Positions 1 to 64,000 of a stretch of DNA of 64,000 nucleotides are shown piece after piece. The stretch covers positions 1 through 64,000 of the IMG/VR virus record IMGVR_UViG_3300033121_001553. One strand, written 5' to 3'. The position numbers and the translations under genes were made by a program. The notes beneath the pieces were generated by a model that ran no database searches, was not told the DNA's origin, and was given only the letters and a program-made list of their open reading frames with translations. The first letter of the stretch is position 1, and each line of letters opens with the position of its first letter. This DNA is from a virus. Its lineage: Duplodnaviria > Caudoviricetes.

Positions 1-448
1 GCATGAATGCGTAATTTTCTGATATCGTCGAAAGAAATTTCTTCAAATAGCTAAATTCTTTTGCGTAGAATTTTTTCTTGCTTAGTTTCTTTAGTATAAG
101 TTGCAGCTGCGCTATAATCAGCTTGATGCTCCACATCGCATTCCACATCTCATTGATGTGATGCCAATGTATGATGAATTTTTTCTTGACATCGTTATTT
201 ACAGTATCTGCTAGCATACCCATACTACCCATCTGACTTCTAAGTTTAATTTCTATTATTGAAGAGTAGTGCTCGATCTTCTGTATGTTACCGGAATTCG
301 ATGGCGCAAGTGTATTTTTCAACAAATTTACGTAGTTTGCCGTCTTATCAAGTTGATCTTGAAAGATCGTTGTGATACTGTGAGCGTCATCATGGTATGC
401 TTTGTACCAACTTATGATTTCTTCTATCTGCTCTTCTCTGCTTGACAT
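1..448 (-). CDS. Hypothetical protein, runs off the window edge; paralog of 458..1606
   Basis: ATG at 448 gives MSSREEQIEEIISWYKAYH, versus MSREEQIEDIVRWYKAYQ for its neighbour; not in the ORF track. Confidence 0.75.
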   Translation of the reverse strand, partial: MSSREEQIEEIISWYKAYHDDAHSITTIFQDQLDKTANYVNLLKNTLAPSNSGNIQKIEHYSSIIEIKLRSQMGSMGMLADTVNNDVKKKFIIHWHHINEMWNAMWSIKLIIAQLQLILKKLSKKKFYAKEFSYLKKFLSTISENYAFM

Positions 449-457
449 GTGGGTACC

Positions 458-1606
458 TTATTCTTCTGTCTTAACATTAAAACGCTTATTGAGACCGATC
501 GCAAGATCGCGGTAATCTTTCTCGTATCTATCAGATTCTTCGTACAAGTAATCAGCCATCTGCATCAACCCGCCAACTGCAAGATCGACTGTGTAGCCAA
601 TCTTTCCCACGTGATCTGAACAGATATCGAAAAATGTGTAAATAGCGTTTACATCTTGATCAGAAAACATTTCAAAGCTTGGGTGATCATCAGAGCCCAG
701 CTGTGCGTATATTCGCCTGTTATCGACAGCTGGCTTTTGTTTTGTTATCTCAGTGCACATTTCTTCAAAGTCTTCAAGCGCTTTTCGAAGCTGTCGTGTT
801 ACGTTTGCGGGAAAAATATCGCCGTTTGTTCCTACGTCTAGGATGTTAGAGAATTCGAGTTTATGCGATTTGTTGAAAAAAGCATTTTGATAAACGAAAC
901 TGTTTATTATCTTAATTGATTCAATGACGAATTTCTTTACACGAATTACGATCGTATAAAATTTGAGTAGAACCTCTGTCGTTGAGTCATGCGACGTTAT
1001 CGATGTCGGCAGCTTGAAATATTCTACGTCCATCGCCTGACTGCATATTTCGTACGTTTCTTTACAAACGCTCGTGAGATCCTCGATAAGCTCAGTAACG
1101 TCTTCGTGAAATTCTACAAGACTTTTACCTACGTACGTTTTAAACTCATCCCATATCGATTTTGCGATAGAATAATTCACAGCTACTTTTGAATGAAAGT
1201 TCTTAAGAAAGAGAAACTCTTTAACGTGAGATTTTTTCTTACCAAGAATTTTTAGCGCCACCCTCAGCTTTGCGATGCTGTCTTCAATCATAGACATTTT
1301 AGTGTCGATACCTATCAGATGGTAGCGCTGCAATTTGGTACCCACTATTCCTGGTTTCATGTCCATAAGCAGCAGCGATATCGTATCAAAGTTTGATGCT
1401 AGCCTGGCTCTCGCATACGCAGAATAGTGCTCTACGCTTACGTTGTTCAACGGATTCGAAGATCTTGCAAGCATCTGTAGCAGATCTTTTACGTGCTTGT
1501 CAACCTTCTTGAACTCGTTTTCAGCATCTGTTATATCGTCATTGATGTAGTACTGGTACGCTTTGTACCATCTTACGATATCTTCTATCTGCTCTTCTCT
1601 TGACAT
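458..1606 (-). CDS. Hypothetical helical protein (382 aa)
   Basis: Long ORF with TAA stop; N-terminus paralogous to the adjacent gene. Confidence 0.8.
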   Translation of the reverse strand: MSREEQIEDIVRWYKAYQYYINDDITDAENEFKKVDKHVKDLLQMLARSSNPLNNVSVEHYSAYARARLASNFDTISLLLMDMKPGIVGTKLQRYHLIGIDTKMSMIEDSIAKLRVALKILGKKKSHVKEFLFLKNFHSKVAVNYSIAKSIWDEFKTYVGKSLVEFHEDVTELIEDLTSVCKETYEICSQAMDVEYFKLPTSITSHDSTTEVLLKFYTIVIRVKKFVIESIKIINSFVYQNAFFNKSHKLEFSNILDVGTNGDIFPANVTRQLRKALEDFEEMCTEITKQKPAVDNRRIYAQLGSDDHPSFEMFSDQDVNAIYTFFDICSDHVGKIGYTVDLAVGGLMQMADYLYEESDRYEKDYRDLAIGLNKRFNVKTEE

Positions 1607-1650
1607 GTTACTAGGTATCGATTACCATACAACAAGCGGGATACAAAAGT

Positions 1651-2022
1651 ATGAGCAACAATATTAATCGCCCGAAGCACTACACGTCGCATCCAAGCGG
1701 TGTCGAGTGCATTGACATAATTATAAATTTTCCGTTTGGTCTCGGATGCATCATAAAGTATCTTTGGAGGGCTGGACTAAAGAATTCTCGTGTAGAAGAT
1801 TTGCAAAAAGCGATGTACTACATGAAAAAAGCTCCTCTTTACTGCGTTGATACAGTGCGACATGATTTGATACAACGTGTTCTTGAGCATGAAAATAACG
1901 AAGTTTTGCAAAAAATTCTTAAGAAAATCAGTCTTGGAAGTCATTCTATTTACATGACTGAAGAACTGATCGAGATTCTCCAAAGACAGATCAATGATCT
2001 GCAGATTGAAGAGGATGAATGA
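1651..2022 (+). CDS. DUF3310-family phage protein
   Basis: NINRPKHY..GVECID..G..IKYLWRAGLK..EDLQKA..Y signature. Confidence 0.85.
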   Translation: MSNNINRPKHYTSHPSGVECIDIIINFPFGLGCIIKYLWRAGLKNSRVEDLQKAMYYMKKAPLYCVDTVRHDLIQRVLEHENNEVLQKILKKISLGSHSIYMTEELIEILQRQINDLQIEEDE

Positions 2023-2030
2023 ATCAAATT

Positions 2031-2065
2031 TTGTAAATAGCTAATCATAGAATATATGATATAAT
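2031..2065 (+). promoter_or_regulatory. Putative sigma70-like promoter, near-leaderless transcript
   Basis: TTGTAA 2031-2036, 18 nt spacer, TATGAT 2055-2060 (TATAAT also at 2060-2065), ATG at 2067. Confidence 0.5.
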
Positions 2066-2066
2066 C

Positions 2067-3071
2067 ATGTCAAATCCACTTTTTTGGCCATCGATAGAAG
2101 CTTGGTACAACGTAAAGCGTAATGTTAGTAAGTACGACGTTATGCCCAATGTATCAGCAGTCGACTACAAGGGCAAGATAAAGCTGCATGGTACGAATGC
2201 TGCTGTTGTTATCGAAAGCACTGGAGCAGTGAGAGCTCTATCGAGAGCTTCTGTTCTTTCGCGTGAGTCAGATAACTACGGATTCGCAGCTTACGTTGCC
2301 GATCATCTGGCGGAGAGCTATTCGCAGCTATCTCAAACGAACAAGACGATCTACGTGTACGGAGAGTGGTGCGGTAAAGGAGTGCAAAAAGGTGTTGCGC
2401 TATCGCAGCTACAGTCACGTGTATTTGCTATCTTCGCTTGCGTTGTGGTCGACAACGTAACAGAAGCGAAAACATTTATTTGCGAACCCAATGAACTTCA
2501 GCGATTCTCTTTGACTGAACATTCAGCGTACATTCTGCCGTGGATGCATTCGTGCAAGTTGAACGTGCGGACTGACAACGTTGATGAAATCGACAAGATA
2601 AACAAGCTTGTTGAAGAAGTAGAGCAGGTCGATCCGTGGGTCAAGTCAACGTTTGACATCTCTGGCACCGGAGAAGGGCTTGTTATGTACCCATTCGTTG
2701 ATGGCAGATGTACATTTGAGCTTTTTCAAAATTTCGCTTTCAAAGCGAAGGGCGAAAAACATAAAGTTGTCGAAAAGGAAAAGCCAGTGCAAGACAATGT
2801 ACCGTCTGCCGACTCTGTCGCCGCTTACGTTAAACTTGTTCTAACAGACGCTCGGTACGAGCAAGGCGTAAGAGCTACAAATGATGGCGAATTCAAGCAT
2901 GACATGCGTAAAGTCGGCGACTTCATTGCGTGGATGAAGGCTGACCTTGCGAAAGAGACATCCAATATTCTCGAAGCGAGTGGGATACAGAATGTTAAGT
3001 TTGCTTACGATGCTTGCGCAAAAGCAGCACGCGAAAGATACATTGCAGAAGCTAAGAAGGTGACGTCGTGA
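2067..3071 (+). CDS. RNA ligase, Rnl2-like nucleotidyltransferase
   Basis: Motifs KLHGTN, YGEWCG, GEGLV, FKAKGEK. Confidence 0.8.
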   Translation: MSNPLFWPSIEAWYNVKRNVSKYDVMPNVSAVDYKGKIKLHGTNAAVVIESTGAVRALSRASVLSRESDNYGFAAYVADHLAESYSQLSQTNKTIYVYGEWCGKGVQKGVALSQLQSRVFAIFACVVVDNVTEAKTFICEPNELQRFSLTEHSAYILPWMHSCKLNVRTDNVDEIDKINKLVEEVEQVDPWVKSTFDISGTGEGLVMYPFVDGRCTFELFQNFAFKAKGEKHKVVEKEKPVQDNVPSADSVAAYVKLVLTDARYEQGVRATNDGEFKHDMRKVGDFIAWMKADLAKETSNILEASGIQNVKFAYDACAKAARERYIAEAKKVTS

Positions 3072-3200
3072 TAAAGTCTTTTATACATGAGTATACACAC
3101 AAACTTATGCTAGAGGATTTTCGTAGAGAACGCTCAATGCCGCTACTGTATCATGTGCTTGAAATAGTGCACGATATCACAAAGCCATTCTAAAGTCAAA

Positions 3201-3229
3201 GATGATGCCGACTCAATGTCGGCATCGTT
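3201..3229. terminator. Hairpin between convergent genes
   Basis: GATGCCGAC 3204-3212, loop TCAAT, GTCGGCATC 3218-3226; lies just beyond the TTA end (3234) of the minus-strand gene. Confidence 0.55.
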
Positions 3230-3233
3230 CACT

Positions 3234-3902
3234 TAAAATATCGAATGTGTTGAAGTAGTTTGAACCCGCGCGTACTATCATCGCTTTGATGTTGTCTTCG
3301 CTAAATTTTGTAAGCGATGTTGCTAGACTGACGATACGTTCGTTGTTAGCTGTCATTACAGCTGCTAGCGTAGCGTAGTCATTATTCTTCTCGTAAGCGT
3401 TATTAAGCACAGCAGCATCTGGATCATTTTTGTACACTTCGCAGTCGTCGTTTGGATCTGGTGTCTGCGGATTTTCGTAGTCGTCCAAAGGATACTTACC
3501 ACGTCCGCTACTGTACTGTTTTTTCCATCCGCTACGTGCAGTCTTACTAACATAGGTTCTGTCAGATATGAGTCGTCCAGTTATCTCGTATCCAAGCCCA
3601 TACATCAGCTTACCATCGCCAGCGACCATCTTGACTTGTAGCGCATTGTTGCACGGTAGCTTGGCTTTATTTCTTCCGTAAGTTGGGCCAACCCTGATCA
3701 TTCCAACGACGCGCTTCTGAAACTGCGCAACGTTAATAGTTGCGTCTGGCTTTTTGAGCAGCTCTTCGATTCCATCTGGATCGTACACAACAAGATCGTA
3801 AGTATTTCCGTACAGCAAAACTGTGTTGAGACAGAGCTTTGTATCTGCATCACGAGCAATGCTTTCGATCAAACGTTTGAGATCACTAATACGAATTTTC
3901 AT
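3234..3902 (-). CDS. Leader-bearing hypothetical protein (putative virion/internal head protein), paralog A; ends at TTA
   Basis: MKIRISDLKRLIES leader; DDYENPQTPDPNDDCEVY shared with the neighbour; in-frame TTA at 3234-3236 before the hairpin. Confidence 0.75.
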
Positions 3903-4138
3903 GTTTCGTTGTAACGATTGCTGAAGTAGATACCCGCTGCGTATTCGACTTCGCTTTCGACTTTCTTTTTACCGTATCTTGCGCAAAGTTCGTCGTGATT
4001 CGCAAGCATCGTATGCATAGCACCGCTAAAGTCATCAATTCCGCTGTAAGCGTTGTCAAGATAAAGCGCGTCTGGATCTGAATTACCGTACACTTCGCAG
4101 TCGTCGTTTGGATCTGGTGTCTGCGGATTTTCGTAGTC
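3432..4138. repeat. 51-bp exact direct repeat (3432-3482 and 4088-4138) inside tandem paralogs
   Basis: gtacacttcgcagtcgtcgtttggatctggtgtctgcggattttcgtagtc occurs twice. Confidence 0.9.
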
Positions 4139-4573
4139 ATCGAACGGAAATATTGTTTTTCCGTATGCTGCTTTGGCCCCACGCTTGGAAAACTGATTTT
4201 TCCAAGCAGCCCTGGCGGGGGGCTTGACAGTCTTTCTGTCGGGCATCAACCTTCCACCAGCATAGATGTACCCAAGCCCATACATCAGCTTGCCATCACC
4301 AGCGACTGAGTCAACCATCCATGCTCCATTGCACGGCTGACCGATTGCTGACTTTGCGTCTGATATTGAGATAGTACCGACAATCGCTTGAGCGAAATGT
4401 CCGCTGTCCATAACGTTCTGCTCTAGAAGCTCAGCGAATTTCCACCCATCGTACACATGAATAGAAATCCTATCATTTGATGCCTTATCAACATACAAAC
4501 ACATACTATCTATTGAATTTGCGTTAAGCGCCGCTTCTATAAGCGTTCTTAGCTTGCTTAGTCTAAGCTTCAT
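3899..4573 (-). CDS. Leader-bearing hypothetical protein, paralog B
   Basis: Start at MKLRLSKLRTLIEA; shares PCN..VAGDGKLMYGLGY and DDYENPQTPDPNDDC with paralog A. Confidence 0.75.
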   Translation of the reverse strand: MKLRLSKLRTLIEAALNANSIDSMCLYVDKASNDRISIHVYDGWKFAELLEQNVMDSGHFAQAIVGTISISDAKSAIGQPCNGAWMVDSVAGDGKLMYGLGYIYAGGRLMPDRKTVKPPARAAWKNQFSKRGAKAAYGKTIFPFDDYENPQTPDPNDDCEVYGNSDPDALYLDNAYSGIDDFSGAMHTMLANHDELCARYGKKKVESEVEYAAGIYFSNRYNET

Positions 4574-4594
4574 GTAACAACTTAAAATAGTCAC

Positions 4595-5605
4595 ATGATA
4601 AAGTACTTGGGATCAAAAAGACTGCTTGTATCAAACATTGCTGACGTAGTTGCAAGATTTGATAATGTTTCATCATTTGCTGATGCGTTTAGCGGCACAT
4701 CGCGCGTTGGGTATCATTTCAAAAAATGCGGCAAGAGGGTGCTTTCGAACGATGCTGCGAGATATGCGTACACGTTCGCGATGTGTTACATTACGGCTGA
4801 CGCGAAAAAATACGCTGACGACGCAAGCAAGATAATCTCAGATCTGCAAAAGTTGCCGGGCAAGTACGGGTACTTCACAGATACGTTCTGTGTTCGTTCG
4901 CGATTCTTGCAACCGTTCAACGGTGAAAAGATAGACGCAATGCGCGATGAAGTCGCGAGACTGTCGTTGGATCCCGTGCTTGAAGCAGTCGTGCTAACAT
5001 CGATAGTCGAAGCAGCGGATCGTGTTGACTCTACAGTCGCGTTGCAGTCTGCGTATCTGAAGAAGTGGTCGAAACGTTCCTACGACAGTCTAACACTTCG
5101 ACTGCCAGAGCTTGTTGACTCTAACGAACGTTGCGAAGCATTCTGCGGAGACGCGTCAGACTTTGTTGCGTCTATCGATGCAGATCTTGTCTACATAGAT
5201 CCGCCGTACAATCAGCACAGCTATATTGGCAACTACCATGTTTGGGAAACGCTTGTTAGATGGGATGCGCCAGAGCACTTCGGCGTAGCGTGCAAACGTA
5301 GAGACTACAACAGCGAAAGCATGAAAAGCGATTACAATAGCAAAAAGAAATTTCTATCAACTTTCAACAAGTTGATCCGCAGTCTAAAGTCTAAATACGC
5401 GATTGTTTCTTTTAGCAATGAAAGCTTTATCACGTACGATCAGGTTGTTGAAATACTCATGTGCATGGGAAATGTAAGCGTTGTTTCGATCCCGCATAAG
5501 CGGTACATCGGTTCAAAAATCGGTGGAAGCACGAATCTCTCTGGCGTAAGAAGCGGAGGCCACGCTAGCTGCGTTGAATACTTGTTTTGCCTTGATATGA
5601 CGTTA
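4595..5605 (+). CDS. DNA adenine methyltransferase (D12/FokI-like N6-adenine MTase); ends at TTA
   Basis: KYLGSK, DAFSGTSRVG (motif I), YIDPPYNQH (motif IV); first in-frame TTA at 5603-5605. Confidence 0.88.
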
Positions 5606-5615
5606 CAATACGCTC

Positions 5616-5645
5616 GTGTAATCTGTGATATCAGCAACATATAAT
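5616..5645 (+). promoter_or_regulatory. Putative sigma70-like promoter
   Basis: GTGTAA 5616-5621, 18 nt, TATAAT 5640-5645, start at 5650 or 5662. Confidence 0.5.
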
Positions 5646-5649
5646 AATA

Positions 5650-6372
5650 TTGAAAGTTTTTATGAAACTAATCGAAAATTTTCTCAAAGCTGGCTCTGAC
5701 TATGATCTGCGTATCGAATGCACGTATGATAAGCTTTACAAAGTTTCGCTAAGTGCCGTTATATGCAGCATCGAGGGAGGCAGCATATTTCTGCAGCGTG
5801 AAGCTGATACATTTGAAGAAGCATTCACGAATGTAGCGATAGACTGCTGCAGACTAAATCTCAACGATGGTGGAACGCTCAACGATGGTCCACTATTTCC
5901 CAAGCTGCACATCTTTATGCAAAATTCGCAGCTAAAAACAGCTGCGTACAAAGAAGCCAAACAGAAGATCTACGACGCAGATAACGATGATCTGCGTGAT
6001 GCAAAACAGTACGTTTATCTTGTTACGAATAAAAAGATAACAGATCCACAGCTTCTAACTTGTTTTGCGCATTACAGCGTACGCCCTAACATCGTGTATC
6101 AGAACGCAGACAACGCTATCAAAAAACCGCTAAATTATTACGCTAGTAGGGCAAGCGCTATGCTTGTAGACGTACAGTCTAATGTATGCTTGCTGTACGT
6201 CGCAAAAGTCATAAATTGCGCTCGTAATGTCATCGTGAACATCGATGATGAAACGTTGGCTGACTACGACTACGAAAAATTCTTTGATACAGTGGATATC
6301 AATTTCTACAGGGACTTCGCCGCAGCAGCAAAGTATGCTACATGGTGCACGATTAATACGAGATCATCATGA
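5650..6372 (+). CDS. Hypothetical protein
   Basis: 240-aa ORF; alternative ATG at 5662; ATGA overlap with the next gene. Confidence 0.7.
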   Translation: MKVFMKLIENFLKAGSDYDLRIECTYDKLYKVSLSAVICSIEGGSIFLQREADTFEEAFTNVAIDCCRLNLNDGGTLNDGPLFPKLHIFMQNSQLKTAAYKEAKQKIYDADNDDLRDAKQYVYLVTNKKITDPQLLTCFAHYSVRPNIVYQNADNAIKKPLNYYASRASAMLVDVQSNVCLLYVAKVINCARNVIVNIDDETLADYDYEKFFDTVDINFYRDFAAAAKYATWCTINTRSS

Positions 6373-7130
6373 AGAAGAAAAAGATAAAGCAAAAAATACC
6401 TGCTGCTCAACATCAGATATTCGTCTCAGACGAGATGATAGTCTCACATCTACGAGAGTCGTACAATAAAGCGAACATGTATCGTAGTTCGTTGTCTGAT
6501 GGTAGCTTTGTAGCAAAAAAGATTATTCAGATGATAGGCATGTCTGGTAAAAAGACGCGTCATCTTCTCAACAACCTTGCGTCAATACCACGTATGAAGT
6601 ACTCAGAAGTTGGAACTTATACTGGTTCCACGCTTATGTCAGCATTGTACGATAATCCAATAACAGCTGTATGCTGCGATAACTGGTCGCAGTTTGGTGA
6701 TAAAAGAGATGTGTTCTTGATGAACATCTCAGACTTCTCAAACTTTTCTGTCTACGACGACTCGCAACAGAAAATATTGATGCTTGAACAAGACTTTAGA
6801 CTTCCTTCAACATTCAGCAATACAGTATGGAGAAATACTGATTTTTATATGTTCGATGGACCGCACGGTGAACAAGATCAATACGATGGAATAACTCTTT
6901 TTGCAAAAAACTTGTCAGAGCGATTCTTGCTTATCGTTGATGACTGGTACTGGGACGGTCCTAAAGTTGGAACGCGTAGAGCATTGAAAGACTGCGGTAT
7001 AACCGTTCTTGAGTCATTTGAAATGAACGTTGAACCAGAGCGCGAAGTTGACGGAAAATGCGTAAATCGTTTTGAGTCATCAGACTGGCATAACGGAATT
7101 GCGGTTTTTGCTTGCAAAAAGAAAATGTTA
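6369..7130 (+). CDS. Class I SAM-dependent methyltransferase-like protein (Methyltransf_24-like); ends at TTA
   Basis: YSEVGTYTGST, FYMFDGPH, LIVDDW, WHNG; TTA at 7128-7130 removes a 125-nt overlap with the next gene. Confidence 0.75.
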
Positions 7131-7150
7131 ACTCGTTTAGTTAGATTTAA

Positions 7151-7180
7151 ATGCAATCTAACCACCTCATATGGTAAGAT
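7151..7180 (+). promoter_or_regulatory. Putative sigma70-like promoter (extended -10)
   Basis: ATGCAA 7151-7156, 18 nt, TGG-TAAGAT ending 7180, ATG at 7186. Confidence 0.5.
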
Positions 7181-7185
7181 AAGTT

Positions 7186-8019
7186 ATGAAACGTCATTTG
7201 CTGCTAGACGGTATGAATTTTTTTCACCGCTCACGTCAAGGTGCGCAAGGAATAAATTCTATCATATACAATTTCTTTCGTTCGCTTCGCGCTCTCATCG
7301 AACAGCTTGATCCATCTGGCGTAACAATTGTTCTTGAAGGTAAAGCTCTTGAACGACGTGCATTGTACGATGGATACAAGCAGAATCGTGTGATCGACGA
7401 GTCGAATGTAGAGAAGATCGCGCAGATGATTGATTTTAATCAGCAAGTAAGCCTTGCGCTTGAGCTGCTGCACTTTCTTCCCATTACGGTAGCTCGTCAT
7501 GCCAAGTTTGAATGTGATGATGCGATCGCAAATGTTGCATCTAAGCTGCAGTCAAGCGTCGTCGTTAGCAACGATAGCGATTTCATGCAGCTTTTTGACT
7601 TTGTCGGCACAGCATGCGATGTGAAACTGTACAATCCAATGAAGAAAATATACGTAGAGTCGCCTGACTATGACTACGTTATGTGGAAGTCGCTTCGTGG
7701 AGACATGTCAGACAACATTCCAGGGATCCCTGGAATCGGCGATAAACGTGCAATGGCACTCGTAAAAAAAGGATCAGAGCAAGTCTACGACTGGCTACGT
7801 CAGGACGCTAGCAGGCTCGAGATTTTCGAACGTAATATGGAGTTGATCAAATTTCGTCGTTGGACGAACGATGATGACTGGAATGGTTTCGTTGTGACTG
7901 GCGACAGCAACGCCAACTACGACATGCTGCGTTCGTTGTTCGATGATCTTGAGTTTGTATCGATTACGAACGATCGTGCTTGGAAAAGGTTTGTCTCAAC
8001 GTTCGAAGCAGCGAGGTGA
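7186..8019 (+). CDS. 5'-3' exonuclease / flap endonuclease (Pol I N-terminal, T4 RNase H-like)
   Basis: LLLDGMN, R..LY.GYKQNR, FECDD, SNDSDF.QL, LRGD.SDNIPGIPGIG. Confidence 0.92.
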   Translation: MKRHLLLDGMNFFHRSRQGAQGINSIIYNFFRSLRALIEQLDPSGVTIVLEGKALERRALYDGYKQNRVIDESNVEKIAQMIDFNQQVSLALELLHFLPITVARHAKFECDDAIANVASKLQSSVVVSNDSDFMQLFDFVGTACDVKLYNPMKKIYVESPDYDYVMWKSLRGDMSDNIPGIPGIGDKRAMALVKKGSEQVYDWLRQDASRLEIFERNMELIKFRRWTNDDDWNGFVVTGDSNANYDMLRSLFDDLEFVSITNDRAWKRFVSTFEAAR

Positions 8020-8535
8020 ATGCAAATGCGCGACGACAAGAGAAATATTTTTGCTCGTGAAGTTATACCATCAGACGGTGGGAAAATAATTTTTCTCGCA
8101 GGTCCTACGCCACGCAGCGATGATGTTCCAAGCTGGCGGCCCGCTGCTGTTGAACTTCTGCGTTCACTCGGATACGATGGTTACATCATCATCCCAGAAG
8201 AGCGTGGCAGCATCTGCGGTGACTTCGACTACGATGAGCAAATCATCTGGGAGACGACTGGTCTTGCGATCGCTGATGTTATCGTCTTCTGGATTCCGCG
8301 CGATCTTGAAAATATGCCTGGCTTCACAACGAACGATGAGTGGGGAACGTGGAAGTCAAGCGGAAAAGTTGTCTTTGGCGCACCAGTCGACGCACCAAAG
8401 ACAAGCTATCAACTGTGGTGGGCACGTAGGTTGAACGTTCCAACATCGCATGACTTGAAAGAACTATTGAAATTCGCTTGCACGATGATCGATAGCAAAC
8501 GTACGCAACAAGCATCGTGTTGTGACACAGAATGA
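8020..8535 (+). CDS. Nucleoside 2-deoxyribosyltransferase-like protein
   Basis: IFLAGPTPR..VPSWR, PE, QI.WE...L..ADVIVFWIPR...MPGFTTNDEWG. Confidence 0.75.
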   Translation: MQMRDDKRNIFAREVIPSDGGKIIFLAGPTPRSDDVPSWRPAAVELLRSLGYDGYIIIPEERGSICGDFDYDEQIIWETTGLAIADVIVFWIPRDLENMPGFTTNDEWGTWKSSGKVVFGAPVDAPKTSYQLWWARRLNVPTSHDLKELLKFACTMIDSKRTQQASCCDTE

Positions 8536-8651
8536 AGAATTCTAATGAAAAAACGAATCAGCGCGATTCGTTTTTTGTTTGGATGATCGTGCTAACATGC
8601 ATCCTCGTTATAGCTTTGCTAGTTGAACGTGGTCGCGGATACACAGATTAA
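8532..8651 (+). CDS. Small single-TM protein (39 aa)
   Basis: MKNSNEKTNQRDSFFVWMIVLTCILVIALLVERGRGYTD; fills the gap with an ATGA overlap; below the track cutoff. Confidence 0.5.
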   Translation: MKNSNEKTNQRDSFFVWMIVLTCILVIALLVERGRGYTD

Positions 8652-8654
8652 AAA

Positions 8655-9029
8655 ATGAATACAACGCAGCTAAAAAATCGTGCAAGATGTTATGAGCTTG
8701 CAGCATTCGTGTTGATAGCGTTCTCCGCTACCTGCTGCTCATCAGCGTTCGTCAGATACAGATTTAATATGGCAACGCTTAGCGTAGCGTTGCTTTTGTG
8801 TCTCTTGTCTTTTCTTTCTCTTGTCGCTGCAATCCTATCATTTAAGTTGTCGATTAACATAAATGTCAAAGCTGACGAAATTATGAAGCGCGAGATGCTT
8901 ATGAGTCGATTTGCGCTCGTTACGTACATGCTGAATCAGCTACGACCTGACAGTGAGCTATCTGCGAAATTCTCAGCAGAGCTAGATCAGCTGACTGCGG
9001 AAATTTCTGCATATGAAAGAGACAAGTAG
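8655..9029 (+). CDS. Hypothetical two-TM membrane protein
   Basis: Two hydrophobic segments; in operon context. Confidence 0.65.
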   Translation: MNTTQLKNRARCYELAAFVLIAFSATCCSSAFVRYRFNMATLSVALLLCLLSFLSLVAAILSFKLSININVKADEIMKREMLMSRFALVTYMLNQLRPDSELSAKFSAELDQLTAEISAYERDK

Positions 9030-9456
9030 TCATGTGTTGTACATCCCGCCAAGATCGCCAAACCCGCTGCTGCAAGAACTGCACGTCGGAAAATCAGACT
9101 GGCACTGGAGAGTGCTCGTCATCTGCATCATGCTCAATAGAACAAGAAGAGCGCAAGTCGAAACAGTGTCTGAGCTGTTCTTCGAAGCGTTCCCGACAAG
9201 CTCAGACGTCAGAGTTGACGATCTTGCGCTCGTTGAAGAGATCGTTAGACCACTCGGATTTGCAAAAAAACGTGCAGAAACTCTCGTTGAGATGAGTTGC
9301 TTGTACGCATTGCAGCTTTATAGTGATGTAAGCGAACTACCTGGCGTAGGAAAGTACGCCATTGACGCATACAAACTTTTGTGCCTCGGCGACATGAACG
9401 TTTCACCGAATGATCACGCGCTGAACTACTATCACTCATGGATTTTGGGACGATGA
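9013..9456 (+). CDS. HhH-GPD DNA glycosylase, MBD4-like
   Basis: LLQE..W.VLVICIMLNRT, RPLG..KRA..L, LPGVGKYA.DAY..., P.DHAL..Y..W. Confidence 0.85.
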   Translation: MKETSSHVLYIPPRSPNPLLQELHVGKSDWHWRVLVICIMLNRTRRAQVETVSELFFEAFPTSSDVRVDDLALVEEIVRPLGFAKKRAETLVEMSCLYALQLYSDVSELPGVGKYAIDAYKLLCLGDMNVSPNDHALNYYHSWILGR

Positions 9457-10646
9457 AGGCAAGACTCGCTAAAAAAATTGATCATTACAAAACGATCTAT
9501 AAGATCGCCAACGCTGGTGGAAAGTTGGCGGAAAATTTCGTATTCAGCGTTGTCAGCGTGCTTAAAGAAATAAAGTCAGACAAAATTCAAGACATTATCT
9601 CGCCGTACACGGCTGCTTACGACTTTTTGTCTTCGATTCAAGAAAACATGCTAAGCATCAGATTCATATCTGATCTTGGCACATTTGGATATGTACAAGC
9701 TATCGAGAGTGAGATCTACGACAGCATATCAGAGCTCTTCGAGAGCTGCGTCATTGGAACGATCAACGCGCGTTGGGATGAGCAAAAGCTAAAGATCTCG
9801 AAGCTTGATGACATAGTATTCATTACGTCTGTAAGCGGACGACGTGGTGGCTGCGCTTATGTTCATGAAAATGACGTAAATAAAGCGCGTGCGCTTATCT
9901 ACGACAAGCTTGTGCAAAAGTACGGCAAAAAGATATTCATAGAAACTGTTACCAGCAAAGATCTTTCAACGCATCTGAAGATTTTTCGAGACACAAGTAT
10001 TGATAAGAACTTGCATCGCTACAGCGCGATAGACTTCGTTAAACGTATCGTCAATACACACAATGGTTCGTTTGCTCTTGTCCTTTACGGCAATCCCGGT
10101 ACGGGCAAAAGCACGATCTCAAGAATGCTAGCAGAGCAGCTGTTCGAATCGTATATACGATTCGACGTTAGCGGGAAGTTTACGCTATCGAACGTTATTG
10201 TAAGCGCTTGCAGAACATTTCAGCCGGAATGCGTTATCATCGACGACATCGACAGGTCATCAATGACTTCTGGCGAGATGCTCTCGTTGATTGATGCGCT
10301 CAAGCAGCAGTGCAAGTGCATCATCGCAAGTGTTAATGATCTGAAGTCACTTGGATCAGCTGTGCGTAGACCGGGACGTTTTGACTACGAGCTTCCAGTG
10401 AATGGGCTGGAAGAATCGATAAGACGAAGCGTGCTCGGCGACGAACTGTACGAATGCTTCAACGACGCTGTGTACGACTGGCCGATCGCGTATCTGCTAC
10501 CTTTGGCGAACGCTTACAAAACAATGTCTGAAGAAGATGCAATGTGCGTCTATTTCAACCTGTCGCGCAGATGGCGAGCCGATGGCGGTAGAAAGAAACG
10601 ATTTTCTATCGGTGCTGTAGAAGAAACAGACGATGCAAATGAATTA
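9453..10646 (+). CDS. AAA+ ATPase; ends at TTA
   Basis: Walker A GNPGTGKS, Walker B VIIDDID, RRPGRFD; ATG at 9453 overlaps the previous TGA; TTA at 10644-10646. Confidence 0.85.
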
Positions 10647-10662
10647 ACACCTATGGTATAGT
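10633..10662 (+). promoter_or_regulatory. Putative sigma70-like promoter (extended -10)
   Basis: ATGCAA 10633-10638, 18 nt, TGG-TATAGT ending 10662, ATG at 10668. Confidence 0.5.
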
Positions 10663-10667
10663 TTTCC

Positions 10668-11588
10668 ATGGGTCTCGGTCTTGTTTGTCACTACGTCGTT
10701 CCAAACGCAAAAGGTGTGCTTGTCAACGTTGTTGGCAACCGAACGATACGTCACAGCGATATCAAGTCCGGCTCAGCGACACGCAGTCGGATCAAGGAAG
10801 TAGCACTTCACAACATACGTTCGCATTTCCCGTACATCGGTAAAATTGCTGACATCGGCGCTTCTACGTACAGGATCACGTCTGTCCTGTTTCCGTCCGG
10901 TGATCAGACATACGAGTGGCTGCTGCAGGATGACGAAATTGTTGCAGCGTTGCAACATTTCGGTGATTTGATGCGAAAGTATCAACTACGCCCCAGCTTT
11001 CATCCAGGCCAGCACTGCTCTCTATCATCAAACAATTCAGACGTCGTTGCACGTGCTATCGTTGATCTTGCGCATCACGCTGCTATATTCGATGCAATGA
11101 AGTTTCCGCGTTCGCACGCTGCGAGCATCAACGTGCATGGCGGTGGTGCTGGTCGCATCGATAACCTGTGCAGCTCTATTGAACTGTTGCCAGACGCTAT
11201 TCGTTCACGTCTAACTCTCGAGAACGACGAGACGTGCTACAGCGTTGCTGATCTCGCTGTAGTGCACAGTCGCTGCGATGTCCCAGTCGTCTTCGACTCT
11301 CATCACCATACGTTCAATGACGGCGGGCTGTCTGCAGATGATGCGTACGAAGTCAGCAAGCTTACATGGCCAACCGACGTCAGGCCGCTCATGCACGTTG
11401 CAAGCACCGAACCAGAGCTTGTCAACGGCAGCTTTAACGAACGTCGACGTCACAGCCGTATGCTGCACAGCGTGCTCGAAGCTCAGCGCGTCGGCGCCAT
11501 ACGCGATGAAATTGATCTTGAGCTCGAGTGCAAAGACAAGAACATCGCATTTATCGATGCACGTGCTCGATACTTTTCGCGTATCTAG
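10668..11588 (+). CDS. uvsE: UV damage endonuclease UvsE/UVDE
   Basis: LGLVC, YRITS.LFP, SFHPGQ, INVHGG, LTLENDE, PVVFDSHHH, ELECKDK. Confidence 0.92.
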   Translation: MGLGLVCHYVVPNAKGVLVNVVGNRTIRHSDIKSGSATRSRIKEVALHNIRSHFPYIGKIADIGASTYRITSVLFPSGDQTYEWLLQDDEIVAALQHFGDLMRKYQLRPSFHPGQHCSLSSNNSDVVARAIVDLAHHAAIFDAMKFPRSHAASINVHGGGAGRIDNLCSSIELLPDAIRSRLTLENDETCYSVADLAVVHSRCDVPVVFDSHHHTFNDGGLSADDAYEVSKLTWPTDVRPLMHVASTEPELVNGSFNERRRHSRMLHSVLEAQRVGAIRDEIDLELECKDKNIAFIDARARYFSRI

Positions 11589-11591
11589 GTA

Positions 11592-11597
11592 TATTTA
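11592..11597 (+). promoter_or_regulatory. Putative late promoter TATTTA
   Basis: TATTTA 11 nt upstream of the ATG at 11609; the motif recurs before at least 10 genes. Confidence 0.45.
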
Positions 11598-11608
11598 GCT
11601 TTTGAAAT

Positions 11609-12019
11609 ATGCCACTAGACGTACAAAGAGCCGGAATTAATTCGGTCGTTGAATACCAGGCGAGCGCATTGCCATGGGTAACATCATCGACCGCAAGCAC
11701 AGCTGTTACAGAGTACAATCTACCAAAAGTAACCAAATTCGTAACTGTCACGAATCACGGTTCGTCAAGCCAGCAGCTCAGGCTTGGATTTACGCGCAAC
11801 GGTGTATCTGGCGTAAGCTCGCAGCAATACTACTACATGATAGACGGCGGGCAGGCGCTTACATTTGATGTGAGAGTGAAAGCGCTGTATGTACGTGCCG
11901 ACGGTGGTACGATAAGCTACAGCTTGATGTGCGGTCTTACAACGATCGACTCTAATCTCATGCCGACGCTGAGCGGTACGCTACCAAGCGGTGACAGCGG
12001 ATGGGCAGGGGTTGGTTTA
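11609..12019 (+). CDS. Putative structural protein (beta-rich); ends at TTA
   Basis: S/T/G-rich; YQASALPWVTSS; ends ...GWAGVG then TTA at 12017-12019. Confidence 0.65.
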
Positions 12020-12318
12020 AAACTATAGCTGGCGCATCTGATGAACGCAGGCAAATAGTGGATGCCTGCGTTACTGCGCTTGCTATCAAGATAGAAGAAG
12101 AACGTCTACTGTTCCGTGCAGAAGCAAACGGATCTGCAAAGCTTTTTGCAGATCTTGTTAATTTGCAGTCTGAGTTTCCTTGGCTCGCGTTTGAGCTAGA
12201 CAAACGCGATAAGAAGGAGCACGTGTGCCCAGGCGAGTACACAAAGCTTCTACTCGAGCGTGGACGTATACCAAAGAGAGAAGTTACGAATCTGTTGCGT
12301 CTTGCATGTATAGAATGA
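12001..12318 (+). CDS. Hypothetical protein (start uncertain)
   Basis: ORF fills the gap in the co-directional block. Confidence 0.5.
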   Translation: MGRGWFKTIAGASDERRQIVDACVTALAIKIEEERLLFRAEANGSAKLFADLVNLQSEFPWLAFELDKRDKKEHVCPGEYTKLLLERGRIPKREVTNLLRLACIE

Positions 12319-12330
12319 TACGTACTATAC

Positions 12331-12570
12331 GTGAGCAAGACAAGCAGAACGCCATTTCAAACATACTACAAGTTTGTAAAAGAACTATCAGAGAATGATA
12401 AGATCATTGACTTCACGCTTTATAAGCTGAGGCAGCGAGCCAGTCAAACTCAGAATTCAGCAAATAAACTCAACTACGCTAAAATAATCAGCATGTACAA
12501 AAATGGTAAGATTGCTATAGCGTGGAAATGCGGAGCGCCAGTGTATATTGACCTTTCAAAGTTGCAGTAA
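12331..12570 (+). CDS. Hypothetical basic protein
   Basis: 79-aa ORF, GTG start. Confidence 0.6.
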   Translation: MSKTSRTPFQTYYKFVKELSENDKIIDFTLYKLRQRASQTQNSANKLNYAKIISMYKNGKIAIAWKCGAPVYIDLSKLQ

Positions 12571-12590
12571 CATCGTATTATCCACTATCA

Positions 12591-14168
12591 ATGGAAAACG
12601 TAGAGATACCAACGATAGTTGTCGGTGAAGATGCAAGACGTGGTGTGTTGGGTGGTATGCGTGCCGCAGCACGAGTTGTTGGCACGACCATGGGTCCAAA
12701 CGGTAAAACTGTTATCGTCAAGAAAAGCGACGGTAAGCCAATACTCACGAAAGACGGTGTAACAGTGTGTAAGTCTGTCGCATTGAAGCATCCAGTAGAA
12801 ATGATCGGTGCTCAGCTGCTGATGGATGCCGCCAGCAAAACGAATGAACTCGCTGGCGACGGCACAACGACAGCGACAGTGCTCGCGCATGATATGTGCG
12901 AGAAAGCGATGAAGTACATCGTGTCAAACGTGTCTGTGAATGAGCTACGTCGTGGTATAGAGCACGCGACAAATAAACTGTCAGAAGAGCTTGAGTCGAT
13001 CTCAGTCGCTGCTGACTGCGGTAATGTGCTTTCACTTGTCGCTACGATATCTGCTAACGGTGAAGAATCGATCGGCAAGATCGTAGAACAGGCTTTCGCA
13101 AGCGTTGGTAAGAATGGCATAGTGACAGTTGAAGATGCTAAAAGCGCAGTTACGTCGCTTGAGCTGCTTGACGGTGTTAGATTCGACAGAGGATTTATGT
13201 CACCGTATTTCATAACGCATCAAGACAAAATGGTCTCGTTGCTTGAAGACGCAAATATTCTTATCGTCGATGGTAAGCTAACAAGCGCAGCCGATATCGT
13301 TCCAGCAATGCAAGTTTCAGTTGCAGCAAAGCGTAGCTTGCTCATTATTGCATCAGACGTTGAAGCTGAAGCATTGCAGACGCTCATCATAAATAAGACT
13401 CGCGGCGTTGCGAACGTGTGCGCTGTTCGTGCGCCGAACGACAAAACGTTTCTCGAAGATCTTGCGACTGTGTTTGGCGCAACGCTGTTTTCGCAGAGCG
13501 CCGGCATGAATCTCAAGTCTGTCACGAATGAACAGCTCGGTAAGGCAAAGAAGGTTGTTGCTGACTCAAAAACTTGCACCATGGTTTCACCTGGAGCCAC
13601 CAACCAAGCCACACAGAAGCTTCTAAAAGAAATCAGTGATATCCTGCAAGACCCAACTCTATCGCAGGAAGAGAAAGAAAAATTCCAGAAGCGCACAACT
13701 GTTTTGTCATCGAAGGTCGCTCTCATCAGGGTCGGTGGCTCAACAGAGATTGAGCTAGTCGAGCGCAAGCATCGTATAGAAGACGCTGTGTGCGCAGCTC
13801 GTGCAGCGCTAGAGCGTGGTATCATACCAGGCGGTGGCGTATCGCTAGCGCGTATCGCGTCAAAGCTAAAGTCAGCTCTGAAACCTGGAGATCAGCACTA
13901 CTACGGTTCTTACATCGTTTACGAAGCAGCGTCTGCTCCGATGAAACGTATCGTTGACAACGCCGACTTGAACGGCGGTAGCATCGTTGATGCTGTACCA
14001 ACGAGAGAAGATGATGAATGCTACGATGCTGTAGGACGTAAGTGGGTAAAGTGGATCGATGCTGGCATAATAGACCCTCTCAAGGTCACGTTGACGGCTC
14101 TTGAGCACGCATCGTCAGTTGCTGCAGCGTTCGTCACACTCGACGCTGTAGTTATTACTGATGACTTA
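12591..14168 (+). CDS. groEL: Phage chaperonin GroEL; ends at TTA
   Basis: TMGPNG, TKDGVTV, GDGTTTATVLA, FDRGFMSPYF, GIIPGGG, GIIDPLKV; only in-frame TTA at 14166-14168 after VVITDD. Confidence 0.96.
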
Positions 14169-14343
14169 TCTCCCTGGTGATATCGTAGATGTAAGCGGTG
14201 CTTCAAATTATATTGTACCAGCTTACAAAAAGAATAAAATTGGTGTTGTTATCTTTCGTCCAACAGAAGCAACGATAGCTGTAGCGCACGACGGCAAGAT
14301 CATTAGTCTCTTCAATAGCGAAGTGAAACCATACCTAAGTTGA
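14161..14343 (+). CDS. Small hypothetical protein (SH3/KOW-like)
   Basis: YLPGDIV...IGVVI pattern; 60 aa. Confidence 0.55.
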   Translation: MTYLPGDIVDVSGASNYIVPAYKKNKIGVVIFRPTEATIAVAHDGKIISLFNSEVKPYLS

Positions 14344-14350
14344 AAACATC

Positions 14351-14593
14351 ATGTCAAAAAAGAAGCAAGAAGAAGAAGAAGTTGAAGTAGAGAAGTTCGT
14401 TGAACTACGCGGTGTTGTTCTCGAGGCAATGCCAAGCGCAACGTTTATCGTTAGCTGCGATGGTCACTCTGTCCTAGCACGCGTGAACGGTAAGATGCGT
14501 CAGTCTAAGATACGCGTTTTGCCGGGTGACAATGTTGTTGTGCAAGTTTCTCCGTACGATATGAGTTTGGGCAGAATATCGCAAAGGCTCTTA
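14351..14593 (+). CDS. infA: Translation initiation factor IF-1; ends at TTA overlapping the next ATG
   Basis: GVVLEAMPSATF, LARVNGKMR..KIRVLPGD.V.V.VSPYD...GRI; TTATGA junction. Confidence 0.93.
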
Positions 14594-14787
14594 TGAGTCA
14601 TGCTATACTGCCAGGTGACTACGTTGATACGCACATCGCGTTCACACGCGATGTTAGTGTTTTGCGAATCGTACTCTCTGTTAGAAACTACGCGTTCGGT
14701 AAGATACTAACGTTGATATCAGTTACAAGCGACTCGATAGATATTTTTGAAATGGACAGCGCACTTTGCAGAAAGATCAACATCTTA
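14593..14787 (+). CDS. Small hypothetical protein; ends at TTA
   Basis: ILPGDYV start; TTA at 14785-14787 removes a 95-nt overlap and precedes TATTTA at 14793. Confidence 0.55.
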
Positions 14788-14809
14788 CTAGATATTTACA
14801 ACAGACGCC

Positions 14810-15688
14810 ATGAAGAAAAACAAGTACACAGATCTAAAGCTTCAAACAGAAGCAAAAATTTCAAAACTTATCTCGCAGTGCGGTGGTACAGCACTTATTG
14901 CTGAGAGCGTTCTCGCTGAAGACCGTCACGTGTATGTACGTGAACTTGTTTCTGAGGCGGTGAATCACGAGAAGTACACGATTCTAGAAGCATTCGAGAG
15001 CATGACTGGTGATGAAGTTGAACAGCAGTTTGAAGCGATGCTTGACGCTGCTGATCTTGTCTCACGCAGTTTGAAGCTCGGTTCACTTCGTCGTGCTTCA
15101 GACGAAGCACGCCAACTCGGTGCCGCTGAGCAGGGACTGCTCATGGCTGGAACAATCACGCGTCTGCTCATGGCCGTCTCGCATGTTTTCGTTGCTGATT
15201 CTGAGAGCGAGGGCGGAAAGGCAGCTGGAATGGTACGCTCTCTCATGACGAGCCGCGAAGCAACAACATCGTCTCTCATGAGAGCGCTTGCAAGCTTTGA
15301 CGCTGCAGCGCTTGATGTTGATCACGAGGAAGAGGGTTTCTTCTCTCGTTTCAAGAAAGCTGTTGGAATGAAGCGCAGCGGAACAGGCAACATGACAGAG
15401 CGATTCCGCAACGAGCTTATGTCTGTCGTTCGCTCGAAGGCACCGGGCGCAGCACGTCTGCTCGATCTCGATGCGTTTGTTGATGAGCTGATGAACGCTC
15501 AGACATCAGTCGCACGCATGGTGAAGGTGTTCAAGAACTACGAGTCTTACGTACTCGACTACGTTGATAACGACATGCTCATGAGTATGGTAACGCAGCC
15601 ACGTGGCATCATGAACGCGCTAAAGAGCGCTTGGCAAGGTTTCACCAGCGGTGGAGCTCCTTGGACAGGTCGTCAGTCGATGAGATTA
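14810..15688 (+). CDS. Hypothetical protein (possible internal head protein); ends at TTA
   Basis: Preceded by TATTTA; TTA at 15686-15688 just before the terminator. Confidence 0.75.
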
Positions 15689-15706
15689 GTACAAAGCTTA
15701 ATATGC

Positions 15707-15741
15707 AAAAAGCCAGGTGGATTTTATCCACCTGGCTTTTT
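15707..15741. terminator. Bidirectional intrinsic terminator
   Basis: AAAAAGCCAGGTGGAT-TTT-ATCCACCTGGCTTTTT, a perfect 16-bp inverted repeat with U-tracts on both strands, between convergent genes. Confidence 0.9.
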
Positions 15742-16221
15742 TAATTTCTTAATACGCTGTTTTGCAGCTATGCTTTTTGTAGAGTCATTTAGAAGATAAC
15801 CAACTGGACGTTCACTAATATCGTCGTTTTTTGACGCTTCAAACTTTTTAATATTTTCAAGTTTATTTTTTTCATCATCCCAGATGCATTTGATATCTTG
15901 AACAATATCGTTCAGCGCTTGTAGTGAACCGTTCGCAGTCGCGTATTTTTCTTCTGCTTCAAGCTGTAGCTGCAGAATAAGACTTATGCATTGATTTGTG
16001 TATTTTATCGCATACTCCGACTCCTTCACTGTCAGCGTATTTGAATTTCTTTGTTCATAAATTGACTTCAAGTATTCATTAAGTCTCTTTGCACCAATAC
16101 CAAATGCATTTTTTGATGCAAAGAGACTTTTCACTTCCTCTTCGTACGCTTCTTTCTTATTGTCTGCTTTTATGCCAACAAGATATATACCTGCAATTTT
16201 TCCTTCATGAAATTCGCTCAT
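15742..16221 (-). CDS. Hypothetical coiled-coil protein; ends at TTA
   Basis: In-frame TTA at 15742-15744 abuts the terminator. Confidence 0.7.
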
Positions 16222-16227
16222 ACATCA

Positions 16228-17859
16228 TTAATAACCAAAAATCTCAACTGTTATAATCGAACCGCTACGTAGACGCATAGGAAATTTCAAGTCACCAGTC
16301 GCTGCAGCTGTGCCTGGATAAACGTCATTTGGATTCGTTATGCTTGTACCTGGTACAAGCAGTATACCGTTAAGATAAATGTTCAAATCATTGGAAAATG
16401 CGCGGCCAGTGTAGTTAAGCAGCGGCGCATCAAGATTCGTTGGGTAGGTAACGTTAACGTCTGCATTTACAGTCGTGTTAATACCAGCTTGCGCTCTATA
16501 ACGCTTAAGCGAACTTGACAATGAAGATGAAATAAAATTAAATGCTCCGAGTACGGAGTAGTTTGGATAACCTGACTGAAATGAGTTCCACTCAGCAGTT
16601 GACGTTGCGAATGGAATCAAACCACCCGTGTACGTTGATGCGCCACCGTATCCATCACCGAACTGTATGTACGTTCCACCTGACAGTACAAGATTGCTAC
16701 CGCTTGCAGCACGCAGTGTTAGTCCAGCAGCAGAGTCGATCTGACCAGCTGTTGTCCCAATATTAATCTGAGTAGAACCTGTCGCTGCTTGAATACCCAG
16801 CTGAAATGCAGATGGTAGCGAACTAGAAATTCTAAACTGGTTCAGGTTATACGTCAGTGTATTTGCGCCACCAGCATCTGATACAAGCTTCCACAGCTCT
16901 GTAGTACCACTCAAAAATGTCCACGAAACGCCTGCAGCAAGTCTAATGCTAGTATTATCGCTATCAAGCGCAACTGTAGTCGACTGATTATCCAATGCAC
17001 GCTGTAGCGTAATATCTGTCAATGTTGCAAATGCGCTTGAAACAGGATTTGGATAGTCGACAAAAATTGTATTGCTTAGATAAGCATCTTCTGGTAGAGA
17101 GTCAAAGTTAATTCTCTTAACATATGAATACTGGATCACACGTCCGCCAATGTCAGCAGCAGATGCTGACGTAAACGATGATGTACCATTCGTGTTAAGC
17201 TCACGTACGAAAGAAATTTGCGAACGTCTTGTTGTATCATTGAATGCATCGCCAGTCGAAGCGCTTGATTCGACCTGCAGCAAACCGTAGATCTGCTGTC
17301 CACCGTTCGCGTAGCTTGATGTTACAGGATCAAACGTATACGCATCACGCACAATAACAAGATTTTTTGGTGCATTTACAAAAGAACCAGAAATTTGTGC
17401 TACAGACCAACTACCGTAGCTACCCTCGCTACCGCTCAACAACGCAACAAGCGTGCCAGTTGCGTAAGAATCAGTACCAAGCACTATGTAGTCGTTCGGT
17501 GCAGTTCCGATAGAAGAACTCAACAACGCAAAATTTGATCCCGTAGCAACAAATACAAGATTCAGATTTTGCGTTCTAAACAAAAATCTATGCTGCTCTA
17601 CATCTACAAGATCGCTGCCAATTGTATTCAATCCGCGTGCGGGATAGATGCCGTAAACACCAGATACTTGCTGCAACGCATCGTACCAGCTACCCGTAAC
17701 GCTTGCATGTATCATTTGACGCAGCTGTGTTCTTATTGCGTTTAGATCTTCCTGTAGATTTGTAGAACCTGTTTGAAGTCCAACGCCTGTTGTCAGAGCA
17801 TCGTTGAAGCCTTCTGATGAAAATATTTGAGTTGGCTGCGATACGAACGTGCGTGCCAT
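16228..17859 (-). CDS. Putative virion structural / tail-associated protein
   Basis: 543 aa, S/T/G-rich; C-terminal IYLNGILL..G....NDVY..GDLKF motif. Confidence 0.7.
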   Translation of the reverse strand: MARTFVSQPTQIFSSEGFNDALTTGVGLQTGSTNLQEDLNAIRTQLRQMIHASVTGSWYDALQQVSGVYGIYPARGLNTIGSDLVDVEQHRFLFRTQNLNLVFVATGSNFALLSSSIGTAPNDYIVLGTDSYATGTLVALLSGSEGSYGSWSVAQISGSFVNAPKNLVIVRDAYTFDPVTSSYANGGQQIYGLLQVESSASTGDAFNDTTRRSQISFVRELNTNGTSSFTSASAADIGGRVIQYSYVKRINFDSLPEDAYLSNTIFVDYPNPVSSAFATLTDITLQRALDNQSTTVALDSDNTSIRLAAGVSWTFLSGTTELWKLVSDAGGANTLTYNLNQFRISSSLPSAFQLGIQAATGSTQINIGTTAGQIDSAAGLTLRAASGSNLVLSGGTYIQFGDGYGGASTYTGGLIPFATSTAEWNSFQSGYPNYSVLGAFNFISSSLSSSLKRYRAQAGINTTVNADVNVTYPTNLDAPLLNYTGRAFSNDLNIYLNGILLVPGTSITNPNDVYPGTAAATGDLKFPMRLRSGSIITVEIFGY

Positions 17860-17866
17860 ATAAAAT

Positions 17867-18316
17867 TAAATATGGATACGTTGCGAGTATGTTGCTCCCA
17901 CTACGCGGTGCGTAGTTCAAATTTATATTGCTACCAGTAAGAGTGTAGTCATTGCTTGCTCCCTGCTGTTGTAGTATACCATTTACATAAAACATAAGAG
18001 CTGTAGCTGGGTACGGTGTATGTTGAAGTCCGTAATAAATATTTGTACCATCTGCGCTTCCAGAAGGAGTTTCCATCCACGCTATGGTGCTGCCAAGAGA
18101 CGAGCTGACTGAAATTATCAATTCGCCTTGCGCACCAGTATCTGTGATCAGTATACCAGTGCCAGCTTTGATGACACGAGCGTTCGGCGGAATCGTATAA
18201 GAACCACTAACAACAGCGAATTGCGTGTTTTGTATATGAGAATCAATTTGAGGATGAGTATTACTACCAATCCCTTCTAGCTCATCATGATTCTCGATTA
18301 CTCTTACAGCTGTCAT
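17867..18316 (-). CDS. Putative structural protein (beta-sandwich tail module); ends at TTA
   Basis: ETPSGSADGTN..F.VNGILQ..G.SNDYTLTG..I....AP..GS.ILATYPY then TTA; removes a 170-nt overlap. Confidence 0.7.
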
Positions 18317-18379
18317 GCGTGTCAGAAATTATAGTTCGTCAAAAAGCAAAAGTACGTAAAACGTATATAGTAAAGTAGT

Positions 18380-18856
18380 ATGACTCGCACGCCAGATAGT
18401 TTTCCTGGAACTAGAATTGAAGAAAGCATAGTCTTCATTTCTGGCAGCGATTTTCCTGTTGAAAATGGGCAAATCACTTATGTATCTGGCGCTGGATTTC
18501 AATTTTATGAAGAAGGAATCATAAGAACGCTGTCTGCTAGTAACGGTGTTACTGCTACAGACCATAATAAGCTAGCTCAACTAATTCATCTAGCAGAGTC
18601 TGGTGGACCATGGCAAGGATATGCTGGTGCGATTAAAGAAACGGGCCCTTTTCCGTTTCATACGGCAAGCGTTTGGTGGACAGATGCTACAAAAACAAAA
18701 AAAATAGTGCAAAAAGTTATTACAAGAAATAGCAATAAAGCTCCTGTAACGGTGCAGTGGACGGCATATCAAACTGATGGTATAACAGTTGCAGAAATGC
18801 TAACTGATACGATATATTACAATGGTGTATTTGAAATCTCAAGGTCTAGAGCATGA
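18380..18856 (+). CDS. Putative structural protein
   Basis: C-terminal domain (LAQLIHL..WWTD..ITRN..QWTAY..DG) paralogous to the next gene. Confidence 0.7.
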   Translation: MTRTPDSFPGTRIEESIVFISGSDFPVENGQITYVSGAGFQFYEEGIIRTLSASNGVTATDHNKLAQLIHLAESGGPWQGYAGAIKETGPFPFHTASVWWTDATKTKKIVQKVITRNSNKAPVTVQWTAYQTDGITVAEMLTDTIYYNGVFEISRSRA

Positions 18857-19368
18857 GTGATAATCCAGCAGCGCTCCTTGTTGATCTATCTGGTAGTCAG
18901 GTTGGTACGTCAACGAATCCGCTCTTTATCAGCGGTTCGCTTTCACAGCCAACGATTCAAATAAATAACAATGTTTATACGATAGAACAACCAGGCGCAG
19001 ACGTCTCTGCTTCGTTTATTCTTGTATCAACGACAGGTTCGCTACCAAATAGCAAAGCTCATTCAACGTTGCGTCAGCTAATTCATCTAGACGACTCTGA
19101 CGGTCCGAGAGGATCAGCGTGGGCAACTGGGCTTGTAAAAGATATAGATACTAGCAGTCCATTTCCAAGCGGAGCTATTTGGTGGACAAGCGTTGCGCGT
19201 ACGCAAAGAATAGCTGACGTAACGATTACAAGAAATGATAAACAACAACCGACAGTAATTCAATGGCGTGCTTACGAAAGCGACGGCGTGACAGTCGCAG
19301 AATCTTACACAGATACGATTACATACGTAGGAATATCAGAGTCAACAAGAGTAAGAACTCAACCATGA
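18853..19368 (+). CDS. Putative structural protein, paralog of 18380..18856
   Basis: LRQLIHL..WWTS..ITRN..QWRAY..DG; N-terminus resembles the tail-fibre start. Confidence 0.7.
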   Translation: MSDNPAALLVDLSGSQVGTSTNPLFISGSLSQPTIQINNNVYTIEQPGADVSASFILVSTTGSLPNSKAHSTLRQLIHLDDSDGPRGSAWATGLVKDIDTSSPFPSGAIWWTSVARTQRIADVTITRNDKQQPTVIQWRAYESDGVTVAESYTDTITYVGISESTRVRTQP

Positions 19369-22262
19369 CAAATAATCCCGCTTCAATTCTTTACAACGTA
19401 AGTGGCAGTGAAATTGCAATTACGGGCGGCGCCCCACTTACAGGTACGCAGCCAGGCATCGTAATTGCAGGACATGATGGAACGTATGTCAGACTGCTTA
19501 AAACAAATATTGATGGTGCGCTTACAACAATAATTTCTGGCTCTACAATATCACTTAGTGTTACTGGCACGGTTGGGCTAGACAGAGGAAATTCTTCTTC
19601 TAATCCGCTATGGACATCCGGATCAGTCACAGTAAGTTTTCCTGCTGTTCAAACCGTTACAGGAACGATAACGGTTGGCAATCAAGTCACCGTTACGGCT
19701 ACAGGATCCATTCCTGTCGTTGGATCTGTATCTGTGTCGAACTTCCCAGCCACGCAGGTCGTCTCAGGAACCGTCGGTCTCGACAGGGGATCGTCGACTG
19801 CGAATCCCATCTGGGTCAGTGGATCTTTCTCAACGACAGCTACAGGCGTTCAGACTGTGACAGGCACGATCGCGCAAGGAGCGCCCAATGGCGATGCTGC
19901 CTCATGGCCAATGAAATTGGCAGGACGACTTGGTAGCTCTTTCTCGCCCGATCCATCCAATTATGTAACTAACGATTACGCACAAGTCAGAATTGATGCG
20001 TCTGGAAGGCTTGAGACTCACTCAGCCGTTACAACAGATGAATTCTCGTTTAGAACTGACTTTTCTGGATCATCGATCACGAGAACATTGAACGGAACTG
20101 TGACATTCACAAACGGATCCACGACGGTGTCTGGTTCTGGAGCATCATTTACGTCGCAAGTTATCAAAAGCACGTACATCAAACTTTCGTCGGATGAAAA
20201 CACGTACTATACGCTTGTCGACAGCGTATACGATGACGATACTATCGTACTTGAAGAACCGTACAATGGAGCGTCGGCGACTGGAACTGCCGTTATCGCA
20301 GACGTCAAACCTTTTGTCGACGCCGGCAGTTCCATTGTAGCCTCGGGCTCATACTTGACGATAACTGTCGGAACAACCACCGGCACGGGAAGCTACATCG
20401 AACGTCCCGCTGACTACTTGCCACTCTCTCTCGCATTCGTTGGATCGATCTCACAACGTATTGCAGGACAAACCGGTTCACTCGGTTTGCGTGATGCGTG
20501 GGACGGTCCAGCTCAAAGAGTCGTCGAAGTTCGCTTCCACGGTACCGACTCGTCAACAGTTGAGTTCGTATCATCAATGGGAGCAGCAGAATCTGACACG
20601 CAACGTACAACCGGTATACCAATTCCACTTCAGGGTGTTACATCAGCTGAACATACGTATAAGATCGATCTATCACATGACATCGCAACGCTCATTATTG
20701 ATGACATTGTATCTGCTGTTCACACACAGCACTTGCCCGGTCCGTACGACTTTCTACACGTTAACGCAGGTATCGAAAATACAGGCACTCCAGCATCGTC
20801 AACGTCACTTGTAATTAATTCGATCTATTTCGATAATTTCAATAGAATAGAGACACGAAATAGTAACAAGAGCGAACCTGATCCTGTCCAAGTTGTCGGA
20901 TCTACGACGGCCGGTATCACGAAAGCCGTTGGCGTCACGACGACGGGAGACATGCATGTCGAATTGGGCGGTTCAAATGTATCTGCGTTTGGTGATATCA
21001 TCACTGTAGGCCTCGTGCCGATCATGCAATTTGACTTCGTCAATCAACTTGTTGTTAGCGGGACAATGACACAATTCGGCGGTCCTATCTTGGCGAGCGG
21101 CGGCGCTGCATCTTCGAGCCTTGGAAGACTACAGCTCAGCACGAACACAAATGTTTCCGGCGCTGCAGTATACGTTAGCAAAAATATTGCACGATACAGA
21201 GCCGGTCAGGGAATCACGGCACGTTTCACGACAGCATTCGCCACTCCTGCGTCTAACTCTGTTCAGATTGTTGGTATGTCTGACGCTAATATAACGTGGA
21301 AGAATAACGCAACAGCCCCCGGTCCTCCAATAACTGCCATAGATGTTAATGACGGATATTTTTTTGGTTATAACGGAACAACGTTTGGCATACGACATAA
21401 AAATGCGCGGGCAGGGACGGACACATGGTATGCTCAAAGCTTGTGGAACATCGATAGGTGCGATGGTTCACGTAGTGCTCTAAACCCGTCTGGATTCAAT
21501 TGGACGCAGACGAACGGAAATGTGATGCAAATAAGGTATCCTTACCTAGGATACGGTGACATCAAATTCTATGTTCAGAACTCAGACACGGGAACATGGA
21601 TACTATGTCACCTGATCAAATATACGAATAGCTCAGCGCAAGTCCAGGTCAGTAATCCAAGTATGTATTTCTTTGCACAAGCGAAAAATACAGGTAATAC
21701 ATCCAATCTGCAGATGTATATCGGATCAGTTGGCGTGTTTCTAGCTGGTGTCAGAGAATACCTCGGACCGTCTTACGGTCTAGACGCTAGGATCAACAAC
21801 AACGGAACGAACAACGAGCTTCCGATCATCTCCCTACGAAACTGCACGTCGTTCAATGGGATACCCAACAGGGGAGTTGTACGCTTGCGTTCTGTTGCAT
21901 TCTCAGGCGACGGCGCCGCCACGGACGTCAGGTTCAGGATCCGCAGGAATCCTACGCTGACGGGAGCGACTTTTGCTAACGCGATATACGGAACAATCAC
22001 TGGTGGTTCCGCTGGATACATTATCACAAACGGACAGTCCATAGTTGCCGCCGATACAGCAGCATCAGCAGTGGCTGCGGTGACCGTCGGCGCCTCCGAC
22101 GTCGTCTTCAACGGCGTCGCCTCACGCTACACGGGATATCAAGTTGATCTAACTCCGTACGATATCTTCATCGTTCCTGGCGATACATACACTTTTACCA
22201 TGACTTCAACAGCAAATAATAACTCAGTTCAGGTCGCAGTCAACTGGCACGAGGATATATGA
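19365..22262 (+). CDS. Tail fibre / receptor-binding-like protein (about 965 aa)
   Basis: ATG at 19365 overlaps the previous TGA; T/S/G/V-rich; internal GTVGLDRG..NP.W.SGS repeats; GTVTFTNGSTTVSG module. Confidence 0.7.
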   Translation: MTNNPASILYNVSGSEIAITGGAPLTGTQPGIVIAGHDGTYVRLLKTNIDGALTTIISGSTISLSVTGTVGLDRGNSSSNPLWTSGSVTVSFPAVQTVTGTITVGNQVTVTATGSIPVVGSVSVSNFPATQVVSGTVGLDRGSSTANPIWVSGSFSTTATGVQTVTGTIAQGAPNGDAASWPMKLAGRLGSSFSPDPSNYVTNDYAQVRIDASGRLETHSAVTTDEFSFRTDFSGSSITRTLNGTVTFTNGSTTVSGSGASFTSQVIKSTYIKLSSDENTYYTLVDSVYDDDTIVLEEPYNGASATGTAVIADVKPFVDAGSSIVASGSYLTITVGTTTGTGSYIERPADYLPLSLAFVGSISQRIAGQTGSLGLRDAWDGPAQRVVEVRFHGTDSSTVEFVSSMGAAESDTQRTTGIPIPLQGVTSAEHTYKIDLSHDIATLIIDDIVSAVHTQHLPGPYDFLHVNAGIENTGTPASSTSLVINSIYFDNFNRIETRNSNKSEPDPVQVVGSTTAGITKAVGVTTTGDMHVELGGSNVSAFGDIITVGLVPIMQFDFVNQLVVSGTMTQFGGPILASGGAASSSLGRLQLSTNTNVSGAAVYVSKNIARYRAGQGITARFTTAFATPASNSVQIVGMSDANITWKNNATAPGPPITAIDVNDGYFFGYNGTTFGIRHKNARAGTDTWYAQSLWNIDRCDGSRSALNPSGFNWTQTNGNVMQIRYPYLGYGDIKFYVQNSDTGTWILCHLIKYTNSSAQVQVSNPSMYFFAQAKNTGNTSNLQMYIGSVGVFLAGVREYLGPSYGLDARINNNGTNNELPIISLRNCTSFNGIPNRGVVRLRSVAFSGDGAATDVRFRIRRNPTLTGATFANAIYGTITGGSAGYIITNGQSIVAADTAASAVAAVTVGASDVVFNGVASRYTGYQVDLTPYDIFIVPGDTYTFTMTSTANNNSVQVAVNWHEDI

Positions 22263-23692
22263 ACATGAACGCGAACGTATCTTTCAACGCCACTGCTGTC
22301 GTGGACGGCTATTGGCCTCTCGTACGAAATATCGCCACATCAAGATACCTGCGTTTGCAGTATGTCGAAGATGATCGATCGTATGTCATCTTTGCGATTG
22401 ACGAGAACGTTATCTATAAGTGCGTTCTTGTAAAAAATTCAGAATCAGAAACGTTCGACTCGACTTACACAGCAGAAGATAACGACGCCGATCTAGAAGA
22501 GTGGTCATCATCGTATAAATCGCTGTCGAATCGTTCAATCGGCGAGGTGAACGAGAAAGGTATAAAGCAGATCGTCGACGCGCCTAGAACAGGCACTGAG
22601 GTTATTTACACAACTCATAACTTGTGCGACAAATGTTCGTGGTTCGAGGAGTCGATCAGAGTAACAGGAGAAACTCTGGTGAACTCTGGAGATAATCTCG
22701 TGTTCACAAGTGCGCATCCGTTCTGGATAGACATGGTATCTGGTAGAGTGCAAGATGACGATGGCTTGGTCGCAGAGCAGAAAGCAAGAAACCCCGGTAG
22801 CCCACATGGTTACGAAGTTATTGGTTACGTTGACGGTACACGTGTTGAAATGAGAGAACCATTCGAAAACTCAGGTGGAACGTACGAAGTTCTCTGGGCA
22901 TCTGGATCAGTTAGATTTTTCTCACCTGTCACTGGAACAGTAACATTCGACTATTCATACGCCGATGGATCAACTTTCATTCTACGTCCTTTCGACGGAA
23001 AAGATCTTTATATCGAAGCTGCTGAAGCTGACTTCACGCACGATGTTGTCATGACAGATGGCGTTGAATACAACGTTTACGGTTACGTCGAAGCATACGC
23101 CAAACAATACGCTTACACGCCTGTGACTGGGACGATATCGTTCACAAGCGGTTCGACATCAGTGACGGGAGTTGGTACGCTCTTTACGTCGACGTTTCAA
23201 GCAGGCGACTACACTCGTCTTGAAAGCGATGCAGCTGAGGTTATCAATGTTGTTGCAGCTGTCATTAATGATCAGTCGATGACGCTAGCATTTCCGTACG
23301 CAGGAACGTCAGGTCAGTCAGCGACCGGCAGAGTAGTGAAGTCATCATCGCCTACCGGAATATACCCGAATGGGACACGTATTCCGCTTCAGCGTACGCG
23401 GTACAAACGATTCAGTAATATTGTTCAAGAAGCGATTGGCTCGCACCCGACAGTACCAGCTATCGGCGCATCAGCAACGGAGTTGGCTGAAACTGATATG
23501 CACGAGTTCAGACGTTGCAGCCGCGGATTTAAAAAACCAACTCAAGCGATACCATTTAGGTACGCAACAATGCGCGAGCTAACTTCAACAACTGGCCTTG
23601 AGCTACATGTAAAAACAAGTCATGATCGCTCTTTCGAAGGAGAAAGTGCTACGCTTACGTTTTATTGTACATCACATGACGCGGATGAGTAA
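22259..23692 (+). CDS. Putative tail-associated structural protein
   Basis: Contains GTISFTSGSTSVTGVGTLFT module homologous to the one in the upstream fibre. Confidence 0.65.
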   Translation: MNMNANVSFNATAVVDGYWPLVRNIATSRYLRLQYVEDDRSYVIFAIDENVIYKCVLVKNSESETFDSTYTAEDNDADLEEWSSSYKSLSNRSIGEVNEKGIKQIVDAPRTGTEVIYTTHNLCDKCSWFEESIRVTGETLVNSGDNLVFTSAHPFWIDMVSGRVQDDDGLVAEQKARNPGSPHGYEVIGYVDGTRVEMREPFENSGGTYEVLWASGSVRFFSPVTGTVTFDYSYADGSTFILRPFDGKDLYIEAAEADFTHDVVMTDGVEYNVYGYVEAYAKQYAYTPVTGTISFTSGSTSVTGVGTLFTSTFQAGDYTRLESDAAEVINVVAAVINDQSMTLAFPYAGTSGQSATGRVVKSSSPTGIYPNGTRIPLQRTRYKRFSNIVQEAIGSHPTVPAIGASATELAETDMHEFRRCSRGFKKPTQAIPFRYATMRELTSTTGLELHVKTSHDRSFEGESATLTFYCTSHDADE

Positions 23693-23700
23693 TTACTTCC

Positions 23701-24570
23701 ATGAAAGCGTTGGTGCTATCGGGTGGTGGTGTTAAGGGCGCGTATCAAGTAGGCGTTCTGAAATATTTGCTAGGCGAAAGAAATACAAATTATGATATCA
23801 TCTGCGGCGTATCAGTTGGTGCGCTTAACGCTGCTGGACTTTGCAACGGCAAAAAAACGCCAGCAGAATCAGTCGAATGGCTTGAAAATTTCTGGCTTAC
23901 ACAAATTTGCGGTAATAACTCAATTTACAAACGATGGTTTCCATTTGGCAAACTGCATTCATTGTGGAAACAGTCGATATATAATTCATCGCCGCTGTCG
24001 TGTCTAATAGAACAAAATCTAAGTATTGATGCGATAAGAGCAAGCGGTAAACAAATTGCTGTTGGCGCTGTCTGCATTGATAACGCTAAGCATTATTTTG
24101 CGACGCAAGATAACGATGATTTTCATAAGTGGGTTCTTGCATCATCAAGTTTTCCATGCTTTTTTCTTCCAATCGAGATAGATGGAAAATTGTGGAGCGA
24201 TGGCGGAATCATAAATGTAACTCCACTTGGGCAAGCCATTCGTATGGGTGCAACTGAGATAGACATTATAATGTGCAGCAACCCGTGGAATCCGTCATCT
24301 TGGACATCAAAACGTAAAACTGCAATTCCAGATCAACTAATCCGCACGCTAACATTGATGAGTGAACAAATTATGCGTGTTGACATTAATGTTGTTGGAC
24401 TCAAAAATGATCTTGCAACGATAAATCAGAAATATAAAATAATATCTGTGAATTTGATCATGCCAGAAAGCGAACTCACGAATGATTCGCTTGAGTTTGA
24501 TCCAGCAAGTATACGCGAAATGATCGATATAGGTTACAAAGACGCGTTTAAGATTAAAAAAATAGTTTAA
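23701..24570 (+). CDS. Patatin-like phospholipase 1
   Basis: LVLSGGGVKGAY, GVSVG nucleophile, DGG; 289 aa, TAA stop. Confidence 0.92.
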   Translation: MKALVLSGGGVKGAYQVGVLKYLLGERNTNYDIICGVSVGALNAAGLCNGKKTPAESVEWLENFWLTQICGNNSIYKRWFPFGKLHSLWKQSIYNSSPLSCLIEQNLSIDAIRASGKQIAVGAVCIDNAKHYFATQDNDDFHKWVLASSSFPCFFLPIEIDGKLWSDGGIINVTPLGQAIRMGATEIDIIMCSNPWNPSSWTSKRKTAIPDQLIRTLTLMSEQIMRVDINVVGLKNDLATINQKYKIISVNLIMPESELTNDSLEFDPASIREMIDIGYKDAFKIKKIV

Positions 24571-25055
24571 TGTCGCTATTCCAGCTAAGAAATGTAAATT
24601 TTGGTAAGTCGAAAGCAAACGCAACAGGTACGCTTGGTGTTGGATACACTGTTTATGATGCAACAGGCACGATCGTAACATCTCGTACTACAAGTGGTGT
24701 ATACCAAATTCTAACTGGCAGCGGACTGTATGCAGCATACGTCGAATTTCCAGATAACTTTCGAGGTCAGATCGTCTGGGATACGGGAACAATTTTTGCT
24801 ACAGCATCTTTTGCTACTGAGCAATACAATTACGAAGAAAATAACCCAAAGGTTGATAGCATCGATACACGTACAATGCAGATGTCGGGAACAATCGCCC
24901 AGTTGTACGATGTGCAATATGGAAGATGGAAAATTGTTAGCAATCAAATGATTTTCTATAAAGAAGACAATTCAACAGTTGTTGCAACGTATAACTTGTA
25001 CGATCAAGGTGGCGTACCAACGATGGACGCTGTGTTTGAAAGAACAAAAGTGTGA
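24570..25055 (+). CDS. Hypothetical (likely structural) protein
   Basis: 161 aa, beta-rich; TAATG coupling. Confidence 0.7.
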   Translation: MSLFQLRNVNFGKSKANATGTLGVGYTVYDATGTIVTSRTTSGVYQILTGSGLYAAYVEFPDNFRGQIVWDTGTIFATASFATEQYNYEENNPKVDSIDTRTMQMSGTIAQLYDVQYGRWKIVSNQMIFYKEDNSTVVATYNLYDQGGVPTMDAVFERTKV

Positions 25056-25396
25056 ATCGAATAATCACTCGTGGGCTTGGTACGACACGCGGTGCAGCAG
25101 GACGCGCTGGTCTTGTAACATCTGGGTACGGTGGTATTTTTACGTCTATTGCTGAATTTGCAAGAAGAATTAGATACGGTAAATCTGGCGACAGACGTGA
25201 CTACTACGATAAGATTGTGGTATGGGCCGGTCTAAAAACAGTAAATGATGAAAAACCAAATGAAAAGATAAATGGTACTGACTCAGCTACGATACCTGGT
25301 CCAGAAATCAAAGTTAAGTCATCGCTTGTTCATGCTGGCGCAGCTTATGCATTCGAAAAAATAAAAATCATCGTTCGACGATTGAAAGATAATTTA
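25052..25396 (+). CDS. Hypothetical protein; ends at TTA
   Basis: IITRGLG..LVTSGYG start; TTA at 25394-25396, 5 nt before the next ATG. Confidence 0.65.
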
Positions 25397-25401
25397 AAAA
25401 C

Positions 25402-25839
25402 ATGAACGAAGCTGTTGAACTAAACGTTGACGAATCAAACGAACTGTCATTCATGATCAAGATAGAGGGCGCGCAGTCTAACGAAGCGCGTGTTCGTCTC
25501 GTTCTCGAGGGCGACGGCGGTATATCGTACATGTTCGCTGGTCGTGGTACGAACGAAGATGGTGTCGTAACGTTCAAGATTCCATCGATGGAGCAGAAGC
25601 TCGCAGAGGGAACGTACAACGCGCGTGTTGAAGTGCTCGTAGAGAGCAGGTACTTCGAACCAACAACATTCAAACTAAAATTCAATAAACCTGTGAAAGT
25701 TGTATCAGAAGGTATCGTATCAAAGCACGTTGAAAAGCAAAAAGCCGTAACTGTAACAGCTCAGCCGATACACGTTGTTCAACGTCAAACAAGTGCTGAT
25801 GACACCACAAAACGTAAAAAGATTATAAGATTCTCATTA
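25402..25839 (+). CDS. Hypothetical Ig-like / structural protein; ends at TTA
   Basis: LSF.IKIEG..RLV..G.V...IP....EG.Y...VEV.V...YF.P; TTA at 25837-25839. Confidence 0.65.
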
Positions 25840-25850
25840 GATTATCTTAT

Positions 25851-26708
25851 ATGACAAGAGCGTTGGTGCTATCGGGCGGTGGAGTAAAAGGAGCATTTCA
25901 AGTTGGAGCGCTCATGCACAGCATGGGCGATCTTGGACGTGACTACGACATCATCTGTGGTGTGTCTGTTGGAGCGCTTAACGCAGCTGGACTTTGCAAC
26001 GTCAAACGTGGCATGCCGTCGTACGCATCGTCAAATCTCAGGCAGTTCTGGGAGCATGAAGTTTCTAGCAAGACCATCTACAAACGATGGTTTCCGTTTG
26101 GTCGACTTCATTCGCTTTGGAAGAAGTCTGTATACGACTCTTCTCCGCTTCGCAAGCTTGTCCAGTCAAACATCGATTACGAAAAAATACAACGTTGCGG
26201 AAGAGACGTTGCTGTTGGCGCTGTCTGTCTGAATACTGGTGAGATGCGCTACGTAACACAAAAAAATGAAAATTTTATCGACTGGACAATAGCCTCTGCG
26301 AGCTTTCCGATTTTTTTTGAACCAGTAGAGATAGAAGGACAGCTATGGAGCGATGGCGGCATCAACAACATAACTCCGCTTGGGCAAGCCATTCGTATGG
26401 GTGCAACTGAGATAGATGTGATCGTATGCTCACCGCGTGGCAGACAAGGATGGCGTTCGATGACGAAGCGAGCTGTCCCAGATCAGATCATGCGTACGTT
26501 TGATCTTATGTCTGGATGCATCGCCGATAATGACTTGCATTTCTGTGAGCTAAAGAACGATCAGCCGACATTCAAGCATATCGCTGTCAACGTTATCGCG
26601 CCAGAAGCAGAGCTAACAGACAACTCGCTTGACTTCTCACGTTACACGATCGCTCGTTGCATCAATGCTGGGTACGAGTCAGCGCTGAAGACCTTCAGCG
26701 CTTCTTTA
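25851..26708 (+). CDS. Patatin-like phospholipase 2; ends at TTA
   Basis: GGGVKG, GVSVG, DGG; with the TTA stop it is 285 aa and co-terminal with its 289-aa paralog. Confidence 0.9.
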
Positions 26709-27003
26709 GCTCACACTGCTCAATTTCAGCGCATGACTTTACCTGCATCACGCAAGCTGGCTGCAGCCATACGCCGTTGTCTTGAAGATGCGTGCACAGC
26801 TGCTCGCAAGTTGTTCCGTCTGGAAGCGGTTTTCCCTCATCGCAGTCCTTGATGTGCTCGCATGCAGCTGCGCATAGATGAGTATCGGTTAGAACCGGTG
26901 GGCGTGGCTCTGGCAGCTTCCTGGATGGTTCGCAGGAACACCCACCAGCCATAGCCAGTGACACCATAAAAAATCCTATTACCCTGGTTACGGTTTTCAT
27001 CAT
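26695..27003 (-). CDS. Cys-rich putative lipoprotein
   Basis: Hydrophobic N-terminus ending LAMAGGC; CxxxCxxxxxC..CxxxC..C..C..C pattern. Confidence 0.6.
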   Translation of the reverse strand: MMKTVTRVIGFFMVSLAMAGGCSCEPSRKLPEPRPPVLTDTHLCAAACEHIKDCDEGKPLPDGTTCEQLCTHLQDNGVWLQPACVMQVKSCAEIEQCELKKR

Positions 27004-27755
27004 ACAGTTAGAACCCAAAAATCCTTAGCTTCACCAACTCGCAAATACTCATACGGCATACGACAGTGTCCAGAGTCGCCCCACGACTCGCCCCATGAAT
27101 TTCTAACAAGGAATTGCTTCGATGAACGATCGTACCCAACGATGCACATAGCATGAGAACCGATAGAGCTCTTCGACACGTCTGGTAGACGTACATCACC
27201 GCTGCACTGCTGGAACTCGCTCCAGATTTTCACGCCAAATACGACTGGATGCTTCGCTGCGAGCGCTATCTCGATCTCTGAGCAGAGCTGATCGAAGTTC
27301 TCGTGATCGATCCTGTAGTATGCACCGATCCTGTGCATGTACGCTTCTCTATACGCACGCCACGGTGGTCTTATGTAAACGTTTGAAACATCGTACTGCC
27401 ATGCGCTTTCGCTGCATGTACCAAAAGTTGCAAGCGACTTCATCGCGTCTCTGATGTAGCAGCCCTGATCGGCATGCGTTTCATTCATCGCAACTCTCGC
27501 GTTGTAGTAAACGAACAGACGAGAAAGATCAACATGCTGTTTGCCTGAGATCAAGTTGCGTATCTCAAGCGCTGAAACGACTGAGTTGCCAACACAAGAG
27601 CTCAGCTCGGCTTGCTGTTCAACAGGTGGACTCCACGGCAGCAAGTCGTATTTGTTTGGTGTCGTTCCTTCGACGATCAGTCCAGCCGAACAAAACTTGT
27701 AGTCTTCGTTGCAGCTTGGATCTTCTCGCCATCCGTTAAGTTTAATCGTTGCCAT
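27000..27755 (-). CDS. Papain-family (C1A) cysteine peptidase
   Basis: QQAELSSCVG, LSRLFVYYNAR, GSHAMCIVGYD, FLVRNSWGESWGD.G. Confidence 0.93.
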   Translation of the reverse strand: MATIKLNGWREDPSCNEDYKFCSAGLIVEGTTPNKYDLLPWSPPVEQQAELSSCVGNSVVSALEIRNLISGKQHVDLSRLFVYYNARVAMNETHADQGCYIRDAMKSLATFGTCSESAWQYDVSNVYIRPPWRAYREAYMHRIGAYYRIDHENFDQLCSEIEIALAAKHPVVFGVKIWSEFQQCSGDVRLPDVSKSSIGSHAMCIVGYDRSSKQFLVRNSWGESWGDSGHCRMPYEYLRVGEAKDFWVLTV

Positions 27756-28686
27756 CCTGACGACTTATAAGTATGTCTTCAACTAGATCTGCGAAGTTCT
27801 GTGCCAGAGGAACTGAATTGATTGTCTGCTGCGGAGTTTCTGTGCTATTATCTGACCGTACTACAAGCGTTGCAATGCAGTCGATAAACATAGCAGCAAA
27901 TTTATCTGTGAAGTCATCGTATCTGATCTGATCAACGTAGTGTTTCTCAATTTGAATGAGCTGTTTGCAGTACTCTCCAATAGCACGTTCTGACTTATCT
28001 GACATGAAGAAGAACGTACTCCTGAAAGCAGCAAAGATGCTCACGTCTGGCGCAAGACCATTAGCTGCATTACTCAACGCTTTGTACAACGCGTGTTCAA
28101 CTGAATTCTTTGTGTCATAGAGCGATTGACTGTAGCTACGTTTGTTGCGCTCGAATTCATCGTAGCGGTGTTGTTTCATGTACTCAGCGATCTTCTTGTA
28201 CCCGTTCGACTCAAGGTACCTAACGAATACAAGAAAATCTTGAGCTTCGATTTCAACGTCAGTAATGCAGTTGAGCGTGCTCACCGCTGATTGGACGTCG
28301 GCACTAACATGATATTCATACTCTCCGCCCACATCTTCTATTCTAAGATCAAGAAATTTACTTAGCAAAACGTCTATAGAGTCGGGTGGCGTGAGACCAC
28401 CGCCTCCGTCACCGATGAGATCTATAAATCTTTCGAACGACATGTTACCACCAGTATCTGTAATGTACGTAAAACGTGGATCGTTCATGAGCTCAAGCAT
28501 CTCAAATGCATATTTGCTGCCGATTGTGTTTACGAGCGCTCTGTAGTGCATACCAACGTACCACGTAAAAATGCTCAAAATTTTATCATAGCTAAGTTCT
28601 TCAAATTCAGATGACACATACGCAAGGTGACGTTTAAGATTTGAACGATTACAAATACGTCTTGCAAATTTTTCGTAGATATTCAT
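27742..28686 (-). CDS. Hypothetical acidic helical protein (array member)
   Basis: 314 aa; starts MNIYEKFARRI, similar to the neighbour's MNYENYAKRI; both have EDF/QDF..F..YL...G...IA.Y. Confidence 0.75.
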   Translation of the reverse strand: MNIYEKFARRICNRSNLKRHLAYVSSEFEELSYDKILSIFTWYVGMHYRALVNTIGSKYAFEMLELMNDPRFTYITDTGGNMSFERFIDLIGDGGGGLTPPDSIDVLLSKFLDLRIEDVGGEYEYHVSADVQSAVSTLNCITDVEIEAQDFLVFVRYLESNGYKKIAEYMKQHRYDEFERNKRSYSQSLYDTKNSVEHALYKALSNAANGLAPDVSIFAAFRSTFFFMSDKSERAIGEYCKQLIQIEKHYVDQIRYDDFTDKFAAMFIDCIATLVVRSDNSTETPQQTINSVPLAQNFADLVEDILISRQDGND

Positions 28687-28688
28687 TT

Positions 28689-29702
28689 TTACATCATGTT
28701 CTTTGGTGGATTGAAAGCCAAGTGATCAGCGATTAGCTCTTTGACAGCGTTATCGAAAAATTCGACGAAACCAGCGGCAAGCGATGAAAATTCGTAAGCA
28801 TCACGAGCTATCTGAGCGTAGTCTGACTTGTACCACGCTGAGTACATTGACGACTTCAGCGAATCTAGCCCACTCTCGCTCAGCAAGCGCAGCGCGTTAT
28901 CTCCAACTTGTATCATGCTACGTATGAGATAACTCAGCTCGCTGCTGCTCAGCTCGCTCAACTTCAAGCTGAACGGTGCTTCAACATCGATTGCAGCGAT
29001 GTCTTTCGCGTAAAGATTGAAAGCTTCTCTAACTGTTGCGTCACCATCGAAATAGTAGCTCTGAATGCACGATACGATTGATTTATCGTAATAAATTGAT
29101 TCGTTGACGTATTTCTCCACATCACGCTTCAGTTTTCTACGAAACTCTTGTAGCTTTCTCTCTTCATACGCTGTGTACCGATCTTTATTTTTGTTACGTT
29201 CGTTCCACAAGTACGCTGCAATACGAGCGTGTCCGCCACGCTTCAAGTAGTCTGCGAATGTGATAAAATCTTCAGCGTCAGATTGAATCAACTCTTTGAA
29301 GAATTTGACAAGTCCATCAGATATCTGTTCCATTACTTGATCGAACTGGCTCTGTATATCAGATATTCTTGCTCTCGTGAACATCATGTAGATATTGCTT
29401 GTGTCTGTATCGTTACCAAGCGCAATTATCTGATCAATAGTTTCGCTGATGTTGTAACCTGAGCTTATACTGTATATGACTTCGCTCATGTACGGTTCAT
29501 CAAAAAGCTTCAGTACATCTTCGGCGAGATCACCGAAACTTTCTTGCAACTCTCTGTAAATGCATCCAACGTAGTAGATAAAGCTTTTAAGAACGAACTG
29601 TGGTTTTTTTTTCCTATAATCTTCAAATTCGCCATAATAAACAGCGCTTCCTTGACTTGCAGCGAGTCGAAAGATGCGTTTCGCGTAATTTTCGTAATTC
29701 AT
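28689..29702 (-). CDS. Hypothetical acidic helical protein (array member)
   Basis: About 337 aa; paralogous motifs with 27742..28686. Confidence 0.75.
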   Translation of the reverse strand: MNYENYAKRIFRLAASQGSAVYYGEFEDYRKKKPQFVLKSFIYYVGCIYRELQESFGDLAEDVLKLFDEPYMSEVIYSISSGYNISETIDQIIALGNDTDTSNIYMMFTRARISDIQSQFDQVMEQISDGLVKFFKELIQSDAEDFITFADYLKRGGHARIAAYLWNERNKNKDRYTAYEERKLQEFRRKLKRDVEKYVNESIYYDKSIVSCIQSYYFDGDATVREAFNLYAKDIAAIDVEAPFSLKLSELSSSELSYLIRSMIQVGDNALRLLSESGLDSLKSSMYSAWYKSDYAQIARDAYEFSSLAAGFVEFFDNAVKELIADHLAFNPPKNMM

Positions 29703-29726
29703 CAGCATTCACCCAAAAGTATCACA

Positions 29727-30644
29727 TCATAGCCAACGCAGCATGTATTTTTGATCAAATTTTCTTTCAATATACTGTTTCATTAGTGCGAATACGTCGT
29801 CTATTTCATACGCACCCGCAAACTCAAATTCACTTTCAGTAGTGATTTCATGCAATGGGTTAAATTCGAAATTGACGCCAACACTCTTCAAAAGATCATA
29901 GAAATGTTCAGCGAATGCTACTGCTATATCATGAGTGTCTTCTGGATCAAAGCCGCTATCATCAAATGAGTCTCTTGCAAGCTTGTACGTACGTTTCACT
30001 ATCGCATCCATCTTTTTACGCATTTTATCGATCTCACGTTCGGTGAACACTGGTCGCTGCGTTGATCCAGATCTTGCGATGCCGTAACGTTTAATAACGT
30101 AGCTAATGAATTTCTTTGAGAACTGATCGTACAGCGGTTCACTATTTTTATTTTTCATGTACAACTCAAGCGAGAGTGACAACTCAAGGCTCAGCTTTTT
30201 TGCGTAGCCAACGACAGCATCTGCAGCTGCGTATTGGATATTTGATTCGAAACGTTTGCTAATAATACTCAGCAGCTCTTTACGCGCGTGTTCATCGCCA
30301 TTTTCGAATTCGTCGCTAAATGCTTCGGCATCTTCAGCATCATTGCTGAGTATTGCTTCGCTAAATGATTTTGTGAGATATGAAATAAAGACTTGGCTTA
30401 CGGTATCTTCGTTGCTGTCGTGAATATTTACAACAATGAAGTTTACAAGATCTACTACGTCTGCGCCTGGATAGTAAAACTTCAGCTCTTCGACCAGATA
30501 ATCCGTGAAGAGACGATACGTAGTTTTCCACATATTCTCGATCAACTCTTTGTACTGTTTATCTTGGATCATGTTGATGTAAAACAATGAGCCATCGTCA
30601 TTCATGATAACAGTTTCGTAGTCTAGATCAATAATTGTTTTCAT
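29727..30644 (-). CDS. Hypothetical acidic helical protein (array member)
   Basis: 305 aa; KTTY..F..YL..EL..Y.PG motif resembles 35320..36354. Confidence 0.75.
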   Translation of the reverse strand: MKTIIDLDYETVIMNDDGSLFYINMIQDKQYKELIENMWKTTYRLFTDYLVEELKFYYPGADVVDLVNFIVVNIHDSNEDTVSQVFISYLTKSFSEAILSNDAEDAEAFSDEFENGDEHARKELLSIISKRFESNIQYAAADAVVGYAKKLSLELSLSLELYMKNKNSEPLYDQFSKKFISYVIKRYGIARSGSTQRPVFTEREIDKMRKKMDAIVKRTYKLARDSFDDSGFDPEDTHDIAVAFAEHFYDLLKSVGVNFEFNPLHEITTESEFEFAGAYEIDDVFALMKQYIERKFDQKYMLRWL

Positions 30645-30649
30645 TGTGA

Positions 30650-31567
30650 TTATTCTGCTGTATTAGTATTCTCTATGTAAGATTTCATTTCTTCAACGCA
30701 CATGTCAACGAAATGAAACTTCAGATCTTCAAGATCATCGCTTATGTCTGTTATCTCGCTAAATTCATAGATGTTTATTGGTATACGTAGTTTATGTATA
30801 TTTTCTGTCATGTAGTAAGCTGCAACAGCTATCAGATAACGCTCGCCCGTCATCTTATGACCGTTCCTATCGTAGTAATCTTCACGATCTGACTCGTCTA
30901 CATTTCTGTAAGACTCTGCATACTTAATAGCCTCATTTACAAATTTCTCAGCCTGACTACGAGCGTGATGTAGCACTTTTGCTACGTCAATATCAAATGC
31001 TCTACGCGTTTTTGATGGTTTTGCAGCACCAAAGTAGAATTTTACAAAGTAGTCTCGCTGTTGTTGAGTGAAATACTCAAACAGCAGTGGCATATTACTT
31101 TGCATGTACTTTTTCGTATTTGCTTTAATAAGATTGCATTTCGACGCTACTTTACTTGGGATGATATAGTAGACGTTGAGCATTACATACTCGTAGAACG
31201 GTCTTGGCTTTAGTGAAGCAGTATCAAGCCAATCTACCAAATTTTCCATAATATCTGATATGATCGTATCATCAGACCATATTCTTGGCTTAGACGTTTG
31301 CTCTAGTTTTTTGTCAAGAAAGTATTGATTAAGAGCAAAAAAAATCTCGCTGCCATCAAGTCCTGGGTAATTGTGCTCGAACTCTTCTTCAAACGCATGC
31401 TGTGTTTCTCGCAGCACTCTTTCAATGAAACGACTAAAAAATTCGTTAGGCGCTACACCTTGCTCTTTCGCCTCATCAGCAAATGCATCAACGACTGCTA
31501 GATCTACGCTGTGTTTGATGTATTCAACAATTTGTTTTAGCTCTTGCTTCGTATAGTAGTCGATCAC
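30650..31567 (-). CDS. Hypothetical acidic helical protein (array member), GTG start
   Basis: GTG at 31567 follows the upstream TTA stop and TATTTA; the longer N-terminus in the track is overlap. Confidence 0.7.
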   Translation of the reverse strand: MIDYYTKQELKQIVEYIKHSVDLAVVDAFADEAKEQGVAPNEFFSRFIERVLRETQHAFEEEFEHNYPGLDGSEIFFALNQYFLDKKLEQTSKPRIWSDDTIISDIMENLVDWLDTASLKPRPFYEYVMLNVYYIIPSKVASKCNLIKANTKKYMQSNMPLLFEYFTQQQRDYFVKFYFGAAKPSKTRRAFDIDVAKVLHHARSQAEKFVNEAIKYAESYRNVDESDREDYYDRNGHKMTGERYLIAVAAYYMTENIHKLRIPINIYEFSEITDISDDLEDLKFHFVDMCVEEMKSYIENTNTAE

Positions 31568-31577
31568 AGAGCATAAA

Positions 31578-32597
31578 TAACGCGTCTTTTTGCGAACGCT
31601 TATAAATGATGTCATATACCATGTCATCGTAGTGAAGTTCATTAGCGACGCGATTAATAATTTCAGCGCGTGCAACTTCATCGTACAAGTCAGCATGACT
31701 AAGCTCTGTTCTATAGCCTTCGAGAATTTGTCTGCCGACTGCATAGATGATTTTTTCTAGCTCTTTGTAGTAGTCAACTATGCGCTCATACGAAAACGTG
31801 ATCATTCTTGCAAAATATCCCTGCTGTCGTTCGTAAAGTTCAGCGATGATCTGCTTAGCGATGTTTACTGTTGCTGATGCTGAACGACTCTTTTCAAGAA
31901 TATACGCTGGGCTGTGAAGCGGATTATCTCGCAACAGTTCTTTCATTGTCTTTAGTGCAGACTTTAGCACAAGCTCATGTTGTTCAACTGCATAGCTATT
32001 AGCAAGAAAATAGTTATAAGCTTTTTTAAGTTTGAGATCTTTGCACAGACGAAGAGCGATGACTATCTCGCCGTACGTATTTCCAAGACAGAAGTTTATG
32101 ATCAATGTTGCGATCGACGCGATCTTAGCAGATGTTTGTTCGACGGCTTGATTGTACGAATCGACAAACATCTCTTTATCTGTAAAGTTAACAGCATCTT
32201 TTTTAAGCTTATTCTTGATCCATATCTTGTATTTTTGCAGAGCGTACATAAGAACATAATTGAACGCTGTTGTCGAGCTATTTTTGTAGATCGGTTCAAA
32301 CGGTTGCGCGAATACGTCGCCGGGATCGTCGCTCATATGCTTAGCGCTGTACTCAGCAAAGTCAACTGCAAAAATCAACAACTCAGCCGCTGTTGCGTAG
32401 TCAACAGAAAATTCTATGCATATCCTCAACGCAGCTGTTCTTATGATTATTCTACAGATCAGCAAATAGTCATTAAACGAAAAAACATTTTCGCTCTCAT
32501 GTTGAACTATCATCCTCCCAGCTTCAACAATAGACTTGTAATGTTTTCGTAGCTGTACTATGTAAATTCTAATTATTTCGTCAACAAATTTATCCAT
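31578..32597 (-). CDS. Hypothetical helical protein (array member); ends at TTA
   Basis: TTA at 31578-31580; V.FA..YSA and RLCKDLKLKKAY motifs shared with 33036 and 34188 genes. Confidence 0.75.
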
Positions 32598-32598
32598 A

Positions 32599-33009
32599 TC
32601 AACCGTTATGCTGTCTTATGTAGCTTCTAACAAGCATACGTGTTTCAATACTTTCATCTGAAAATTCTCTGCTTATCGCTCTCGTTAGCTGTAGTCCAGA
32701 CCCACCTGCTTTTTCGATCGCTACCCACGCAAAACGCCGCAGCATATCTGCCATCATCGTTCTGAAGTCTTCGTTAGACGTTATGTTTTTGTAGCCGTAC
32801 TTTGCGCCTTCTTGCTCGGCGAGAATAACTGTTCTAACAAACAAATACCTAAATCTTTGCCCGACTACGCCAGCGACTTCACCGAACTTTCCACTTACAA
32901 CAAATTCATCAAGCATACTGTCCACTTGCGCAGATGCTTCGTCCAAGAATGCATCATTTTCAATAGCTTCGCTAATGATCTCTTTTAGTTCGCTGAGTCG
33001 TATCTTCAT
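32599..33009 (-). CDS. Leader-bearing hypothetical protein
   Basis: MKIRLSELKEIISEA; TATTTA 5 nt upstream. Confidence 0.75.
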   Translation of the reverse strand: MKIRLSELKEIISEAIENDAFLDEASAQVDSMLDEFVVSGKFGEVAGVVGQRFRYLFVRTVILAEQEGAKYGYKNITSNEDFRTMMADMLRRFAWVAIEKAGGSGLQLTRAISREFSDESIETRMLVRSYIRQHNG

Positions 33010-33035
33010 ACGCGTAAATATGCGAAGTGCCGCGC

Positions 33036-34172
33036 TTATTTTCTTTTAAGCTCATCTGCGTACTCTTTGCAGATCTCATTGTACGTTTTTATTATGTCAC
33101 TTTTGTGATCAAACCAGTACGTTGTTATAGCTTCACTAACATTTTCTTTAAACTTTGCGAAATTTCCCATTTTAGTGTAGTCAATGTACTGCAGCGCATA
33201 TTCTATCATCTGCTTTGCAACATAAAACATGTATCTGCCAAGCACACGACGCGCATTCAAGCCATTGACTCTGTTCCGATTTATTATATCAATGGCAACT
33301 GAATACAGCCAACTCGACTTTCCAGCTATTATATTGGCGATTTCTACATTTTTTCTGCCCGTCAAACCAAGCTCTGTATAGTCAGGTACGTCTTGTTGAA
33401 CAAAGTCGCTAATGAGTACACGAACGTTCTTCTCAACGAGCTTAAAAAAATCAACATACGAATCGTAGCTACGTGAGCTGTCGACGTTTGACGTAATGTA
33501 GCGTTTTGCATGTTTTAGCTTGAGACTGTCGCATATTCGAATGAGCTGCGTAGTTGCAGACGTAAAAAGTTCATCGTCAGCTTCATCGCTCTGCTCGAAT
33601 ATGCTTGATATCGCTTTGTTCATCTCATCATCAATGTTTTCAACAACACCTTCGTACGCCTGCTTCAACATATGTTCAGCATCTGCTCCTTGATGAAAAT
33701 GCAGCGTATGCTTGGTCTCGTAGTACTCTTGAACGTACGATTCAAAACTCATTGTAGCTTCTAGACTGGAAAAGATGCTGTTGACTATGTTGCTTTCATC
33801 GTCAGCTTCATCTGATAGCTCAGCGTAGTCTTGAACAGCAACAAGTAGTTCATCTACGACGTTAACGTTATCAAGCAGCGATTTTTCTGCGCGTCTTCGT
33901 ATTGCTTCATTAACGAAATGCGTAAACTGCTTCGCGAACTGAGCGTAGCTGAAATTATTTTTGACATCTTTAAGCGTTTTTTCTAGTCTAACGACTGCTT
34001 GCATGTTTAGCTTTGTCGTTTCTTCGTCGCCGCTTTCTTCGCTTTCTTCTGCTGCTGTATTCGCGTATGACAATTTGTCGTCAATGTCATCTATTACTCC
34101 TACTCGAATATTCTTATAGAAGTCAGCAACTTTTTTGTGATACGCTTGAAAAATTAGTTTTGTAAATTTCAT
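33036..34172 (-). CDS. Hypothetical acidic helical protein (array member)
   Basis: 378 aa; AYH, DELL..VQDYAE, LIRICDSLKLKHAK. Confidence 0.78.
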   Translation of the reverse strand: MKFTKLIFQAYHKKVADFYKNIRVGVIDDIDDKLSYANTAAEESEESGDEETTKLNMQAVVRLEKTLKDVKNNFSYAQFAKQFTHFVNEAIRRRAEKSLLDNVNVVDELLVAVQDYAELSDEADDESNIVNSIFSSLEATMSFESYVQEYYETKHTLHFHQGADAEHMLKQAYEGVVENIDDEMNKAISSIFEQSDEADDELFTSATTQLIRICDSLKLKHAKRYITSNVDSSRSYDSYVDFFKLVEKNVRVLISDFVQQDVPDYTELGLTGRKNVEIANIIAGKSSWLYSVAIDIINRNRVNGLNARRVLGRYMFYVAKQMIEYALQYIDYTKMGNFAKFKENVSEAITTYWFDHKSDIIKTYNEICKEYADELKRK

Positions 34173-34187
34173 GTCTTGTCTTTCTTG

Positions 34188-35333
34188 TTAGCGTCTCGTT
34201 GCGTAGACATAGTCAGCGATTATTTCTGTAACAATATCATAAAAATCTGTTCTATCGATGAAGTCTTTGACGATATTCAAAATTCTATGGAAGAATTCAG
34301 TATGTTCTGCTGTACGTGCTGAATGGGAGACTTTTTTGTTCTCTCCATCTTCGGGTGAATACAACATGTCAGATGATAGTTCTCTGATTTGTTCTGGATC
34401 AACGTTTGCTTTAACGTAGTCAGCAGCTTCATACGCGTATTTTCGTAGCACTGGCTTAAGCTCTTGCATCACGTCATGCGCGATAACTACGTTATGATGA
34501 AGCGCGAGTTCTTTTACGACAATCGTAAGCGCACCTTGACTTCCAACAATCGCTGCTGCAATGACGAATGGAGCAGAATTGTAAGTCACCGGTGACTCAA
34601 GATAGTTTTCCAAAATTTCGTTTATAAGTTGTTTGACGTTGGCAAAAAAACTATTTTTCTTATTTGAGTGATAAGCTTTCGTAGAAGTAACTGGCGAATG
34701 CGCTATAAGAAAAGACTCTGCTTTATGCAGTTTCAAGCTACGGGCGTACCTAATCAGTACAGTCGAAAAATACTCAGCAGATGCGAATGAATTGAGCAAT
34801 TTCTTAACGTTATCGATAAGATCATTTTTGATCGTATCGATAGCGCTCATTTTTCTTCTGATCGTATCGGCTCTTATCTGTGTCCATTCATATACATCGA
34901 CGACACGTGCCTTCACAGAAGATTCTATTGCGCCAGCGATGCTAATCTCAACGTATGGTCTTTCTATTACGTCTACTATAGACTTGATAGAAACATCTTC
35001 TTTGTTGCTCTCTGACTCGCTGTAGTCTTGCGCAAGTATGAACAATTCATCCGTTGTGTTAAAGTCGGCTCCAAGATACTGCGCACGATCAATGATCGCA
35101 TTCGTTATCGCAATTTCGTAGTATTCAAGAACATCTTCGTAACTCACTTTACTAATGAGCTTTTTTGCTTCTTCATGCATACGCTCATTTGCTTCTTCAT
35201 CATACGAAAGTTCTACGCCATCCAAGCAATCTGCAAGCTGCTCAGCAACCCTTCTGTAAAGATCGCGCAGTTCGCGATGATACGCACTCTTTACAAGCTT
35301 ATAGTATTCTGAGCTTGTCTTACCACGCTTCAT
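34188..35333 (-). CDS. Hypothetical acidic helical protein (array member)
   Basis: 381 aa; AYH, DELF..AQDYSE, LIRYARSLKLHKAE, paralog of 33036..34172. Confidence 0.78.
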   Translation of the reverse strand: MKRGKTSSEYYKLVKSAYHRELRDLYRRVAEQLADCLDGVELSYDEEANERMHEEAKKLISKVSYEDVLEYYEIAITNAIIDRAQYLGADFNTTDELFILAQDYSESESNKEDVSIKSIVDVIERPYVEISIAGAIESSVKARVVDVYEWTQIRADTIRRKMSAIDTIKNDLIDNVKKLLNSFASAEYFSTVLIRYARSLKLHKAESFLIAHSPVTSTKAYHSNKKNSFFANVKQLINEILENYLESPVTYNSAPFVIAAAIVGSQGALTIVVKELALHHNVVIAHDVMQELKPVLRKYAYEAADYVKANVDPEQIRELSSDMLYSPEDGENKKVSHSARTAEHTEFFHRILNIVKDFIDRTDFYDIVTEIIADYVYATRR

Positions 35334-36354
35334 CGTCTTCTTCTTCTTTCTTTGGAAAATCAGCGTTGCTGTAGTAACGTCTCGTCAGATCTTCTACGTA
35401 TCGTAGCATTTCATTGCGAATAACATTGCTGTAGATGTCACCGTACGCGTTGCCAACAGCACGCTCAATGTTTTCTGTGACATCATCTTCTAGCTGTTCA
35501 TACGTCATTATCTCTGATAGAAAAGAAAACTGTTGCATTACGTGATACGCGAAGATACTAACGAACCGTACGTAGTCATCAGTCGAATGTTTGTCTGAGA
35601 GTCTCTTGAAAATCTTCGTAATACCGTTCTTGACATTGCTAACGTACTTTTCAATGTTGCGATGCGACAGATCCATACCGGCTGTCGCACGAGAACGAGA
35701 GCGTTCGTCAGCGCCGTACAGCTTCATCAGATAACTTCTAATTTTTTTCGGTAGCTCGCGCATAATGTACCCGGCTTCAATATCGTTGTTCTTCGTATAC
35801 TGACGGGCGAGCACAGAAATATTCGTCAAAATACTGTCGTTTTCTTCTGTAACACTATTAATAACGAATGAGGCTACAACGCTATCCAACGTATAATGAT
35901 CATGATGTTCACGATGCATATCATTGTACACGCTAAGAATCCAGCCCTTCGCGGTCTTAACGAGCTTTTCGTACTCATCTGAGAACAGATACGTTGTGTC
36001 GAATTCATTTAGTAGCATCTCGCTTTGATCAGAGTACGTACTCATGAAATAGAGGATTGACTCTGCTGTCCTTTCAGCAAAGTCAATGTATATGCTGTAT
36101 TCGTGACTGTCGACTTTGCTATCGTGCTCGTAGCACATTTGTATGTACTCGTTTACTGGAAAGCCTGGCATGTAGTACTGCAGCTCTGGACCGAGCATTG
36201 AAACAAAATTATGCCACGTTTTTTTAATAACATCTTCAAGCATCTCGTCAGCTTGCACTGGGTAGGTAATTTTAAACAGCTTAACTGTAGCGTCACCGCT
36301 CAGCATTTTTTTTATTCGCTTGACATGAGACTCATTTGGTTCGTAAAATTTCAT
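35320..36354 (-). CDS. Hypothetical acidic helical protein (array member)
   Basis: 344 aa; KKTW..F...L..EL.YYMPG. Confidence 0.75.
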   Translation of the reverse strand: MKFYEPNESHVKRIKKMLSGDATVKLFKITYPVQADEMLEDVIKKTWHNFVSMLGPELQYYMPGFPVNEYIQMCYEHDSKVDSHEYSIYIDFAERTAESILYFMSTYSDQSEMLLNEFDTTYLFSDEYEKLVKTAKGWILSVYNDMHREHHDHYTLDSVVASFVINSVTEENDSILTNISVLARQYTKNNDIEAGYIMRELPKKIRSYLMKLYGADERSRSRATAGMDLSHRNIEKYVSNVKNGITKIFKRLSDKHSTDDYVRFVSIFAYHVMQQFSFLSEIMTYEQLEDDVTENIERAVGNAYGDIYSNVIRNEMLRYVEDLTRRYYSNADFPKKEEEDDEAW

Positions 36355-37385
36355 TTCGTTCTCTTGAAAAATGATAGTATGAATTCAACTATACGTTCGA
36401 ACAACGTTAGTTCACGTACAACGATAACTGGCACGGGCGGTGGCGGTGGAACAGGCTCATCCACGTACACTGGTACTACAGGCGTTGGCGTCGGTTGATC
36501 TACTGGCGTAACTTCCCATGTTTGTAGTTCATCAGCTGTCGCAGGTATCGTAACATTCCACAGTTTCATAACAAGTGGTGCAAGCTTATCGTAACGTTTT
36601 GGGTATATCCCAATGCCTGGTCCAAAAGTCAGCTTTTTGATCAACGATATGCACCAGTCTTGGCTCCACTTCGTGTACGCCGAACCGTCTATGTGCTGCT
36701 TTAGCTGCGTGTGCGCTGTCGCTGGAATGTTAGCTGCGAATGATATGTAAATCGCTCTAACAGCAAGCGTCCAGTCGTCGTTACGCTGTTCTGTGAATAG
36801 CTGTTCTTGCGCATACTGCGTAGCGAAACTGAGCAGTCGTTTCTTTGTGAATTCCCGCTGAACTGTTTGAGCTCTCTGATCTGAGAAGATGCTTGCGATA
36901 CAAGCAGCCCATGTCTTTGCACGCTCTTTTGCTTCTGGAGTCCATGCTCCTGTCCTTCCGCTGCATCCAAGAAAAAGCTGTTTTTGCTGTTCAAGAGTTT
37001 TTACCTCTACACCGTCAACAAAAAATCTCCATTGATCAGTCGAATTCTTCTTGAAAACAGCACCAGTCATATCAAGTGCTGGACGTAGCTCTGACTCTAG
37101 CCAGTCTGTTCCAACAGCGACAGCAACACCTCCGAGCATATTCGATACGCTACATTGTATAGCTTCTCCCCACTGTATAGCGCCAACAGATATTATCATG
37201 CGATCGTACATATTGATCGCAGCGTAGTTAGAACCTTCAGTGACAGCTACAACTTGCAAATACTTATCAAGAGTATCTGCTTTTACTGGCAAAGATACTC
37301 TTGATAGATGATTTCCAGCGTAATATGGACCTTCGTAGCCGCCATAAGAGCCCCATCCAATATCTTTTACGGTAACAGCTGGCAT
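36351..37385 (-). CDS. Putative lysozyme-like peptidoglycan hydrolase (endolysin candidate)
   Basis: TEGSNYAAINMYD..ISVGAIQW resembles the lysozyme-fold E..D/Q core; Pro-rich linker and amphipathic C-terminal tail; GAGG SD and TATTTA upstream. Confidence 0.5.
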   Translation of the reverse strand: MPAVTVKDIGWGSYGGYEGPYYAGNHLSRVSLPVKADTLDKYLQVVAVTEGSNYAAINMYDRMIISVGAIQWGEAIQCSVSNMLGGVAVAVGTDWLESELRPALDMTGAVFKKNSTDQWRFFVDGVEVKTLEQQKQLFLGCSGRTGAWTPEAKERAKTWAACIASIFSDQRAQTVQREFTKKRLLSFATQYAQEQLFTEQRNDDWTLAVRAIYISFAANIPATAHTQLKQHIDGSAYTKWSQDWCISLIKKLTFGPGIGIYPKRYDKLAPLVMKLWNVTIPATADELQTWEVTPVDQPTPTPVVPVYVDEPVPPPPPVPVIVVRELTLFERIVEFILSFFKRTK

Positions 37386-37424
37386 TCATACACCTCGTAC
37401 CGTAAATATCTACGACGCTACTAC

Positions 37425-37895
37425 TAATTTTTTGTTTGTCTTCACGTTCTCAAGCATCGTTTCAGCGGGACCTTTAAGAACAAGCTTTGCTTTTGTGCCG
37501 TCATCAAGCATGACATAAGTCGGTTGTTCAACATGCTGAATTTCGGCTTCATTCACATTTTGATATGAACTTTGTACATTCTGTAGTCGATACTTCTCCG
37601 TTCTATCACCAATTTCAGCGATATAAGCATCGATAACGTTATTCATGCGTTTCTGGAGTTCGTCTCCGACTTGTGGTATTGACGTGTAAATAACACAGTT
37701 CGATGACAGCTCTTCTAGAACTTCTCTATTCGACGAAATGACACCGTCTTTGCTGATTTCTGCATAAACATGACGCTTCTTTTGACCATCAAGCGCAACA
37801 GTAATGTTAATCTCTACTATGGCAACAACCTTTATCACAAGTTTGCTACCAACAGACAGCAAATACAGTATCTGTCCAACGTTGTAGTCATTCAT
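37425..37895 (-). CDS. Hypothetical protein; ends at TTA
   Basis: MNDYNVGQILY start; TTA at 37425-37427 before the TATTTA of the next gene. Confidence 0.65.
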
Positions 37896-38187
37896 CTTGT
37901 TCTGATTCACTTCCATCATCAGCATCGCTATTATACTTTACGATGTTGATCGAGTACATCTGACTCATGCTTATCGCGTGATCTGGCGCTTCATCAATTG
38001 GAACATTAGCCGCTTTGCACAATTTTACGAGTTTGTTCCAAATTTTTGAATCTTGCTTCGCATCCATGAGTTTGCTTACTGGATCTGATACTTGTGAATT
38101 CGACACGACTATCGTAACGCCCATAAGCGCTCGCAGATGCTCAAGCTCATCACGACTCAACTTCAAATCGTATGTTTTTGTGGCCAT
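37888..38187 (-). CDS. Hypothetical protein
   Basis: 99 aa; ATG overlaps the upstream TTA (TTATG). Confidence 0.65.
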   Translation of the reverse strand: MATKTYDLKLSRDELEHLRALMGVTIVVSNSQVSDPVSKLMDAKQDSKIWNKLVKLCKAANVPIDEAPDHAISMSQMYSINIVKYNSDADDGSESEQDE

Positions 38188-38435
38188 AATTCATCACCGA
38201 GCAAAGCGTAAAATTCATCGTACGTATTTTTGTTATCAACAGACTCTACTATCTTTTTAACTCTCATTACTGCTTTAAGAGTTTTCATGTCGATTTTATC
38301 AGAGAACTCTTGGATGAGTTCCTTCCGCGACTCCGAGAGCTCAGCGAGCTCTTGTTCAAGTGCAGTGTAACGTTCAACAAACTCTTTGACATCATTCGGC
38401 TCATTCAAAACTTTATCTTCGTTTTTCTTCTTCAT
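38187..38435 (-). CDS. GapR/DUF2312-like (T4 DsbA-like) DNA-binding protein; ends at TTA
   Basis: VKEFVER...LEQE...LSE.RKEL..E....D.KTLK.VMR.KK pattern. Confidence 0.6.
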
Positions 38436-39517
38436 TATTTCGCTCCTGATGTTATATTTTGCACAGCTGCGTCGTACTTAGCAAGTAGATTTGAATTTAC
38501 ACCAGCACCGGCAAGTTGTTCACGCCTTTTTTTGATAGCTGACACGCAAGCATTTACAGCAGCAGCACGTATTTGCTGAAGCGAGACTTGCAGAAACTCT
38601 TGTTGAACTTCTTGCGGTAGCTTCGCCGCTTCAGCCTTGAGCTGAGGGAACTTTGAAAGATCTTTTATCGATGCTGCTTCACGTGCAGGCTGAAGCAACG
38701 CAGCAACGTCTCTATCGATAAAAGCTGTTGCGTCTGACATCATTGACTGCGCGCGCTTTGAGCTTGAAATCTTTTTTTGAACGTACGCAAGCACTTTATC
38801 GACTTTCTGCGCTGTTGCATCGTCTGCTTCAAGCAGCGTTGCACCGCTACGTGAACGCGAGTCATGCACGTCTATCCAAGCATGTCTGTTGAAATACTGC
38901 GATGCGTACTTTGATACGACATTTGGAGCTTCATGCTCGTACACTCCATCTAGAAATTTCGTTATTTTGCCGATGTTGGGTTCTTCACCCAACAATGCCC
39001 CAATGATACCAGTGATAGCGCCAGGCGCTTTACGAAAAAATTGAGTTGTAACAAAAGCAGTGGGATTGCTAATAAACGCAAAGAAGATAAAGTCATTATT
39101 TTCCCAAAGCGCCTTATCTGTTGATCTGTATACATCTTCGTACTTTTTTTCTATCGTATCAAGCAATTTATCTTGTTCATCGAATATCTGCTTGTACTTC
39201 GTCGAATAGAACGGTAGCACAACGCTTTTGACAACTTCGAATGCTGTCTTGACAGCGCCACGTGCGCGTACAAGCGTTTTCTGCCCTTCACCCGCTGCTG
39301 TCTGTATAACATCGACAAACGGTTTTACGAATGCTTTATAGATTCCCGACTGTTTAAAGTCAGTATCAATTTTGCCCCATGTGAAGCCTTGACCAGTGTG
39401 TACTCCACCCGTAGAGTCAAATGAAGCGCCACCACCTCCGCCGCCCTCGTCTTCAAGCAAAACGAGTCGTACATACTCTTGTATCAGGCGACGCTCAGTG
39501 TTAGTCAATTTTTTCAT
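38435..39517 (-). CDS. Leader-bearing hypothetical (putative internal head) protein
   Basis: Start MKKLTNTERRLIQEYVRLVLLEDE; TATTTA 5 nt upstream; in-frame TTA lies upstream of this ATG. Confidence 0.75.
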   Translation of the reverse strand: MKKLTNTERRLIQEYVRLVLLEDEGGGGGGASFDSTGGVHTGQGFTWGKIDTDFKQSGIYKAFVKPFVDVIQTAAGEGQKTLVRARGAVKTAFEVVKSVVLPFYSTKYKQIFDEQDKLLDTIEKKYEDVYRSTDKALWENNDFIFFAFISNPTAFVTTQFFRKAPGAITGIIGALLGEEPNIGKITKFLDGVYEHEAPNVVSKYASQYFNRHAWIDVHDSRSRSGATLLEADDATAQKVDKVLAYVQKKISSSKRAQSMMSDATAFIDRDVAALLQPAREAASIKDLSKFPQLKAEAAKLPQEVQQEFLQVSLQQIRAAAVNACVSAIKKRREQLAGAGVNSNLLAKYDAAVQNITSGAK

Positions 39518-39521
39518 AGAC

Positions 39522-40184
39522 TTAAATAAGAGTTGTGCCGCTGATTCTTTGCCACTCTTTGAGTATCTCTGTCTCAACGTAGTTAAAAGTTTCGTATGAA
39601 TCTATCTTTGTGTGATCGTAACACGAGAAAAAACGTCTGCCAACAGTTGGTAGCCTGTACATCATCTCACGTCTTACTGTCTTTGGATCTGTAATATCGC
39701 TTCCTATAGACATCATTGTCATTGGTATGGTTGCTCTAATAAATTCTGGAAGCTTGTAGCCATCACCGTTCATATAGCATCTTACCAGATCAACAGTATT
39801 TCTAATGTGGTACTGTATGTTCGGCAAGTCATCTATATCACGTAGTTCAGTCCAACCGTACCTCGTCTCACGCGGTTCGTAGTCATCTATCTCGACTACA
39901 TAGTACCAGCACATACGATTTGGGTGTGTTGGCTTTGTTCTCATGACCCACGGTATCGGCAAAATACCTTTGCATTTGACGTCTGCAAACTTTTTACCAA
40001 AAAGTTCATAGCAGATATCGTCAACAGCTGTCTCAGTCGTATCGCTAAGCTCATTTTTGTCGCGCGGGTAGATCCAGTCATCGCTACCAGCTTTATGGCA
40101 TACAAGCAGCTTGTTCTTGCTATATGCGATGAGCCCTATCGTATAAATAATGCCCTTTTCAAAAAATTCTTGCTTTCGCTTCAT
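39522..40184 (-). CDS. Degenerate Nudix-fold protein
   Basis: GLIAYSKNKLLV.....DWIYPRDKNELSDTTETAVDDICYELFG aligns to a Nudix box lacking the G..E..RE..EE residues. Confidence 0.45.
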   Translation of the reverse strand: MKRKQEFFEKGIIYTIGLIAYSKNKLLVCHKAGSDDWIYPRDKNELSDTTETAVDDICYELFGKKFADVKCKGILPIPWVMRTKPTHPNRMCWYYVVEIDDYEPRETRYGWTELRDIDDLPNIQYHIRNTVDLVRCYMNGDGYKLPEFIRATIPMTMMSIGSDITDPKTVRREMMYRLPTVGRRFFSCYDHTKIDSYETFNYVETEILKEWQRISGTTLI

Positions 40185-40196
40185 CAACCAAGATTA

Positions 40197-41699
40197 TAAG
40201 ACTTCTAGATAAAACTTTGGTCTAAAATTCATCGACACACCGTAGAATTTTAGATACGTTTGTATCGCGTTGTGCGTAAAGAGATAGAAGCCTTCTTCTG
40301 TAATGACAACGAGCGCCGTTGAACCAACAAATGCATTACCAACATTGAGTCTATCATTGATTTCTGTTATATACGATGTTGGATCAGCGTACTCAGTTCC
40401 AACTGCTGCTACTGCATCTGCTAGACTTACGATGCCATCTTCGTACGTGTATTCTGACTTGCTACCGAGTAGCTTCGCAAGTTTAACGAGTTTCGCTGTT
40501 TCAAGTTCACGCAGTTCATACGCTATATCTGGATCTATGTTGAGTAGCGTCTCTATCGCTGTTGTTCTTGCATCGAACATCTTGTACGGAAAAAGTTTTG
40601 TAAGCTCCCACATCGCGCGCATAATACCGTGTATGTTCGATATGAATGGCTCTGTTAGGGTTCCGCTGCTAAATGTCTTTTCGTAATGACTAATGAAATT
40701 TTTTGCGTACTCTGAAATCTTTATGATTTTTTCTATATTTGGAAGCTTTGCTATTGCTGAACGTGGTATCGAGCTGTAGACACTAACGTAACGTTTTATC
40801 GTGTTGAATATCTTAGAATACTCGACGTACACAGTTGAAGTAAACTCGCTTGATCCATGCACACCTGCGCGTATTACTGGACCGCTACTTCTTGTTATGC
40901 TTTTTACTTCGAGCTTCTGTCCGCCAGGTAGCAGCACATCGTACGTAAATGTATCAGAGCTTGATCTCTGACCGTTGAAAAGTGCGGCGACGAGCATCTC
41001 GCCGTCAGCGTCATCTTTCGATATGCGCAGCGAACGTGCATCGTAGTATTTCTCGTTACCGTCAGCGTCAACGTACGGTACACGATTCCACGGGACAAGT
41101 TCGTTATCATTGTGCAATGTGATGAACGACTCGTACGTTACGGGTGAACCGTAACTGCGTGTTGCCGACTTATCAAACTTCTGCTCTTTCTCAACTGCGC
41201 TAACAATCGCGTAGTCACTCATCTCAGGAAACATCATCGAGATACGTCGCTGTAGAACAGCAGGTATCGATGGACGCTTCTTTAGGAGCGCTGCTATGTT
41301 TCGTCCAACAGAGTCTTGCGTAGTTTCATATTCGCTATCAAATGCCAGCTTATACGCATCAGAAGTATCTATTGTTGTACCATCTGACAGCTTTACATCT
41401 GTATGAAATGAAAGATACGAAGCAACAAGCTCATTAAACGCATCACGTTGTTCTTCGTTGGCAGTTTTAAGAACATCGTGTATTACAGTAGCACCGATCT
41501 TTCTATTACTACCTGGCTTTAGTATCTTAGTCGCTGACGTAAGAAATTTTTGTGTATCTTCATTTTCGTGAAACAGGTCCCACAAGCCAATGAGCGCGTT
41601 TATTTTTGCGAATTCTTTAACACGCTTATCAAGCAAACCTTCATACAGCAAAAATTCATTCGCTATATTTTCTTTTAGCTGGCTTAGCCTCATTCTCAT
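40197..41699 (-). CDS. Leader-bearing protein with a PD-(D/E)xK nuclease-like domain; ends TTA-TAA
   Basis: MRMRLSQLKENI leader; GEMLVAALF...YDV.....KLEVKS. Confidence 0.6.
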
Positions 41700-42304
41700 A
41701 TTTTTGGAGTTATTGGTAGAGGTGCTGGTGACTTTTCTTTTTGCGATGATGTAGCAGCTGGTTTAACTTGCGGTTTCTGTTCACCTGCTCCCTGCTGATC
41801 ATTTTCTTTTTTCTCTGCGTACGCAAAAGTTATTCCAGGCTTTGGCATGTTGCCTGGTGCTATAGCGAGTTCACCGGGCAACTCTCCAGTGACGATCTGA
41901 CCGATACCCTTAAAGAACGAAATCATCGCAAGTTTTTCCATTGGAGAGAGCGCGTTGATATACTTCGTCAGCTGAGCTTTTACTTTATCGTCTTTGAACG
42001 ACTTGCCTGCTCGTATAACGTTCAGCTTCGCGATAATGTTCTCTATGCTGATGTTATTTACGTCTGCAAGTGCAGACACCATCACGCGTTGTTTCATCGC
42101 GTCGTTCATAGCGTTTACGTCAGTGCCAGGTGGAAGACCAGCTGCCTGCTGATTCGCTGCTGCATTTGCTGGTGGCTGTGAAGCGTCTGCCTGCGGCTGA
42201 GCTGGAACTGGTAGTTCGTCTGCTTCTCTCAATGACTTCTTTTTTGCGACTGTTTCGTTAATGACAGAAGCAAAAAGTGAATTAACATTTATTTTCTCAT
42301 TCAT
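41696..42304 (-). CDS. Hypothetical (probable head-associated) protein
   Basis: P/Q/A-rich linkers; KLNVIRAGKSFKD core. Confidence 0.7.
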   Translation of the reverse strand: MNEKINVNSLFASVINETVAKKKSLREADELPVPAQPQADASQPPANAAANQQAAGLPPGTDVNAMNDAMKQRVMVSALADVNNISIENIIAKLNVIRAGKSFKDDKVKAQLTKYINALSPMEKLAMISFFKGIGQIVTGELPGELAIAPGNMPKPGITFAYAEKKENDQQGAGEQKPQVKPAATSSQKEKSPAPLPITPKI

Positions 42305-42492
42305 TTCTTGACACCGTAGTAAGTTCTACCAGCTGGTCTCTCGTGATGCAGTCTCATGTAACGCTTGTAAGGATGCTCAGCGTCTTCAGAGACCGTTCCT
42401 GTTAGCTTCTTTGATGTTTCATTCGCTATTGCAGCGTCAACAAATTTATCAAAGTAACCGCCTGTTTCATTATCTTCTTTTTCGTCGCTCAT
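42301..42492 (-). CDS. Small hypothetical protein
   Basis: 63 aa; ATGA coupling. Confidence 0.6.
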   Translation of the reverse strand: MSDEKEDNETGGYFDKFVDAAIANETSKKLTGTVSEDAEHPYKRYMRLHHERPAGRTYYGVKK

Positions 42493-42493
42493 A

Positions 42494-42907
42494 TCAACCT
42501 CTAAAACTAACTACAATCGTCGCGCCGTTATCGTCGATACTATGCAATGCAGCATCAATAGGTATACAGCTGTTACATTCGTAAATCACGCTATCTTCAT
42601 TGTACGCGAACAGCACGCTAAACATCTTACCGCTTAGAAATGATTTCACAATTTCAACAGCAGACTCAACACTGTTTATTCTGAAACTGAATTCTAGTTT
42701 CTTTGATGTATTTATCGAAGACGCGTCAAATGAGTCTACGCTTACAGTTACATCGATATCTTCGTTGCTAAATGAAAGAAACGGTCGAAACTTTGCTGTA
42801 ACGCTTAGCTTCGCCGTTTCACGATCAGAGTAGTCAGCTATCTGATCTGCTATTTCTTCTGATGCTAGATAGACTTCGTCTTCATTGTCTTTCGTCAACG
42901 ATCTCAT
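42494..42907 (-). CDS. Hypothetical protein
   Basis: Start at MRSLTKD; an in-frame TTA upstream excludes the track's start. Confidence 0.65.
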   Translation of the reverse strand: MRSLTKDNEDEVYLASEEIADQIADYSDRETAKLSVTAKFRPFLSFSNEDIDVTVSVDSFDASSINTSKKLEFSFRINSVESAVEIVKSFLSGKMFSVLFAYNEDSVIYECNSCIPIDAALHSIDDNGATIVVSFRG

Positions 42908-43232
42908 AAGCGTTGATTGTAACAATTTCTTTGTAAACTTTATCGATATAATTCGTTGCAGTCACAGTTGACTGTTCTGGCTTCGTTCCACTTGGCGCTG
43001 ATGTTCCGACTCTCACGAATACGCTTCTGCCTGCGTAAGTCACTTCTATGTCTGTTGCATCGCGTTGTTCAAATGTTAGCAGCGAAACAATAAATTCATT
43101 TCTTAGTTGAAGATCAGCGAAGTCGTATGTTCGATACATAATCGAATTGCTGACTTCCCACTTTTGCATTGCTGCAATTGGGAATTTCTTAACAGGATTT
43201 TTATTTACTTTTATCGCCGCTACGTTTATCAC
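42882..43232 (-). CDS. Pterin-4a-carbinolamine dehydratase (PCD/DCoH)-like, degenerate
   Basis: W......RTYDF......EF........E....I......V.V...T; lacks the HHP motif. Confidence 0.5.
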   Translation of the reverse strand: MINVAAIKVNKNPVKKFPIAAMQKWEVSNSIMYRTYDFADLQLRNEFIVSLLTFEQRDATDIEVTYAGRSVFVRVGTSAPSGTKPEQSTVTATNYIDKVYKEIVTINAYEIVDERQ

Positions 43233-43242
43233 AAAATTACCT

Positions 43243-43893
43243 TTATTTTTTCTTTGTGCCCATTGTCAGGTCACCAGGGCCAGTGCCCCAAGCACGTTTT
43301 CCACCAATCGCACCAGATCCGCCACCAAGCTTTAGATCACCAGAAGAAAAACCAGATCCGCCGCCGCCAGTTCCTGCGAATGGACTGCTACCGTGCGCTG
43401 ATGACATCGAACCTCTGAAGCCTTTCACATTTTCGCGTGCAACGAACTTGAATCCTATCTTAAGCAGTTCTGCTTTGATGTCTTTCGTCAATGTTGTTGA
43501 CGCTTTTTCGACATTACGTCCTGCTATAGCTGACTGGTAATTCCTTGCCAACGCTTGGAGCTCAGCAGCGCTGAACTCTTCTTCATCGTTATCAAGCTTG
43601 TAGTTGACAAAATTTTCGAAACTCTCAAATTCAGGCATCGCACGAAGTTCTTCGATCTCTTCATCGAATGCGTTGTCTTCAACTTTGCTGTAGTGCCCGT
43701 GGCTAGCACCGCGTTTGATGCTATGCTTACGCTCAAGCTTATCTTCATCATCTTCAAGGTACTTTAGATCTGTCGGTGTAAGATCTGTAAAACCAGGCGG
43801 TAGATCAAAAAATCCTTTTGGCTTTGGCGTTGCTTCTAGCACAAGAAGATGTTTTACATAGCTTTCGATAAGAAACTTGAAATTTGAATTCAT
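43243..43893 (-). CDS. Hypothetical (putative internal head) protein; a separate gene, not a nitrilase fusion
   Basis: ATG at 43893 (MNSNFKFLIESYVKHLLVLEA); TATTTA at 43904-43909; Gly-rich C-terminus. Confidence 0.75.
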   Translation of the reverse strand: MNSNFKFLIESYVKHLLVLEATPKPKGFFDLPPGFTDLTPTDLKYLEDDEDKLERKHSIKRGASHGHYSKVEDNAFDEEIEELRAMPEFESFENFVNYKLDNDEEEFSAAELQALARNYQSAIAGRNVEKASTTLTKDIKAELLKIGFKFVARENVKGFRGSMSSAHGSSPFAGTGGGGSGFSSGDLKLGGGSGAIGGKRAWGTGPGDLTMGTKKK

Positions 43894-43977
43894 AGCGCAT
43901 GCATAAATACACATCGCTAAGCAAGTTAATACTACGAATATCTCTAATCTAACTCCCCGTCTCAGATGAGGATTTAG

Positions 43978-44724
43978 TAAAACTTTAACAAGAAGTATCG
44001 ACTGTGATGAGTCTGACGTTGACTGAACATTTAGTCTTCTGTCAATAATCGTGCTGCTTCCAAAACAGTCTTCTCCTTCGTTAACGTTTCCTATTCTATT
44101 TGCAACGATAACAGCAGCGTCGAGTTCTTCTGCGAGTTGTATCCACTCATCTAGCGGACCAGCTGTTTTACCAGTTGCAGAACATGGTACGGCAACGATA
44201 TCAACAGAACCCTTCTTATAGAATTGAACATTTCGTTTGCCGTAGAACGGATGCGATTCACGGTAAAGATTTCTGCTATCACCAGAGATAAGCAAACCAA
44301 CTCGACCAAACGGCGTCATCGCAACTGGTGAAGGATCATCGCCAGGCATCGCCCAAACATGCTCATTACGATGAAGATTGTGTTTACGTGTTTTTGCTAC
44401 AATACTTCCCGCTGGATCAACGAGAGCTGCTGAGTCGTATATACCTCCCTCATTCAGCTCTACGTATCCAAACGCGATATAGCACGCGTTGTCTAGCGCA
44501 AGCTCAGATATGAACTGCAGCTCGCTGCTATCGCTCGTTTGCGCGTGTTCTATCGCTTCGTCTATGGTTGAGATCTTGCTACCGTTGAACGAACGTTCTG
44601 GCAAAACGATGAGCTTTGCGCCGCCAAGCGCAGCAGCACGAACCATCGCTGCGATCTTTTTCTTCATTTGATCTTGCGACTTCTCATCCCTATACTGCAG
44701 CGCAGCTACTTTCACAGAGCTCAT
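43978..44724 (-). CDS. Carbon-nitrogen hydrolase (nitrilase) family; ends at TTA
   Basis: VAALQ, LIVLPE, YDSA, RKHNL, GLLISGD, VANR.G; 248 aa when stopped at TTA 43978-43980. Confidence 0.85.
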
Positions 44725-44728
44725 CGTT

Positions 44729-45394
44729 TTATACTCCTATTTGTAATACAGCACCACGTGCAATGTCGCTCTTAAGTCTTGACATATCGCGTGGAGAAGC
44801 TGTGTATCCAAGCATATCAGCCTTCTTACGACCAATAGACTTTGCATCTTTTACTACCTGATCAGCAAGCTCTTCCCACGTTTCATCTTCGCTTGGGCCT
44901 TGGCGCATGTAGAAATCATTGAAGGCAGCTGATGTTGCCATAACTTCAGACTGATTTTCGATAAGAAAATTTATTTCATCGTCAGTTGGCGGATCTTCGC
45001 TTGACTTAAGCATCGACAGATAGTCAAAAAATGCTTCATCAAGTATGTCTTTGATCTTCTCGATATGCTCTTCTGTGATTCCAAGAAATACATACGGATT
45101 GTTAAGCTTCTCAAGCGTTACGAATTCGATCCTCTTAACGCCGCTAACTGTTAGGCCAAGCGCATCAGCAACGTCTTCAAGCTTTTTGCCGCCTTCAAGC
45201 GATCTGTAACGACGTCTCTCAGCGTCTTCCTGATCATCTTCAAGCTCATCTTCACGTGTCCAACGACCGCCTGGCGCGTATGTATCGTCGATCTCGTTTA
45301 GTCTCTGTGACTTTTTGTTTGCAGCTTCAGCAAGCTTTCTGCTGATTATCTTGCGTACTTGTGAACGAATGACTTTTTCTAGTTGCTTATCCAT
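44729..45394 (-). CDS. Leader-bearing protein with a sigma70 region-4-like HTH
   Basis: KLEDVADALGLTVSGVKRIE...LEKL; TATTTA upstream. Confidence 0.6.
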   Translation of the reverse strand: MDKQLEKVIRSQVRKIISRKLAEAANKKSQRLNEIDDTYAPGGRWTREDELEDDQEDAERRRYRSLEGGKKLEDVADALGLTVSGVKRIEFVTLEKLNNPYVFLGITEEHIEKIKDILDEAFFDYLSMLKSSEDPPTDDEINFLIENQSEVMATSAAFNDFYMRQGPSEDETWEELADQVVKDAKSIGRKKADMLGYTASPRDMSRLKSDIARGAVLQIGV

Positions 45395-45420
45395 TTTTGC
45401 TGTCCCCGCTTAAATAGCAT

Positions 45421-45717
45421 TAATTTTTCTTGAGTCGCTGTAACGTTTGGATTACCAAAACGCGCATCAGTCCAGCGTCTACCAAAATATAGCCCAAGCA
45501 GCGGTACAAAATACGCTGTTGCTGCTGTTGAATCGAATTGTCTTATGTTCACTGGACCGATTTTTTCAAATATGCTTAGCATGTAAGCAAGTGTTGTTAC
45601 CCAAAACGATATGGTTACAAACGTAACAGTGATGCTAGGGTATCCAGCGCTGTCTTTTATCCATAGCCAACTTGCTGCTGGCGTGATCTCTTTTGACTCA
45701 TTATTTTCGTTAGCCAT
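45421..45717 (-). CDS. Holin-like two-TM membrane protein; ends at TTA
   Basis: Two TM segments, LGLYFGRRWT; TTA at 45421-45423. Confidence 0.55.
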
Positions 45718-45721
45718 AAGA

Positions 45722-46165
45722 CTATTTAGCTATCAGCGCTACTATCGCTGCACCAATACCAGCACCAACTGCGATTGCTGCTATGTGTGTTACGTAAAAA
45801 AGCGCAGATGGTTTCGACGCTTCAACAGCAAGTCTTTCGGCCGCAATAGCACGTTCTTCAGCTGCTGTTTTTGTCGCTGTCAAAATTCGTACTTCACGTT
45901 CGTGTTCTGCGTCTCGCTGCATGAAATTTTTCTCATATTCAAGCTGCAGACGTTTACGTTCTTGTTCTAGCGCAAGCTGCATTTTATTCTGCTGGTACGT
46001 TGCGTCAGCTATCATTGTCGCTGCGGCGGCTTGATTCAGCAATGTGCCTGGCCACGGCGCAGTATCTCCCTGTTTCAAGTACGTTACTGCTGGTTTGTCC
46101 TGCGCATAAGATACTGACGTTATAAACAACGTTCCTATAACTGTAACAGTCCAAAGCTTTTTCAT
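45722..46165 (-). CDS. Secreted coiled-coil protein with a C-terminal TM (spanin-like)
   Basis: Signal peptide, coiled coil, hydrophobic C-terminus. Confidence 0.5.
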   Translation of the reverse strand: MKKLWTVTVIGTLFITSVSYAQDKPAVTYLKQGDTAPWPGTLLNQAAAATMIADATYQQNKMQLALEQERKRLQLEYEKNFMQRDAEHEREVRILTATKTAAEERAIAAERLAVEASKPSALFYVTHIAAIAVGAGIGAAIVALIAK

Positions 46166-46551
46166 CTTTTCGCCTCAAAGTCAGCGCCAATAACATCAGC
46201 AAGCTTACGTGCAAGCTCTTCTGGTGAGTCATTTGACTCTTTTATGATTTTTTCAATCTCATCGCGCTTTCGTTTCTCTAGTTCATCAAGCGAAATCTTA
46301 TACTGCTGCTCAAGCTGCGCAAGCTTATCTTGATACTCTCGTTCTGCCGTCTCTCGCTTTCGTTGTTCTTCTTCATACGCTCGTTTTGTCTCGTCTATCT
46401 CGCGTTGACGTATCTTTCTTTCTTCGCTAAGAAGTTCTATCTGCTGAGACAACGAATGTTGACGACCAAAAAATACCCATGCGATAACTGCACCGATGAT
46501 CGCAAATCCCCAACCGATCCATGCAAATGCTTTTTTAATTTTTTCGATCAT
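46162..46551 (-). CDS. N-terminal TM plus coiled-coil protein (i-spanin/Rz-like)
   Basis: TM segment followed by a long charged coiled coil. Confidence 0.55.
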   Translation of the reverse strand: MIEKIKKAFAWIGWGFAIIGAVIAWVFFGRQHSLSQQIELLSEERKIRQREIDETKRAYEEEQRKRETAEREYQDKLAQLEQQYKISLDELEKRKRDEIEKIIKESNDSPEELARKLADVIGADFEAKR

Positions 46552-46745
46552 AACTTTCTTCTGTTATCCAACGAATTTGATATTCTTGTAAGTTTTCTAT
46601 TGACATCATCGATGCCAGACAGCACTGACTGCTGACGCAAAGAAACGTCTGCAAGACCAGCCCACAGACGTTTTATCTCATCAGAGTCTTGTATCGATTC
46701 TGTAACAAGACGCGCTATTATTTTCTTTATGTAAGCTCTTATCAT
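46551..46745 (-). CDS. Small hypothetical protein; ends at TTA overlapping the next ATG
   Basis: MIRAYIKKIIARLVTES; TTATGA junction. Confidence 0.55.
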
Positions 46746-47106
46746 CAGACAAGATTTTCTCATAAATCTCGTCGATGTTTATGCCATTTTCATTTTTTTC
46801 TACTTGTTTTTCTTTGCGCTGCTCAGACACAGTCATTTGATCAAGAATACGTTGCGCTTCTATTTCTTGAAATGATTTTTCACCTCTGTGTATAAGCGAA
46901 ACCGCTGCTTCATCACCAGAACAAAATTTATCGATGAATACAGCAACAATTTTTTCTAGACTCATACGATGCAACTTGGCTGCATCTCTCCCGCGACACA
47001 AAAGATCTGTTGGCACAAATATTGTTGTGTCGCCTGCATCAACATGTTTTAGATAAAGATTTGACCATATTCTATTTTTGAGCTTCATTCTATTTTTGAG
47101 CTTCAA
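46681..47106 (-). CDS. Hypothetical protein
   Basis: 141 aa; duplicated MKLKNR start. Confidence 0.6.
   Translation of the reverse strand: MKLKNRMKLKNRIWSNLYLKHVDAGDTTIFVPTDLLCRGRDAAKLHRMSLEKIVAVFIDKFCSGDEAAVSLIHRGEKSFQEIEAQRILDQMTVSEQRKEKQVEKNENGINIDEIYEKILSDDKSLHKENNSASCYRIDTRL
47069..47104. repeat. 18-bp perfect tandem duplication
   Basis: attctatttttgagcttc twice. Confidence 0.9.
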
Positions 47107-47666
47107 GCTTCTCCAGACTCGCCCGCTCTATCTGCATTCGGTGCTGTGAACGAAGCATCGCGTTCAGCGCGCGAAACACCGATCTTGTACCCATGATTCT
47201 TCATTGTCGCTTGAAAAGAATCGCGTATTTCAGCGCTGTAATTTTCAAGTCGCTTCAGCGCTCTTCTGTGAAGCGTGTTTCTGTACTCAAGCAGACCTTC
47301 GTGATTCTCTATGAGACGTATAACATCACTTGCGAATGACTCAACATCGAACGTCTGTTCAGAGTCGTCTCCATCTTCAGTGAGCGCATTCGTTTCAGCT
47401 TTTGTAAAGTACGAGTCAACTTGCGAGTCAAGCGAGTCACCTGGTGATGAAGACTTTTTTTCTTTTTTCTTATCATCTTCTTTATCACCATCATCTTCTG
47501 ATTTTTCTGTACCATCTGTAGGTGGCTTCGGAGGTTCACCAGCTGGTGGAGCAGCGCCTCCTGTTGGCTGCGAAGGAGCACCAAGCCCAGCAAGCGGGTC
47601 TTGATCTGCTTCAGCAAGCAGAGAGAGCACGATTCTTCTGCGTAGTTCGCTTAGTCGCATCTTCAT
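47103..47666 (-). CDS. Leader-bearing acidic/Pro-rich (putative internal head) protein
   Basis: MKMRLSELRRRIVLSLLAEA; DSLDSQVD.YF; FASDVIRLIEN. Confidence 0.75.
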   Translation of the reverse strand: MKMRLSELRRRIVLSLLAEADQDPLAGLGAPSQPTGGAAPPAGEPPKPPTDGTEKSEDDGDKEDDKKKEKKSSSPGDSLDSQVDSYFTKAETNALTEDGDDSEQTFDVESFASDVIRLIENHEGLLEYRNTLHRRALKRLENYSAEIRDSFQATMKNHGYKIGVSRAERDASFTAPNADRAGESGEA

Positions 47667-48364
47667 CGCATTACCCTCGCGATCGTCTCAGTGCGTTCAA
47701 ATCGTGATTCGATCACTTTCCAGTTTAGCTCTTTCATTTGAGCAACTACGTAAGACTTTTTATCGTCTAGGTAGTCTTTGTAGTAAGCATGCGACCACAT
47801 ATCGATAACAACAACTGGTATAAGCCCTACCATAACACCGTACGAATGCTCGTCAATTATCACGTTGACGTAACGTTTCAACGGTACGCTGTATCCAGTT
47901 ACGACCCAACCTTCTCTTGCTGATAGGGCACACGCTAGAAGATCAGCTTGCCACTTTGAAAAGTCACCGAAGTCTCTCTCGAGCCTCATGTACGCTTTCG
48001 TATCAACGTGTATTTCGCTACGTGGATCGAAGCAATTTTCAAAGTAAAGTTCATGAAGGTAGACTGCATTCGCATTGCGCGCTTCATCTAGCTTCAAAGA
48101 ACGAAAGTCGTATCTATTCGGGTTAGCTTCTACTTTCGTTGCTGTATCCAGCTCAGCAGACGTTTTGTTAAGCGCGTCTATGTACCCTTTGTACAGTCGC
48201 GTATGCGCATCCTTCGTTTTCTGCGAAACGAATTCTGTTGTCTGCTTAAACGTTTGTTGCTGCAAAGCGTAGGCTTCCGTCGTTACAGCTTCTTTCGACG
48301 CTTCACCTTTCGCTGCAGCAATAATGTTAATTATTTTGCGTTGCGCAGATTCACTAAGTTTCAT
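47663..48364 (-). CDS. Fe/Mn superoxide dismutase family protein with an N-terminal extension
   Basis: AH..LYKGY, LHELYF, GWVV, IDMWSHAYY.DY; start MKLSESAQRKII after TATTTA. Confidence 0.88.
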   Translation of the reverse strand: MKLSESAQRKIINIIAAAKGEASKEAVTTEAYALQQQTFKQTTEFVSQKTKDAHTRLYKGYIDALNKTSAELDTATKVEANPNRYDFRSLKLDEARNANAVYLHELYFENCFDPRSEIHVDTKAYMRLERDFGDFSKWQADLLACALSAREGWVVTGYSVPLKRYVNVIIDEHSYGVMVGLIPVVVIDMWSHAYYKDYLDDKKSYVVAQMKELNWKVIESRFERTETIARVMR

Positions 48365-48380
48365 ATCGTATCTAAATACA

Positions 48381-48938
48381 TCAGAGCCTAACCTTTGGAT
48401 GACATTTATAGCAGCGCGACTCGTAAATGTCGAGCCCACCAACTTTGATGTCTTCGTTATCATCAAGCTTCTTATACGTGTAGTGCGCTTCATCTCCGCA
48501 AGATACGCAGACAGCTGTACACTTAACAACTTCTGTTGCCCACTGATACAATGAAGTTATTCTTTGAAACTGCTTACAACTAGCTGTCATGTCCAACGAA
48601 GCTACAGAGATAGATACGCCTGTTCTATAAAGCGATACAAGCGCTTCTCCAATATCTTCAATCATAAACGCTTCATCAACAGCAATATGCTGAGGTACAG
48701 ACGTTTCATTTATGATTGAATGCAAAATATCGTTACCACTTGTAACTGGTGTAGCAAGCAGTCGCTTTCCGTCATGTGTTACAATCTCATGTACGTTGCT
48801 GTACCTATCGTCGATCTTTGGCTTGAAGAGCATCACACGCTTTTTTGCTATAACACTTCTTTTTGCGTCTTCAAGCAAGCGTGTCGTTTTTCCGCTTGCC
48901 ATTGGACCAACATAAAGCTTGAAAAACGGTCTAATCAT
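48381..48938 (-). CDS. tdk: Thymidine kinase
   Basis: GPMASGKTT, KPKIDDRY, VDEAF, CVSCG, VGG..IYESRCYKC. Confidence 0.93.
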   Translation of the reverse strand: MIRPFFKLYVGPMASGKTTRLLEDAKRSVIAKKRVMLFKPKIDDRYSNVHEIVTHDGKRLLATPVTSGNDILHSIINETSVPQHIAVDEAFMIEDIGEALVSLYRTGVSISVASLDMTASCKQFQRITSLYQWATEVVKCTAVCVSCGDEAHYTYKKLDDNEDIKVGGLDIYESRCYKCHPKVRL

Positions 48939-48942
48939 TATT

Positions 48943-49911
48943 TCACTCCAAGAAGTATTCCCATGCATTATCATAATGAGACGATGAAGTAAGTTCACGT
49001 TTAATATCAGTGTACGCATCGATTTCTTTTGCATGACGCAGTACGAGCTGAACTGCGAAGTTGTAACAACACGTATTTTCCCATCGCTTCGCGAACTTCA
49101 TCATACGTTCACGTCCCGCGAATACCAAATTCGATGCATCAATAAAAAATTCGTTCCACAACGTTCTACCAGAACCGAGATTAAGATCTTTCATCGAACG
49201 CATTGGAAAATTCAACGGCGGAAATTCTTCTGCAATACGAGCTAGCATACCGTAGTGTTTCTCGTAAACATGCAAGCTATCGCTAATGTGGTAATACTGT
49301 CCAACACCAACATTAAGCTCGTTTGCCATTGCTTCTTGAAACAGAGTAAACGCTGGCACATCGTAGACAAGTCCAAGAATAATATCAGACGATCTCATGT
49401 GCACCATCAAGTCAAGCGCACCGTTTCTTATCATGAAGTGCAAACTAAGCGTGCAAGGAACATCTTTCGACTCGACGAGAGAATCATTCATTGTACGAAT
49501 ATGAATAACAGCTCGTCTGCTGTCTGGATCCTTCATCAGTTCTTCAACAACGTACTTCCACTGATCTACACCAGCTTTAAGCGAAGGATGAATACCGTAT
49601 ATTCTTGCACCGTAAGCCGACTCTGCGATATCGTTGCCATTCGAGATGCCAGACCAGAACTTCGCGTAGTCGCTTATCCACTTAGTTGAATAGCATCCAG
49701 CGGCGTACCAAGTAAATTCTGCCGCCAAGTAAGAAGGCGATAGATTTCTTGACTTGAAACGTGGCAGTCTATCAAGCGGATTTTCAATACAGAACGATTT
49801 GAAAATCAACTCTTTCGTTTTCTGCCCTCTTGGACATGTTTCTGCACCGTCACGTAGCAACTCATTTGCAAGTGCACCGTATGCTGCTGTAAAACTATTA
49901 TACGTTTTCAT
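48943..49911 (-). CDS. Thymidylate-synthase-superfamily enzyme, likely a dCMP hydroxymethylase
   Basis: DPDSRRA, VPCT, MRSSD..LGLVYD with Asp at the position where dUMP-specific ThyA has Asn; SLHVYE. Confidence 0.8.
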   Translation of the reverse strand: MKTYNSFTAAYGALANELLRDGAETCPRGQKTKELIFKSFCIENPLDRLPRFKSRNLSPSYLAAEFTWYAAGCYSTKWISDYAKFWSGISNGNDIAESAYGARIYGIHPSLKAGVDQWKYVVEELMKDPDSRRAVIHIRTMNDSLVESKDVPCTLSLHFMIRNGALDLMVHMRSSDIILGLVYDVPAFTLFQEAMANELNVGVGQYYHISDSLHVYEKHYGMLARIAEEFPPLNFPMRSMKDLNLGSGRTLWNEFFIDASNLVFAGRERMMKFAKRWENTCCYNFAVQLVLRHAKEIDAYTDIKRELTSSSHYDNAWEYFLE

Positions 49912-50870
49912 CAAAACAGCTCCGACTTCATTGCCCAGTCATACGTAAGTTTCAAGCCATCCTTCAACGCTACTGTCGGCTTATAACCGATCAGTTTGAT
50001 CTTATCGATAGAAGCGCATGTACGTTCAACATCGCCAGGACGTTTTGGCGCAACGTGCATCTTTACGTTGCTGCGAAGTGCGCAAAGTTCGGTCATAATT
50101 TCGTTATTCGAAACATCTGTCCCAGTTCCGACATTGTAGTTCTCAGCTATCGGAGACCACGCATGTGATCTTGCTGTTAGCAGTCTTTTGATCGCTATAG
50201 CATTAGCTTGTACAACGTCTTCAACGAAAACCATATCTCGTCTTTGCTCTCCCGTACCGTCCATTCTGCACGACTGATCTCTCTTCACTCTATGAAGCCA
50301 TGAAGATATCGCTGTCGAGTACGCTGAGTTGCCTAGCTGATTTGGTCCATAAACGTTAAAATATCGCAATGAAATTGAATAAAGCCCGTAAAGTCGTGAA
50401 TACAGCTCAAGGTACTGTTCGCAAACGTACTTATGAAGCCCGTACGGGCTATTTTGTAGCTTATGACAGTCTTCTTGCGTTGGAATCTGCAACGCATCAC
50501 CATAAACTGCGCTTGAGCTTGCAAAAACAACAGGAGTTTTGCTTTTTGCAGCTGCGTGAAATAGAATCAAAGACTTATTAACGTTTTCTTCGTGCGACTC
50601 ATATGGATGCTGAACGCTGTACTCAACACGCGGTACTGCAGCTTGATGACAGATCAACGCATATTTTGAGTTCTCAACGTCTTGCACAACCGATGTATCA
50701 GAAAAGTCAGCAACTCGTACATCAGAATTTACAGGTATGAATTCTCTCACACCAGCAGAAAGATTATCTACTACAGTGATATCGTATTCGCTGCTTAGCT
50801 TGTTGTAAATGTTGCTACCGATAAACCCGCAGCCGCCAGTTAGAAGTATTTTCTTTTTCATTGTTTTCAT
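49911..50870 (-). CDS. NAD-dependent nucleotide-sugar epimerase/dehydratase
   Basis: TGGCGFIGS, ASSSAVYG, PYGLHK, LRYFNVYGP. Confidence 0.92.
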   Translation of the reverse strand: MKTMKKKILLTGGCGFIGSNIYNKLSSEYDITVVDNLSAGVREFIPVNSDVRVADFSDTSVVQDVENSKYALICHQAAVPRVEYSVQHPYESHEENVNKSLILFHAAAKSKTPVVFASSSAVYGDALQIPTQEDCHKLQNSPYGLHKYVCEQYLELYSRLYGLYSISLRYFNVYGPNQLGNSAYSTAISSWLHRVKRDQSCRMDGTGEQRRDMVFVEDVVQANAIAIKRLLTARSHAWSPIAENYNVGTGTDVSNNEIMTELCALRSNVKMHVAPKRPGDVERTCASIDKIKLIGYKPTVALKDGLKLTYDWAMKSELF

Positions 50871-51406
50871 TCGAATATATCAGGGAACTGAGTTCTTATT
50901 TGTGATATCTCGTTTCTAAGATTTTCATCGTCTACATTTACGAATGCTACTTTGCATTTCGTGAAATGCTTAGCAAAGTATTCGTATGCATCATCGATAT
51001 TACGCATAACGTACTCGTCGATCACATCGAACTGATCGTCTGACATACCGATGTAAGACGATCTCTTGCATATGATGATGCGTGCATCAAGCTGAGCGTA
51101 GACTTCATCTACTCTGCGAAGTAGCTCTATATCTGTGTTACGACTAAACACTGAAGAGTACGCATATTCGGACGGGTAACATCTATCCATTATAACAGAT
51201 GCACGTGTTTGTACGAGATAGCTTGCGAAGTATGGTTCAACGAATTTTGTTGAAGTCGCAAAGTCAGTTCCACCCATATTTCTAAAGTGGATTTTTTCTG
51301 CTTCATTCTTGAAGTACGGTACACCAGTTATTCGTGATAGTTCCTTTGAGATCTCTGTTTTGCCACATCGATCTGGGCCTTCGAATAGAATAACTTTTTG
51401 TTTCAT
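50867..51406 (-). CDS. dNMP kinase (thymidylate-kinase-like)
   Basis: ILFEGPDRCGKT P-loop; MDR..PSE..Y. Confidence 0.85.
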   Translation of the reverse strand: MKQKVILFEGPDRCGKTEISKELSRITGVPYFKNEAEKIHFRNMGGTDFATSTKFVEPYFASYLVQTRASVIMDRCYPSEYAYSSVFSRNTDIELLRRVDEVYAQLDARIIICKRSSYIGMSDDQFDVIDEYVMRNIDDAYEYFAKHFTKCKVAFVNVDDENLRNEISQIRTQFPDIFE

Positions 51407-52473
51407 AGCACATCCAAAAATTGATCAACAGCACTTACAACATCGAAAGTAAGCCCATGGGCGTTACCAAACTTCAACAGCTCATATTCTTGCGCCTCAA
51501 CAACTTCAGATCTCCATATCATCTGTTCGCTATGGACACGAACTTTCTTGATCAGATCTGATGTTGAGTCAGCAACGCTTGACGCACCGAGTATTTCGCT
51601 GTAAGCAAACTCATGAGGAACTATTGCTGGTACATTCGCTGCAATTGCTTCCATGTAACGTGCTGTAACGAATCCGTGCTTTGAGTACTCATCTTTTGCA
51701 ATATGCGTCGTACATATGCAAGATGACAAGAAATTCATCGACTGCTTAAAGTCAAGTCTATCACCAAACATAACGTTCGGGTACGACTGGATCAGCAAAC
51801 TTGGATCAAATCTCTCTTTTGAACGTTGCAGCCAATTTCCGTTAACACGCGTTTGAATTCCTATCGATCTGAGCGATCCGGCTGGAAACGCGTAGTACTT
51901 TTCAAACTGTAGTGCACGTTCGTAGTTATTTCCAACGTATCCATACGTGTACGAATAACCTGGATGCTTGCACCAGCTAAACTTTTTCCCAGGCTTGAAA
52001 AAGAAAGGGTACGGTATTCTTGTCATTCCAGCAACTGTACGTGGACTAATGCATGGATCGAATATCGTAATGTTATCGTACTTATTAAGTATTTTTTCGT
52101 CTTCGATCGTCATCTTCATGTCCATATCCCAGATGACGACTGGTATGTTGCCGCAGTAATGTTCAAGCAGCTCTTTCTGTCGTAGATAGTCTGGTTCGTC
52201 GCCGAGTAGAACATCTCCGTATACAGAATTTTTATGTGTAATCCATCGCCACTCGACGAGCAACGCATCTATTTCTGGAAGATCATTGCTATACGTAACA
52301 CCAGGGTATGGCGTTTCTTCACGTCTTTGTTGAAGAGCAATTACTTCATGACCACGCGCGATCAGCTCATCAACCATAAGTGGTCGACCAAATCTGTGAC
52401 CATCTGGTGTAGCAGAAGCTTTTGCGTCTTCCCACTTTTCAAGGTATCCCCAGTAACTAATTCCAATTTTCAA
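51403..52473 (-). CDS. GT-B glycosyltransferase (DNA sugar transferase candidate)
   Basis: MKIGIS, L..RGHEV, YVGNNYER, IAKDEY..GFVT.R.MEA; operon context. Confidence 0.65.
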   Translation of the reverse strand: MKIGISYWGYLEKWEDAKASATPDGHRFGRPLMVDELIARGHEVIALQQRREETPYPGVTYSNDLPEIDALLVEWRWITHKNSVYGDVLLGDEPDYLRQKELLEHYCGNIPVVIWDMDMKMTIEDEKILNKYDNITIFDPCISPRTVAGMTRIPYPFFFKPGKKFSWCKHPGYSYTYGYVGNNYERALQFEKYYAFPAGSLRSIGIQTRVNGNWLQRSKERFDPSLLIQSYPNVMFGDRLDFKQSMNFLSSCICTTHIAKDEYSKHGFVTARYMEAIAANVPAIVPHEFAYSEILGASSVADSTSDLIKKVRVHSEQMIWRSEVVEAQEYELLKFGNAHGLTFDVVSAVDQFLDVL

Positions 52474-53492
52474 AATAGTCGCTCCTTCCAGCTTCTTGGT
52501 ATATTCAGCGGTGAGTTATAAACTTCTATCGGCGTATGATAAACAAAGTTACGTGTACCACGCTTACGAATGTAAGCAACTACTGAATTAATATTCTCTT
52601 CTAGAGAAATCGTTTGTTTGAAATTGAAACGTTGCTTGATTTTATCGCTGCTGCACATACTAAGCTTTACTTCTGTCGGTCTTGGCTCTATGTACAGTGG
52701 ATCAAGTGACTTGAATCCTACACTGTCTGCTATCATAGATGCTAGACGATTCACAGTAACAAATTCTTTTGGATCATCTGGACCAATGTTGAATACCTCG
52801 CCGTGCTCGATCCTAGCATCAAGCAGCATCACAAGCGTTTGAATGTTATCTCTTACATCGCAGAATCCACGTGCTTGCTGACCGTCACCGTAGATAATCG
52901 GTTGACGTCCTTGAAGCATCATGTTAGCCATGATGCTCATAACATTTCTGAACGGATCATCGTATCTTTGCCTTGGTCCATTAACATTGTGCGGTACAAC
53001 GTGGCACACTTCTACATCGTGTAGTTTGCCAACGAGATTCATCTGCTGCTCAGCGAACAGCTTTGCTTGCCCGTATGGATCAACGGGTGATGGTACGCTT
53101 GACTCTCTGTACGGTAGCGTACCATGACCGTAACGCGCCATTGAAGACATATTAACAACTCGCTTTACGCGAGCATTAGCAGCAGCTGTGATAACAGCCG
53201 TAGACGAGCCAACTATGTTCTGTGTTATTGCGGTTGGCGCGAACACAGAATAACCTTCGTACGCAGCCGCTGCAGCATGATAAACAAAGTCAACGCCAAC
53301 AAAGCAGTCAACAAGTTTTGTATAGTCTTCAAGGCTACGATTAACAAATTGAAAGTTCTTATGAACTGGAATGTTATCAGCATAACCACTTGATAGATTG
53401 TCTATTCCGACTACGTTGTGCCCAAGCTCGAGAAGAGCATCGCACAACCAGCTACCGATCAAACCGGCGCAGCCAGTTACAATGATTTTCAT
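52470..53492 (-). CDS. NAD-dependent nucleotide-sugar epimerase/dehydratase
   Basis: TGCAGLIGS, SSMARYG, PYGQAK, HNV.GP. Confidence 0.92.
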   Translation of the reverse strand: MKIIVTGCAGLIGSWLCDALLELGHNVVGIDNLSSGYADNIPVHKNFQFVNRSLEDYTKLVDCFVGVDFVYHAAAAAYEGYSVFAPTAITQNIVGSSTAVITAAANARVKRVVNMSSMARYGHGTLPYRESSVPSPVDPYGQAKLFAEQQMNLVGKLHDVEVCHVVPHNVNGPRQRYDDPFRNVMSIMANMMLQGRQPIIYGDGQQARGFCDVRDNIQTLVMLLDARIEHGEVFNIGPDDPKEFVTVNRLASMIADSVGFKSLDPLYIEPRPTEVKLSMCSSDKIKQRFNFKQTISLEENINSVVAYIRKRGTRNFVYHTPIEVYNSPLNIPRSWKERLF

Positions 53493-53499
53493 ATGATGA

Positions 53500-53528
53500 A
53501 TTATATGAATTTTATGGCTATGTTACAA
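53500..53528 (-). promoter_or_regulatory. Putative sigma70-like promoter of the modification operon
   Basis: TTGTAA, 17 nt, TATAAT, 7 nt, ATG at 53492. Confidence 0.55.
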
Positions 53529-53548
53529 CTTGTAGAATTGCAACAAAT

Positions 53549-53752
53549 TAATTTTTTACCAACAACTATGTTGAAACGACAATGTACAATATCGTCATGA
53601 CCAGAAGACGCAGACACAAAAGTTGGACAGGCTCCATCTCCAACGTCTGCTAGTTGTTTTACAAGACAAGCAATTGCTTGAGCTGCCTCTTCTCGTGACA
53701 GCTCAAGCATAAATTCAGTAGTGTCTTTTGACAGCTTATGCAACTTTGCCAT
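53549..53752 (-). CDS. Small hypothetical protein; ends at TTA
   Basis: TTA at 53549-53551 stops it before the promoter. Confidence 0.55.
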
Positions 53753-53792
53753 AAAAACAAAATTACATAAATTGAAATATTGCTACAAAAGA

Positions 53793-54389
53793 TAAAACAA
53801 GCGCAGACTTCTTTAGTCTTTGCTGCAGAAGATAGCAGCTTGACTCATGCTCATCTTCTATGCCAGCAAGCATATTGTCAACACCACGCGTCAAAGTACC
53901 GCTTTCTTTCATGCAGTCTGCTGCTGATGCACAAAATGCCATGAACGTAACCTCAGCTTTGAGTGCCATTGACGCAAGCTGCTCTGCTGACGCACCTGTT
54001 GCCGAAGCGCCATCGCACATTACTTCAAACGCGTCTTGCACTAGTTCAGCGTGAGTTACGCAACTCACGATCGAAGAGTCGCCGCTGGTGCCAACAGCTT
54101 TTTCTGCGAGAACGTCAACATTACCGTCTGCCGTACCATACAACCGTGAGAATAGTTCATGATCTGCGTAAAACTGTTGACCCATCGTCTGCCAATGACA
54201 CGTCTGCAGTATCATAGCAAGAGCACGTGCACACGCAGCAAGAACGGCAAGCTCGCACGACTTTGAGCCACCAAGCTTTTCGCACATATTTTCAAAAATA
54301 AGCGCGTAGTTCGTTTGTCCAAGCAAAAGAACAAACGTAGCTTCATCAAGCTTACGATGCTTAGATGAAGAGGAAGTTATTTTTCTCAA
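53793..54389 (-). CDS. Dps/ferritin-like protein; ends at TTA
   Basis: HWQT.G..FY.DHELF.RLY......D.LAEK; EDEHE...YLLQQR; TTG start with AGAGGAG SD. Confidence 0.8.
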
Positions 54390-54654
54390 GTTCTATTCTC
54401 CTCTGTTCCATTTCATCTGCGTGCTTTACAACTTCAGCATACAACTTTTTACGATCCCATTCCATTCCAAAGCTTTTACGTGCTTTAACATACTGAACGA
54501 CCGCAGCTGACTCCCAGCCACGGTCGAGCGTTCTGCGTCCGTACATCTCATAAATGTCACGTGCAGCATTGAAATAGTCGTACTTCGTTGGATCATCTGG
54601 AGCTTTGACAGCTTCAGACAGAAGTTTTTTTAGTTCAGATTTCCTAATTCTCAC
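54361..54654 (-). CDS. Leader-bearing small protein
   Basis: GTG start, MRIRKSELKKLLSEA. Confidence 0.7.
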   Translation of the reverse strand: MRIRKSELKKLLSEAVKAPDDPTKYDYFNAARDIYEMYGRRTLDRGWESAAVVQYVKARKSFGMEWDRKKLYAEVVKHADEMEQRRIELEKNNFLFI

Positions 54655-54663
54655 GTTACATAA

Positions 54664-55203
54664 CTATACATCTGTTATGTAACTCGACCATGACTCGTGC
54701 CATCCATGCACATCTGATCTACGCACGTATTTGCTTATGAAATGATAACGATCAGGAATCTTTGGCTTCGCGAACTTCATCGTGAGACCTGATTCTTCGA
54801 GTGTGCTTGCCCCTTTCTTCGCATTGCATGGCAGGCAAGAAGTAATACAGTTCAGCCATGAATTTTCCCCGCCAAGCGAACGAGGTTTTATATGGTCAAT
54901 TGTAGCTGACTTACTATTCACTGGATCACCACAGTAAGCGCATCTCCACTTGTCTCTGTTGAAAATAACATTTTTACTGAACTGTAGTCTTGACGGCATG
55001 AATCTGCTTCTGTCTTCTCTTAGGCGCAAGACAGCTGGCAAAACGTGCTTCGAACCTTTAGACGGCCATGTGTCTATCAAGTCAACGACACCACGTCTAT
55101 GCAAGCTTATAGCTCTCTGGTACGATACAAATCGTAGCGGTCTCCACGCTGTATCAAGCAACAAACAGTCATTCTCGTAATTCGTTTTATTTCTTTTTGA
55201 CAT
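54664..55203 (-). CDS. HNH endonuclease
   Basis: RDKWRCAYCG, TIDHIKPRSLGG, N...C..CN.KK; start 55203 or 55224. Confidence 0.92.
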   Translation of the reverse strand: MSKRNKTNYENDCLLLDTAWRPLRFVSYQRAISLHRRGVVDLIDTWPSKGSKHVLPAVLRLREDRSRFMPSRLQFSKNVIFNRDKWRCAYCGDPVNSKSATIDHIKPRSLGGENSWLNCITSCLPCNAKKGASTLEESGLTMKFAKPKIPDRYHFISKYVRRSDVHGWHESWSSYITDV

Positions 55204-55226
55204 CGTCGTGCGCTCCCGTAGCATTT

Positions 55227-58200
55227 TAACACAAGTCGTCTTGTTTTGTACGCTGATGTGCTGATGCCTCTTTCATCTCTTGCAAGTTCTGCGATATAGA
55301 TTGAGCCAACTGTTATGGTCTCTGTTGGCTTTAGTCCCCAACAGAAAAATCTTTGAACAATTCCTGCATAACCCAACCCATCAATAACAGCAAAATCTTT
55401 ACCTGTTTTTGTCTTTTTTACACGTACTTCTGTCGTCAGAAACCAGCATAGCCTTGTCTCACCAATCTGCAAATCATCGATAGACAGTATACCACGTTGT
55501 TCCAGTCTCTCTTGGATATGCGATGGTATAAGCTGATTTGTATCGAACTTCCCAAGTAGCTCTGTCATATGCTCGATTTTTTCTGGAATGCTCCAGTCTT
55601 CATCAGACTGACTTACCATCAAATCGACGAGCATGTTCTTACCATTCTTCTTTTTTAGCTTATCGTAGTTACCGATTATGATGCTATGCATAGAAGCGTA
55701 CGACTTGAATGCGCACGGATCGCTACTATCAACAATTTTCATTGACTCAAAAGCGCCAACTTTGATCAAATTCTCGAACACTCTTTTGTTGAACTTGCTG
55801 TGTTTCCATGTACCATCATCGTTCCACAGCAACTCAAAAAGAGAGTTATAGGGTCGATTTTCCAGTATCTCTTCGATAGCTGCTGAGCCGACACCCTTTA
55901 CTGTTTTAAACGATGGAATAAGTAGCTTTTCGTCGTGTGAGCTCACGCTCCACTCTGCTGTAGACTCGTTGATATCAACACTACCGATCTTGTAGCCAAG
56001 CGAACGTATCTCGTTCATTGCTACGATGCGTGACTCTGGATCTCCAAGCATTGTTTCTGCGTACGCGCACAGCCACTCGGGCGCGTAGTACGTCAGTAGA
56101 TACGCGCACATATACGAGTCAACTGAGTACGCGACTGCATGCGATGAGTTGAACGCGTAGCTTGCGAACGCCGCCAAGTCATCGAAGAGTCTACGTGCCT
56201 TGTCTTCAGCGAGACCATTCGCAACAGCACCAGTGATAAACTTCTCTTCGAGGATCTGAATTGCCGACTTTTGTCCACTTTGACCAGAAACGCTGCGCTT
56301 CAAAATATTCTTGCGAAGCTTATCGCAGTCATCTTCGTTCATGCCTGATAGCTCAGCTGCTAGCTGCATGAGCTGCTCTTGAAATATGCAGAAACCATAC
56401 GTTTTACCGAGTACTTTTTCTATCGCAGGATGATCGTACTTCTTGACAAAGCCAGCTTCAGCAGCGTTCTTTGCCTCGATGTACTTCTTATCAACATCAG
56501 CCGCGAGCGGACCGGGCCTGTAGATCGACGTTGCAACAGATAGGTCATATATGCTACGCGGCTTGAAGTTCATGATGAAACGCTGCGTATGCTTCGCTGT
56601 AAATTGAAATATGCCAGCGAAGTTACCGTTGTGAAACACGTTTTCGTAAACATGCTGATCGTCCATCGCATTCACGTCTGGATGCAACGTTTCTTCGATC
56701 CACTTTTTGACGTTCGGCCATGAAACATGAACGTACCCATGACGACGTTTCAATATGAGTTCAACTGCACGCTCAATGATACGCAACGTTTCAAGACCAA
56801 GAAGATCGAACTTAATGAGCCCGTAGACCTCGAGATCTTTTCTATTCATGCCCTCTGTCCACGGCGTACGCAGCTCGCCTTGAGCAGCTATGATCGGCAT
56901 CGCTCTGTCAGCATCTTCAGTTACAATCACACCGCCAGCATGCTTACCGATGCTACGTAGCTGCCTGTACAAGATTCTCGTAGGCGACTCAATCTGCGGG
57001 TACTTTTCGATAAAGGTACGAAACTTATCGCTATACTTCATGCAGTCGTCGAACTTTAGCATGAAGAGCGACTTGTTTTCGCCGTCTGGCATAGCCTTCG
57101 GTCTGACTTCTTCGTCAAGAAAACGTGTTGCTTCGTTAACTTCAGCAAAGTCAATCCCGTAAAATCGTGAGATGTCTTTCACCAGAGACTTAAGCTGCAG
57201 CGTGTTGTAGTTGACAATCGGATAAACATTTTCGTTACCAAACTGCTCACGCATCATCTCGATCAACGTTTCTCTGTTTGAAACGTCTGTGTCAACGTCT
57301 GGTGGATCCTTACGAGATGCACTAATGAATCTGCTGAACAGTAGATTATGCTTCAGTGGATCAAGCTGCGTTATTCCAAGTATGTAGTTCACAAGTGAAC
57401 CACAACCAGATCCACGCCCTGGTCCAACGAGTCCAACGCCGTCTGCAATATCGATGATCGACTTCATCGTAATGAAGTAAAGTGAGAAGTCTTTCTCGCG
57501 AATCATCTTTAGTTCTGTCTTAAGCCTATCGATGTACTCAGGCTTGTCTTGTATCTTGCGTTTCTTCATGCCAGCTTTGCACAGTTCGACAAGATAACCG
57601 AACGGATCCATGCCAGCTGGCACCAAAAAACGTGGCAACTTCATCGTTGTATCTGGTTGCACATCTCCTATCATTTCATGAGCTATGCTCCACGTATCTT
57701 CTATCGCTTTTGAGATGACATCATCTTCGTAAAACGACATACCATCGCAGTAGTCTTTATAAGACCGCCACATCTGCTCAGCGTTCTTCGGATAAAGCTC
57801 GCACTTGAGAGCAGACTGATCTTGCGGTAGCATTGACGGATCTATCTGCTCGTAGTTAAGCCGTCCAAGACGTTTGTAAAGCTCACGCTCTCTCCACAGC
57901 TCAGGTCTGCAGTAGTGTGAGTCTGCTGTCGCGATTGGGCTTAGACCATTACGTTTGCAAAATTCAAGCAAAGCTCTGTTAACGAGATGCTGTTCTTCGA
58001 GTTTGTTGAACTGAATCTCGTGAAATACGTTCTCAGCGCCAACAGCGTCTACAAGCTGATCGTGCGTATTACCGATCGCACGAAGAACTTTTTCCATCTT
58101 CGTTGGATCATCTAGCACTTTCCAGTTAAGCTGACTCTTATCTAGATCTGAGAGCGAATAGAAAGTATCGTACGCAAAAGGTCCACCGATGCAAGCTGAA

Positions 58201-58736
58201 CTTACTATTACGTCTTTTCCATATTCTTTAAGCATTGCTCTGTCAATGCGAGGAAACTTATAGAACCCTCGCTTGTTAGACAGCGAAACAAGCTTAAAAA
58301 TATTCTTCAGTCCTTCAGACGACTTCGCTAGCAGCACAAGATGATGTCGACGCTTTACAGGATTGAACCACTTGCTTGCATCTTTTGTCTCTTCTTCGTT
58401 CTCTATTGTGCTGCCGTCATCTTCATCTGACTTTTTCTTCTTTTCTCGCATCTCTTCTAGATGCGCTTCGTAGTGTGCACGCCATTCAGTCAAGTCGGGA
58501 TGATAGTACGCTTCAACGCCGGGAAGAAATTTGAATTTCTTCCCCGCTTTGTTCATGGCAACTGAATTTTGATGCGCATGCGGAAACATGTTCATATTTC
58601 CATGATCTGTAAGTGCAAGCGCATCCATGCCATTCTCAAAAGCGAAGTTCTGATGCTCGTCTGGATACCCAAGCCCGTCCATCATCGAGCCAACAGAATG
58701 CGCATGCAGTCCAACGAATTTTTTTGGAGCGTTCAT
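55227..58736 (-). CDS. dnaE: DNA polymerase III alpha subunit; ends at TTA
   Basis: PHP domain HAHS..DG, TDHG, GRGSG.GSLV, PDVDTD, KFDLLGL, YAFN.SH, OB fold; only in-frame TTA before the track's stop checked at 55227-55229. Confidence 0.97.
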
Positions 58737-58738
58737 CT

Positions 58739-58963
58739 TTATTTGCTTTCGTCAGCAACAACTACACCGTTGCTAAGACACATATTACATTTGTAGTGTT
58801 TATGTGGAATTACTATATCGCAGCTTCCACAGAATATCATCTCAATGATATTTTGCTTGCTGCCATAACAAACATAGCTGTCTACGTAGCGTGAATTACG
58901 TAGACAGCTATGACATGTCGTTACTTCGCAAGCAAGCAAAGAGCTCAACGAACAGAGCTTCAA
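58739..58963 (-). CDS. Small Cys-rich (Zn-binding) hypothetical protein
   Basis: Several CxxC pairs; ATGA coupling with dnaE. Confidence 0.5.
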   Translation of the reverse strand: MKLCSLSSLLACEVTTCHSCLRNSRYVDSYVCYGSKQNIIEMIFCGSCDIVIPHKHYKCNMCLSNGVVVADESK

Positions 58964-59283
58964 GTTTTTCTCAGACGGTTAAAAAATCTCTCAGCAGAAC
59001 GCATCGCGTGTTTGATGTACGCAGATCCAGTTGGATTCGAAGAGTGAACATCCCACTCTGGAAATCCATTTAGCTTTCCAAGAGCAGCGAGCTTTTCTAT
59101 GTAACACGCGACAACATAACCGCTTGCTGACTTTTCACCGAGATCGTGATCGAAAGAGATGTGTGTTACATCACCGCGTTTGATCAGTCTACAAGCTTGC
59201 AGCGCAGTTTCGCAGCCGATCCATCCAGCCGGTGTTCTACGATCGCAGTCTTCGTTGCACTTATCATCAAGCCAGACTTTCAT
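58960..59283 (-). CDS. Cyclic-phosphate-processing receiver-domain-like protein
   Basis: KVWLDD..R..P.GW, ISFDHDLG..GY, HSSNP.G; ATG follows an in-frame TTA. Confidence 0.78.
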   Translation of the reverse strand: MKVWLDDKCNEDCDRRTPAGWIGCETALQACRLIKRGDVTHISFDHDLGEKSASGYVVACYIEKLAALGKLNGFPEWDVHSSNPTGSAYIKHAMRSAERFFNRLRKT

Positions 59284-59683
59284 TTTTAACCTCGGCGGGA
59301 GCAAAGCAGAATTGCTTTCCGCAGCTGAAGCATGAAATCGTGAAGTGTTCGAACGGGTGCAGTTCGCATTTCTTTACGATCATGTTTTTCTTTATGACGA
59401 AAATCGTTTCAAGACCGCAAAACTTGCATGTGAATTTGTGCGTATATCCGTCTTCCGTGCATCGCATTCGGTATTTGTTGATCGGCAACAAATTGTTGCG
59501 CTGCGCTTCGAGGTCACGTTTTTCAGATGTTCTGTACGTTTCTCTGCACGTTTCCGGAAACCCCTTTGCATCATCGTCTTTACTTTTGAACTTCGATTGT
59601 ACGCACGTAGTCAAAAGTACAACCACAGTCATCGCCCAAGGAAGAAACAACAAAACGATGAAGGTCATTTTATCGATCGACAT
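59267..59683 (-). CDS. Membrane-anchored Zn-ribbon protein; a separate gene
   Basis: ATG at 59683 (MSIDKMTF), TM segment, CKFCG and CFSCG. Confidence 0.6.
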   Translation of the reverse strand: MSIDKMTFIVLLFLPWAMTVVVLLTTCVQSKFKSKDDDAKGFPETCRETYRTSEKRDLEAQRNNLLPINKYRMRCTEDGYTHKFTCKFCGLETIFVIKKNMIVKKCELHPFEHFTISCFSCGKQFCFAPAEVKNESLA

Positions 59684-59698
59684 GATCAAATTTGCGCG

Positions 59699-60526
59699 TA
59701 ATATCTCAAACACAAACTGCACTTTTGGATCACCGTAGTCAGCGTCACCAACGTTCACAAGTACATTCTTCATTTCAAGATGCCTGCATCGACCATGCGT
59801 ATGACCGCTGTATATCTCGAACAGAACATTTTCGTGTTCTTCGGCACGTTCGGATATGAGAGCGCCAAGCGAAGCATTACAGTACCATGGAAGAAATCCA
59901 GTACCTGACTTCGTTCCTCTGTACATACAAGCATCAACGTAAGGCGGCACATGCGTAGCGATGATGATTTTTTTCGCACCATCAGCAAGCGCTGTATCAA
60001 TTTTATTGATAAGCGCATTGTTATCATCACGCGCTATTTGCTTCGCGCATCGAGCGACAACATCTTTCATTGTGTTAAGAATCTGCGGCGACAGCACACC
60101 GCCTGTCGTCATCATGAATTCTTCTATTGAACGCCAGTCGTTCATGACAAAGTTAGCTGCGTTGTAGTTACCAGCCAACGTATCGTACCAGCCGTCGCAT
60201 CCAACAAGCGCAACATCACCAAAACGTATTGGCGTAGACTGCGTTAGATAAACAAGATCTTCCAGCTTCGACAACGCAGGAAAAACTTTTTTACGCATCT
60301 GTTTGATGCTGCCACCGTAGTAGTCGTGGTTGCCAGCAACGTAATAAATCGGCAGCAATGTCAGCTGCTGTAGTTGCGTTAGATGACTAGCGAAGTCTAT
60401 CGAGTTTGAGATATCGCCCGTGAGCAACACAGCATCAGCGTCTTCACACGATATGCGAGACGCCAGCTTAAGTGCGCAGTCACGGGCACTATCGAGGTGA
60501 ACATCGGTGCACCATGCTATCTTCAT
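59699..60526 (-). CDS. Calcineurin-like metallophosphoesterase; ends at TTA
   Basis: TDVH, TGD, AGNHD, THVPP, SGHTH; 275 aa when stopped at TTA 59699-59701. Confidence 0.9.
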
Positions 60527-60532
60527 GTATTA

Positions 60533-60562
60533 ATAATACTTCATTTACATGGTGCATTGCAC
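60533..60562 (-). promoter_or_regulatory. Putative sigma70-like promoter
   Basis: GTGCAA, 18 nt, TATTAT, 6 nt, ATG at 60526. Confidence 0.5.
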
Positions 60563-60567
60563 ACATT

Positions 60568-61050
60568 TAATTTAACTTCAATCTTTATTGACTTTTCTAG
60601 CTTTTTATTCACTCGAACAACTAGTAGTCCGTCTTCGTAAGTTGCGCTGAATGATTTTACATCAATATCTTCTGGAAGAAGAAGCACACAAGTGCTTTTA
60701 TCTTTCTTCTGCTTCTGCTTGCATGCGATATTGAGATATCTTTTTTGCTTTTGTGTTTCAACGCTTAGCTCAATGCTATCTTTTTGCGCTCCAGCAATTT
60801 CATGTTCAAGCACATAGCCGCCGTCTCGCTCTTTAAAGCATGACTGTGTATATTCGTCAATAAATGACGTAATCATCAACTGTCCCGTCGTTTGCGGGTA
60901 GATTCTATCATCGTACGGAATGTACGGGTACGGAAACACATTATACTTTTGAAGTTTTTGTCGATCAAACGTTATTGTGTTTGGCGAGACAACATAGTCA
61001 CTGTCATCAAGAATACCATTCATGTTATTAAGAATTTTCTCTAGCATCAT
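60568..61050 (-). CDS. Small heat shock protein Hsp20; ends at TTA
   Basis: EIAG..K..I, LPEDID....SATYEDGLL.V...K..IEVK then TTA. Confidence 0.8.
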
Positions 61051-61095
61051 TTCCTGTTACCTCGAAACTTGTATTTATGCATTCAACGAAAAAAG

Positions 61096-61479
61096 TAAAT
61101 AGCCCTGTTCTATTCTTTTCACATTTACTTTGCCCTTGTTGATATACGCATCGTATAGCTCTTCAGCGCTTATACCAGACGCAATAACAATTTCAAAATA
61201 ATAATGAAGTACATCAACAAGCTCTTCAAGATACAGCCCGTGATCTATCTCATTCGTATCTGTCAGACGATGTCTCTTCGAGTTACGAAGATGCTGTATC
61301 GCTTCGAATAGTTCCCCAACTGTCTCATAAGAGATTTCCTTCAAAAATCTTTGACCATCTTTTGATGATAGATCAACTGGAAAATTTGGAAATCCGCGTT
61401 TCTTCTGCAGCAAGAACATAAATTCCCGTTGCTGCTCCATCATCACATCAAGCTTATCTTTCACCGCTGCTTCATGCAT
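61096..61479 (-). CDS. MazG-like dNTP pyrophosphatase (dUTPase/dCTPase); ends at TTA
   Basis: E..EL.EA, EELVDVLHY, Y..K..VN..R...GY then TTA. Confidence 0.8.
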
Positions 61480-61705
61480 TCTTATCACCGCTAAGTCTCT
61501 TAGCTTCTGCTAGAAGATGCTCAAGATGAGCGACAACCATCTTATCATATTCAGCCGTTTGCACGACTTCTTCATCGTTGTCTGCTATTTCAACACGAAT
61601 TGCCATCATAAGCTCTGTAACATCTGTTCCTGTCATCATAGCTTCTTGCAAAAGCTGCACAATTCGCATAATAAGCTTCGTTGAAAATCTATATTCTTTC
61701 TTCAT
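61472..61705 (-). CDS. Hypothetical protein
   Basis: IVQLLQEAMMTGTDV; 77 aa. Confidence 0.65.
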   Translation of the reverse strand: MKKEYRFSTKLIMRIVQLLQEAMMTGTDVTELMMAIRVEIADNDEEVVQTAEYDKMVVAHLEHLLAEAKRLSGDKNA

Positions 61706-61716
61706 AATTTCCAATT

Positions 61717-62373
61717 TAACTTGAAAGGTTCAGCAATACAACCATTTGAGTTAATAAGAGCAAAAGCCTCCAACGATAGTCTAAAATTACCGTTTGCAAC
61801 AAGTTGCTCTATCATCTTTCTTGCAAGCTCACGTACTTCGTACTGCGCGTGTACTGAGTAACGCAACTTCACAAAATGCACAAAACTACGAAAATTGAAC
61901 ATCACATCAGCTTTTATTTGATTACCGTACGGTAGATAAAATCTTGCTGACTCTTTTGCTCTCTTACGGGAGATGCCAGACGCAACTAGTCTATCGAGAC
62001 AGCTGTGATATCTGCTCAACGACTCTTCCATATGCGAGATATACAGCAACTGTTCTTCTTCGCTCCAGTCTGATGGAACATAGAATTTATCATCCTTCAG
62101 CTCTTTATAACGTGCTGACTCTGTGTTGACTGAAACGCCTATGCGATGCTTCAGTATATGAATATGCGTTGCTATGTCTGTCGTCACGATAAAATGAATC
62201 GAGCTTTTTTCGAAAGGCGTTTCGTGACCATTGCTAGCAAGCATCGTAAGCAGCTGACCTACACGTCCACGTTTATCATCAGTTAGCTCTCTCGACGTTG
62301 ATGTCCACGCTGACAACGCGTGTGTTTCATCACCGCCGTAAGTGCCAACAAGCTCTATTTTATTATCGTACAA
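61717..62373 (-). CDS. thyX: Flavin-dependent thymidylate synthase ThyX; ends at TTA
   Basis: GHETPFEK, KHRIGVS.NTESARY, E.AR..LP, NFRS..HF..LR...HAQ.E.R; probable TTG start. Confidence 0.92.
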
Positions 62374-62374
62374 C

Positions 62375-62812
62375 TCATTTGTATTTTTCAACGATATACT
62401 CCACGAATAGATCATTACACATTGCGCTGCGACGTCTAGACTGAACGTGTTCCACGGCTTGCTTGCCTGTCATTCCAGTCAGCTTACACAATGTCATACA
62501 TACGATTATTCCAGATCTGTTGTAGCCAGATATGCATGTAACAAGAACGTTCTTGCCACTTTCAACTTCTTGCGCAACAAGTTCAGCGGCAGATTCCCAC
62601 ATCTGGACGTAGTTTTTAAGGTCTTTAGCGATCGTCGTATCTTCACCGGGCGCAAGAATGATCTTTACACCACTGTATATCGATGCATCGGCGTTTTCTT
62701 TCGCAGCGAGCACAAGTGTATCAACGCCCGCATCAGAGAGTATTCTACCACCGGGCGGTGTACCGCCCTGGTAGAGACCATCGTACATCTTTGTTGCTTC
62801 ATATACTGCCAT
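62375..62812 (-). CDS. Dual-specificity (CX5R) phosphatase
   Basis: VLVTCISGYNRSG. Confidence 0.85.
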   Translation of the reverse strand: MAVYEATKMYDGLYQGGTPPGGRILSDAGVDTLVLAAKENADASIYSGVKIILAPGEDTTIAKDLKNYVQMWESAAELVAQEVESGKNVLVTCISGYNRSGIIVCMTLCKLTGMTGKQAVEHVQSRRRSAMCNDLFVEYIVEKYK

Positions 62813-62815
62813 TTT

Positions 62816-64000
62816 TTATCCGCACTTAGACCAAGAACAGTGCTTACAGCTAACACAGCCCTGTGAATAGAAAAGTTCTGTTGAACCGCAACCTTCGCAT
62901 TTCTTCATTGACGATGGCTTTGTACCATCGGCGATGTACTTCTTAAGCACTCTGCTTAGCGCTCTTGAAAATGAATGCATATCGCCGTTATCATCACGCT
63001 GTAGCTGTTCAACTATGAACTGCACAGGTACACCGTGTCTAAGCGACATTGATACAACGCGTGTAAATGCTCCTCCAGTTGGATCGTTGAAATGTTCCAC
63101 GATATTTCGTATCCTGATCGTTTTATCTGGATCACCGGAAGCATCCATGTCCATGATAAGATCGTACCTCGAGGATGACTTAGATTTATTTTTCTGTATC
63201 TTGCAGCTTGCATACCTCTTTGGCAAGATAACATTTTCAGACAAACCGCAGAAAATTTCGTACGGTCTTCCTTCCAACAAACCGATAAGAACAGTCCACT
63301 GCTGCGTCTGCTTCGTACCATCGTCGAGCGTTACACGAATATTCTGCCTGTGCACGTCGCAGTCAAGCAGCTCAGGTCGCTTTGGCGCATGATTATCAAC
63401 GATCTTACCAGCGTCTGAATTTGCTTCTTGACCGCTTTGAACGATCACACCAGTTCTAGAACCTTCTCTGTAGATCGTAAATCCTTTACAACCTGTACGC
63501 CATGCTTCGATGTACAACTCGCCAACTGTCTCCTTCGAGACATTCTGCGGTAGATTACACGTTTTTGAGATCGAGTGATCGATCCACTTTTGAGCTGCAG
63601 CTTGTATCAGAACAGAACCGATTGGATCGATCTCTGTAGCTGTCGAACCGTAGTACGGTGACTGGGTCACATCAGTGTTTCCTGTAACATTCATCCACTG
63701 CTTTAGACCATGATGCGTTATGTCAAACTCGATCCACGCATCACCGTTCTGATCGACGAAGTCTGGCTTCGTTCCTTCTGACGTTGCGTTGATCTTCTTA
63801 CGACGTTTGTACGACAGATAGATCGCTGGCTCTATACCACTCGTCGTCATCGTCATCGTTGATATCGTGCCGACGGGCGCTGTTGTCATCATCGCGATGT
63901 TACGTCTTCCGTATTTCTCATATCGCTTCTTGATATCAGGATTTTCGTTGAACACCCTAGCGATGTAAGGATGATCAGCTTCACGTTCGTAATCGTAGAT
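62816..64000 (-). CDS. nrdJ: Ribonucleotide reductase, class II (NrdJ-like), C-terminal part
   Basis: APVGTIS, TSGIEP, Q..IDHSISKTCN, GCKG.TIYR.GSR, TSCPD-like domain, CEGCG...GCVSCKHCSWSKCG. Confidence 0.88.
   Translation of the reverse strand: MYDYEREADHPYIARVFNENPDIKKRYEKYGRRNIAMMTTAPVGTISTMTMTTSGIEPAIYLSYKRRKKINATSEGTKPDFVDQNGDAWIEFDITHHGLKQWMNVTGNTDVTQSPYYGSTATEIDPIGSVLIQAAAQKWIDHSISKTCNLPQNVSKETVGELYIEAWRTGCKGFTIYREGSRTGVIVQSGQEANSDAGKIVDNHAPKRPELLDCDVHRQNIRVTLDDGTKQTQQWTVLIGLLEGRPYEIFCGLSENVILPKRYASCKIQKNKSKSSSRYDLIMDMDASGDPDKTIRIRNIVEHFNDPTGGAFTRVVSMSLRHGVPVQFIVEQLQRDDNGDMHSFSRALSRVLKKYIADGTKPSSMKKCEGCGSTELFYSQGCVSCKHCSWSKCG

Follow-up and report, generated by a model that had tools for sequence, protein, structure and literature searches.

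The leucine codon UUA is known to have become a stop codon in organelles. In labyrinthulean (Thraustochytrium) mitochondria, whose code is table 23, UUA changed from leucine to stop, and an mtRF2a with Ser204 replaced has been proposed as its reader (PMC12574857). The first-pass annotation of the DNA studied here cited this code as its precedent; it is a valid one but not the sole case, as several organelle lineages are known (PMC12574857). peDinoflagellate plastids use UUA and UCA as stops, with more than half of the genes ending in non-standard stops in two of three species, and the mitochondria of Marsupiomonadales and Pseudoscourfieldia use UUA and UUG. In these plastids and in the latter mitochondria no cognate tRNA gene is present, and changes in pRF2 Ser204 or in mtRF1a have been proposed (PMC12574857). 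We found no published sense-to-stop change outside mitochondria and plastids, including in any phage or bacterium.

The phage described here resembles the table 23 organelles in that UUA appears to have passed from leucine to stop, is absent inside genes and lies where homologues stop, in a translation system of bacterial type. It differs from them in scale and setting, being a phage of roughly 274 kb and about 300 genes in a bacterial cytoplasm rather than an organelle with a few dozen genes. Moreover, table 23 has a proposed RF2-type reader, whereas for the phage we know of no altered release factor. As in the peDinoflagellate plastids and the mitochondria grouped with them, a large share of genes (32%) have the non-standard end, and none of the 34 tRNAs seen in the phage is tRNA-Leu(UAA), but only UUA has changed, with TCA retained as serine and TTG as leucine.

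Two further systems invite comparison. Stop-codon-recoded phages reportedly read TAG as Gln or TGA as Trp, in work said to be that of Ivanova et al. 2014 and Borges et al. 2022. Like them, our phage departs from the standard code and encodes numerous tRNAs, a suppressor tRNA(CUA) among them. However, the direction is the opposite one, from sense to stop, and the TTA ends are spread evenly, unlike the late-gene confinement of recoded phages. We rejected this explanation as no gene is interrupted by TAG or TGA, even though the suppressor tRNA is present. In the bldA system of Streptomyces, TTA is still leucine and occurs inside a subset of genes of a high-GC genome. There too TTA is singled out among the leucine codons and hinges on a single tRNA, Leu(UAA), but in the phage, with 44% GC, it never occurs inside a gene, and rare-codon regulation of the bldA type was therefore also discarded.

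We conclude that UUA is very probably a fourth stop codon of this phage, beside UGA, UAA and a rare UAG, and infer that its reader is a relaxed class-I release factor, probably the host's; no peptide, ribosome or transcript data are available. The sense-to-stop recoding proposed in the first-pass annotation is supported by homologue C-termini, profile ends, the DNA behind TTA, polymorphism, tRNAs and about 130 relatives. TTA is purged from gene interiors, the ends that it forms coincide with homologue stops, and the DNA behind them is non-coding.

The window, a stretch of 64,000 nucleotides, belongs to a virus record of 186.8 kb (186,819 nt), which represents ~68% of the genome of an uncultured T4-like jumbo phage. 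The phage was recovered from many independent metagenome assemblies (JGI samples and many Logan runs). Our searches covered ~97% of its genome, leaving about 9 kb unseen. About 130 relatives were compared, and TTA usage was measured on about 116 related loci.

With a gene model that uses four stops, TTA accounts for none of the 60,133 codons, and none of the 4,523 leucine codons, in the gene interiors of the whole record. It is also missing from all 3,995 conserved alignment columns that we inspected, where TTG and CTN align to leucine. The earlier claim that genes contain no in-frame TTA and encode leucine by CTN and TTG is thus borne out, and TTAs at conserved internal leucine columns, which would have refuted the recoding, did not appear among these columns. 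Other codons ending in A are common (ATA 1,400, TCA 1,362, AGA 1,063 and CTA 914), with TCA aligned to serine; TTG (843 codons) is aligned to leucine. When we took only the middle portions of ORFs 200 or more codons long throughout the record, TTA occurred in 17 of 38,832 codons in frame, against 938 and 414 occurrences in the two other frames. These 17 were resolved as nine in antisense shadow ORFs and eight at junctions of adjacent genes. In the related loci (about 116), TTA makes up a median of 0.17 of leucine codons, and none of the 116 avoids it below about 47% GC. In the closest relatives, at 51-53% GC, it makes up only 1-2%.

At the ends of genes, the picture is reversed. Standard-code ORFs show a 27-fold enrichment of TTA in their last 20 codons, compared with 3.6-fold for the next codon. 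Added as a stop, TTA closes 66 of the record's 206 genes (about 32%) and 30 of the window's 84, and coding density is 0.965 as opposed to 0.939 with the standard code. This gene call recovered as ends all 28 sites listed in the first-pass annotation, each of which has a TTA in frame (TAA on the plus strand for minus-strand genes), and added those at 44744 and 46732. Seven TTA ends overlap the next start as TTATG. The capsid and scaffold genes, which are highly expressed, both terminate in TTA, and the standard code would fuse these two unrelated genes, as it would the CN_hydrolase gene and its neighbour. TTA ends are evenly distributed over all regions of the genome, including an early-looking block of small genes. 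UGA, UUA and UAA are the main stops. Keeping TGA, TAA and TAG as stops yields complete gene calls, and no gene is interrupted by an in-frame TAG or TGA. That all three standard codons still act as stops, as first supposed, holds for TAA and TGA; TAG is barely used (7 of 206 gene ends in the record, 4 in the window), and an amber suppressor tRNA(CUA) is encoded at 154237-154308 of the record. The seven TAG ends have other stops soon downstream. A +1 slip onto TAA or TAG was excluded as a general rule because a purine follows only 16 of the 28 sites. The features of the window are as follows.

3234-3236, minus strand: TTA ending a 222-aa gene (3237-3902); a 9-bp GC-rich hairpin (-16.8 kcal/mol, z -4.8) lies directly behind, and the standard ORF would extend 6 codons into it.
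5603-5605, plus strand: TTA ending a 336-aa adenine methyltransferase gene (4595-5602, MethyltransfD12); tail of 12 codons.
7128-7130, plus strand: TTA ending a 253-aa gene (6369-7127), with another TTA 3 codons later; under the standard code the ORF would gain 59 codons and cross the next gene start at 7186.
10644-10646, plus strand: TTA ending a 397-aa AAA ATPase gene (9453-10643); next gene start 21 nt on.
12017-12019, plus strand: TTA ending a 136-aa gene (11609-12016).
14166-14168, plus strand: TTA ending a 525-aa GroEL-like gene (12591-14165); the Cpn60_TCP1 profile reaches 488/490 at residue 523, and homologues stop 1-3 residues from the TTA.
14591-14593, plus strand: TTA ending an 80-aa gene (14351-14590) and overlapping the next ATG (TTATG); TGA follows directly, so the site is uninformative taken alone.
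14785-14787, plus strand: TTA ending a 64-aa gene (14593-14784); the next gene is 22 nt on and would share a 38-codon overlap with the standard ORF.
15686-15688, plus strand: TTA ending a 292-aa gene (14810-15685); 36-codon tail with two further TTAs, terminator hairpin behind.
15707-15741, no strand: bidirectional terminator hairpin of 16 bp with tracts of A and T, separating two convergent genes that end in TTA (-26.2 kcal/mol, z -5.9; 0 of 200 shuffles equally stable); both flanking ORFs would read through it under the standard code.
15742-15744, minus strand: TTA ending a 159-aa gene (15745-16221).
17867-17869, minus strand: TTA ending a 149-aa gene (17870-18316), with a second TTA 2 codons on and the next gene 7 nt on; similarity to two homologues, which are 79 aa longer, ceases at residue 151.
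25394-25396, plus strand: TTA ending a 114-aa gene (25052-25393); next ATG 5 nt on.
25837-25839, plus strand: TTA ending a 145-aa gene (25402-25836); next ATG 11 nt on.
26706-26708, plus strand: TTA ending a 285-aa patatin-like gene (25851-26705; Patatin domain at residues 5-181); 47-codon tail with a second TTA.
31578-31580, minus strand: TTA ending a 339-aa gene (31581-32597); next ATG 10 nt on.
37425-37427, minus strand: TTA ending a 164-aa gene (37428-37919).
38187-38189, minus strand: TTA ending an 82-aa gene and overlapping the next start (TTATG).
40197-40199, minus strand: TTA ending a 500-aa gene (40200-41699); TAA follows directly, so this site too is uninformative taken alone.
43941-43951, no strand: 11-nt deletion polymorphism, found in three other assemblies, in the spacer behind the TTA at 43978.
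43978-43980, minus strand: TTA ending a 248-aa CN_hydrolase gene (43981-44724), whose CN_hydrolase profile ends at residue 245; the 84-nt spacer behind holds three more TTAs.
44744-44746, minus strand: TTA ending a 216-aa gene (44747-45394); not among the 28 first listed.
45421-45423, minus strand: TTA ending a 98-aa gene (45424-45717).
46551-46553, minus strand: TTA ending a 64-aa gene and overlapping the next start (TTATG).
46732-46734, minus strand: TTA ending a 124-aa gene (46735-47106); not among the 28 first listed.
53549-53551, minus strand: TTA ending a 67-aa gene (53552-53752).
53793-53795, minus strand: TTA ending a 198-aa gene (53796-54389); five homologues stop within 1-3 residues.
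55227-55229, minus strand: TTA ending DnaE (55230-58736, 1169 aa); next gene 23 nt on.
59699-59701, minus strand: TTA ending a 275-aa metallophosphatase gene (59702-60526); three homologues stop 1 residue later, and the standard ORF would gain 143 codons.
60568-60570, minus strand: TTA ending a 160-aa Hsp20 gene (60571-61050); HSP20 profile 100/102 at residue 158.
61096-61098, minus strand: TTA ending a 127-aa MazG/dUTPase_2-like gene (61099-61479); dUTPase_2 profile 162/162 at the last residue, median stop offset 0 in 29 homologous loci.
61717-61719, minus strand: TTA ending a 224-aa gene (61720-62391), with a second TTA 4 codons on; two homologues at offset 0.

The positions of these ends agree with those of homologous proteins. 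In DnaE, all 24 aligned homologues from related phages end at the TTA column, the median stop offset is +1 residue (44 loci), and the 40-aa tail behind TTA has no counterpart in the alignment. For 10 of the 12 TTA-ended genes with homologues, these stop within 0-3 residues. The other two have longer homologues (+79 and +21 residues), to which the tails show no similarity. Four Pfam profiles (Cpn60_TCP1, CN_hydrolase, HSP20 and dUTPase_2) end at TTA, which agrees with the family-typical C-termini that the first reading of the sequence had noted for the GroEL, Hsp20 and MazG-like proteins. Homologues that include the tails would have spoken against the recoding; no tail has a counterpart in any homologue.

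The phage encodes 34 tRNAs, a near-complete set without a decoder of UUA. Among them are Leu(UAG), Leu(GAG) and Leu(CAA), and no tRNA-Leu(UAA) is present among the 34, with about 9 kb of the genome not seen. Lys, Glu, Gln and Arg(AGR) each have both U34 and C34 tRNAs, whereas Leu(UUR) has CAA alone. The phage also encodes tRNA-Ser(UGA), and a relative that uses TTA carries tRNA-Leu(UAA). We detected no homologue of a release factor (RF-1, PCRF), ArfB or tmRNA in about 97% of the phage genome. As the host is unknown, the reader of UUA is entirely inferred. UUA is very probably not read as leucine in phage genes and ends translation there; we infer that release is by a class-I factor that reads the second codon base in a relaxed manner. 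Because UGA, UUA and UAA, the three main stops, share the pattern UNA, an RF2-type factor would be the likeliest, as has been suggested for labyrinthulean mitochondria and for the plastids of peDinoflagellates. Since no release factor gene is found in about 97% of the phage and the TTA ends are evenly spread, it is probably the unidentified host that has the factor and lacks tRNA-Leu(UAA). The low use of TTA in the closest relatives fits a course in which the codon may have been lost first and captured as a stop later.

It may even be, with odds a little short of even, that the altered code belongs to the host, a bacterium without tRNA-Leu(UAA) whose release factor reads UUA and whose own genes also end in TTA, and that the phage mirrors it. 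The uniform use of TTA ends in every region, early-looking genes among them, and the lack of a release-factor gene in about 97% of the phage speak for this reading. If true, the bacterium would be the first free-living cell with a sense-to-stop genetic code. Such a code could have been overlooked because gene callers run on to the next standard stop.

Among the alternatives, the one that survives best, though we consider it improbable, is that UUA is an unassigned 'hungry' codon without a dedicated release factor. Ribosomes would stall and be rescued by ArfB-like or tmRNA systems, or drop off with hydrolysis of the peptidyl-tRNA by the phage PTH2, or would slowly read through by near-cognate decoding until a nearby standard stop. 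This is compatible with the lack of tRNA-Leu(UAA) and of a release factor in the part of the phage genome that we covered, and with the tmRNA genes carried by two relatives. A PTH2 peptidyl-tRNA hydrolase gene adjoins the amber suppressor tRNA, but PTH2 is present also in a relative with normal TTA use. The next standard stop lies at a median of only 6 codons after TTA, so that read-through would often be harmless; yet it is no nearer than after ordinary stops (median 7, P-value = 0.93), and some tails reach 143-244 codons. Proteins tagged by tmRNA are degraded, and drop-off works efficiently only with short peptides. With a third of the genes ending in TTA, including those for capsid, scaffold, DnaE and GroEL, stalling or tagging would be very costly.

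Far less credible is that TTA remains an extremely disfavoured leucine codon, as in the bldA system, and is accepted only where short C-terminal extensions without conservation are truly translated. Many tails are indeed short, and the closest relatives already use little TTA, but other A-ending codons are favoured in the phage, and under the standard code scaffold and capsid would become one ORF, as would CN_hydrolase and the adjacent gene. Furthermore, the tails have no counterpart in homologues, contain TTA at the non-coding rate (0.9%), and cross terminator hairpins and neighbouring genes. Under the standard code, the CN_hydrolase gene and the next gene form a 493-aa ORF, whose frame is broken by the 11-nt strain deletion; in public gene calls the ORF is split at this place. 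The deletion is without effect if TTA is a stop. Together with the stop distances and the TTATG overlaps, these observations confirm the earlier description of the residues behind TTA as junk.

Errors of sequencing or assembly, a modified base miscalled at stops, or an altered record can practically be dismissed, as the same sequence and TTA ends recur in JGI and Logan assemblies that are independent and stem from many runs, errors at stops could not erase about 770 expected internal TTAs (17% of 4,523 leucine codons), and strain SNPs have a normal third-position bias under the four-stop model. The TTA ends are not an assembly error, a conclusion based on independent assemblies and not on raw reads. 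Identity to one Logan assembly is 100% across 20,960 nt, and to another strain it is 99.1%. No switch from TTA to a standard stop was seen between strains, which differ by only about 1%, and all 23 TTA ends covered are invariant. Variable sites amount to 1.3% outside the four-stop genes, compared with 0.34-0.43% at codon positions 1 and 2.

TTA behaves in this phage as a codon excluded from the interior of genes and concentrated at their ends. All 28 coordinates at which the first-pass annotation placed a gene-terminal TTA carry an in-frame TTA. In the 119 ORFs with 200 or more codons, the central parts contain 17 TTA among 38,832 codons; the corresponding counts are 938 and 414 in the remaining two frames. 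Nine of these 17 lie in antisense shadow ORFs and eight in short spacers between adjacent in-frame genes. Gene interiors proper contain no TTA among 4,523 Leu codons, as had been noted from the sequence alone for three genes and in spot checks of others, and other A-ending codons are favoured there (ATA 1,400, TCA 1,362, AGA 1,063, CTA 914). Within the last 20 codons of standard ORFs TTA is enriched 27-fold, and the next-highest codon 3.6-fold. Re-calling genes over the whole record with TTA as a stop yielded 206 genes and a coding density of 0.965, against 188 genes and 0.939 with the standard code. These 206 genes end in TGA (94), TTA (66), TAA (39) and TAG (7), so that all three standard codons do remain in use as stops, with the qualification that UAG is almost abandoned. 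Within the window, TTA ends 30 of 84 genes, namely the 28 already listed plus those at 44744 and 46732. Our gene caller was simple and home-made; the central-ORF counts, the sorting of the 17 TTAs, the enrichment in the last 20 codons and the tally of conserved columns described below do not depend on it.

The TTA-ended genes are evenly spread; in each 20-kb bin they are 22-39% of the genes, and they occur across all size classes and both strands alike. Among them are the capsid and scaffold genes and members of a block of small early-looking genes, in which internal TTA is also avoided. Two other codons were considered and set aside: recoding of TAG is ruled out because no gene is interrupted by it, and CGG is merely rare (37 of 60,133 codons in the record) and spread along genes, with no tRNA-Arg(CCG) seen. 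Three of the seven TAG ends have a TTA 0-3 codons further on, which looks like a backup for a leaky stop.

Homologous proteins end where the TTA stands. A search with DnaE, whose TTA end is at 55227, returned 51 viral and 80 metagenomic relatives with a best identity of 53-54%. In the 24 relatives whose C-termini were aligned, the protein always ends at the column of this TTA, and nothing in them corresponds to the 40 further residues predicted by the standard code. Overall, 12 TTA-ended genes have homologues reaching the C-terminus, and in 10 of them the homologue stops 0-3 residues from the TTA. In the remaining two the homologues are longer (+79 and +21), yet the tails, that is, the codons read after TTA under the standard code, bear no similarity to them.

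Offset of the homologue stop from the TTA end in three genes
DnaE: +1 (n = 44)
Metallophosphatase: +1 (the standard ORF would add 143 codons)
MazG-like gene: 0 (n = 29)

Pfam profile ends agree with the earlier reading that several of these TTAs fall at typical family C-termini: dUTPase_2 ends on the last residue (162/162), HSP20 at 100/102, and CN_hydrolase at residue 245 of a 248-residue protein. In GroEL, whose C-terminus had likewise been placed at a TTA, the Cpn60 profile ends at 488/490. A small Codetta-style tally over 3,995 conserved columns, a check proposed together with the original claim, found TTA in none of them. In the same tally TTG and CTN correspond to Leu, TCA to Ser, AGA and AGG to Arg and TGG to Trp, indicating that the rest of the code is standard.

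The DNA behind the TTA ends behaves as non-coding. The next in-frame standard stop follows at a median of 6 codons after TTA ends and 7 after ordinary stops (P-value = 0.93, Mann-Whitney test), and TTA occurs in tails at 0.9% per codon. In line with the description of these stretches as running into terminators, a perfect 16-bp hairpin bordered by A and T tracts (-26.2 kcal/mol, z -5.9) separates two convergent TTA-ended genes; a second hairpin follows the TTA at 3234. Seven TTA ends form TTATG stop-start overlaps, the analogue of TAATG.

Strain variation points the same way. The same phage, looked up by exact proteins, was recovered in many independent assemblies.

Assemblies containing the phage
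JGI samples: 3300045330, 3300045331, 3300045333, 3300045347, 3300045350, 3300045352, 3300045353, 3300045354, 3300045356, 3300045372
Logan assemblies: SRR23702459-522, SRR32380191, SRR34753046-59, SRR14932665, SRR8944129, SRR26337560

Strains differ by 0-1%, and one independent Logan assembly is identical across 20,960 nt, so that a fault of a single assembler cannot account for the TTAs. Other assemblies cover 23 TTA ends, and all of these are invariant. With genes defined by four stops, SNPs affect 1.84% of third positions, 0.43% of first and 0.34% of second positions; outside the genes so defined, tails included, 1.3% of sites vary. In three assemblies the spacer past the TTA at 43978 shows an 11-nt deletion, which would frameshift a standard-code ORF of 493 aa and is without effect if TTA is a stop. 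Public gene calls split the ORF at this deletion. A locally divergent patch was also seen in one other assembly, with several 1-2-nt gaps in a 50-nt stretch (window 4038-4087) of the gene at 3899-4594.

The 64-kb window forms the first third of one IMG/VR virus record of 186,819 nt with 43.7% GC. Following contigs, the right end of the record leads into the start of a 171-kb JGI contig, which leads to the record's left end. We infer a circular map of about 274 kb, pieced from contigs of slightly differing strains, of which the record would represent about 68%. The genome outside the record was examined except for about 9 kb, at roughly 50.3-59.4 kb of Ga0490007_000001, giving about 265 kb in all.

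The phage encodes a large tRNA set, with 12 genes in the record, a 20-gene array just past its right end and 2 further on (34 in total).

tRNA genes past the right end of the record (contigs L160 and L193)
L160:5381-7568
L160:9017-9953
L193:12023-12425

At least 34 tRNA genes are present, most of them in an array that the end of the record truncates; they cover almost every amino acid, with none detected for Asp or Cys. The two-codon NNR boxes of Lys (UUU/CUU), Glu (UUC/CUC), Gln (UUG/CUG) and Arg (UCU/CCU) each have a U34 tRNA as well as a C34 tRNA. Leu UUR is the sole NNR box without such a pair, with CAA alone, and the CUN codons are covered by Leu(UAG) and Leu(GAG). The search for tRNA-Leu(UAA) suggested in the first-pass annotation found none in the phage DNA examined, about 9 kb of the genome remaining outside. 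In a 322-kb relative with normal TTA use, Leu(UAA) adjoins Leu(CAA), Leu(UAG) and Leu(AAG).

The phage Leu tRNAs are class-I shaped (74-76 nt, 5-nt variable loop, A73), unlike normal bacterial tRNA-Leu, and the phage Ser and Tyr tRNAs retain long arms. Short Leu tRNAs are found in the relative G004 too.

L160:5571-5646, tRNA-Leu(UAG)
L160:5822-5895, tRNA-Leu(GAG)
L160:6512-6587, tRNA-Leu(CAA)

What reads UUA can at present only be inferred. Slippage by +1 at T-TAA or T-TAG, which would reach a standard stop, is excluded as a general rule by the base following TTA at the 28 sites (A 12, G 4, T 7, C 5). One TTA-ended gene encodes a PTH2 peptidyl-tRNA hydrolase (E-value 8.6e-12), and 11 nt past its end comes a tRNA(CUA), an amber suppressor:

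record 153911-154308 (L052:8911-9308), outside the window, PTH2 gene and tRNA(CUA)

PTH2 is also present in the TTA-normal 322-kb relative; it therefore offers no evidence for a UUA-specific mechanism and is ruled out as a specific release enzyme. No homologue of RF-1, PCRF or ArfB and no tmRNA was detected in the approximately 265 kb of phage DNA examined (about 9 kb unseen). Among Pfam release-factor profiles, PF00472 had no match and PF03462 only an 18-bit match inside a 712-aa ORF; tblastn searches of all the collected phage DNA with a bacterial RF2 and an ArfB-like query reached an E-value of 1.4 at best, and a scan of the phage for the GGQ motif returned only chance-like matches. A 136-aa GGQ protein (11609-12016) matches no release-factor family and was discarded. 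Two related jumbo phages carry tmRNA genes:

L202:1492-1836 (relative G001), tmRNA, tag ANNNNHFEYALAA
L203:1492-1858 (relative G002), tmRNA, tag ANNNYHYEQRLAA

Since TTA ends are even and include early-looking genes, the altered reading must already be in force when infection begins, in contrast to other phages, which recode TAG in late genes. That capsid and scaffold genes are TTA-ended argues for efficient release rather than stalling followed by rescue. In organelles, UUA stops have been attributed to substitutions in bacterial-type release factors, Ser204 being substituted in mtRF2a of Labyrinthulea and in pRF2 of peDinoflagellate plastids, and, where both UUA and UUG are stops, to changes in mtRF1a (PMC12574857). 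The three main stops of the phage, UGA, UUA and UAA, are all of the form UNA, which together with the near loss of UAG is the output expected of one RF2-type factor with relaxed reading of the second base. We infer that such a factor, most likely the host's, may end translation at UUA in a system without tRNA-Leu(UAA); neither factor nor host has been identified, and evidence from proteins or ribosomes is lacking. Attempts to place the host gave little: scanning species genomes for GroEL brought a single irrelevant match, a literature search on the run and sample accessions turned up nothing relevant, and homologues of a phage-borne superoxide dismutase are only about 60% identical and without taxonomy; many are metagenomic, probably bacterial, proteins.

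window 47666-48364, minus strand, Fe/Mn superoxide dismutase gene

Near it lie genes for thymidylate synthase, thymidine kinase and two sugar-nucleotide epimerases/dehydratases.

In the 116 related loci that had sufficient coding sequence, TTA makes up a median 0.17 of Leu codons, and low use is confined to loci at about 47% GC or more. At the 44% GC of this phage the codon would otherwise be expected to be common. The closest relatives, L001 and L107, have 51-53% GC and use TTA for 1-2% of Leu; in L001 the TTAs sit in gene interiors and thus keep their standard meaning. No closer relative with TTA as a stop was found: the DnaE matches in viral and metagenome collections all use TTA as Leu. 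Given the rare, standard TTA of the closest relatives, the codon may have been nearly lost in the lineage before its capture as a stop.

To our knowledge, the natural code changes on record for bacteria and phages all give stops or sense codons an amino-acid meaning, and new stops are documented only in organelles, whose gene sets are tiny. In full-text searches, UUA stops turned up in organelles only, with no phage or bacterial case. The codon change is identical to that of NCBI table 23; the setting here is a phage-bacterium system. The observation holds, and a UUA sense-to-stop variant is the strongly favoured reading of it, pending support beyond the nucleotide level. A phage of about 300 genes, one third of them UUA-ended, suggests that such capture is possible in a large genome translated on bacterial ribosomes, and implies an undiscovered UUA-reading factor and perhaps a host bacterium that uses four stops. 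Standard gene callers will mis-annotate such genomes, with false C-terminal tails, fused genes (scaffold and capsid) and missed downstream genes, and code-inference tools restricted to amino-acid meanings will not flag the change. Release-factor specificity at the second codon base could be studied here in a natural setting, as could the theory that a codon has to vanish first if it is to be captured with a new meaning.

The capsid protein of the phage is gp23-like, and among cultured phages even its closest relatives are distant: identity is 37% to Microcystis phage Mel-JY01 and about 49% to Flavobacterium phage 'immuto', the latter over only a portion of the protein. Between the two ends of the record, a block of about 85 kb (L182 and L178:1-700) consists mainly of small orphan genes, with parts at 48-61% GC, well over the 44% of the remaining genome. 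No informative protein families were found among the proteins of this GC-rich region, and assemblies frequently break just upstream of a 181-aa gene (L178:77-622). Two further genes were noted.

window 2067-3071, plus strand, near the left end, RNA ligase gene (PF09414)
record 151076-152149 (L052:6076-7146), UDP-glucose/GDP-mannose dehydrogenase gene

In T4, such RNA ligases mend tRNAs cleaved by host anticodon nucleases. The dehydrogenase gene appears interrupted, with a weak Intein_splicing match at its C-terminal end and the rest of the central domain in a separate ORF (L052:7846-8136).

Follow-up and report, generated by a model that had tools for sequence, protein, structure and literature searches.

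Convergent genes and the hairpin between them

Two genes of no assigned function face each other at positions 14810-16221 of the window, the 64,000-nt stretch analysed here, which comprises bases 1-64000 of a 186,819-bp IMG/VR virus record (contig G000). Under table 11, the two open reading frames (ORFs) converge and overlap by 76 nt. The features of this locus, and of a second site considered below, are as follows.

14810-15799, plus strand: ORF under table 11, 329 aa
16221-15724, minus strand: ORF under table 11, 165 aa
14810-15688, plus strand: gene, function not assigned; 292 sense codons, then the putative terminating TTA
15686-15688, plus strand: TTA ending the plus-strand gene; in frame, codon 293, the first TTA in the ORF
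15689-15799, plus strand: pseudo-tail of the plus-strand ORF; 36 codons and a TAA added by table 11
15742-16221, minus strand: gene, function not assigned; 159 sense codons, then the putative terminating TTA
15742-15744, minus strand: TTA ending the minus-strand gene; in frame, codon 160, the sole TTA of the ORF; abuts the hairpin
15707-15741, both strands: perfect inverted repeat with arms at 15707-15722 and 15726-15741 (16 nt each, 100% complementary) and a 3-nt loop
15723-15725, both strands: loop of the hairpin, with TTT in this phage and AAA in some strains
14785-14787, plus strand: TTA ending a small upstream gene (14593-14787), 22 nt before the ATG at 14810
3902-3234, minus strand: gene at the second site, with its TTA at 3236-3234; the standard-code ORF is 3902-3213

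The pseudo-tail of the plus-strand ORF crosses the spacer, the predicted terminator and the 3' end of the facing minus-strand gene, and it contains two further in-frame TTAs (15698 and 15749), whereas the gene bodies have none. The standard TAA of the minus-strand ORF lies, in this strain, within the hairpin loop (15726-15724), 5 codons past its TTA. True read-through of the terminator in this strain is thereby confined to the plus-strand ORF, which continues for 58 nt beyond the T run. The plus-strand protein is a member of a phage-associated family, and searches of Pfam and PHROGs returned no name for either gene or for this family. The TTA stop at 14785-14787 would abolish a 95-nt table-11 overlap of the small upstream gene with the 14810 gene.

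The contig as a whole has a GC content of 0.43 and a completeness of 52% by CheckV, i.e. about half of a genome. It encodes a T4-like portal protein, a major head protein, GroEL, a DnaE-type polymerase and a homologue of initiation factor IF1, and its source virus is a large uncultured T4-like phage. The gene for the IF1 homologue, a translation initiation factor, lies two genes downstream of GroEL at 14351-14596 of the window (plus strand; PF01176, 70 bits against a cut-off of 30.2) and is kept in all strain loci, which is of note given the altered termination code proposed here.

The initial annotation had described convergent ORFs that overlap under table 11 and end at 15688 and 15742 if TTA is a stop, flanking a perfect 16-bp hairpin with U-tracts. 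These coordinates were verified in the sequence and the hairpin was confirmed, with the nuance that 5 of its 16 stem pairs are formed by A5/T5 runs that double as U-tracts, leaving a core stem of 11 bp. An A5 run precedes the inverted repeat and a T6 run follows it, and the spacer between the two TTA stops is 53 nt. The predicted RNA fold has an energy of -28.9 kcal/mol on the plus strand (z -5.45) and -30.2 kcal/mol on the minus strand (z -5.67), and none of 200 shuffled controls folded as well on either strand. The stem would be followed by U6 on the plus-strand transcript and by U5 on the minus-strand transcript. No Rfam family reaches threshold at the hairpin. The stem arms are identical in all six strain loci that we compared; because they never vary, they provide no covariation support for the hairpin. 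Strict intrinsic terminators are few in this genome, with only 13 in 187 kb.

This palindromic stem-loop is most likely a two-way intrinsic terminator that ends transcription arriving from both sides, a prediction made by resemblance. As in bidirectional Rho-independent terminators, a perfect GC-containing stem, preceded by an A run and followed by a T run, lies between convergent gene ends; it differs from them in that the flanking stops are TTA and that its role as a terminator is a prediction. A further strong terminator is probably formed by a hairpin at 58873-58912 of the window (minus strand), which has a 16-bp stem, a loop of 8 nt and a T-rich tail and separates the ORF at 59304-58960 from the DnaE start at 58736.

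The same geometry had been reported at 3201-3236, and this was borne out for one of the two genes there. The TTA of the minus-strand gene (3236-3234) does lie just before a 9-bp hairpin (3204-3226), with the standard TGA in the loop. However, this hairpin has no good U-tract, and the plus-strand gene, which encodes an RNA ligase, ends on a TGA at 3069-3071, 130 nt away.

Variation of the locus among strains

Strain variants of the locus were drawn, from other assemblies, from the 90%-identity protein clusters that contain the two proteins. The strains compared are 96-99.9% identical in DNA, and they include six strain loci (L054-L057, L061 and L062), all of which keep the TTA at 15686-15688. 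The body of the plus-strand gene is 99-100% conserved in seven strain variants, and the minus-strand variants are identical up to the TTA, after which 5 or 22 more residues follow. Under the standard code, by contrast, the plus-strand product of these strains would be 329, 304 or 296 aa long and the minus-strand product 165 or 182 aa long. The TTA of the minus-strand gene is also kept in L054, where the standard-code ORF extends to 182 aa.

These differences in length follow the orientation of the hairpin loop, which reads TTT in this phage, L061 and L062 and AAA in L054-L057; the ORF pair (plus/minus) is 329/165 aa with one orientation and 304/182 aa with the other. Because the two genes share their phase with respect to the centre of the palindrome, a flip of the loop transfers the in-loop TAA from one strand to its complement. 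Read with the standard code, one protein would gain 25 residues at each flip and the other would lose 17, whereas with a TTA stop neither protein changes. Opposite loop orientations are seen in loci L061 and L054 despite 99.91% identity across 6,990 bp, and likewise in this phage and L056/L057 at about 99% identity. The loop is thus inverted within both strain lineages, which implies that it flipped at least twice recently. Hairpin-loop flip-flop inversions have been described for short inverted repeats in plastid DNA, where a loop between perfect arms is likewise recurrently reverse-complemented among very close relatives. In the present case, by contrast, the flip provides a natural test of whether the sequence is coding, as a TAA swaps strand without visible cost. 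The plus-strand pseudo-tail, moreover, is shortened to 11 or 3 codons in other strains, and L057 tolerates a 1-nt deletion 7 nt past the TTA of the plus-strand gene, which gives the 296-aa form.

The initial annotation had named conservation of the C-terminal extensions in orthologues as evidence that would count against its reading. The extensions are not conserved; loop inversion and the 1-nt deletion alter the tails while the gene bodies are kept. It had also argued that a terminated plus-strand transcript would otherwise contain no stop codon, and this argument is strengthened by the strains, because either loop orientation leaves one gene without a standard stop before the terminator, whereas a TTA stop always ends both genes ahead of it. 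These observations bear directly on the standard code, under which TTA would be a rare codon for leucine that is admitted only close to gene ends, the tails would be translated and the plus-strand protein would have 329 aa and a hydrophobic C-terminus. The ORFs are indeed open under table 11, and public-database gene callers predict the 329-aa form. Yet tail lengths then shift by 17-33 residues between near-identical strains, and one of the two genes is always without a stop before the terminator.

The contrast between bodies and tails extends beyond this locus. In a genome comparison with the 96%-identical strain L054, 11 of 11 terminal TTAs were kept, as was every aligned genuine standard stop. 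Substitutions by codon position amounted to 3.7/2.2/15.1% in gene bodies and 5.0/6.5/5.3% in the tails (Fisher p 0.003), such that the tails show no codon periodicity. L054 has a 2-nt indel after the TTA at 17867. In GroEL, whose TTA is at 14166-14168 (plus strand), the TGA three codons further on (to 14180) is replaced by CGA in L054 and L061, and public gene calls consequently give GroEL 548 instead of 529 aa. The sequence that follows UUA therefore behaves as non-coding, with 1- and 2-nt indels, loss of the next stop and loop inversion all tolerated, and we take the pseudo-tail at 15689-15799 to be non-coding as well.

Homologues and relatives

An exhaustive, profile-free search with the 292-residue plus-strand body yielded 26 distant homologues (E values of 4e-20 to 6e-4). 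Of the 16 that were aligned, ten stop within a glycine-rich GGxAPxxG(R) stretch that aligns to residues 281-292, immediately ahead of the TTA. Most homologues thus end where the TTA lies, which argues further against translation of the tail as predicted by the standard code. The minus-strand protein has no homologues outside its own 90% cluster. Because this gene lacks outside homologues and has a standard stop only 5 codons past its TTA, the case for its end depends on strain variation and on the genome-wide rule described below.

Relatives of the phage were sought with the locus and with its DnaE. Among cultured phages, there was no match to positions 12500-18000 by megablast or to the plus-strand protein by tblastn, and the best DnaE identity was at most 31%. 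The search for related loci returned no viral contig for the plus-strand protein, and five related records contained no homologue of it. When bacterial genomes were scanned with DnaE, the only match, at 28%, was to a Clostridiales MAG and gave no clue to the host. In IMG/VR, however, we found 51 loci with DnaE relatives at 38-54% identity. All 40 full-length DnaE relatives examined end 1-12 residues past the aligned end, and 38 do so within 5 residues; the DnaE ORF of this phage, by contrast, would extend 39 residues beyond its TTA under the standard code. In addition, the SbcD/Mre11-like phosphoesterase encoded at 59267-60526 of the window (minus strand) has a TTA at 59701-59699 that aligns with the TGA of its homologue in the L003 record. 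UUA is therefore found where homologues terminate in DnaE, the SbcD-like gene and the family of the 14810 gene. Past the TTA of the SbcD-like gene, 143 further codons in the same frame match nothing in Pfam; these may form a small gene of their own or an insertion that L003 lacks.

Within the genes of relatives of similar GC content, TTA occurs 10-30 times per 1000 codons. The L003 record contains the closest DnaE relative (53% identity), and a 15-kb sample of it had hinted that it shares the TTA-stop trait. This was ruled out when 47.7 kb were read; its TTAs are spread through its genes (15 in 7,395 central codons) with no terminal enrichment. Among the lineages sampled, the TTA-stop trait is thus specific to that of this phage.

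In-frame TTA codons throughout the contig

We examined codon positions in a set of 173 non-overlapping ORFs of at least 100 aa, which cover 94% of the contig. By decile of ORF length, in-frame TTAs number 18, 3, 1, 4, 3, 5, 3, 6, 14 and 46, while other codons are flat. Among 38,784 central codons, TTA was counted 7 times, and among the 1,730 codons of the last ten positions 38 times; its enrichment at ORF ends is thus 114-fold, followed by that of CGG at 5.5-fold. Inside genes, CGG occurs about 0.5 times per 1000, which is near the rarity of TTA; its end enrichment is not comparable, and it looks like ordinary rare-codon avoidance. All seven central TTAs sit at gene boundaries within three ORFs, those of the SbcD-like protein, of the scaffold and major capsid protein and of a CN-hydrolase, each of which consists of two same-frame genes, and no central TTA remains once these ORFs are split. 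UUA is therefore absent from gene interiors yet common out of frame.

When ORFs with a TTA in their second half were taken to end at the first such codon, stop usage was TGA 81, TTA 58, TAA 29 and TAG 5. TTA would thus end about one gene in three, including the genes for DnaE, GroEL and the major capsid protein, and among all 61 sense codons it is the cheapest to read as a stop. Downstream of a terminal TTA, the frequency of additional TTAs is 13.2 per 1000, which approaches the background of the trinucleotide (14.3) and far exceeds the value for the central parts of ORFs (roughly 0.6). The median distance from TTA to the next standard stop is 6.5 codons, compared to 7.0 codons from a true stop to the next stop (KS p 0.91), and backup stops after TTA are not in excess. 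Reading TTA as a stop also resolves same-strand overlaps between neighbouring genes: TTA at 55229-55227 is followed by an ATG at 55224, TTA at 17869-17867 by an ATG at 17859, and TTA at 14785-14787 by the ATG at 14810.

Against TTA as a leucine codon, TTA occurs in the tails at background frequency, their substitutions are without codon periodicity, and TTA-to-stop distances match those after true stops. Together with the strain variants and homologue ends, this leaves the standard-code reading very improbable and already largely refuted. The proposal of the initial annotation, that the two TTA stops flank the hairpin and support a recoding, is in turn supported by strain variation, homologue ends and the genome-wide statistics.

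A further explanation would attribute the terminal TTAs to assembly or sequencing artefacts, or to a +1 slip on TTA-A/G onto TAA or TAG. Both TTAs at the locus do precede G or A (TTAG and TTAA), as a slip would need. Identical TTAs, however, are present in independent assemblies from at least six samples. Samples in which the phage occurs are ERZ17987222, ERZ17987696, ERZ17988280, ERZ27283013, SRR8944129 and SRR6837571. The base that follows a terminal TTA is A in 17 cases, C in 13, T in 16 and G in 7, such that fewer than half could slip onto a stop; because this base is unconstrained, we reject the slip, and the likelihood of this explanation as a whole is next to negligible.

Other genes that end on TTA

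At the boundary of the genes for the scaffold and the major capsid protein, the latter confirmed by phrog_138, a TTA, a GGAG and an ATG follow in succession. A CN-hydrolase is contained in a 493-aa table-11 ORF at 43243-44724 of the window (minus strand) and ends at a TTA at 43980-43978; its Pfam domain stops 4 residues short of this TTA. The next 60 nt contain three additional TTAs and are followed by another gene in the same frame, to which no function was assigned. Two patatin-like phospholipase genes (23701-24570 and 25851-26708 of the window, both plus strand) are less than 3 kb apart, and the second ends on a TTA within a T run after a 9-bp hairpin (26681-26702).

Reading of UUA

We conclude that, very probably, the two facing genes end at TTA around a predicted two-way terminator and UUA serves as a fourth stop codon throughout this phage, likely read by a factor of the RF2 type. 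Translation of the plus-strand gene would end at the TTA at 15686-15688 and that of the minus-strand gene at the TTA at 15744-15742. The most likely reader of UUA, we infer, is an RF2-type class-I release factor with relaxed recognition of the second codon base, which a host without tRNA-Leu(UAA) would supply. UUG would remain a leucine codon through tRNA-Leu(CAA).

Organelles provide precedents for such a reader. UUA is a stop in peDinoflagellate plastids, and UUA and UUG are stops in the mitochondria of Marsupiomonadales and Pseudoscourfieldia (PMC12574857). Replacement of a conserved serine of RF2, Ser204, by Ala, Gly or Cys has been associated with UUA stops in organelles, and changes in RF1 with UUA/UUG stops (PMC12574857). 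In this phage, no RF-1 domain and no release factor was found in the 187-kb contig, which represents about half of the genome. The T4-like portal protein has a weak PCRF match in its C-terminal tail (105241-105333 of contig G000), which was dismissed as spurious. Twelve tRNAs are encoded on the contig, none of which is a tRNA-Leu. Gene ends, non-coding tails and the genome-wide TTA pattern were established by comparison of sequences; for the reader of UUA, by analogy with the organelles, a host RF2 with a Ser204-type change together with loss of tRNA-Leu(UAA) would be our best guess.

The same sequence pattern is expected if UUA is unassigned and has no tRNA, so that ribosomes stall and the peptide is freed by rescue (ArfB-like, ArfA/RF2, or drop-off and peptidyl-tRNA hydrolase), and the contig, with neither a release factor nor a tRNA-Leu, is compatible with this mechanism. 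Rescue in each round would be slow, though, for about a third of genes, and there is no surplus of backup stops after TTA. Under rescue of the tmRNA type, the proteins made from these genes would be tagged for degradation. Moreover, the organelle precedents indicate altered release factors. Because the major capsid protein, GroEL and DnaE end on TTA, termination there must be efficient, which favours a release factor; we regard stalling and rescue as unlikely. On balance, we lean towards UUA being a genuine release-factor-read stop in a bacterium-phage system, which would make it the first sense-to-stop change outside organelles. That reading would imply either an undiscovered lineage of bacterial hosts or a condition imposed by the phage, in which four codons signal stop, tRNA-Leu(UAA) is missing and RF2 is relaxed.

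Relation to known codes

The UUA-stop code of labyrinthulean (Thraustochytrium) mitochondria is NCBI table 23, and the phenomenon reported here is a known one, a table-23-like code, in a new setting. As in organelle UUA-stop codes, UUA is missing from gene bodies, occurs at the stops of homologues and is used beside standard stops, and, as in those organelle codes in which only UUA changed, UUG stays sense. In contrast to these small organelle genomes, we are dealing with a phage of at least 187 kb and with bacterial cytoplasmic translation. The organelle cases are marked by an altered RF2; in the present case, the search for release factors covered the phage contig. To our knowledge, sense-to-stop changes have been reported only in mitochondria and plastids, and all published code changes in phages and free-living bacteria are stop-to-sense changes or amino-acid swaps. 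Our literature search found no report of a UUA stop in a phage or a bacterium.

One consequence is that standard gene callers would mis-annotate about a third of the genes of this phage by adding false C-terminal tails, creating overlaps and fusing genes, as with scaffold and capsid. A new stop escapes screens in which the meaning of a codon is deduced from aligned amino acids. The locus itself offers a compact experimental handle, with one hairpin, two TTA stops and natural strains in both loop orientations, and the protein lengths and transcript ends predicted for it differ sharply between the two codes.

Stop-recoded phages (Lak, crAss-like and others), in which TAG or TGA encodes an amino acid, resemble this phage in that table 11 mis-calls their genes. 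The direction of change is opposite, from sense to stop here, and reading TAG, TGA or TAA as sense merges no genes of this phage. Accordingly, table 11 gives fragmented ORFs in stop-recoded phages and over-long, overlapping ORFs here. With TAG as sense, the number of ORFs of at least 300 aa was just 83 instead of 80, much as in the TAA control (86), and genes were not merged; this reading was set aside. A further likeness to stop-recoded phages is an amber-type tRNA among the 12 on the contig. This amber-reading tRNA, with anticodon CUA, was detected by ARAGORN outside the window, at 154237-154308 of contig G000 (plus strand), in a genome in which TAG ends only 5 of the 173 ORFs.

Follow-up and report, generated by a model that had tools for sequence, protein, structure and literature searches.

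A pair of patatin genes and the proposed reading of TTA as a translation end signal in a large wastewater phage

Does the second of two patatin-like phospholipase genes in a phage end at TTA, a leucine codon in the standard code, or does it run on to the next ordinary stop? The locus lies in the window (the whole 64,000-nt stretch of DNA that was analysed), which comes from G000, a large uncultured T4-like wastewater phage with a record of 187 kb and a GC content of 43%. Under the standard code the patatin 2 ORF continues to TGA 26850-26852 and encodes 333 aa, with a 48-residue extension. The position of the gene end, the absence of coding selection past the TTA and the absence of TTA inside genes are direct observations. 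In our judgement patatin 2 is very probably an ordinary 285-residue patatin-like phospholipase with its frame closed by TTA 26706-26708, a reading without protein-level evidence (no C-terminal peptide, no ribosome profiling).

The two patatin genes and their C-termini

The features up to the TTA of patatin 2 are as follows.

23701..24570, + strand: patatin 1, patatin-like phospholipase, 289 aa, ending ...GYKDAFKIKKIV and then an ordinary TAA, 10 residues past a conserved GY
24226..24263, no strand given: 38-nt exact block, copy 1, common to both patatin genes and encoding PLGQAIRMGATEID
24570..25055, + strand: 161-aa gene, function unknown, with a conserved place downstream of patatin in relatives
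25052..25396, + strand: 114-aa gene, first stop TTA 25394-25396, with TGA three codons on
25402..25839, + strand: 145-aa gene, first stop TTA 25837-25839, with TGA five codons on
25851..26708, + strand: patatin 2, patatin-like phospholipase, 285 aa plus the putative terminating TTA, ending ...GYESALKTFSAS
26379..26416, no strand given: 38-nt exact block, copy 2, common to both patatin genes
26706..26708, + strand: the putative terminating TTA of patatin 2, codon 286, at GY+10

Both genes matched the Pfam Patatin profile (PF01734) with E-values of 4e-36 for patatin 1 and 1e-31 for patatin 2 (125.5 and 110.7 bits, cut-off 27.7), each match spanned the full profile (positions 1-191 of 191), and the two proteins share 54% identity across 284 residues. 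In an alignment of 29 sequences including both copies, G37-V38-S39-x-G41 (the GxSxG serine) and D168-G169 (the aspartate of the catalytic Ser-Asp dyad) were invariant, and the Gly-rich oxyanion loop G9/G10/K13/G14 was invariant or nearly so. Both patatins are, as far as sequence can tell, full-length with intact catalytic motifs (Gly-rich loop, GxSxG serine, DGG aspartate); their lipid acyl-hydrolase activity is inferred, with no enzyme assay.

The first-pass annotation had proposed the pair as an internal control for TTA as a stop, with patatin 1 ending in TAA after 289 aa and the TTA of patatin 2, after 285 aa, the same distance past the conserved GY. Both ends are found in the sequence as described, each at GY+10, and neither gene body contains an in-frame TTA. 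The control is supported by the family length, by the tail substitutions and by the genome-wide TTA pattern. A GY can be recognised in 113 homologs, of which 90 stop exactly at GY+10 and 107 between GY+6 and GY+13. Patatin homologs of 286-292 aa number in the hundreds, and the contigs that carry them reach 357 kb in the protein search and 529 kb in IMG/VR. AT-rich standard-code relatives carry TTA within the patatin body. Close relatives of patatin 2 were obtained via cluster look-up; a metagenome scan with the same query brought up distant relatives alone, at 34% identity or less, and none of 50,697 GenBank phages matched the region in blastn. Homologs conserving the LAHTAQFQ tail of the extension had been named as the finding that would refute the proposal. 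Among the 120 homologs listed, the tail was present only in a cluster of at least 93% identity, and no homolog beyond that cluster conserved it.

Exact DNA blocks shared by the two genes near 24226 and 26379 had also been reported, and the 38-nt block is indeed identical in both. A match of this length is beyond chance, as 5000 codon-shuffles within identical residues never gave a run of 38 nt (mean 14, maximum 34). De Bruijn contigs from public runs break at these blocks. The idea that patatin 1 and patatin 2 are recent duplicates was rejected, since they are not sisters in a quick tree (SH-aLRT support only) and the conserved gene order holds patatin 1 only; patatin 1 is the syntenic ortholog of the family, in which patatin is followed by 161-aa, 117-aa and 150-aa genes. 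The internal control remains intact because the C-terminus is common to the whole patatin family.

Homologs of the 114-aa gene end ...RLK, two residues short of its TTA. The gene at 25402-25839 was rejected as a test of end position, its C-terminus being too variable among homologs. No match in PHROGs was obtained for patatin 2, the Cys-rich protein described below or the three small genes.

The sequence beyond the TTA of patatin 2

Downstream of the TTA, the features are as follows.

26709..26852, + strand: apparent 47-codon tail of the standard-code ORF, non-coding in the patatin frame
26695..27003, - strand: small Cys-rich gene, 102 aa from ATG 27003, ending TGA 26695-26697
27000..27755, - strand: papain-family (C1) cysteine peptidase, 251 aa, lying upstream of the Cys-rich gene and coupled to it

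The ATG of the Cys-rich gene overlaps the peptidase TGA (ATGA), and its predicted product is inferred to have a signal-peptide-like N-terminus with a lipobox-like AGGC. Strong purifying selection acts on the gene, with 1 residue change among 17 substitutions, and public standard-code gene calls missed it. That the 48-aa extension lies antisense to this convergent gene, a further point of the first-pass annotation, held good: the convergent ORF 26695-27018 (-) overlaps the extension by 158 nt, an overlap of 14 nt if the TTA ends patatin 2. In the mechanism proposed here, the 47 codons after the TTA would be the opposite strand of a real gene that runs convergently and encodes a small, Cys-rich, lipoprotein-like protein.

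Substitutions were counted between patatin 2 and its close relative L051/L003. The close relatives L003 and L051-L056 form one haplotype group, and the eight tail substitutions are one comparison, not several. By codon position, the body had 7/6/67 changes and the tail 0/8/0 (Fisher p = 3e-6), and within the cluster of at least 93% identity 8 of 47 tail residues changed versus 14 of 285 in the body. All eight tail substitutions change a tail residue, while none of 51 Cys-rich residues is altered, every substitution being silent in the antisense gene; the tail is therefore not coding. In the Cys-rich gene, silent sites changed at the same rate within the overlap (8 in 48) as beyond it (8 in 50); the patatin frame thus imposes no extra constraint. 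The window holds a second case: the gene at 17690-18328 (-) showed 1/3/15 in the body and 7/0/0 past its TTA, matching the phase of the following gene.

These counts do not by themselves dispose of the standard code, under which patatin 2 has 333 residues and a TAA-to-TTA stop-loss added a tolerated, unselected extension that by chance lies antisense to the Cys-rich gene. Such a change takes one base, the frame stays open for 47 further codons, public gene callers all give 333 or 328 aa, and an unselected tail predicts the same substitution pattern. Patatin 2 alone leaves room for a tail that is translated without being selected; only the genome-wide pattern rules this out.

TTA across the genome and in other phages

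In G000, TTA made up 15 of 3376 Leu codons in ORF cores (0.4%) versus 50 of 525 in the last 50 codons (9.5%), a tail/core ratio of 19.7 compared with 2.9 for the next codon. Of the 15 TTAs in cores, 14 are at gene junctions or ahead of starts; the other is in a small unexplained ORF. In relatives with a GC content of 0.41-0.43, TTA accounts for 20-32% of Leu codons, both in cores and in tails. When 178 ORFs were called under a four-stop model, they ended in TGA (87), TTA (57), TAA (30) and TAG (4), and the CN_hydrolase and Metallophos domains end just upstream of their TTAs. The median distance to the next in-frame standard stop was 6 codons after TTA, 8 after TGA and 4 after TAA; selected back-up stops after TTA were rejected, since TGA and TAA show the same spacing. 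We are strongly inclined to read TTA in this phage as a translation end signal and not a Leu codon, alongside TGA, TAA and, rarely, TAG, and we hold with equal assurance the estimate, drawn from the same ORF calls, that about one-third of its genes are closed by TTA.

The TTA of patatin 2 is conserved in 7 of 7 related contigs from independent assemblies, and it is identical in JGI, ENA and Logan assembly contigs and in RNA-library contigs. Wastewater runs labelled RNA contained the region as 20-59 kb contigs identical to the window. The TTA is thus not an assembly error, which is all that these contigs establish: RNA-labelled libraries may contain DNA, and they give no evidence on transcription, transcript ends or editing.

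Two diverged phages also carry a TTA at the end of patatin. In L057 (GC 0.58) a single TTA stands at the equivalent of GY+10, where the motif reads GR, and is followed by ACG ATG; in the public 441-aa gene call this TTA joins patatin to a homolog of the downstream 161-aa gene. In L027/G001 (GC 0.59) the patatin TTA is at GY+9, and G001 as a whole showed 15-fold TTA tail enrichment.

A one-off stop-loss mutation is excluded because of the genome-wide pattern, and we attach almost no weight to the 333-residue reading. It gives no account of the absence of TTA from ~44,000 core codons or of the ORFs, about one-third, that end in TTA; nor of two diverged phages with TTA at the same patatin position, one then fusing two genes. 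The TTA has, moreover, been kept in strains whose patatin 2 sequences diverge at 9% of sites.

Reading of UUA and comparison with known systems

If TTA is an end signal in G000, we infer that UUA would be read by a class I release factor of broadened specificity, probably the host's, by analogy with organelles in which UUA is a stop and RF2 or RF1 is mutated (PMC12574857); the actual reader of UUA is unknown. We further infer that no tRNA-Leu(UAA) would compete at the codon. A search for the RF-1 domain found no release factor, and no rescue factor was found, in G000 (187 kb) or G001, both of which are incomplete records (52% and 68% by CheckV). G000 has 12 tRNAs, none for Leu and none with anticodon UAA, in an incomplete record and with the host tRNA set unknown. 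G001 has 39 tRNAs, including Leu GAG, TAG, CAG and CAA, and no Leu(UAA). A tRNA with anticodon CUA was found in both phages. No link to the TTA trait could be drawn from a short RF1-type gene in a further genome, G002, in which TTA enrichment is weak (2.7-fold). The closest cellular patatins (~40% identity) are in Myxococcales MAGs of 70-73% GC, and RF1/RF2 motifs were canonical (PAT, SPF) in five Myxococcales/Deltaproteobacteria MAGs with the closest cellular patatins; as hosts the Myxococcales MAGs are unsupported, with contigs lacking any TTA and canonical motifs in RF1 and RF2.

The missing release factor and the large G001 tRNA set without Leu(UAA) would also suit an unassigned, or 'hungry', codon, at which ribosomes stall for want of a tRNA and a rescue pathway, ArfA/ArfB-like or based on an unknown phage factor, frees the peptide without any release factor recognising UUA. 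Stalling and termination cannot be distinguished from sequence data alone. We nevertheless think this unlikely, as about one-third of genes would need a slow rescue route. Rescue by tmRNA marks products for degradation, which also counts against it. The sequence past TTA resembles that past ordinary stops, without extra back-up stops, and in organelles the same codon change accompanies release-factor mutations (PMC12574857).

A leaky or regulated stop, with mostly termination and some readthrough giving functional extended isoforms, seems very improbable. The CUA tRNAs are of suppressor type, so recoding devices do occur in G000 and G001, and the frame of the patatin 2 tail is open; against this, the tail shows no coding selection (8/8 changes non-synonymous), its openness is explained by its lying antisense to a real gene, and no tRNA with anticodon UAA was found in either phage.

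We return to termination at UUA. It is likely, with somewhat less assurance than for G000 itself, that a T4-like giant phage clade, and hence most likely the translation apparatus of its bacterial hosts, has a four-stop code with UUA as one of the stops. Outside organelles, this would be the first case of a sense codon turned into a stop. It would occur in at least three diverged lineages (GC 43-59%), masked in public databases by gene calls that are too long or fused. A free-living bacterial host with UUA-reading release factors or an unknown phage-borne termination device would be implied, either of which would be new to the biology of bacterial translation. The public calls for patatin 2 would all be wrong (333 or 328 aa instead of 285), as would the 441-aa patatin fusion in L057, and the false extension conceals a conserved lipoprotein-like gene. 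With one family in one genome closed by an ordinary stop and by TTA, the patatin pair is a compact test case, usable as a reporter pair.

As in other PF01734 patatins of large phages, the family features are intact in both G000 copies; G000 differs in having two diverged copies in its genome, both of unknown role in infection, the second beside the peptidase and Cys-rich pair. Stop-recoded phages, in which TAG or TGA is read as an amino acid (Lak, crAss-like; PMC8346664, PMC7886860), resemble G000 in table 11 mis-calls, suppressor-type tRNA genes and wrong public annotations. The direction is opposite, stop-to-sense there and sense-to-stop in G000, and with a sense codon as stop, genes are consequently called too long or fused, not broken. 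Streptomyces, with its rare UUA and bldA-dependent regulation, is alike in that TTA is nearly missing from genes, but there the scarcity is due to ~70% GC and TTA is still Leu inside genes (PMC10732093). G000, by contrast, has a GC content of 43%, its relatives of equal GC use TTA freely, and TTA stands at gene ends.

The Thraustochytrium mitochondrial code is NCBI table 23. UUA is a stop in labyrinthulean (Thraustochytrium) mitochondria and peDinoflagellate plastids, and UUA and UUG are stops in the mitochondria of Marsupiomonadales and Pseudoscourfieldia; organelles with UUA as a stop show changes at RF2 Ser204 or in mtRF1a, and the only sense-to-stop reassignments on record are those of mitochondria and, since 2025, plastids (PMC12574857). 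The TTA of G000 would thus be a genetic-code change otherwise found in print only for mitochondria and plastids, with the same codon, the same Leu-to-stop direction and the standard stops kept, and with evidence of the same kind, a codon missing from gene bodies and placed at the stops of homologs. G000 differs from these cases in being a T4-like wastewater phage of bacteria of 187 kb or larger, not a small organelle genome, in which UUG is still Leu and no altered release factor has been identified. Unlike the organelle codes, the TTA trait spans at least three diverged phage lineages with GC contents of 43-59% (G000, L057 and G001).

The patatin gene pair and its family C-terminus

The source is a linear IMG/VR virus record of 186,819 bp (GC 43%, CheckV completeness 52%), and the window takes in its first 64 kb. 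The genes compared are listed below.

23701-24570, + strand: patatin 1, 289 aa, C-terminus ...GYKDAFKIKKIV, followed by TAA
25851 (start), + strand: patatin 2; codon 286 is TTA (26706-26708), preceded by ...GYESALKTFSAS
26695-27018, - strand: convergent ORF, overlapping the standard-code patatin 2 by 158 nt, or by 14 nt if TTA is a stop

The first-pass annotation had claimed that TAA ends patatin 1 where patatin 2 has TTA, and the sequence bore this out. Read with table 11, the patatin 2 frame is open to a TGA at 26850-26852, giving 333 aa. The two proteins are 54% identical and both match Pfam Patatin over its full length; 29 family members, both window copies included, retain the Gly-rich loop, the GxSxG serine (S39) and the DGG aspartate (D168).

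Patatin 2 had 1297 relatives in a search of 5.8 billion proteins, and the C-terminus statistics come from the listed ones only. Among these, nearly all were 286-292 aa long, covering 83% of the 333-aa query. Counted from the conserved C-terminal GY motif, the protein ended at GY+10 in 90 of the 113 listed homologs in which the GY could be recognised, and between GY+6 and GY+13 in 107. Diverged homologs keeping the apparent codons beyond the TTA (the tail) would have refuted the reading of TTA as a stop. That test was negative, since among the listed homologs the tail was present only in the representative of patatin 2's own cluster (at least 93% identity; 8 members, two haplotype groups).

The same TTA was found in independent assemblies from several studies, and in contigs from four wastewater libraries labelled RNA, which excludes an assembly error as its source. 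The latter contigs are 20-59 kb long, are possibly DNA-derived, and are uninformative on transcription or editing.

The two copies were not sisters in a quick tree: patatin 1 grouped with the homolog P0045 (SH-aLRT 98), and patatin 2 formed a long branch off an unresolved backbone. Patatin 1 also holds the conserved gene order (patatin, then genes for 161, 117 and 150 aa). Tree and gene order mark patatin 2 as a second copy, either old or acquired, and it still serves as an internal control because the C-terminus is common to the entire family. Peptidase C1, Cys-rich protein and patatin genes are co-directional in a 64%-GC relative (L029:8859-10870), so the grouping of patatin 2 with two convergent neighbours may have arisen by rearrangement of a three-gene module. 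The exact DNA sharing previously reported between the copies was recovered as 38 identical nt at 24226-24263 and 26379-26416, longer than in all 5000 shuffles; in the sister strain the longest run common to both copies measures 21 nt. One synonymous site reads GCA in both copies of this record and GCT in both copies of sister-strain contig L051, and this agreement within and difference between strains suggests short-tract gene conversion. The repeat is also the exact break point of de Bruijn contigs in short-read assemblies of public runs.

Substitutions beyond the TTA

Seven sister-strain contigs (L003, L051-L056; JGI, ENA and Logan assemblies), 89-97% identical to the window, span its positions 15603-36910. 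All seven carry the patatin 2 TTA; they form one haplotype group and were treated as a single comparison.

Substitutions by codon position (1/2/3) in the sister-strain comparison
Patatin 2 body: 7/6/67
47 codons past the patatin 2 TTA: 0/8/0

The body and tail patterns differ significantly (Fisher p = 3e-6). In the patatin frame all 8 tail substitutions are non-silent, changing 8 of 47 residues versus 14 of 285 in the body. Read in the convergent Cys-rich gene, the same 8 are all third-position and silent, leaving 0 of 51 residues changed. The silent-site rate of that gene is equal within the overlap (8 in 48) and beyond it (8 in 50), which indicates no added constraint from the patatin frame. 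A second window gene (17690-18328, - strand) gave 1/3/15 in its body and 7/0/0 past its TTA, which is the phase of the gene that follows.

The Cys-rich ORF is a real gene, with 1 residue change in 17 substitutions. Its start codon, the ATG at 27003, shares bases with the TGA of an upstream papain-family peptidase (ATGA). Judged by reading the sequence, its N-terminus looks signal-peptide-like, with a lipobox-like AGGC. This conserved, lipoprotein-like gene is missing from all public standard-code annotations (L051:10845-11153, and the corresponding site in L052-L056), its locus being taken up by the false patatin 2 extension. Among the patatin homologs, P0078 (441 aa) is a comparable miscall in which two genes are falsely fused.

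TTA placement in this and other phages

In-frame TTAs in the window's long ORFs lie nearly all in the last few codons, ahead of the first ATG, or at overlaps of neighbouring ORFs, and the remainder of the record has the same placement. Among Leu codons of greedily chosen non-overlapping ORFs, TTA made up 15/3376 in cores and 50/525 in the last 50 codons, a tail/core ratio of 19.7 (next highest codon, 2.9). Fourteen of the 15 core TTAs fall at two-gene junctions or upstream of the real start. Two window ORFs are such fusions:

43243-44736, - strand: CN_hydrolase (~248 aa; domain end at residue 245, TTA at 248), then an unrelated gene past four TTAs within 21 codons
59267-60529, - strand: metallophosphoesterase (275 aa; Metallophos domain end at residue 244, TTA at 275), then a small membrane-protein gene

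The fifteenth, codon 89 of 162 in a small ORF outside the window (102957-103445 of the record, + strand), is the sole one not explicable in this way; that ORF may itself be spurious.

Base composition was ruled out as the cause of TTA depletion by related phages of GC 0.41-0.43, in which TTA is 20-32% of Leu codons in cores and tails alike and occurs within the body of patatin genes.

With TTA added to the three standard stops, the 178 ORFs of at least 100 codons end in TGA (87), TTA (57), TAA (30) and TAG (4). The next in-frame standard stop follows at a median of 6 codons past TTA, 8 past TGA and 4 past TAA, so sequence beyond TTA resembles that beyond any stop. The phage may not use TAG as an ordinary stop: only those four ORFs end in it, and under the standard code most ORFs closed by TAG contain a TTA a few codons earlier. 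An amber-suppressor-type tRNA (anticodon CUA, 72 nt, no long variable arm) lies outside the window at 154237-154308 of the record.

TTA-ended patatins occur in two other phages, and these two and patatin 2 fall in three separate clades of the quick tree. In L057, a Logan contig (GC 0.58) with a T4 gp13-like gene nearby, a public 441-aa "patatin" joins patatin to a homolog of the window's 161-aa gene in frame through a single TTA, at the GY+10-equivalent position (the motif there is GR) and followed by ACG ATG. In L027 the TTA is at GY+9. The whole L027 record (G001; 322,633 bp, GC 0.586) has a 15-fold TTA tail enrichment (cores 35/7226, tails 94/1361; next codon 1.6-fold). Its 39 tRNAs include Leu GAG, TAG, CAG and CAA, and none is Leu(UAA); it likewise carries a tRNA with anticodon CUA.

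Another relative's record (G002, 309,433 bp) encodes a short RF1-type release factor (L059:1453-2398, - strand), split over two reading frames, with a PPT motif and GGQ and without domain 1. It also has one tmRNA, two anticodon-CUA tRNAs and one anticodon-UUA tRNA (ochre-suppressor type). TGA ends 226 of its 317 ORFs, and TTA tail enrichment is weak (2.7-fold).

Candidate readers of UUA and known precedents

These data show that functional protein translation ends at or just before TTA, which is unused as a sense codon. The patatin 2 observation is confirmed, and the proposal that its TTA acts as a stop is supported by the family C-terminus, the tail substitutions, the genome-wide pattern and the independent patatins. 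By inference, UUA would be recognised by a class I release factor. The host's would be the most likely reader, because no RF-1 domain was found in this record or G001, both incomplete. Ribosome stalling at TTA as an unassigned codon, followed by rescue, is possible but improbable. The closest cellular patatin homologs (~40% identity) are in Myxococcales MAGs; these provide no host evidence, since their RF1 (PAT) and RF2 (SPF) motifs are canonical.

Full-text literature searches returned nothing on UUA as a stop in phages or bacteria, only in organelles. Labyrinthulean mitochondria and peDinoflagellate plastids both use it as a stop and share an RF2 Ser204 substitution, and UUA/UUG are stops in two green-algal mitochondrial lineages, accompanied by mtRF1a changes (PMC12574857). 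The change in this record is of the organellar kind, here in a bacteriophage.
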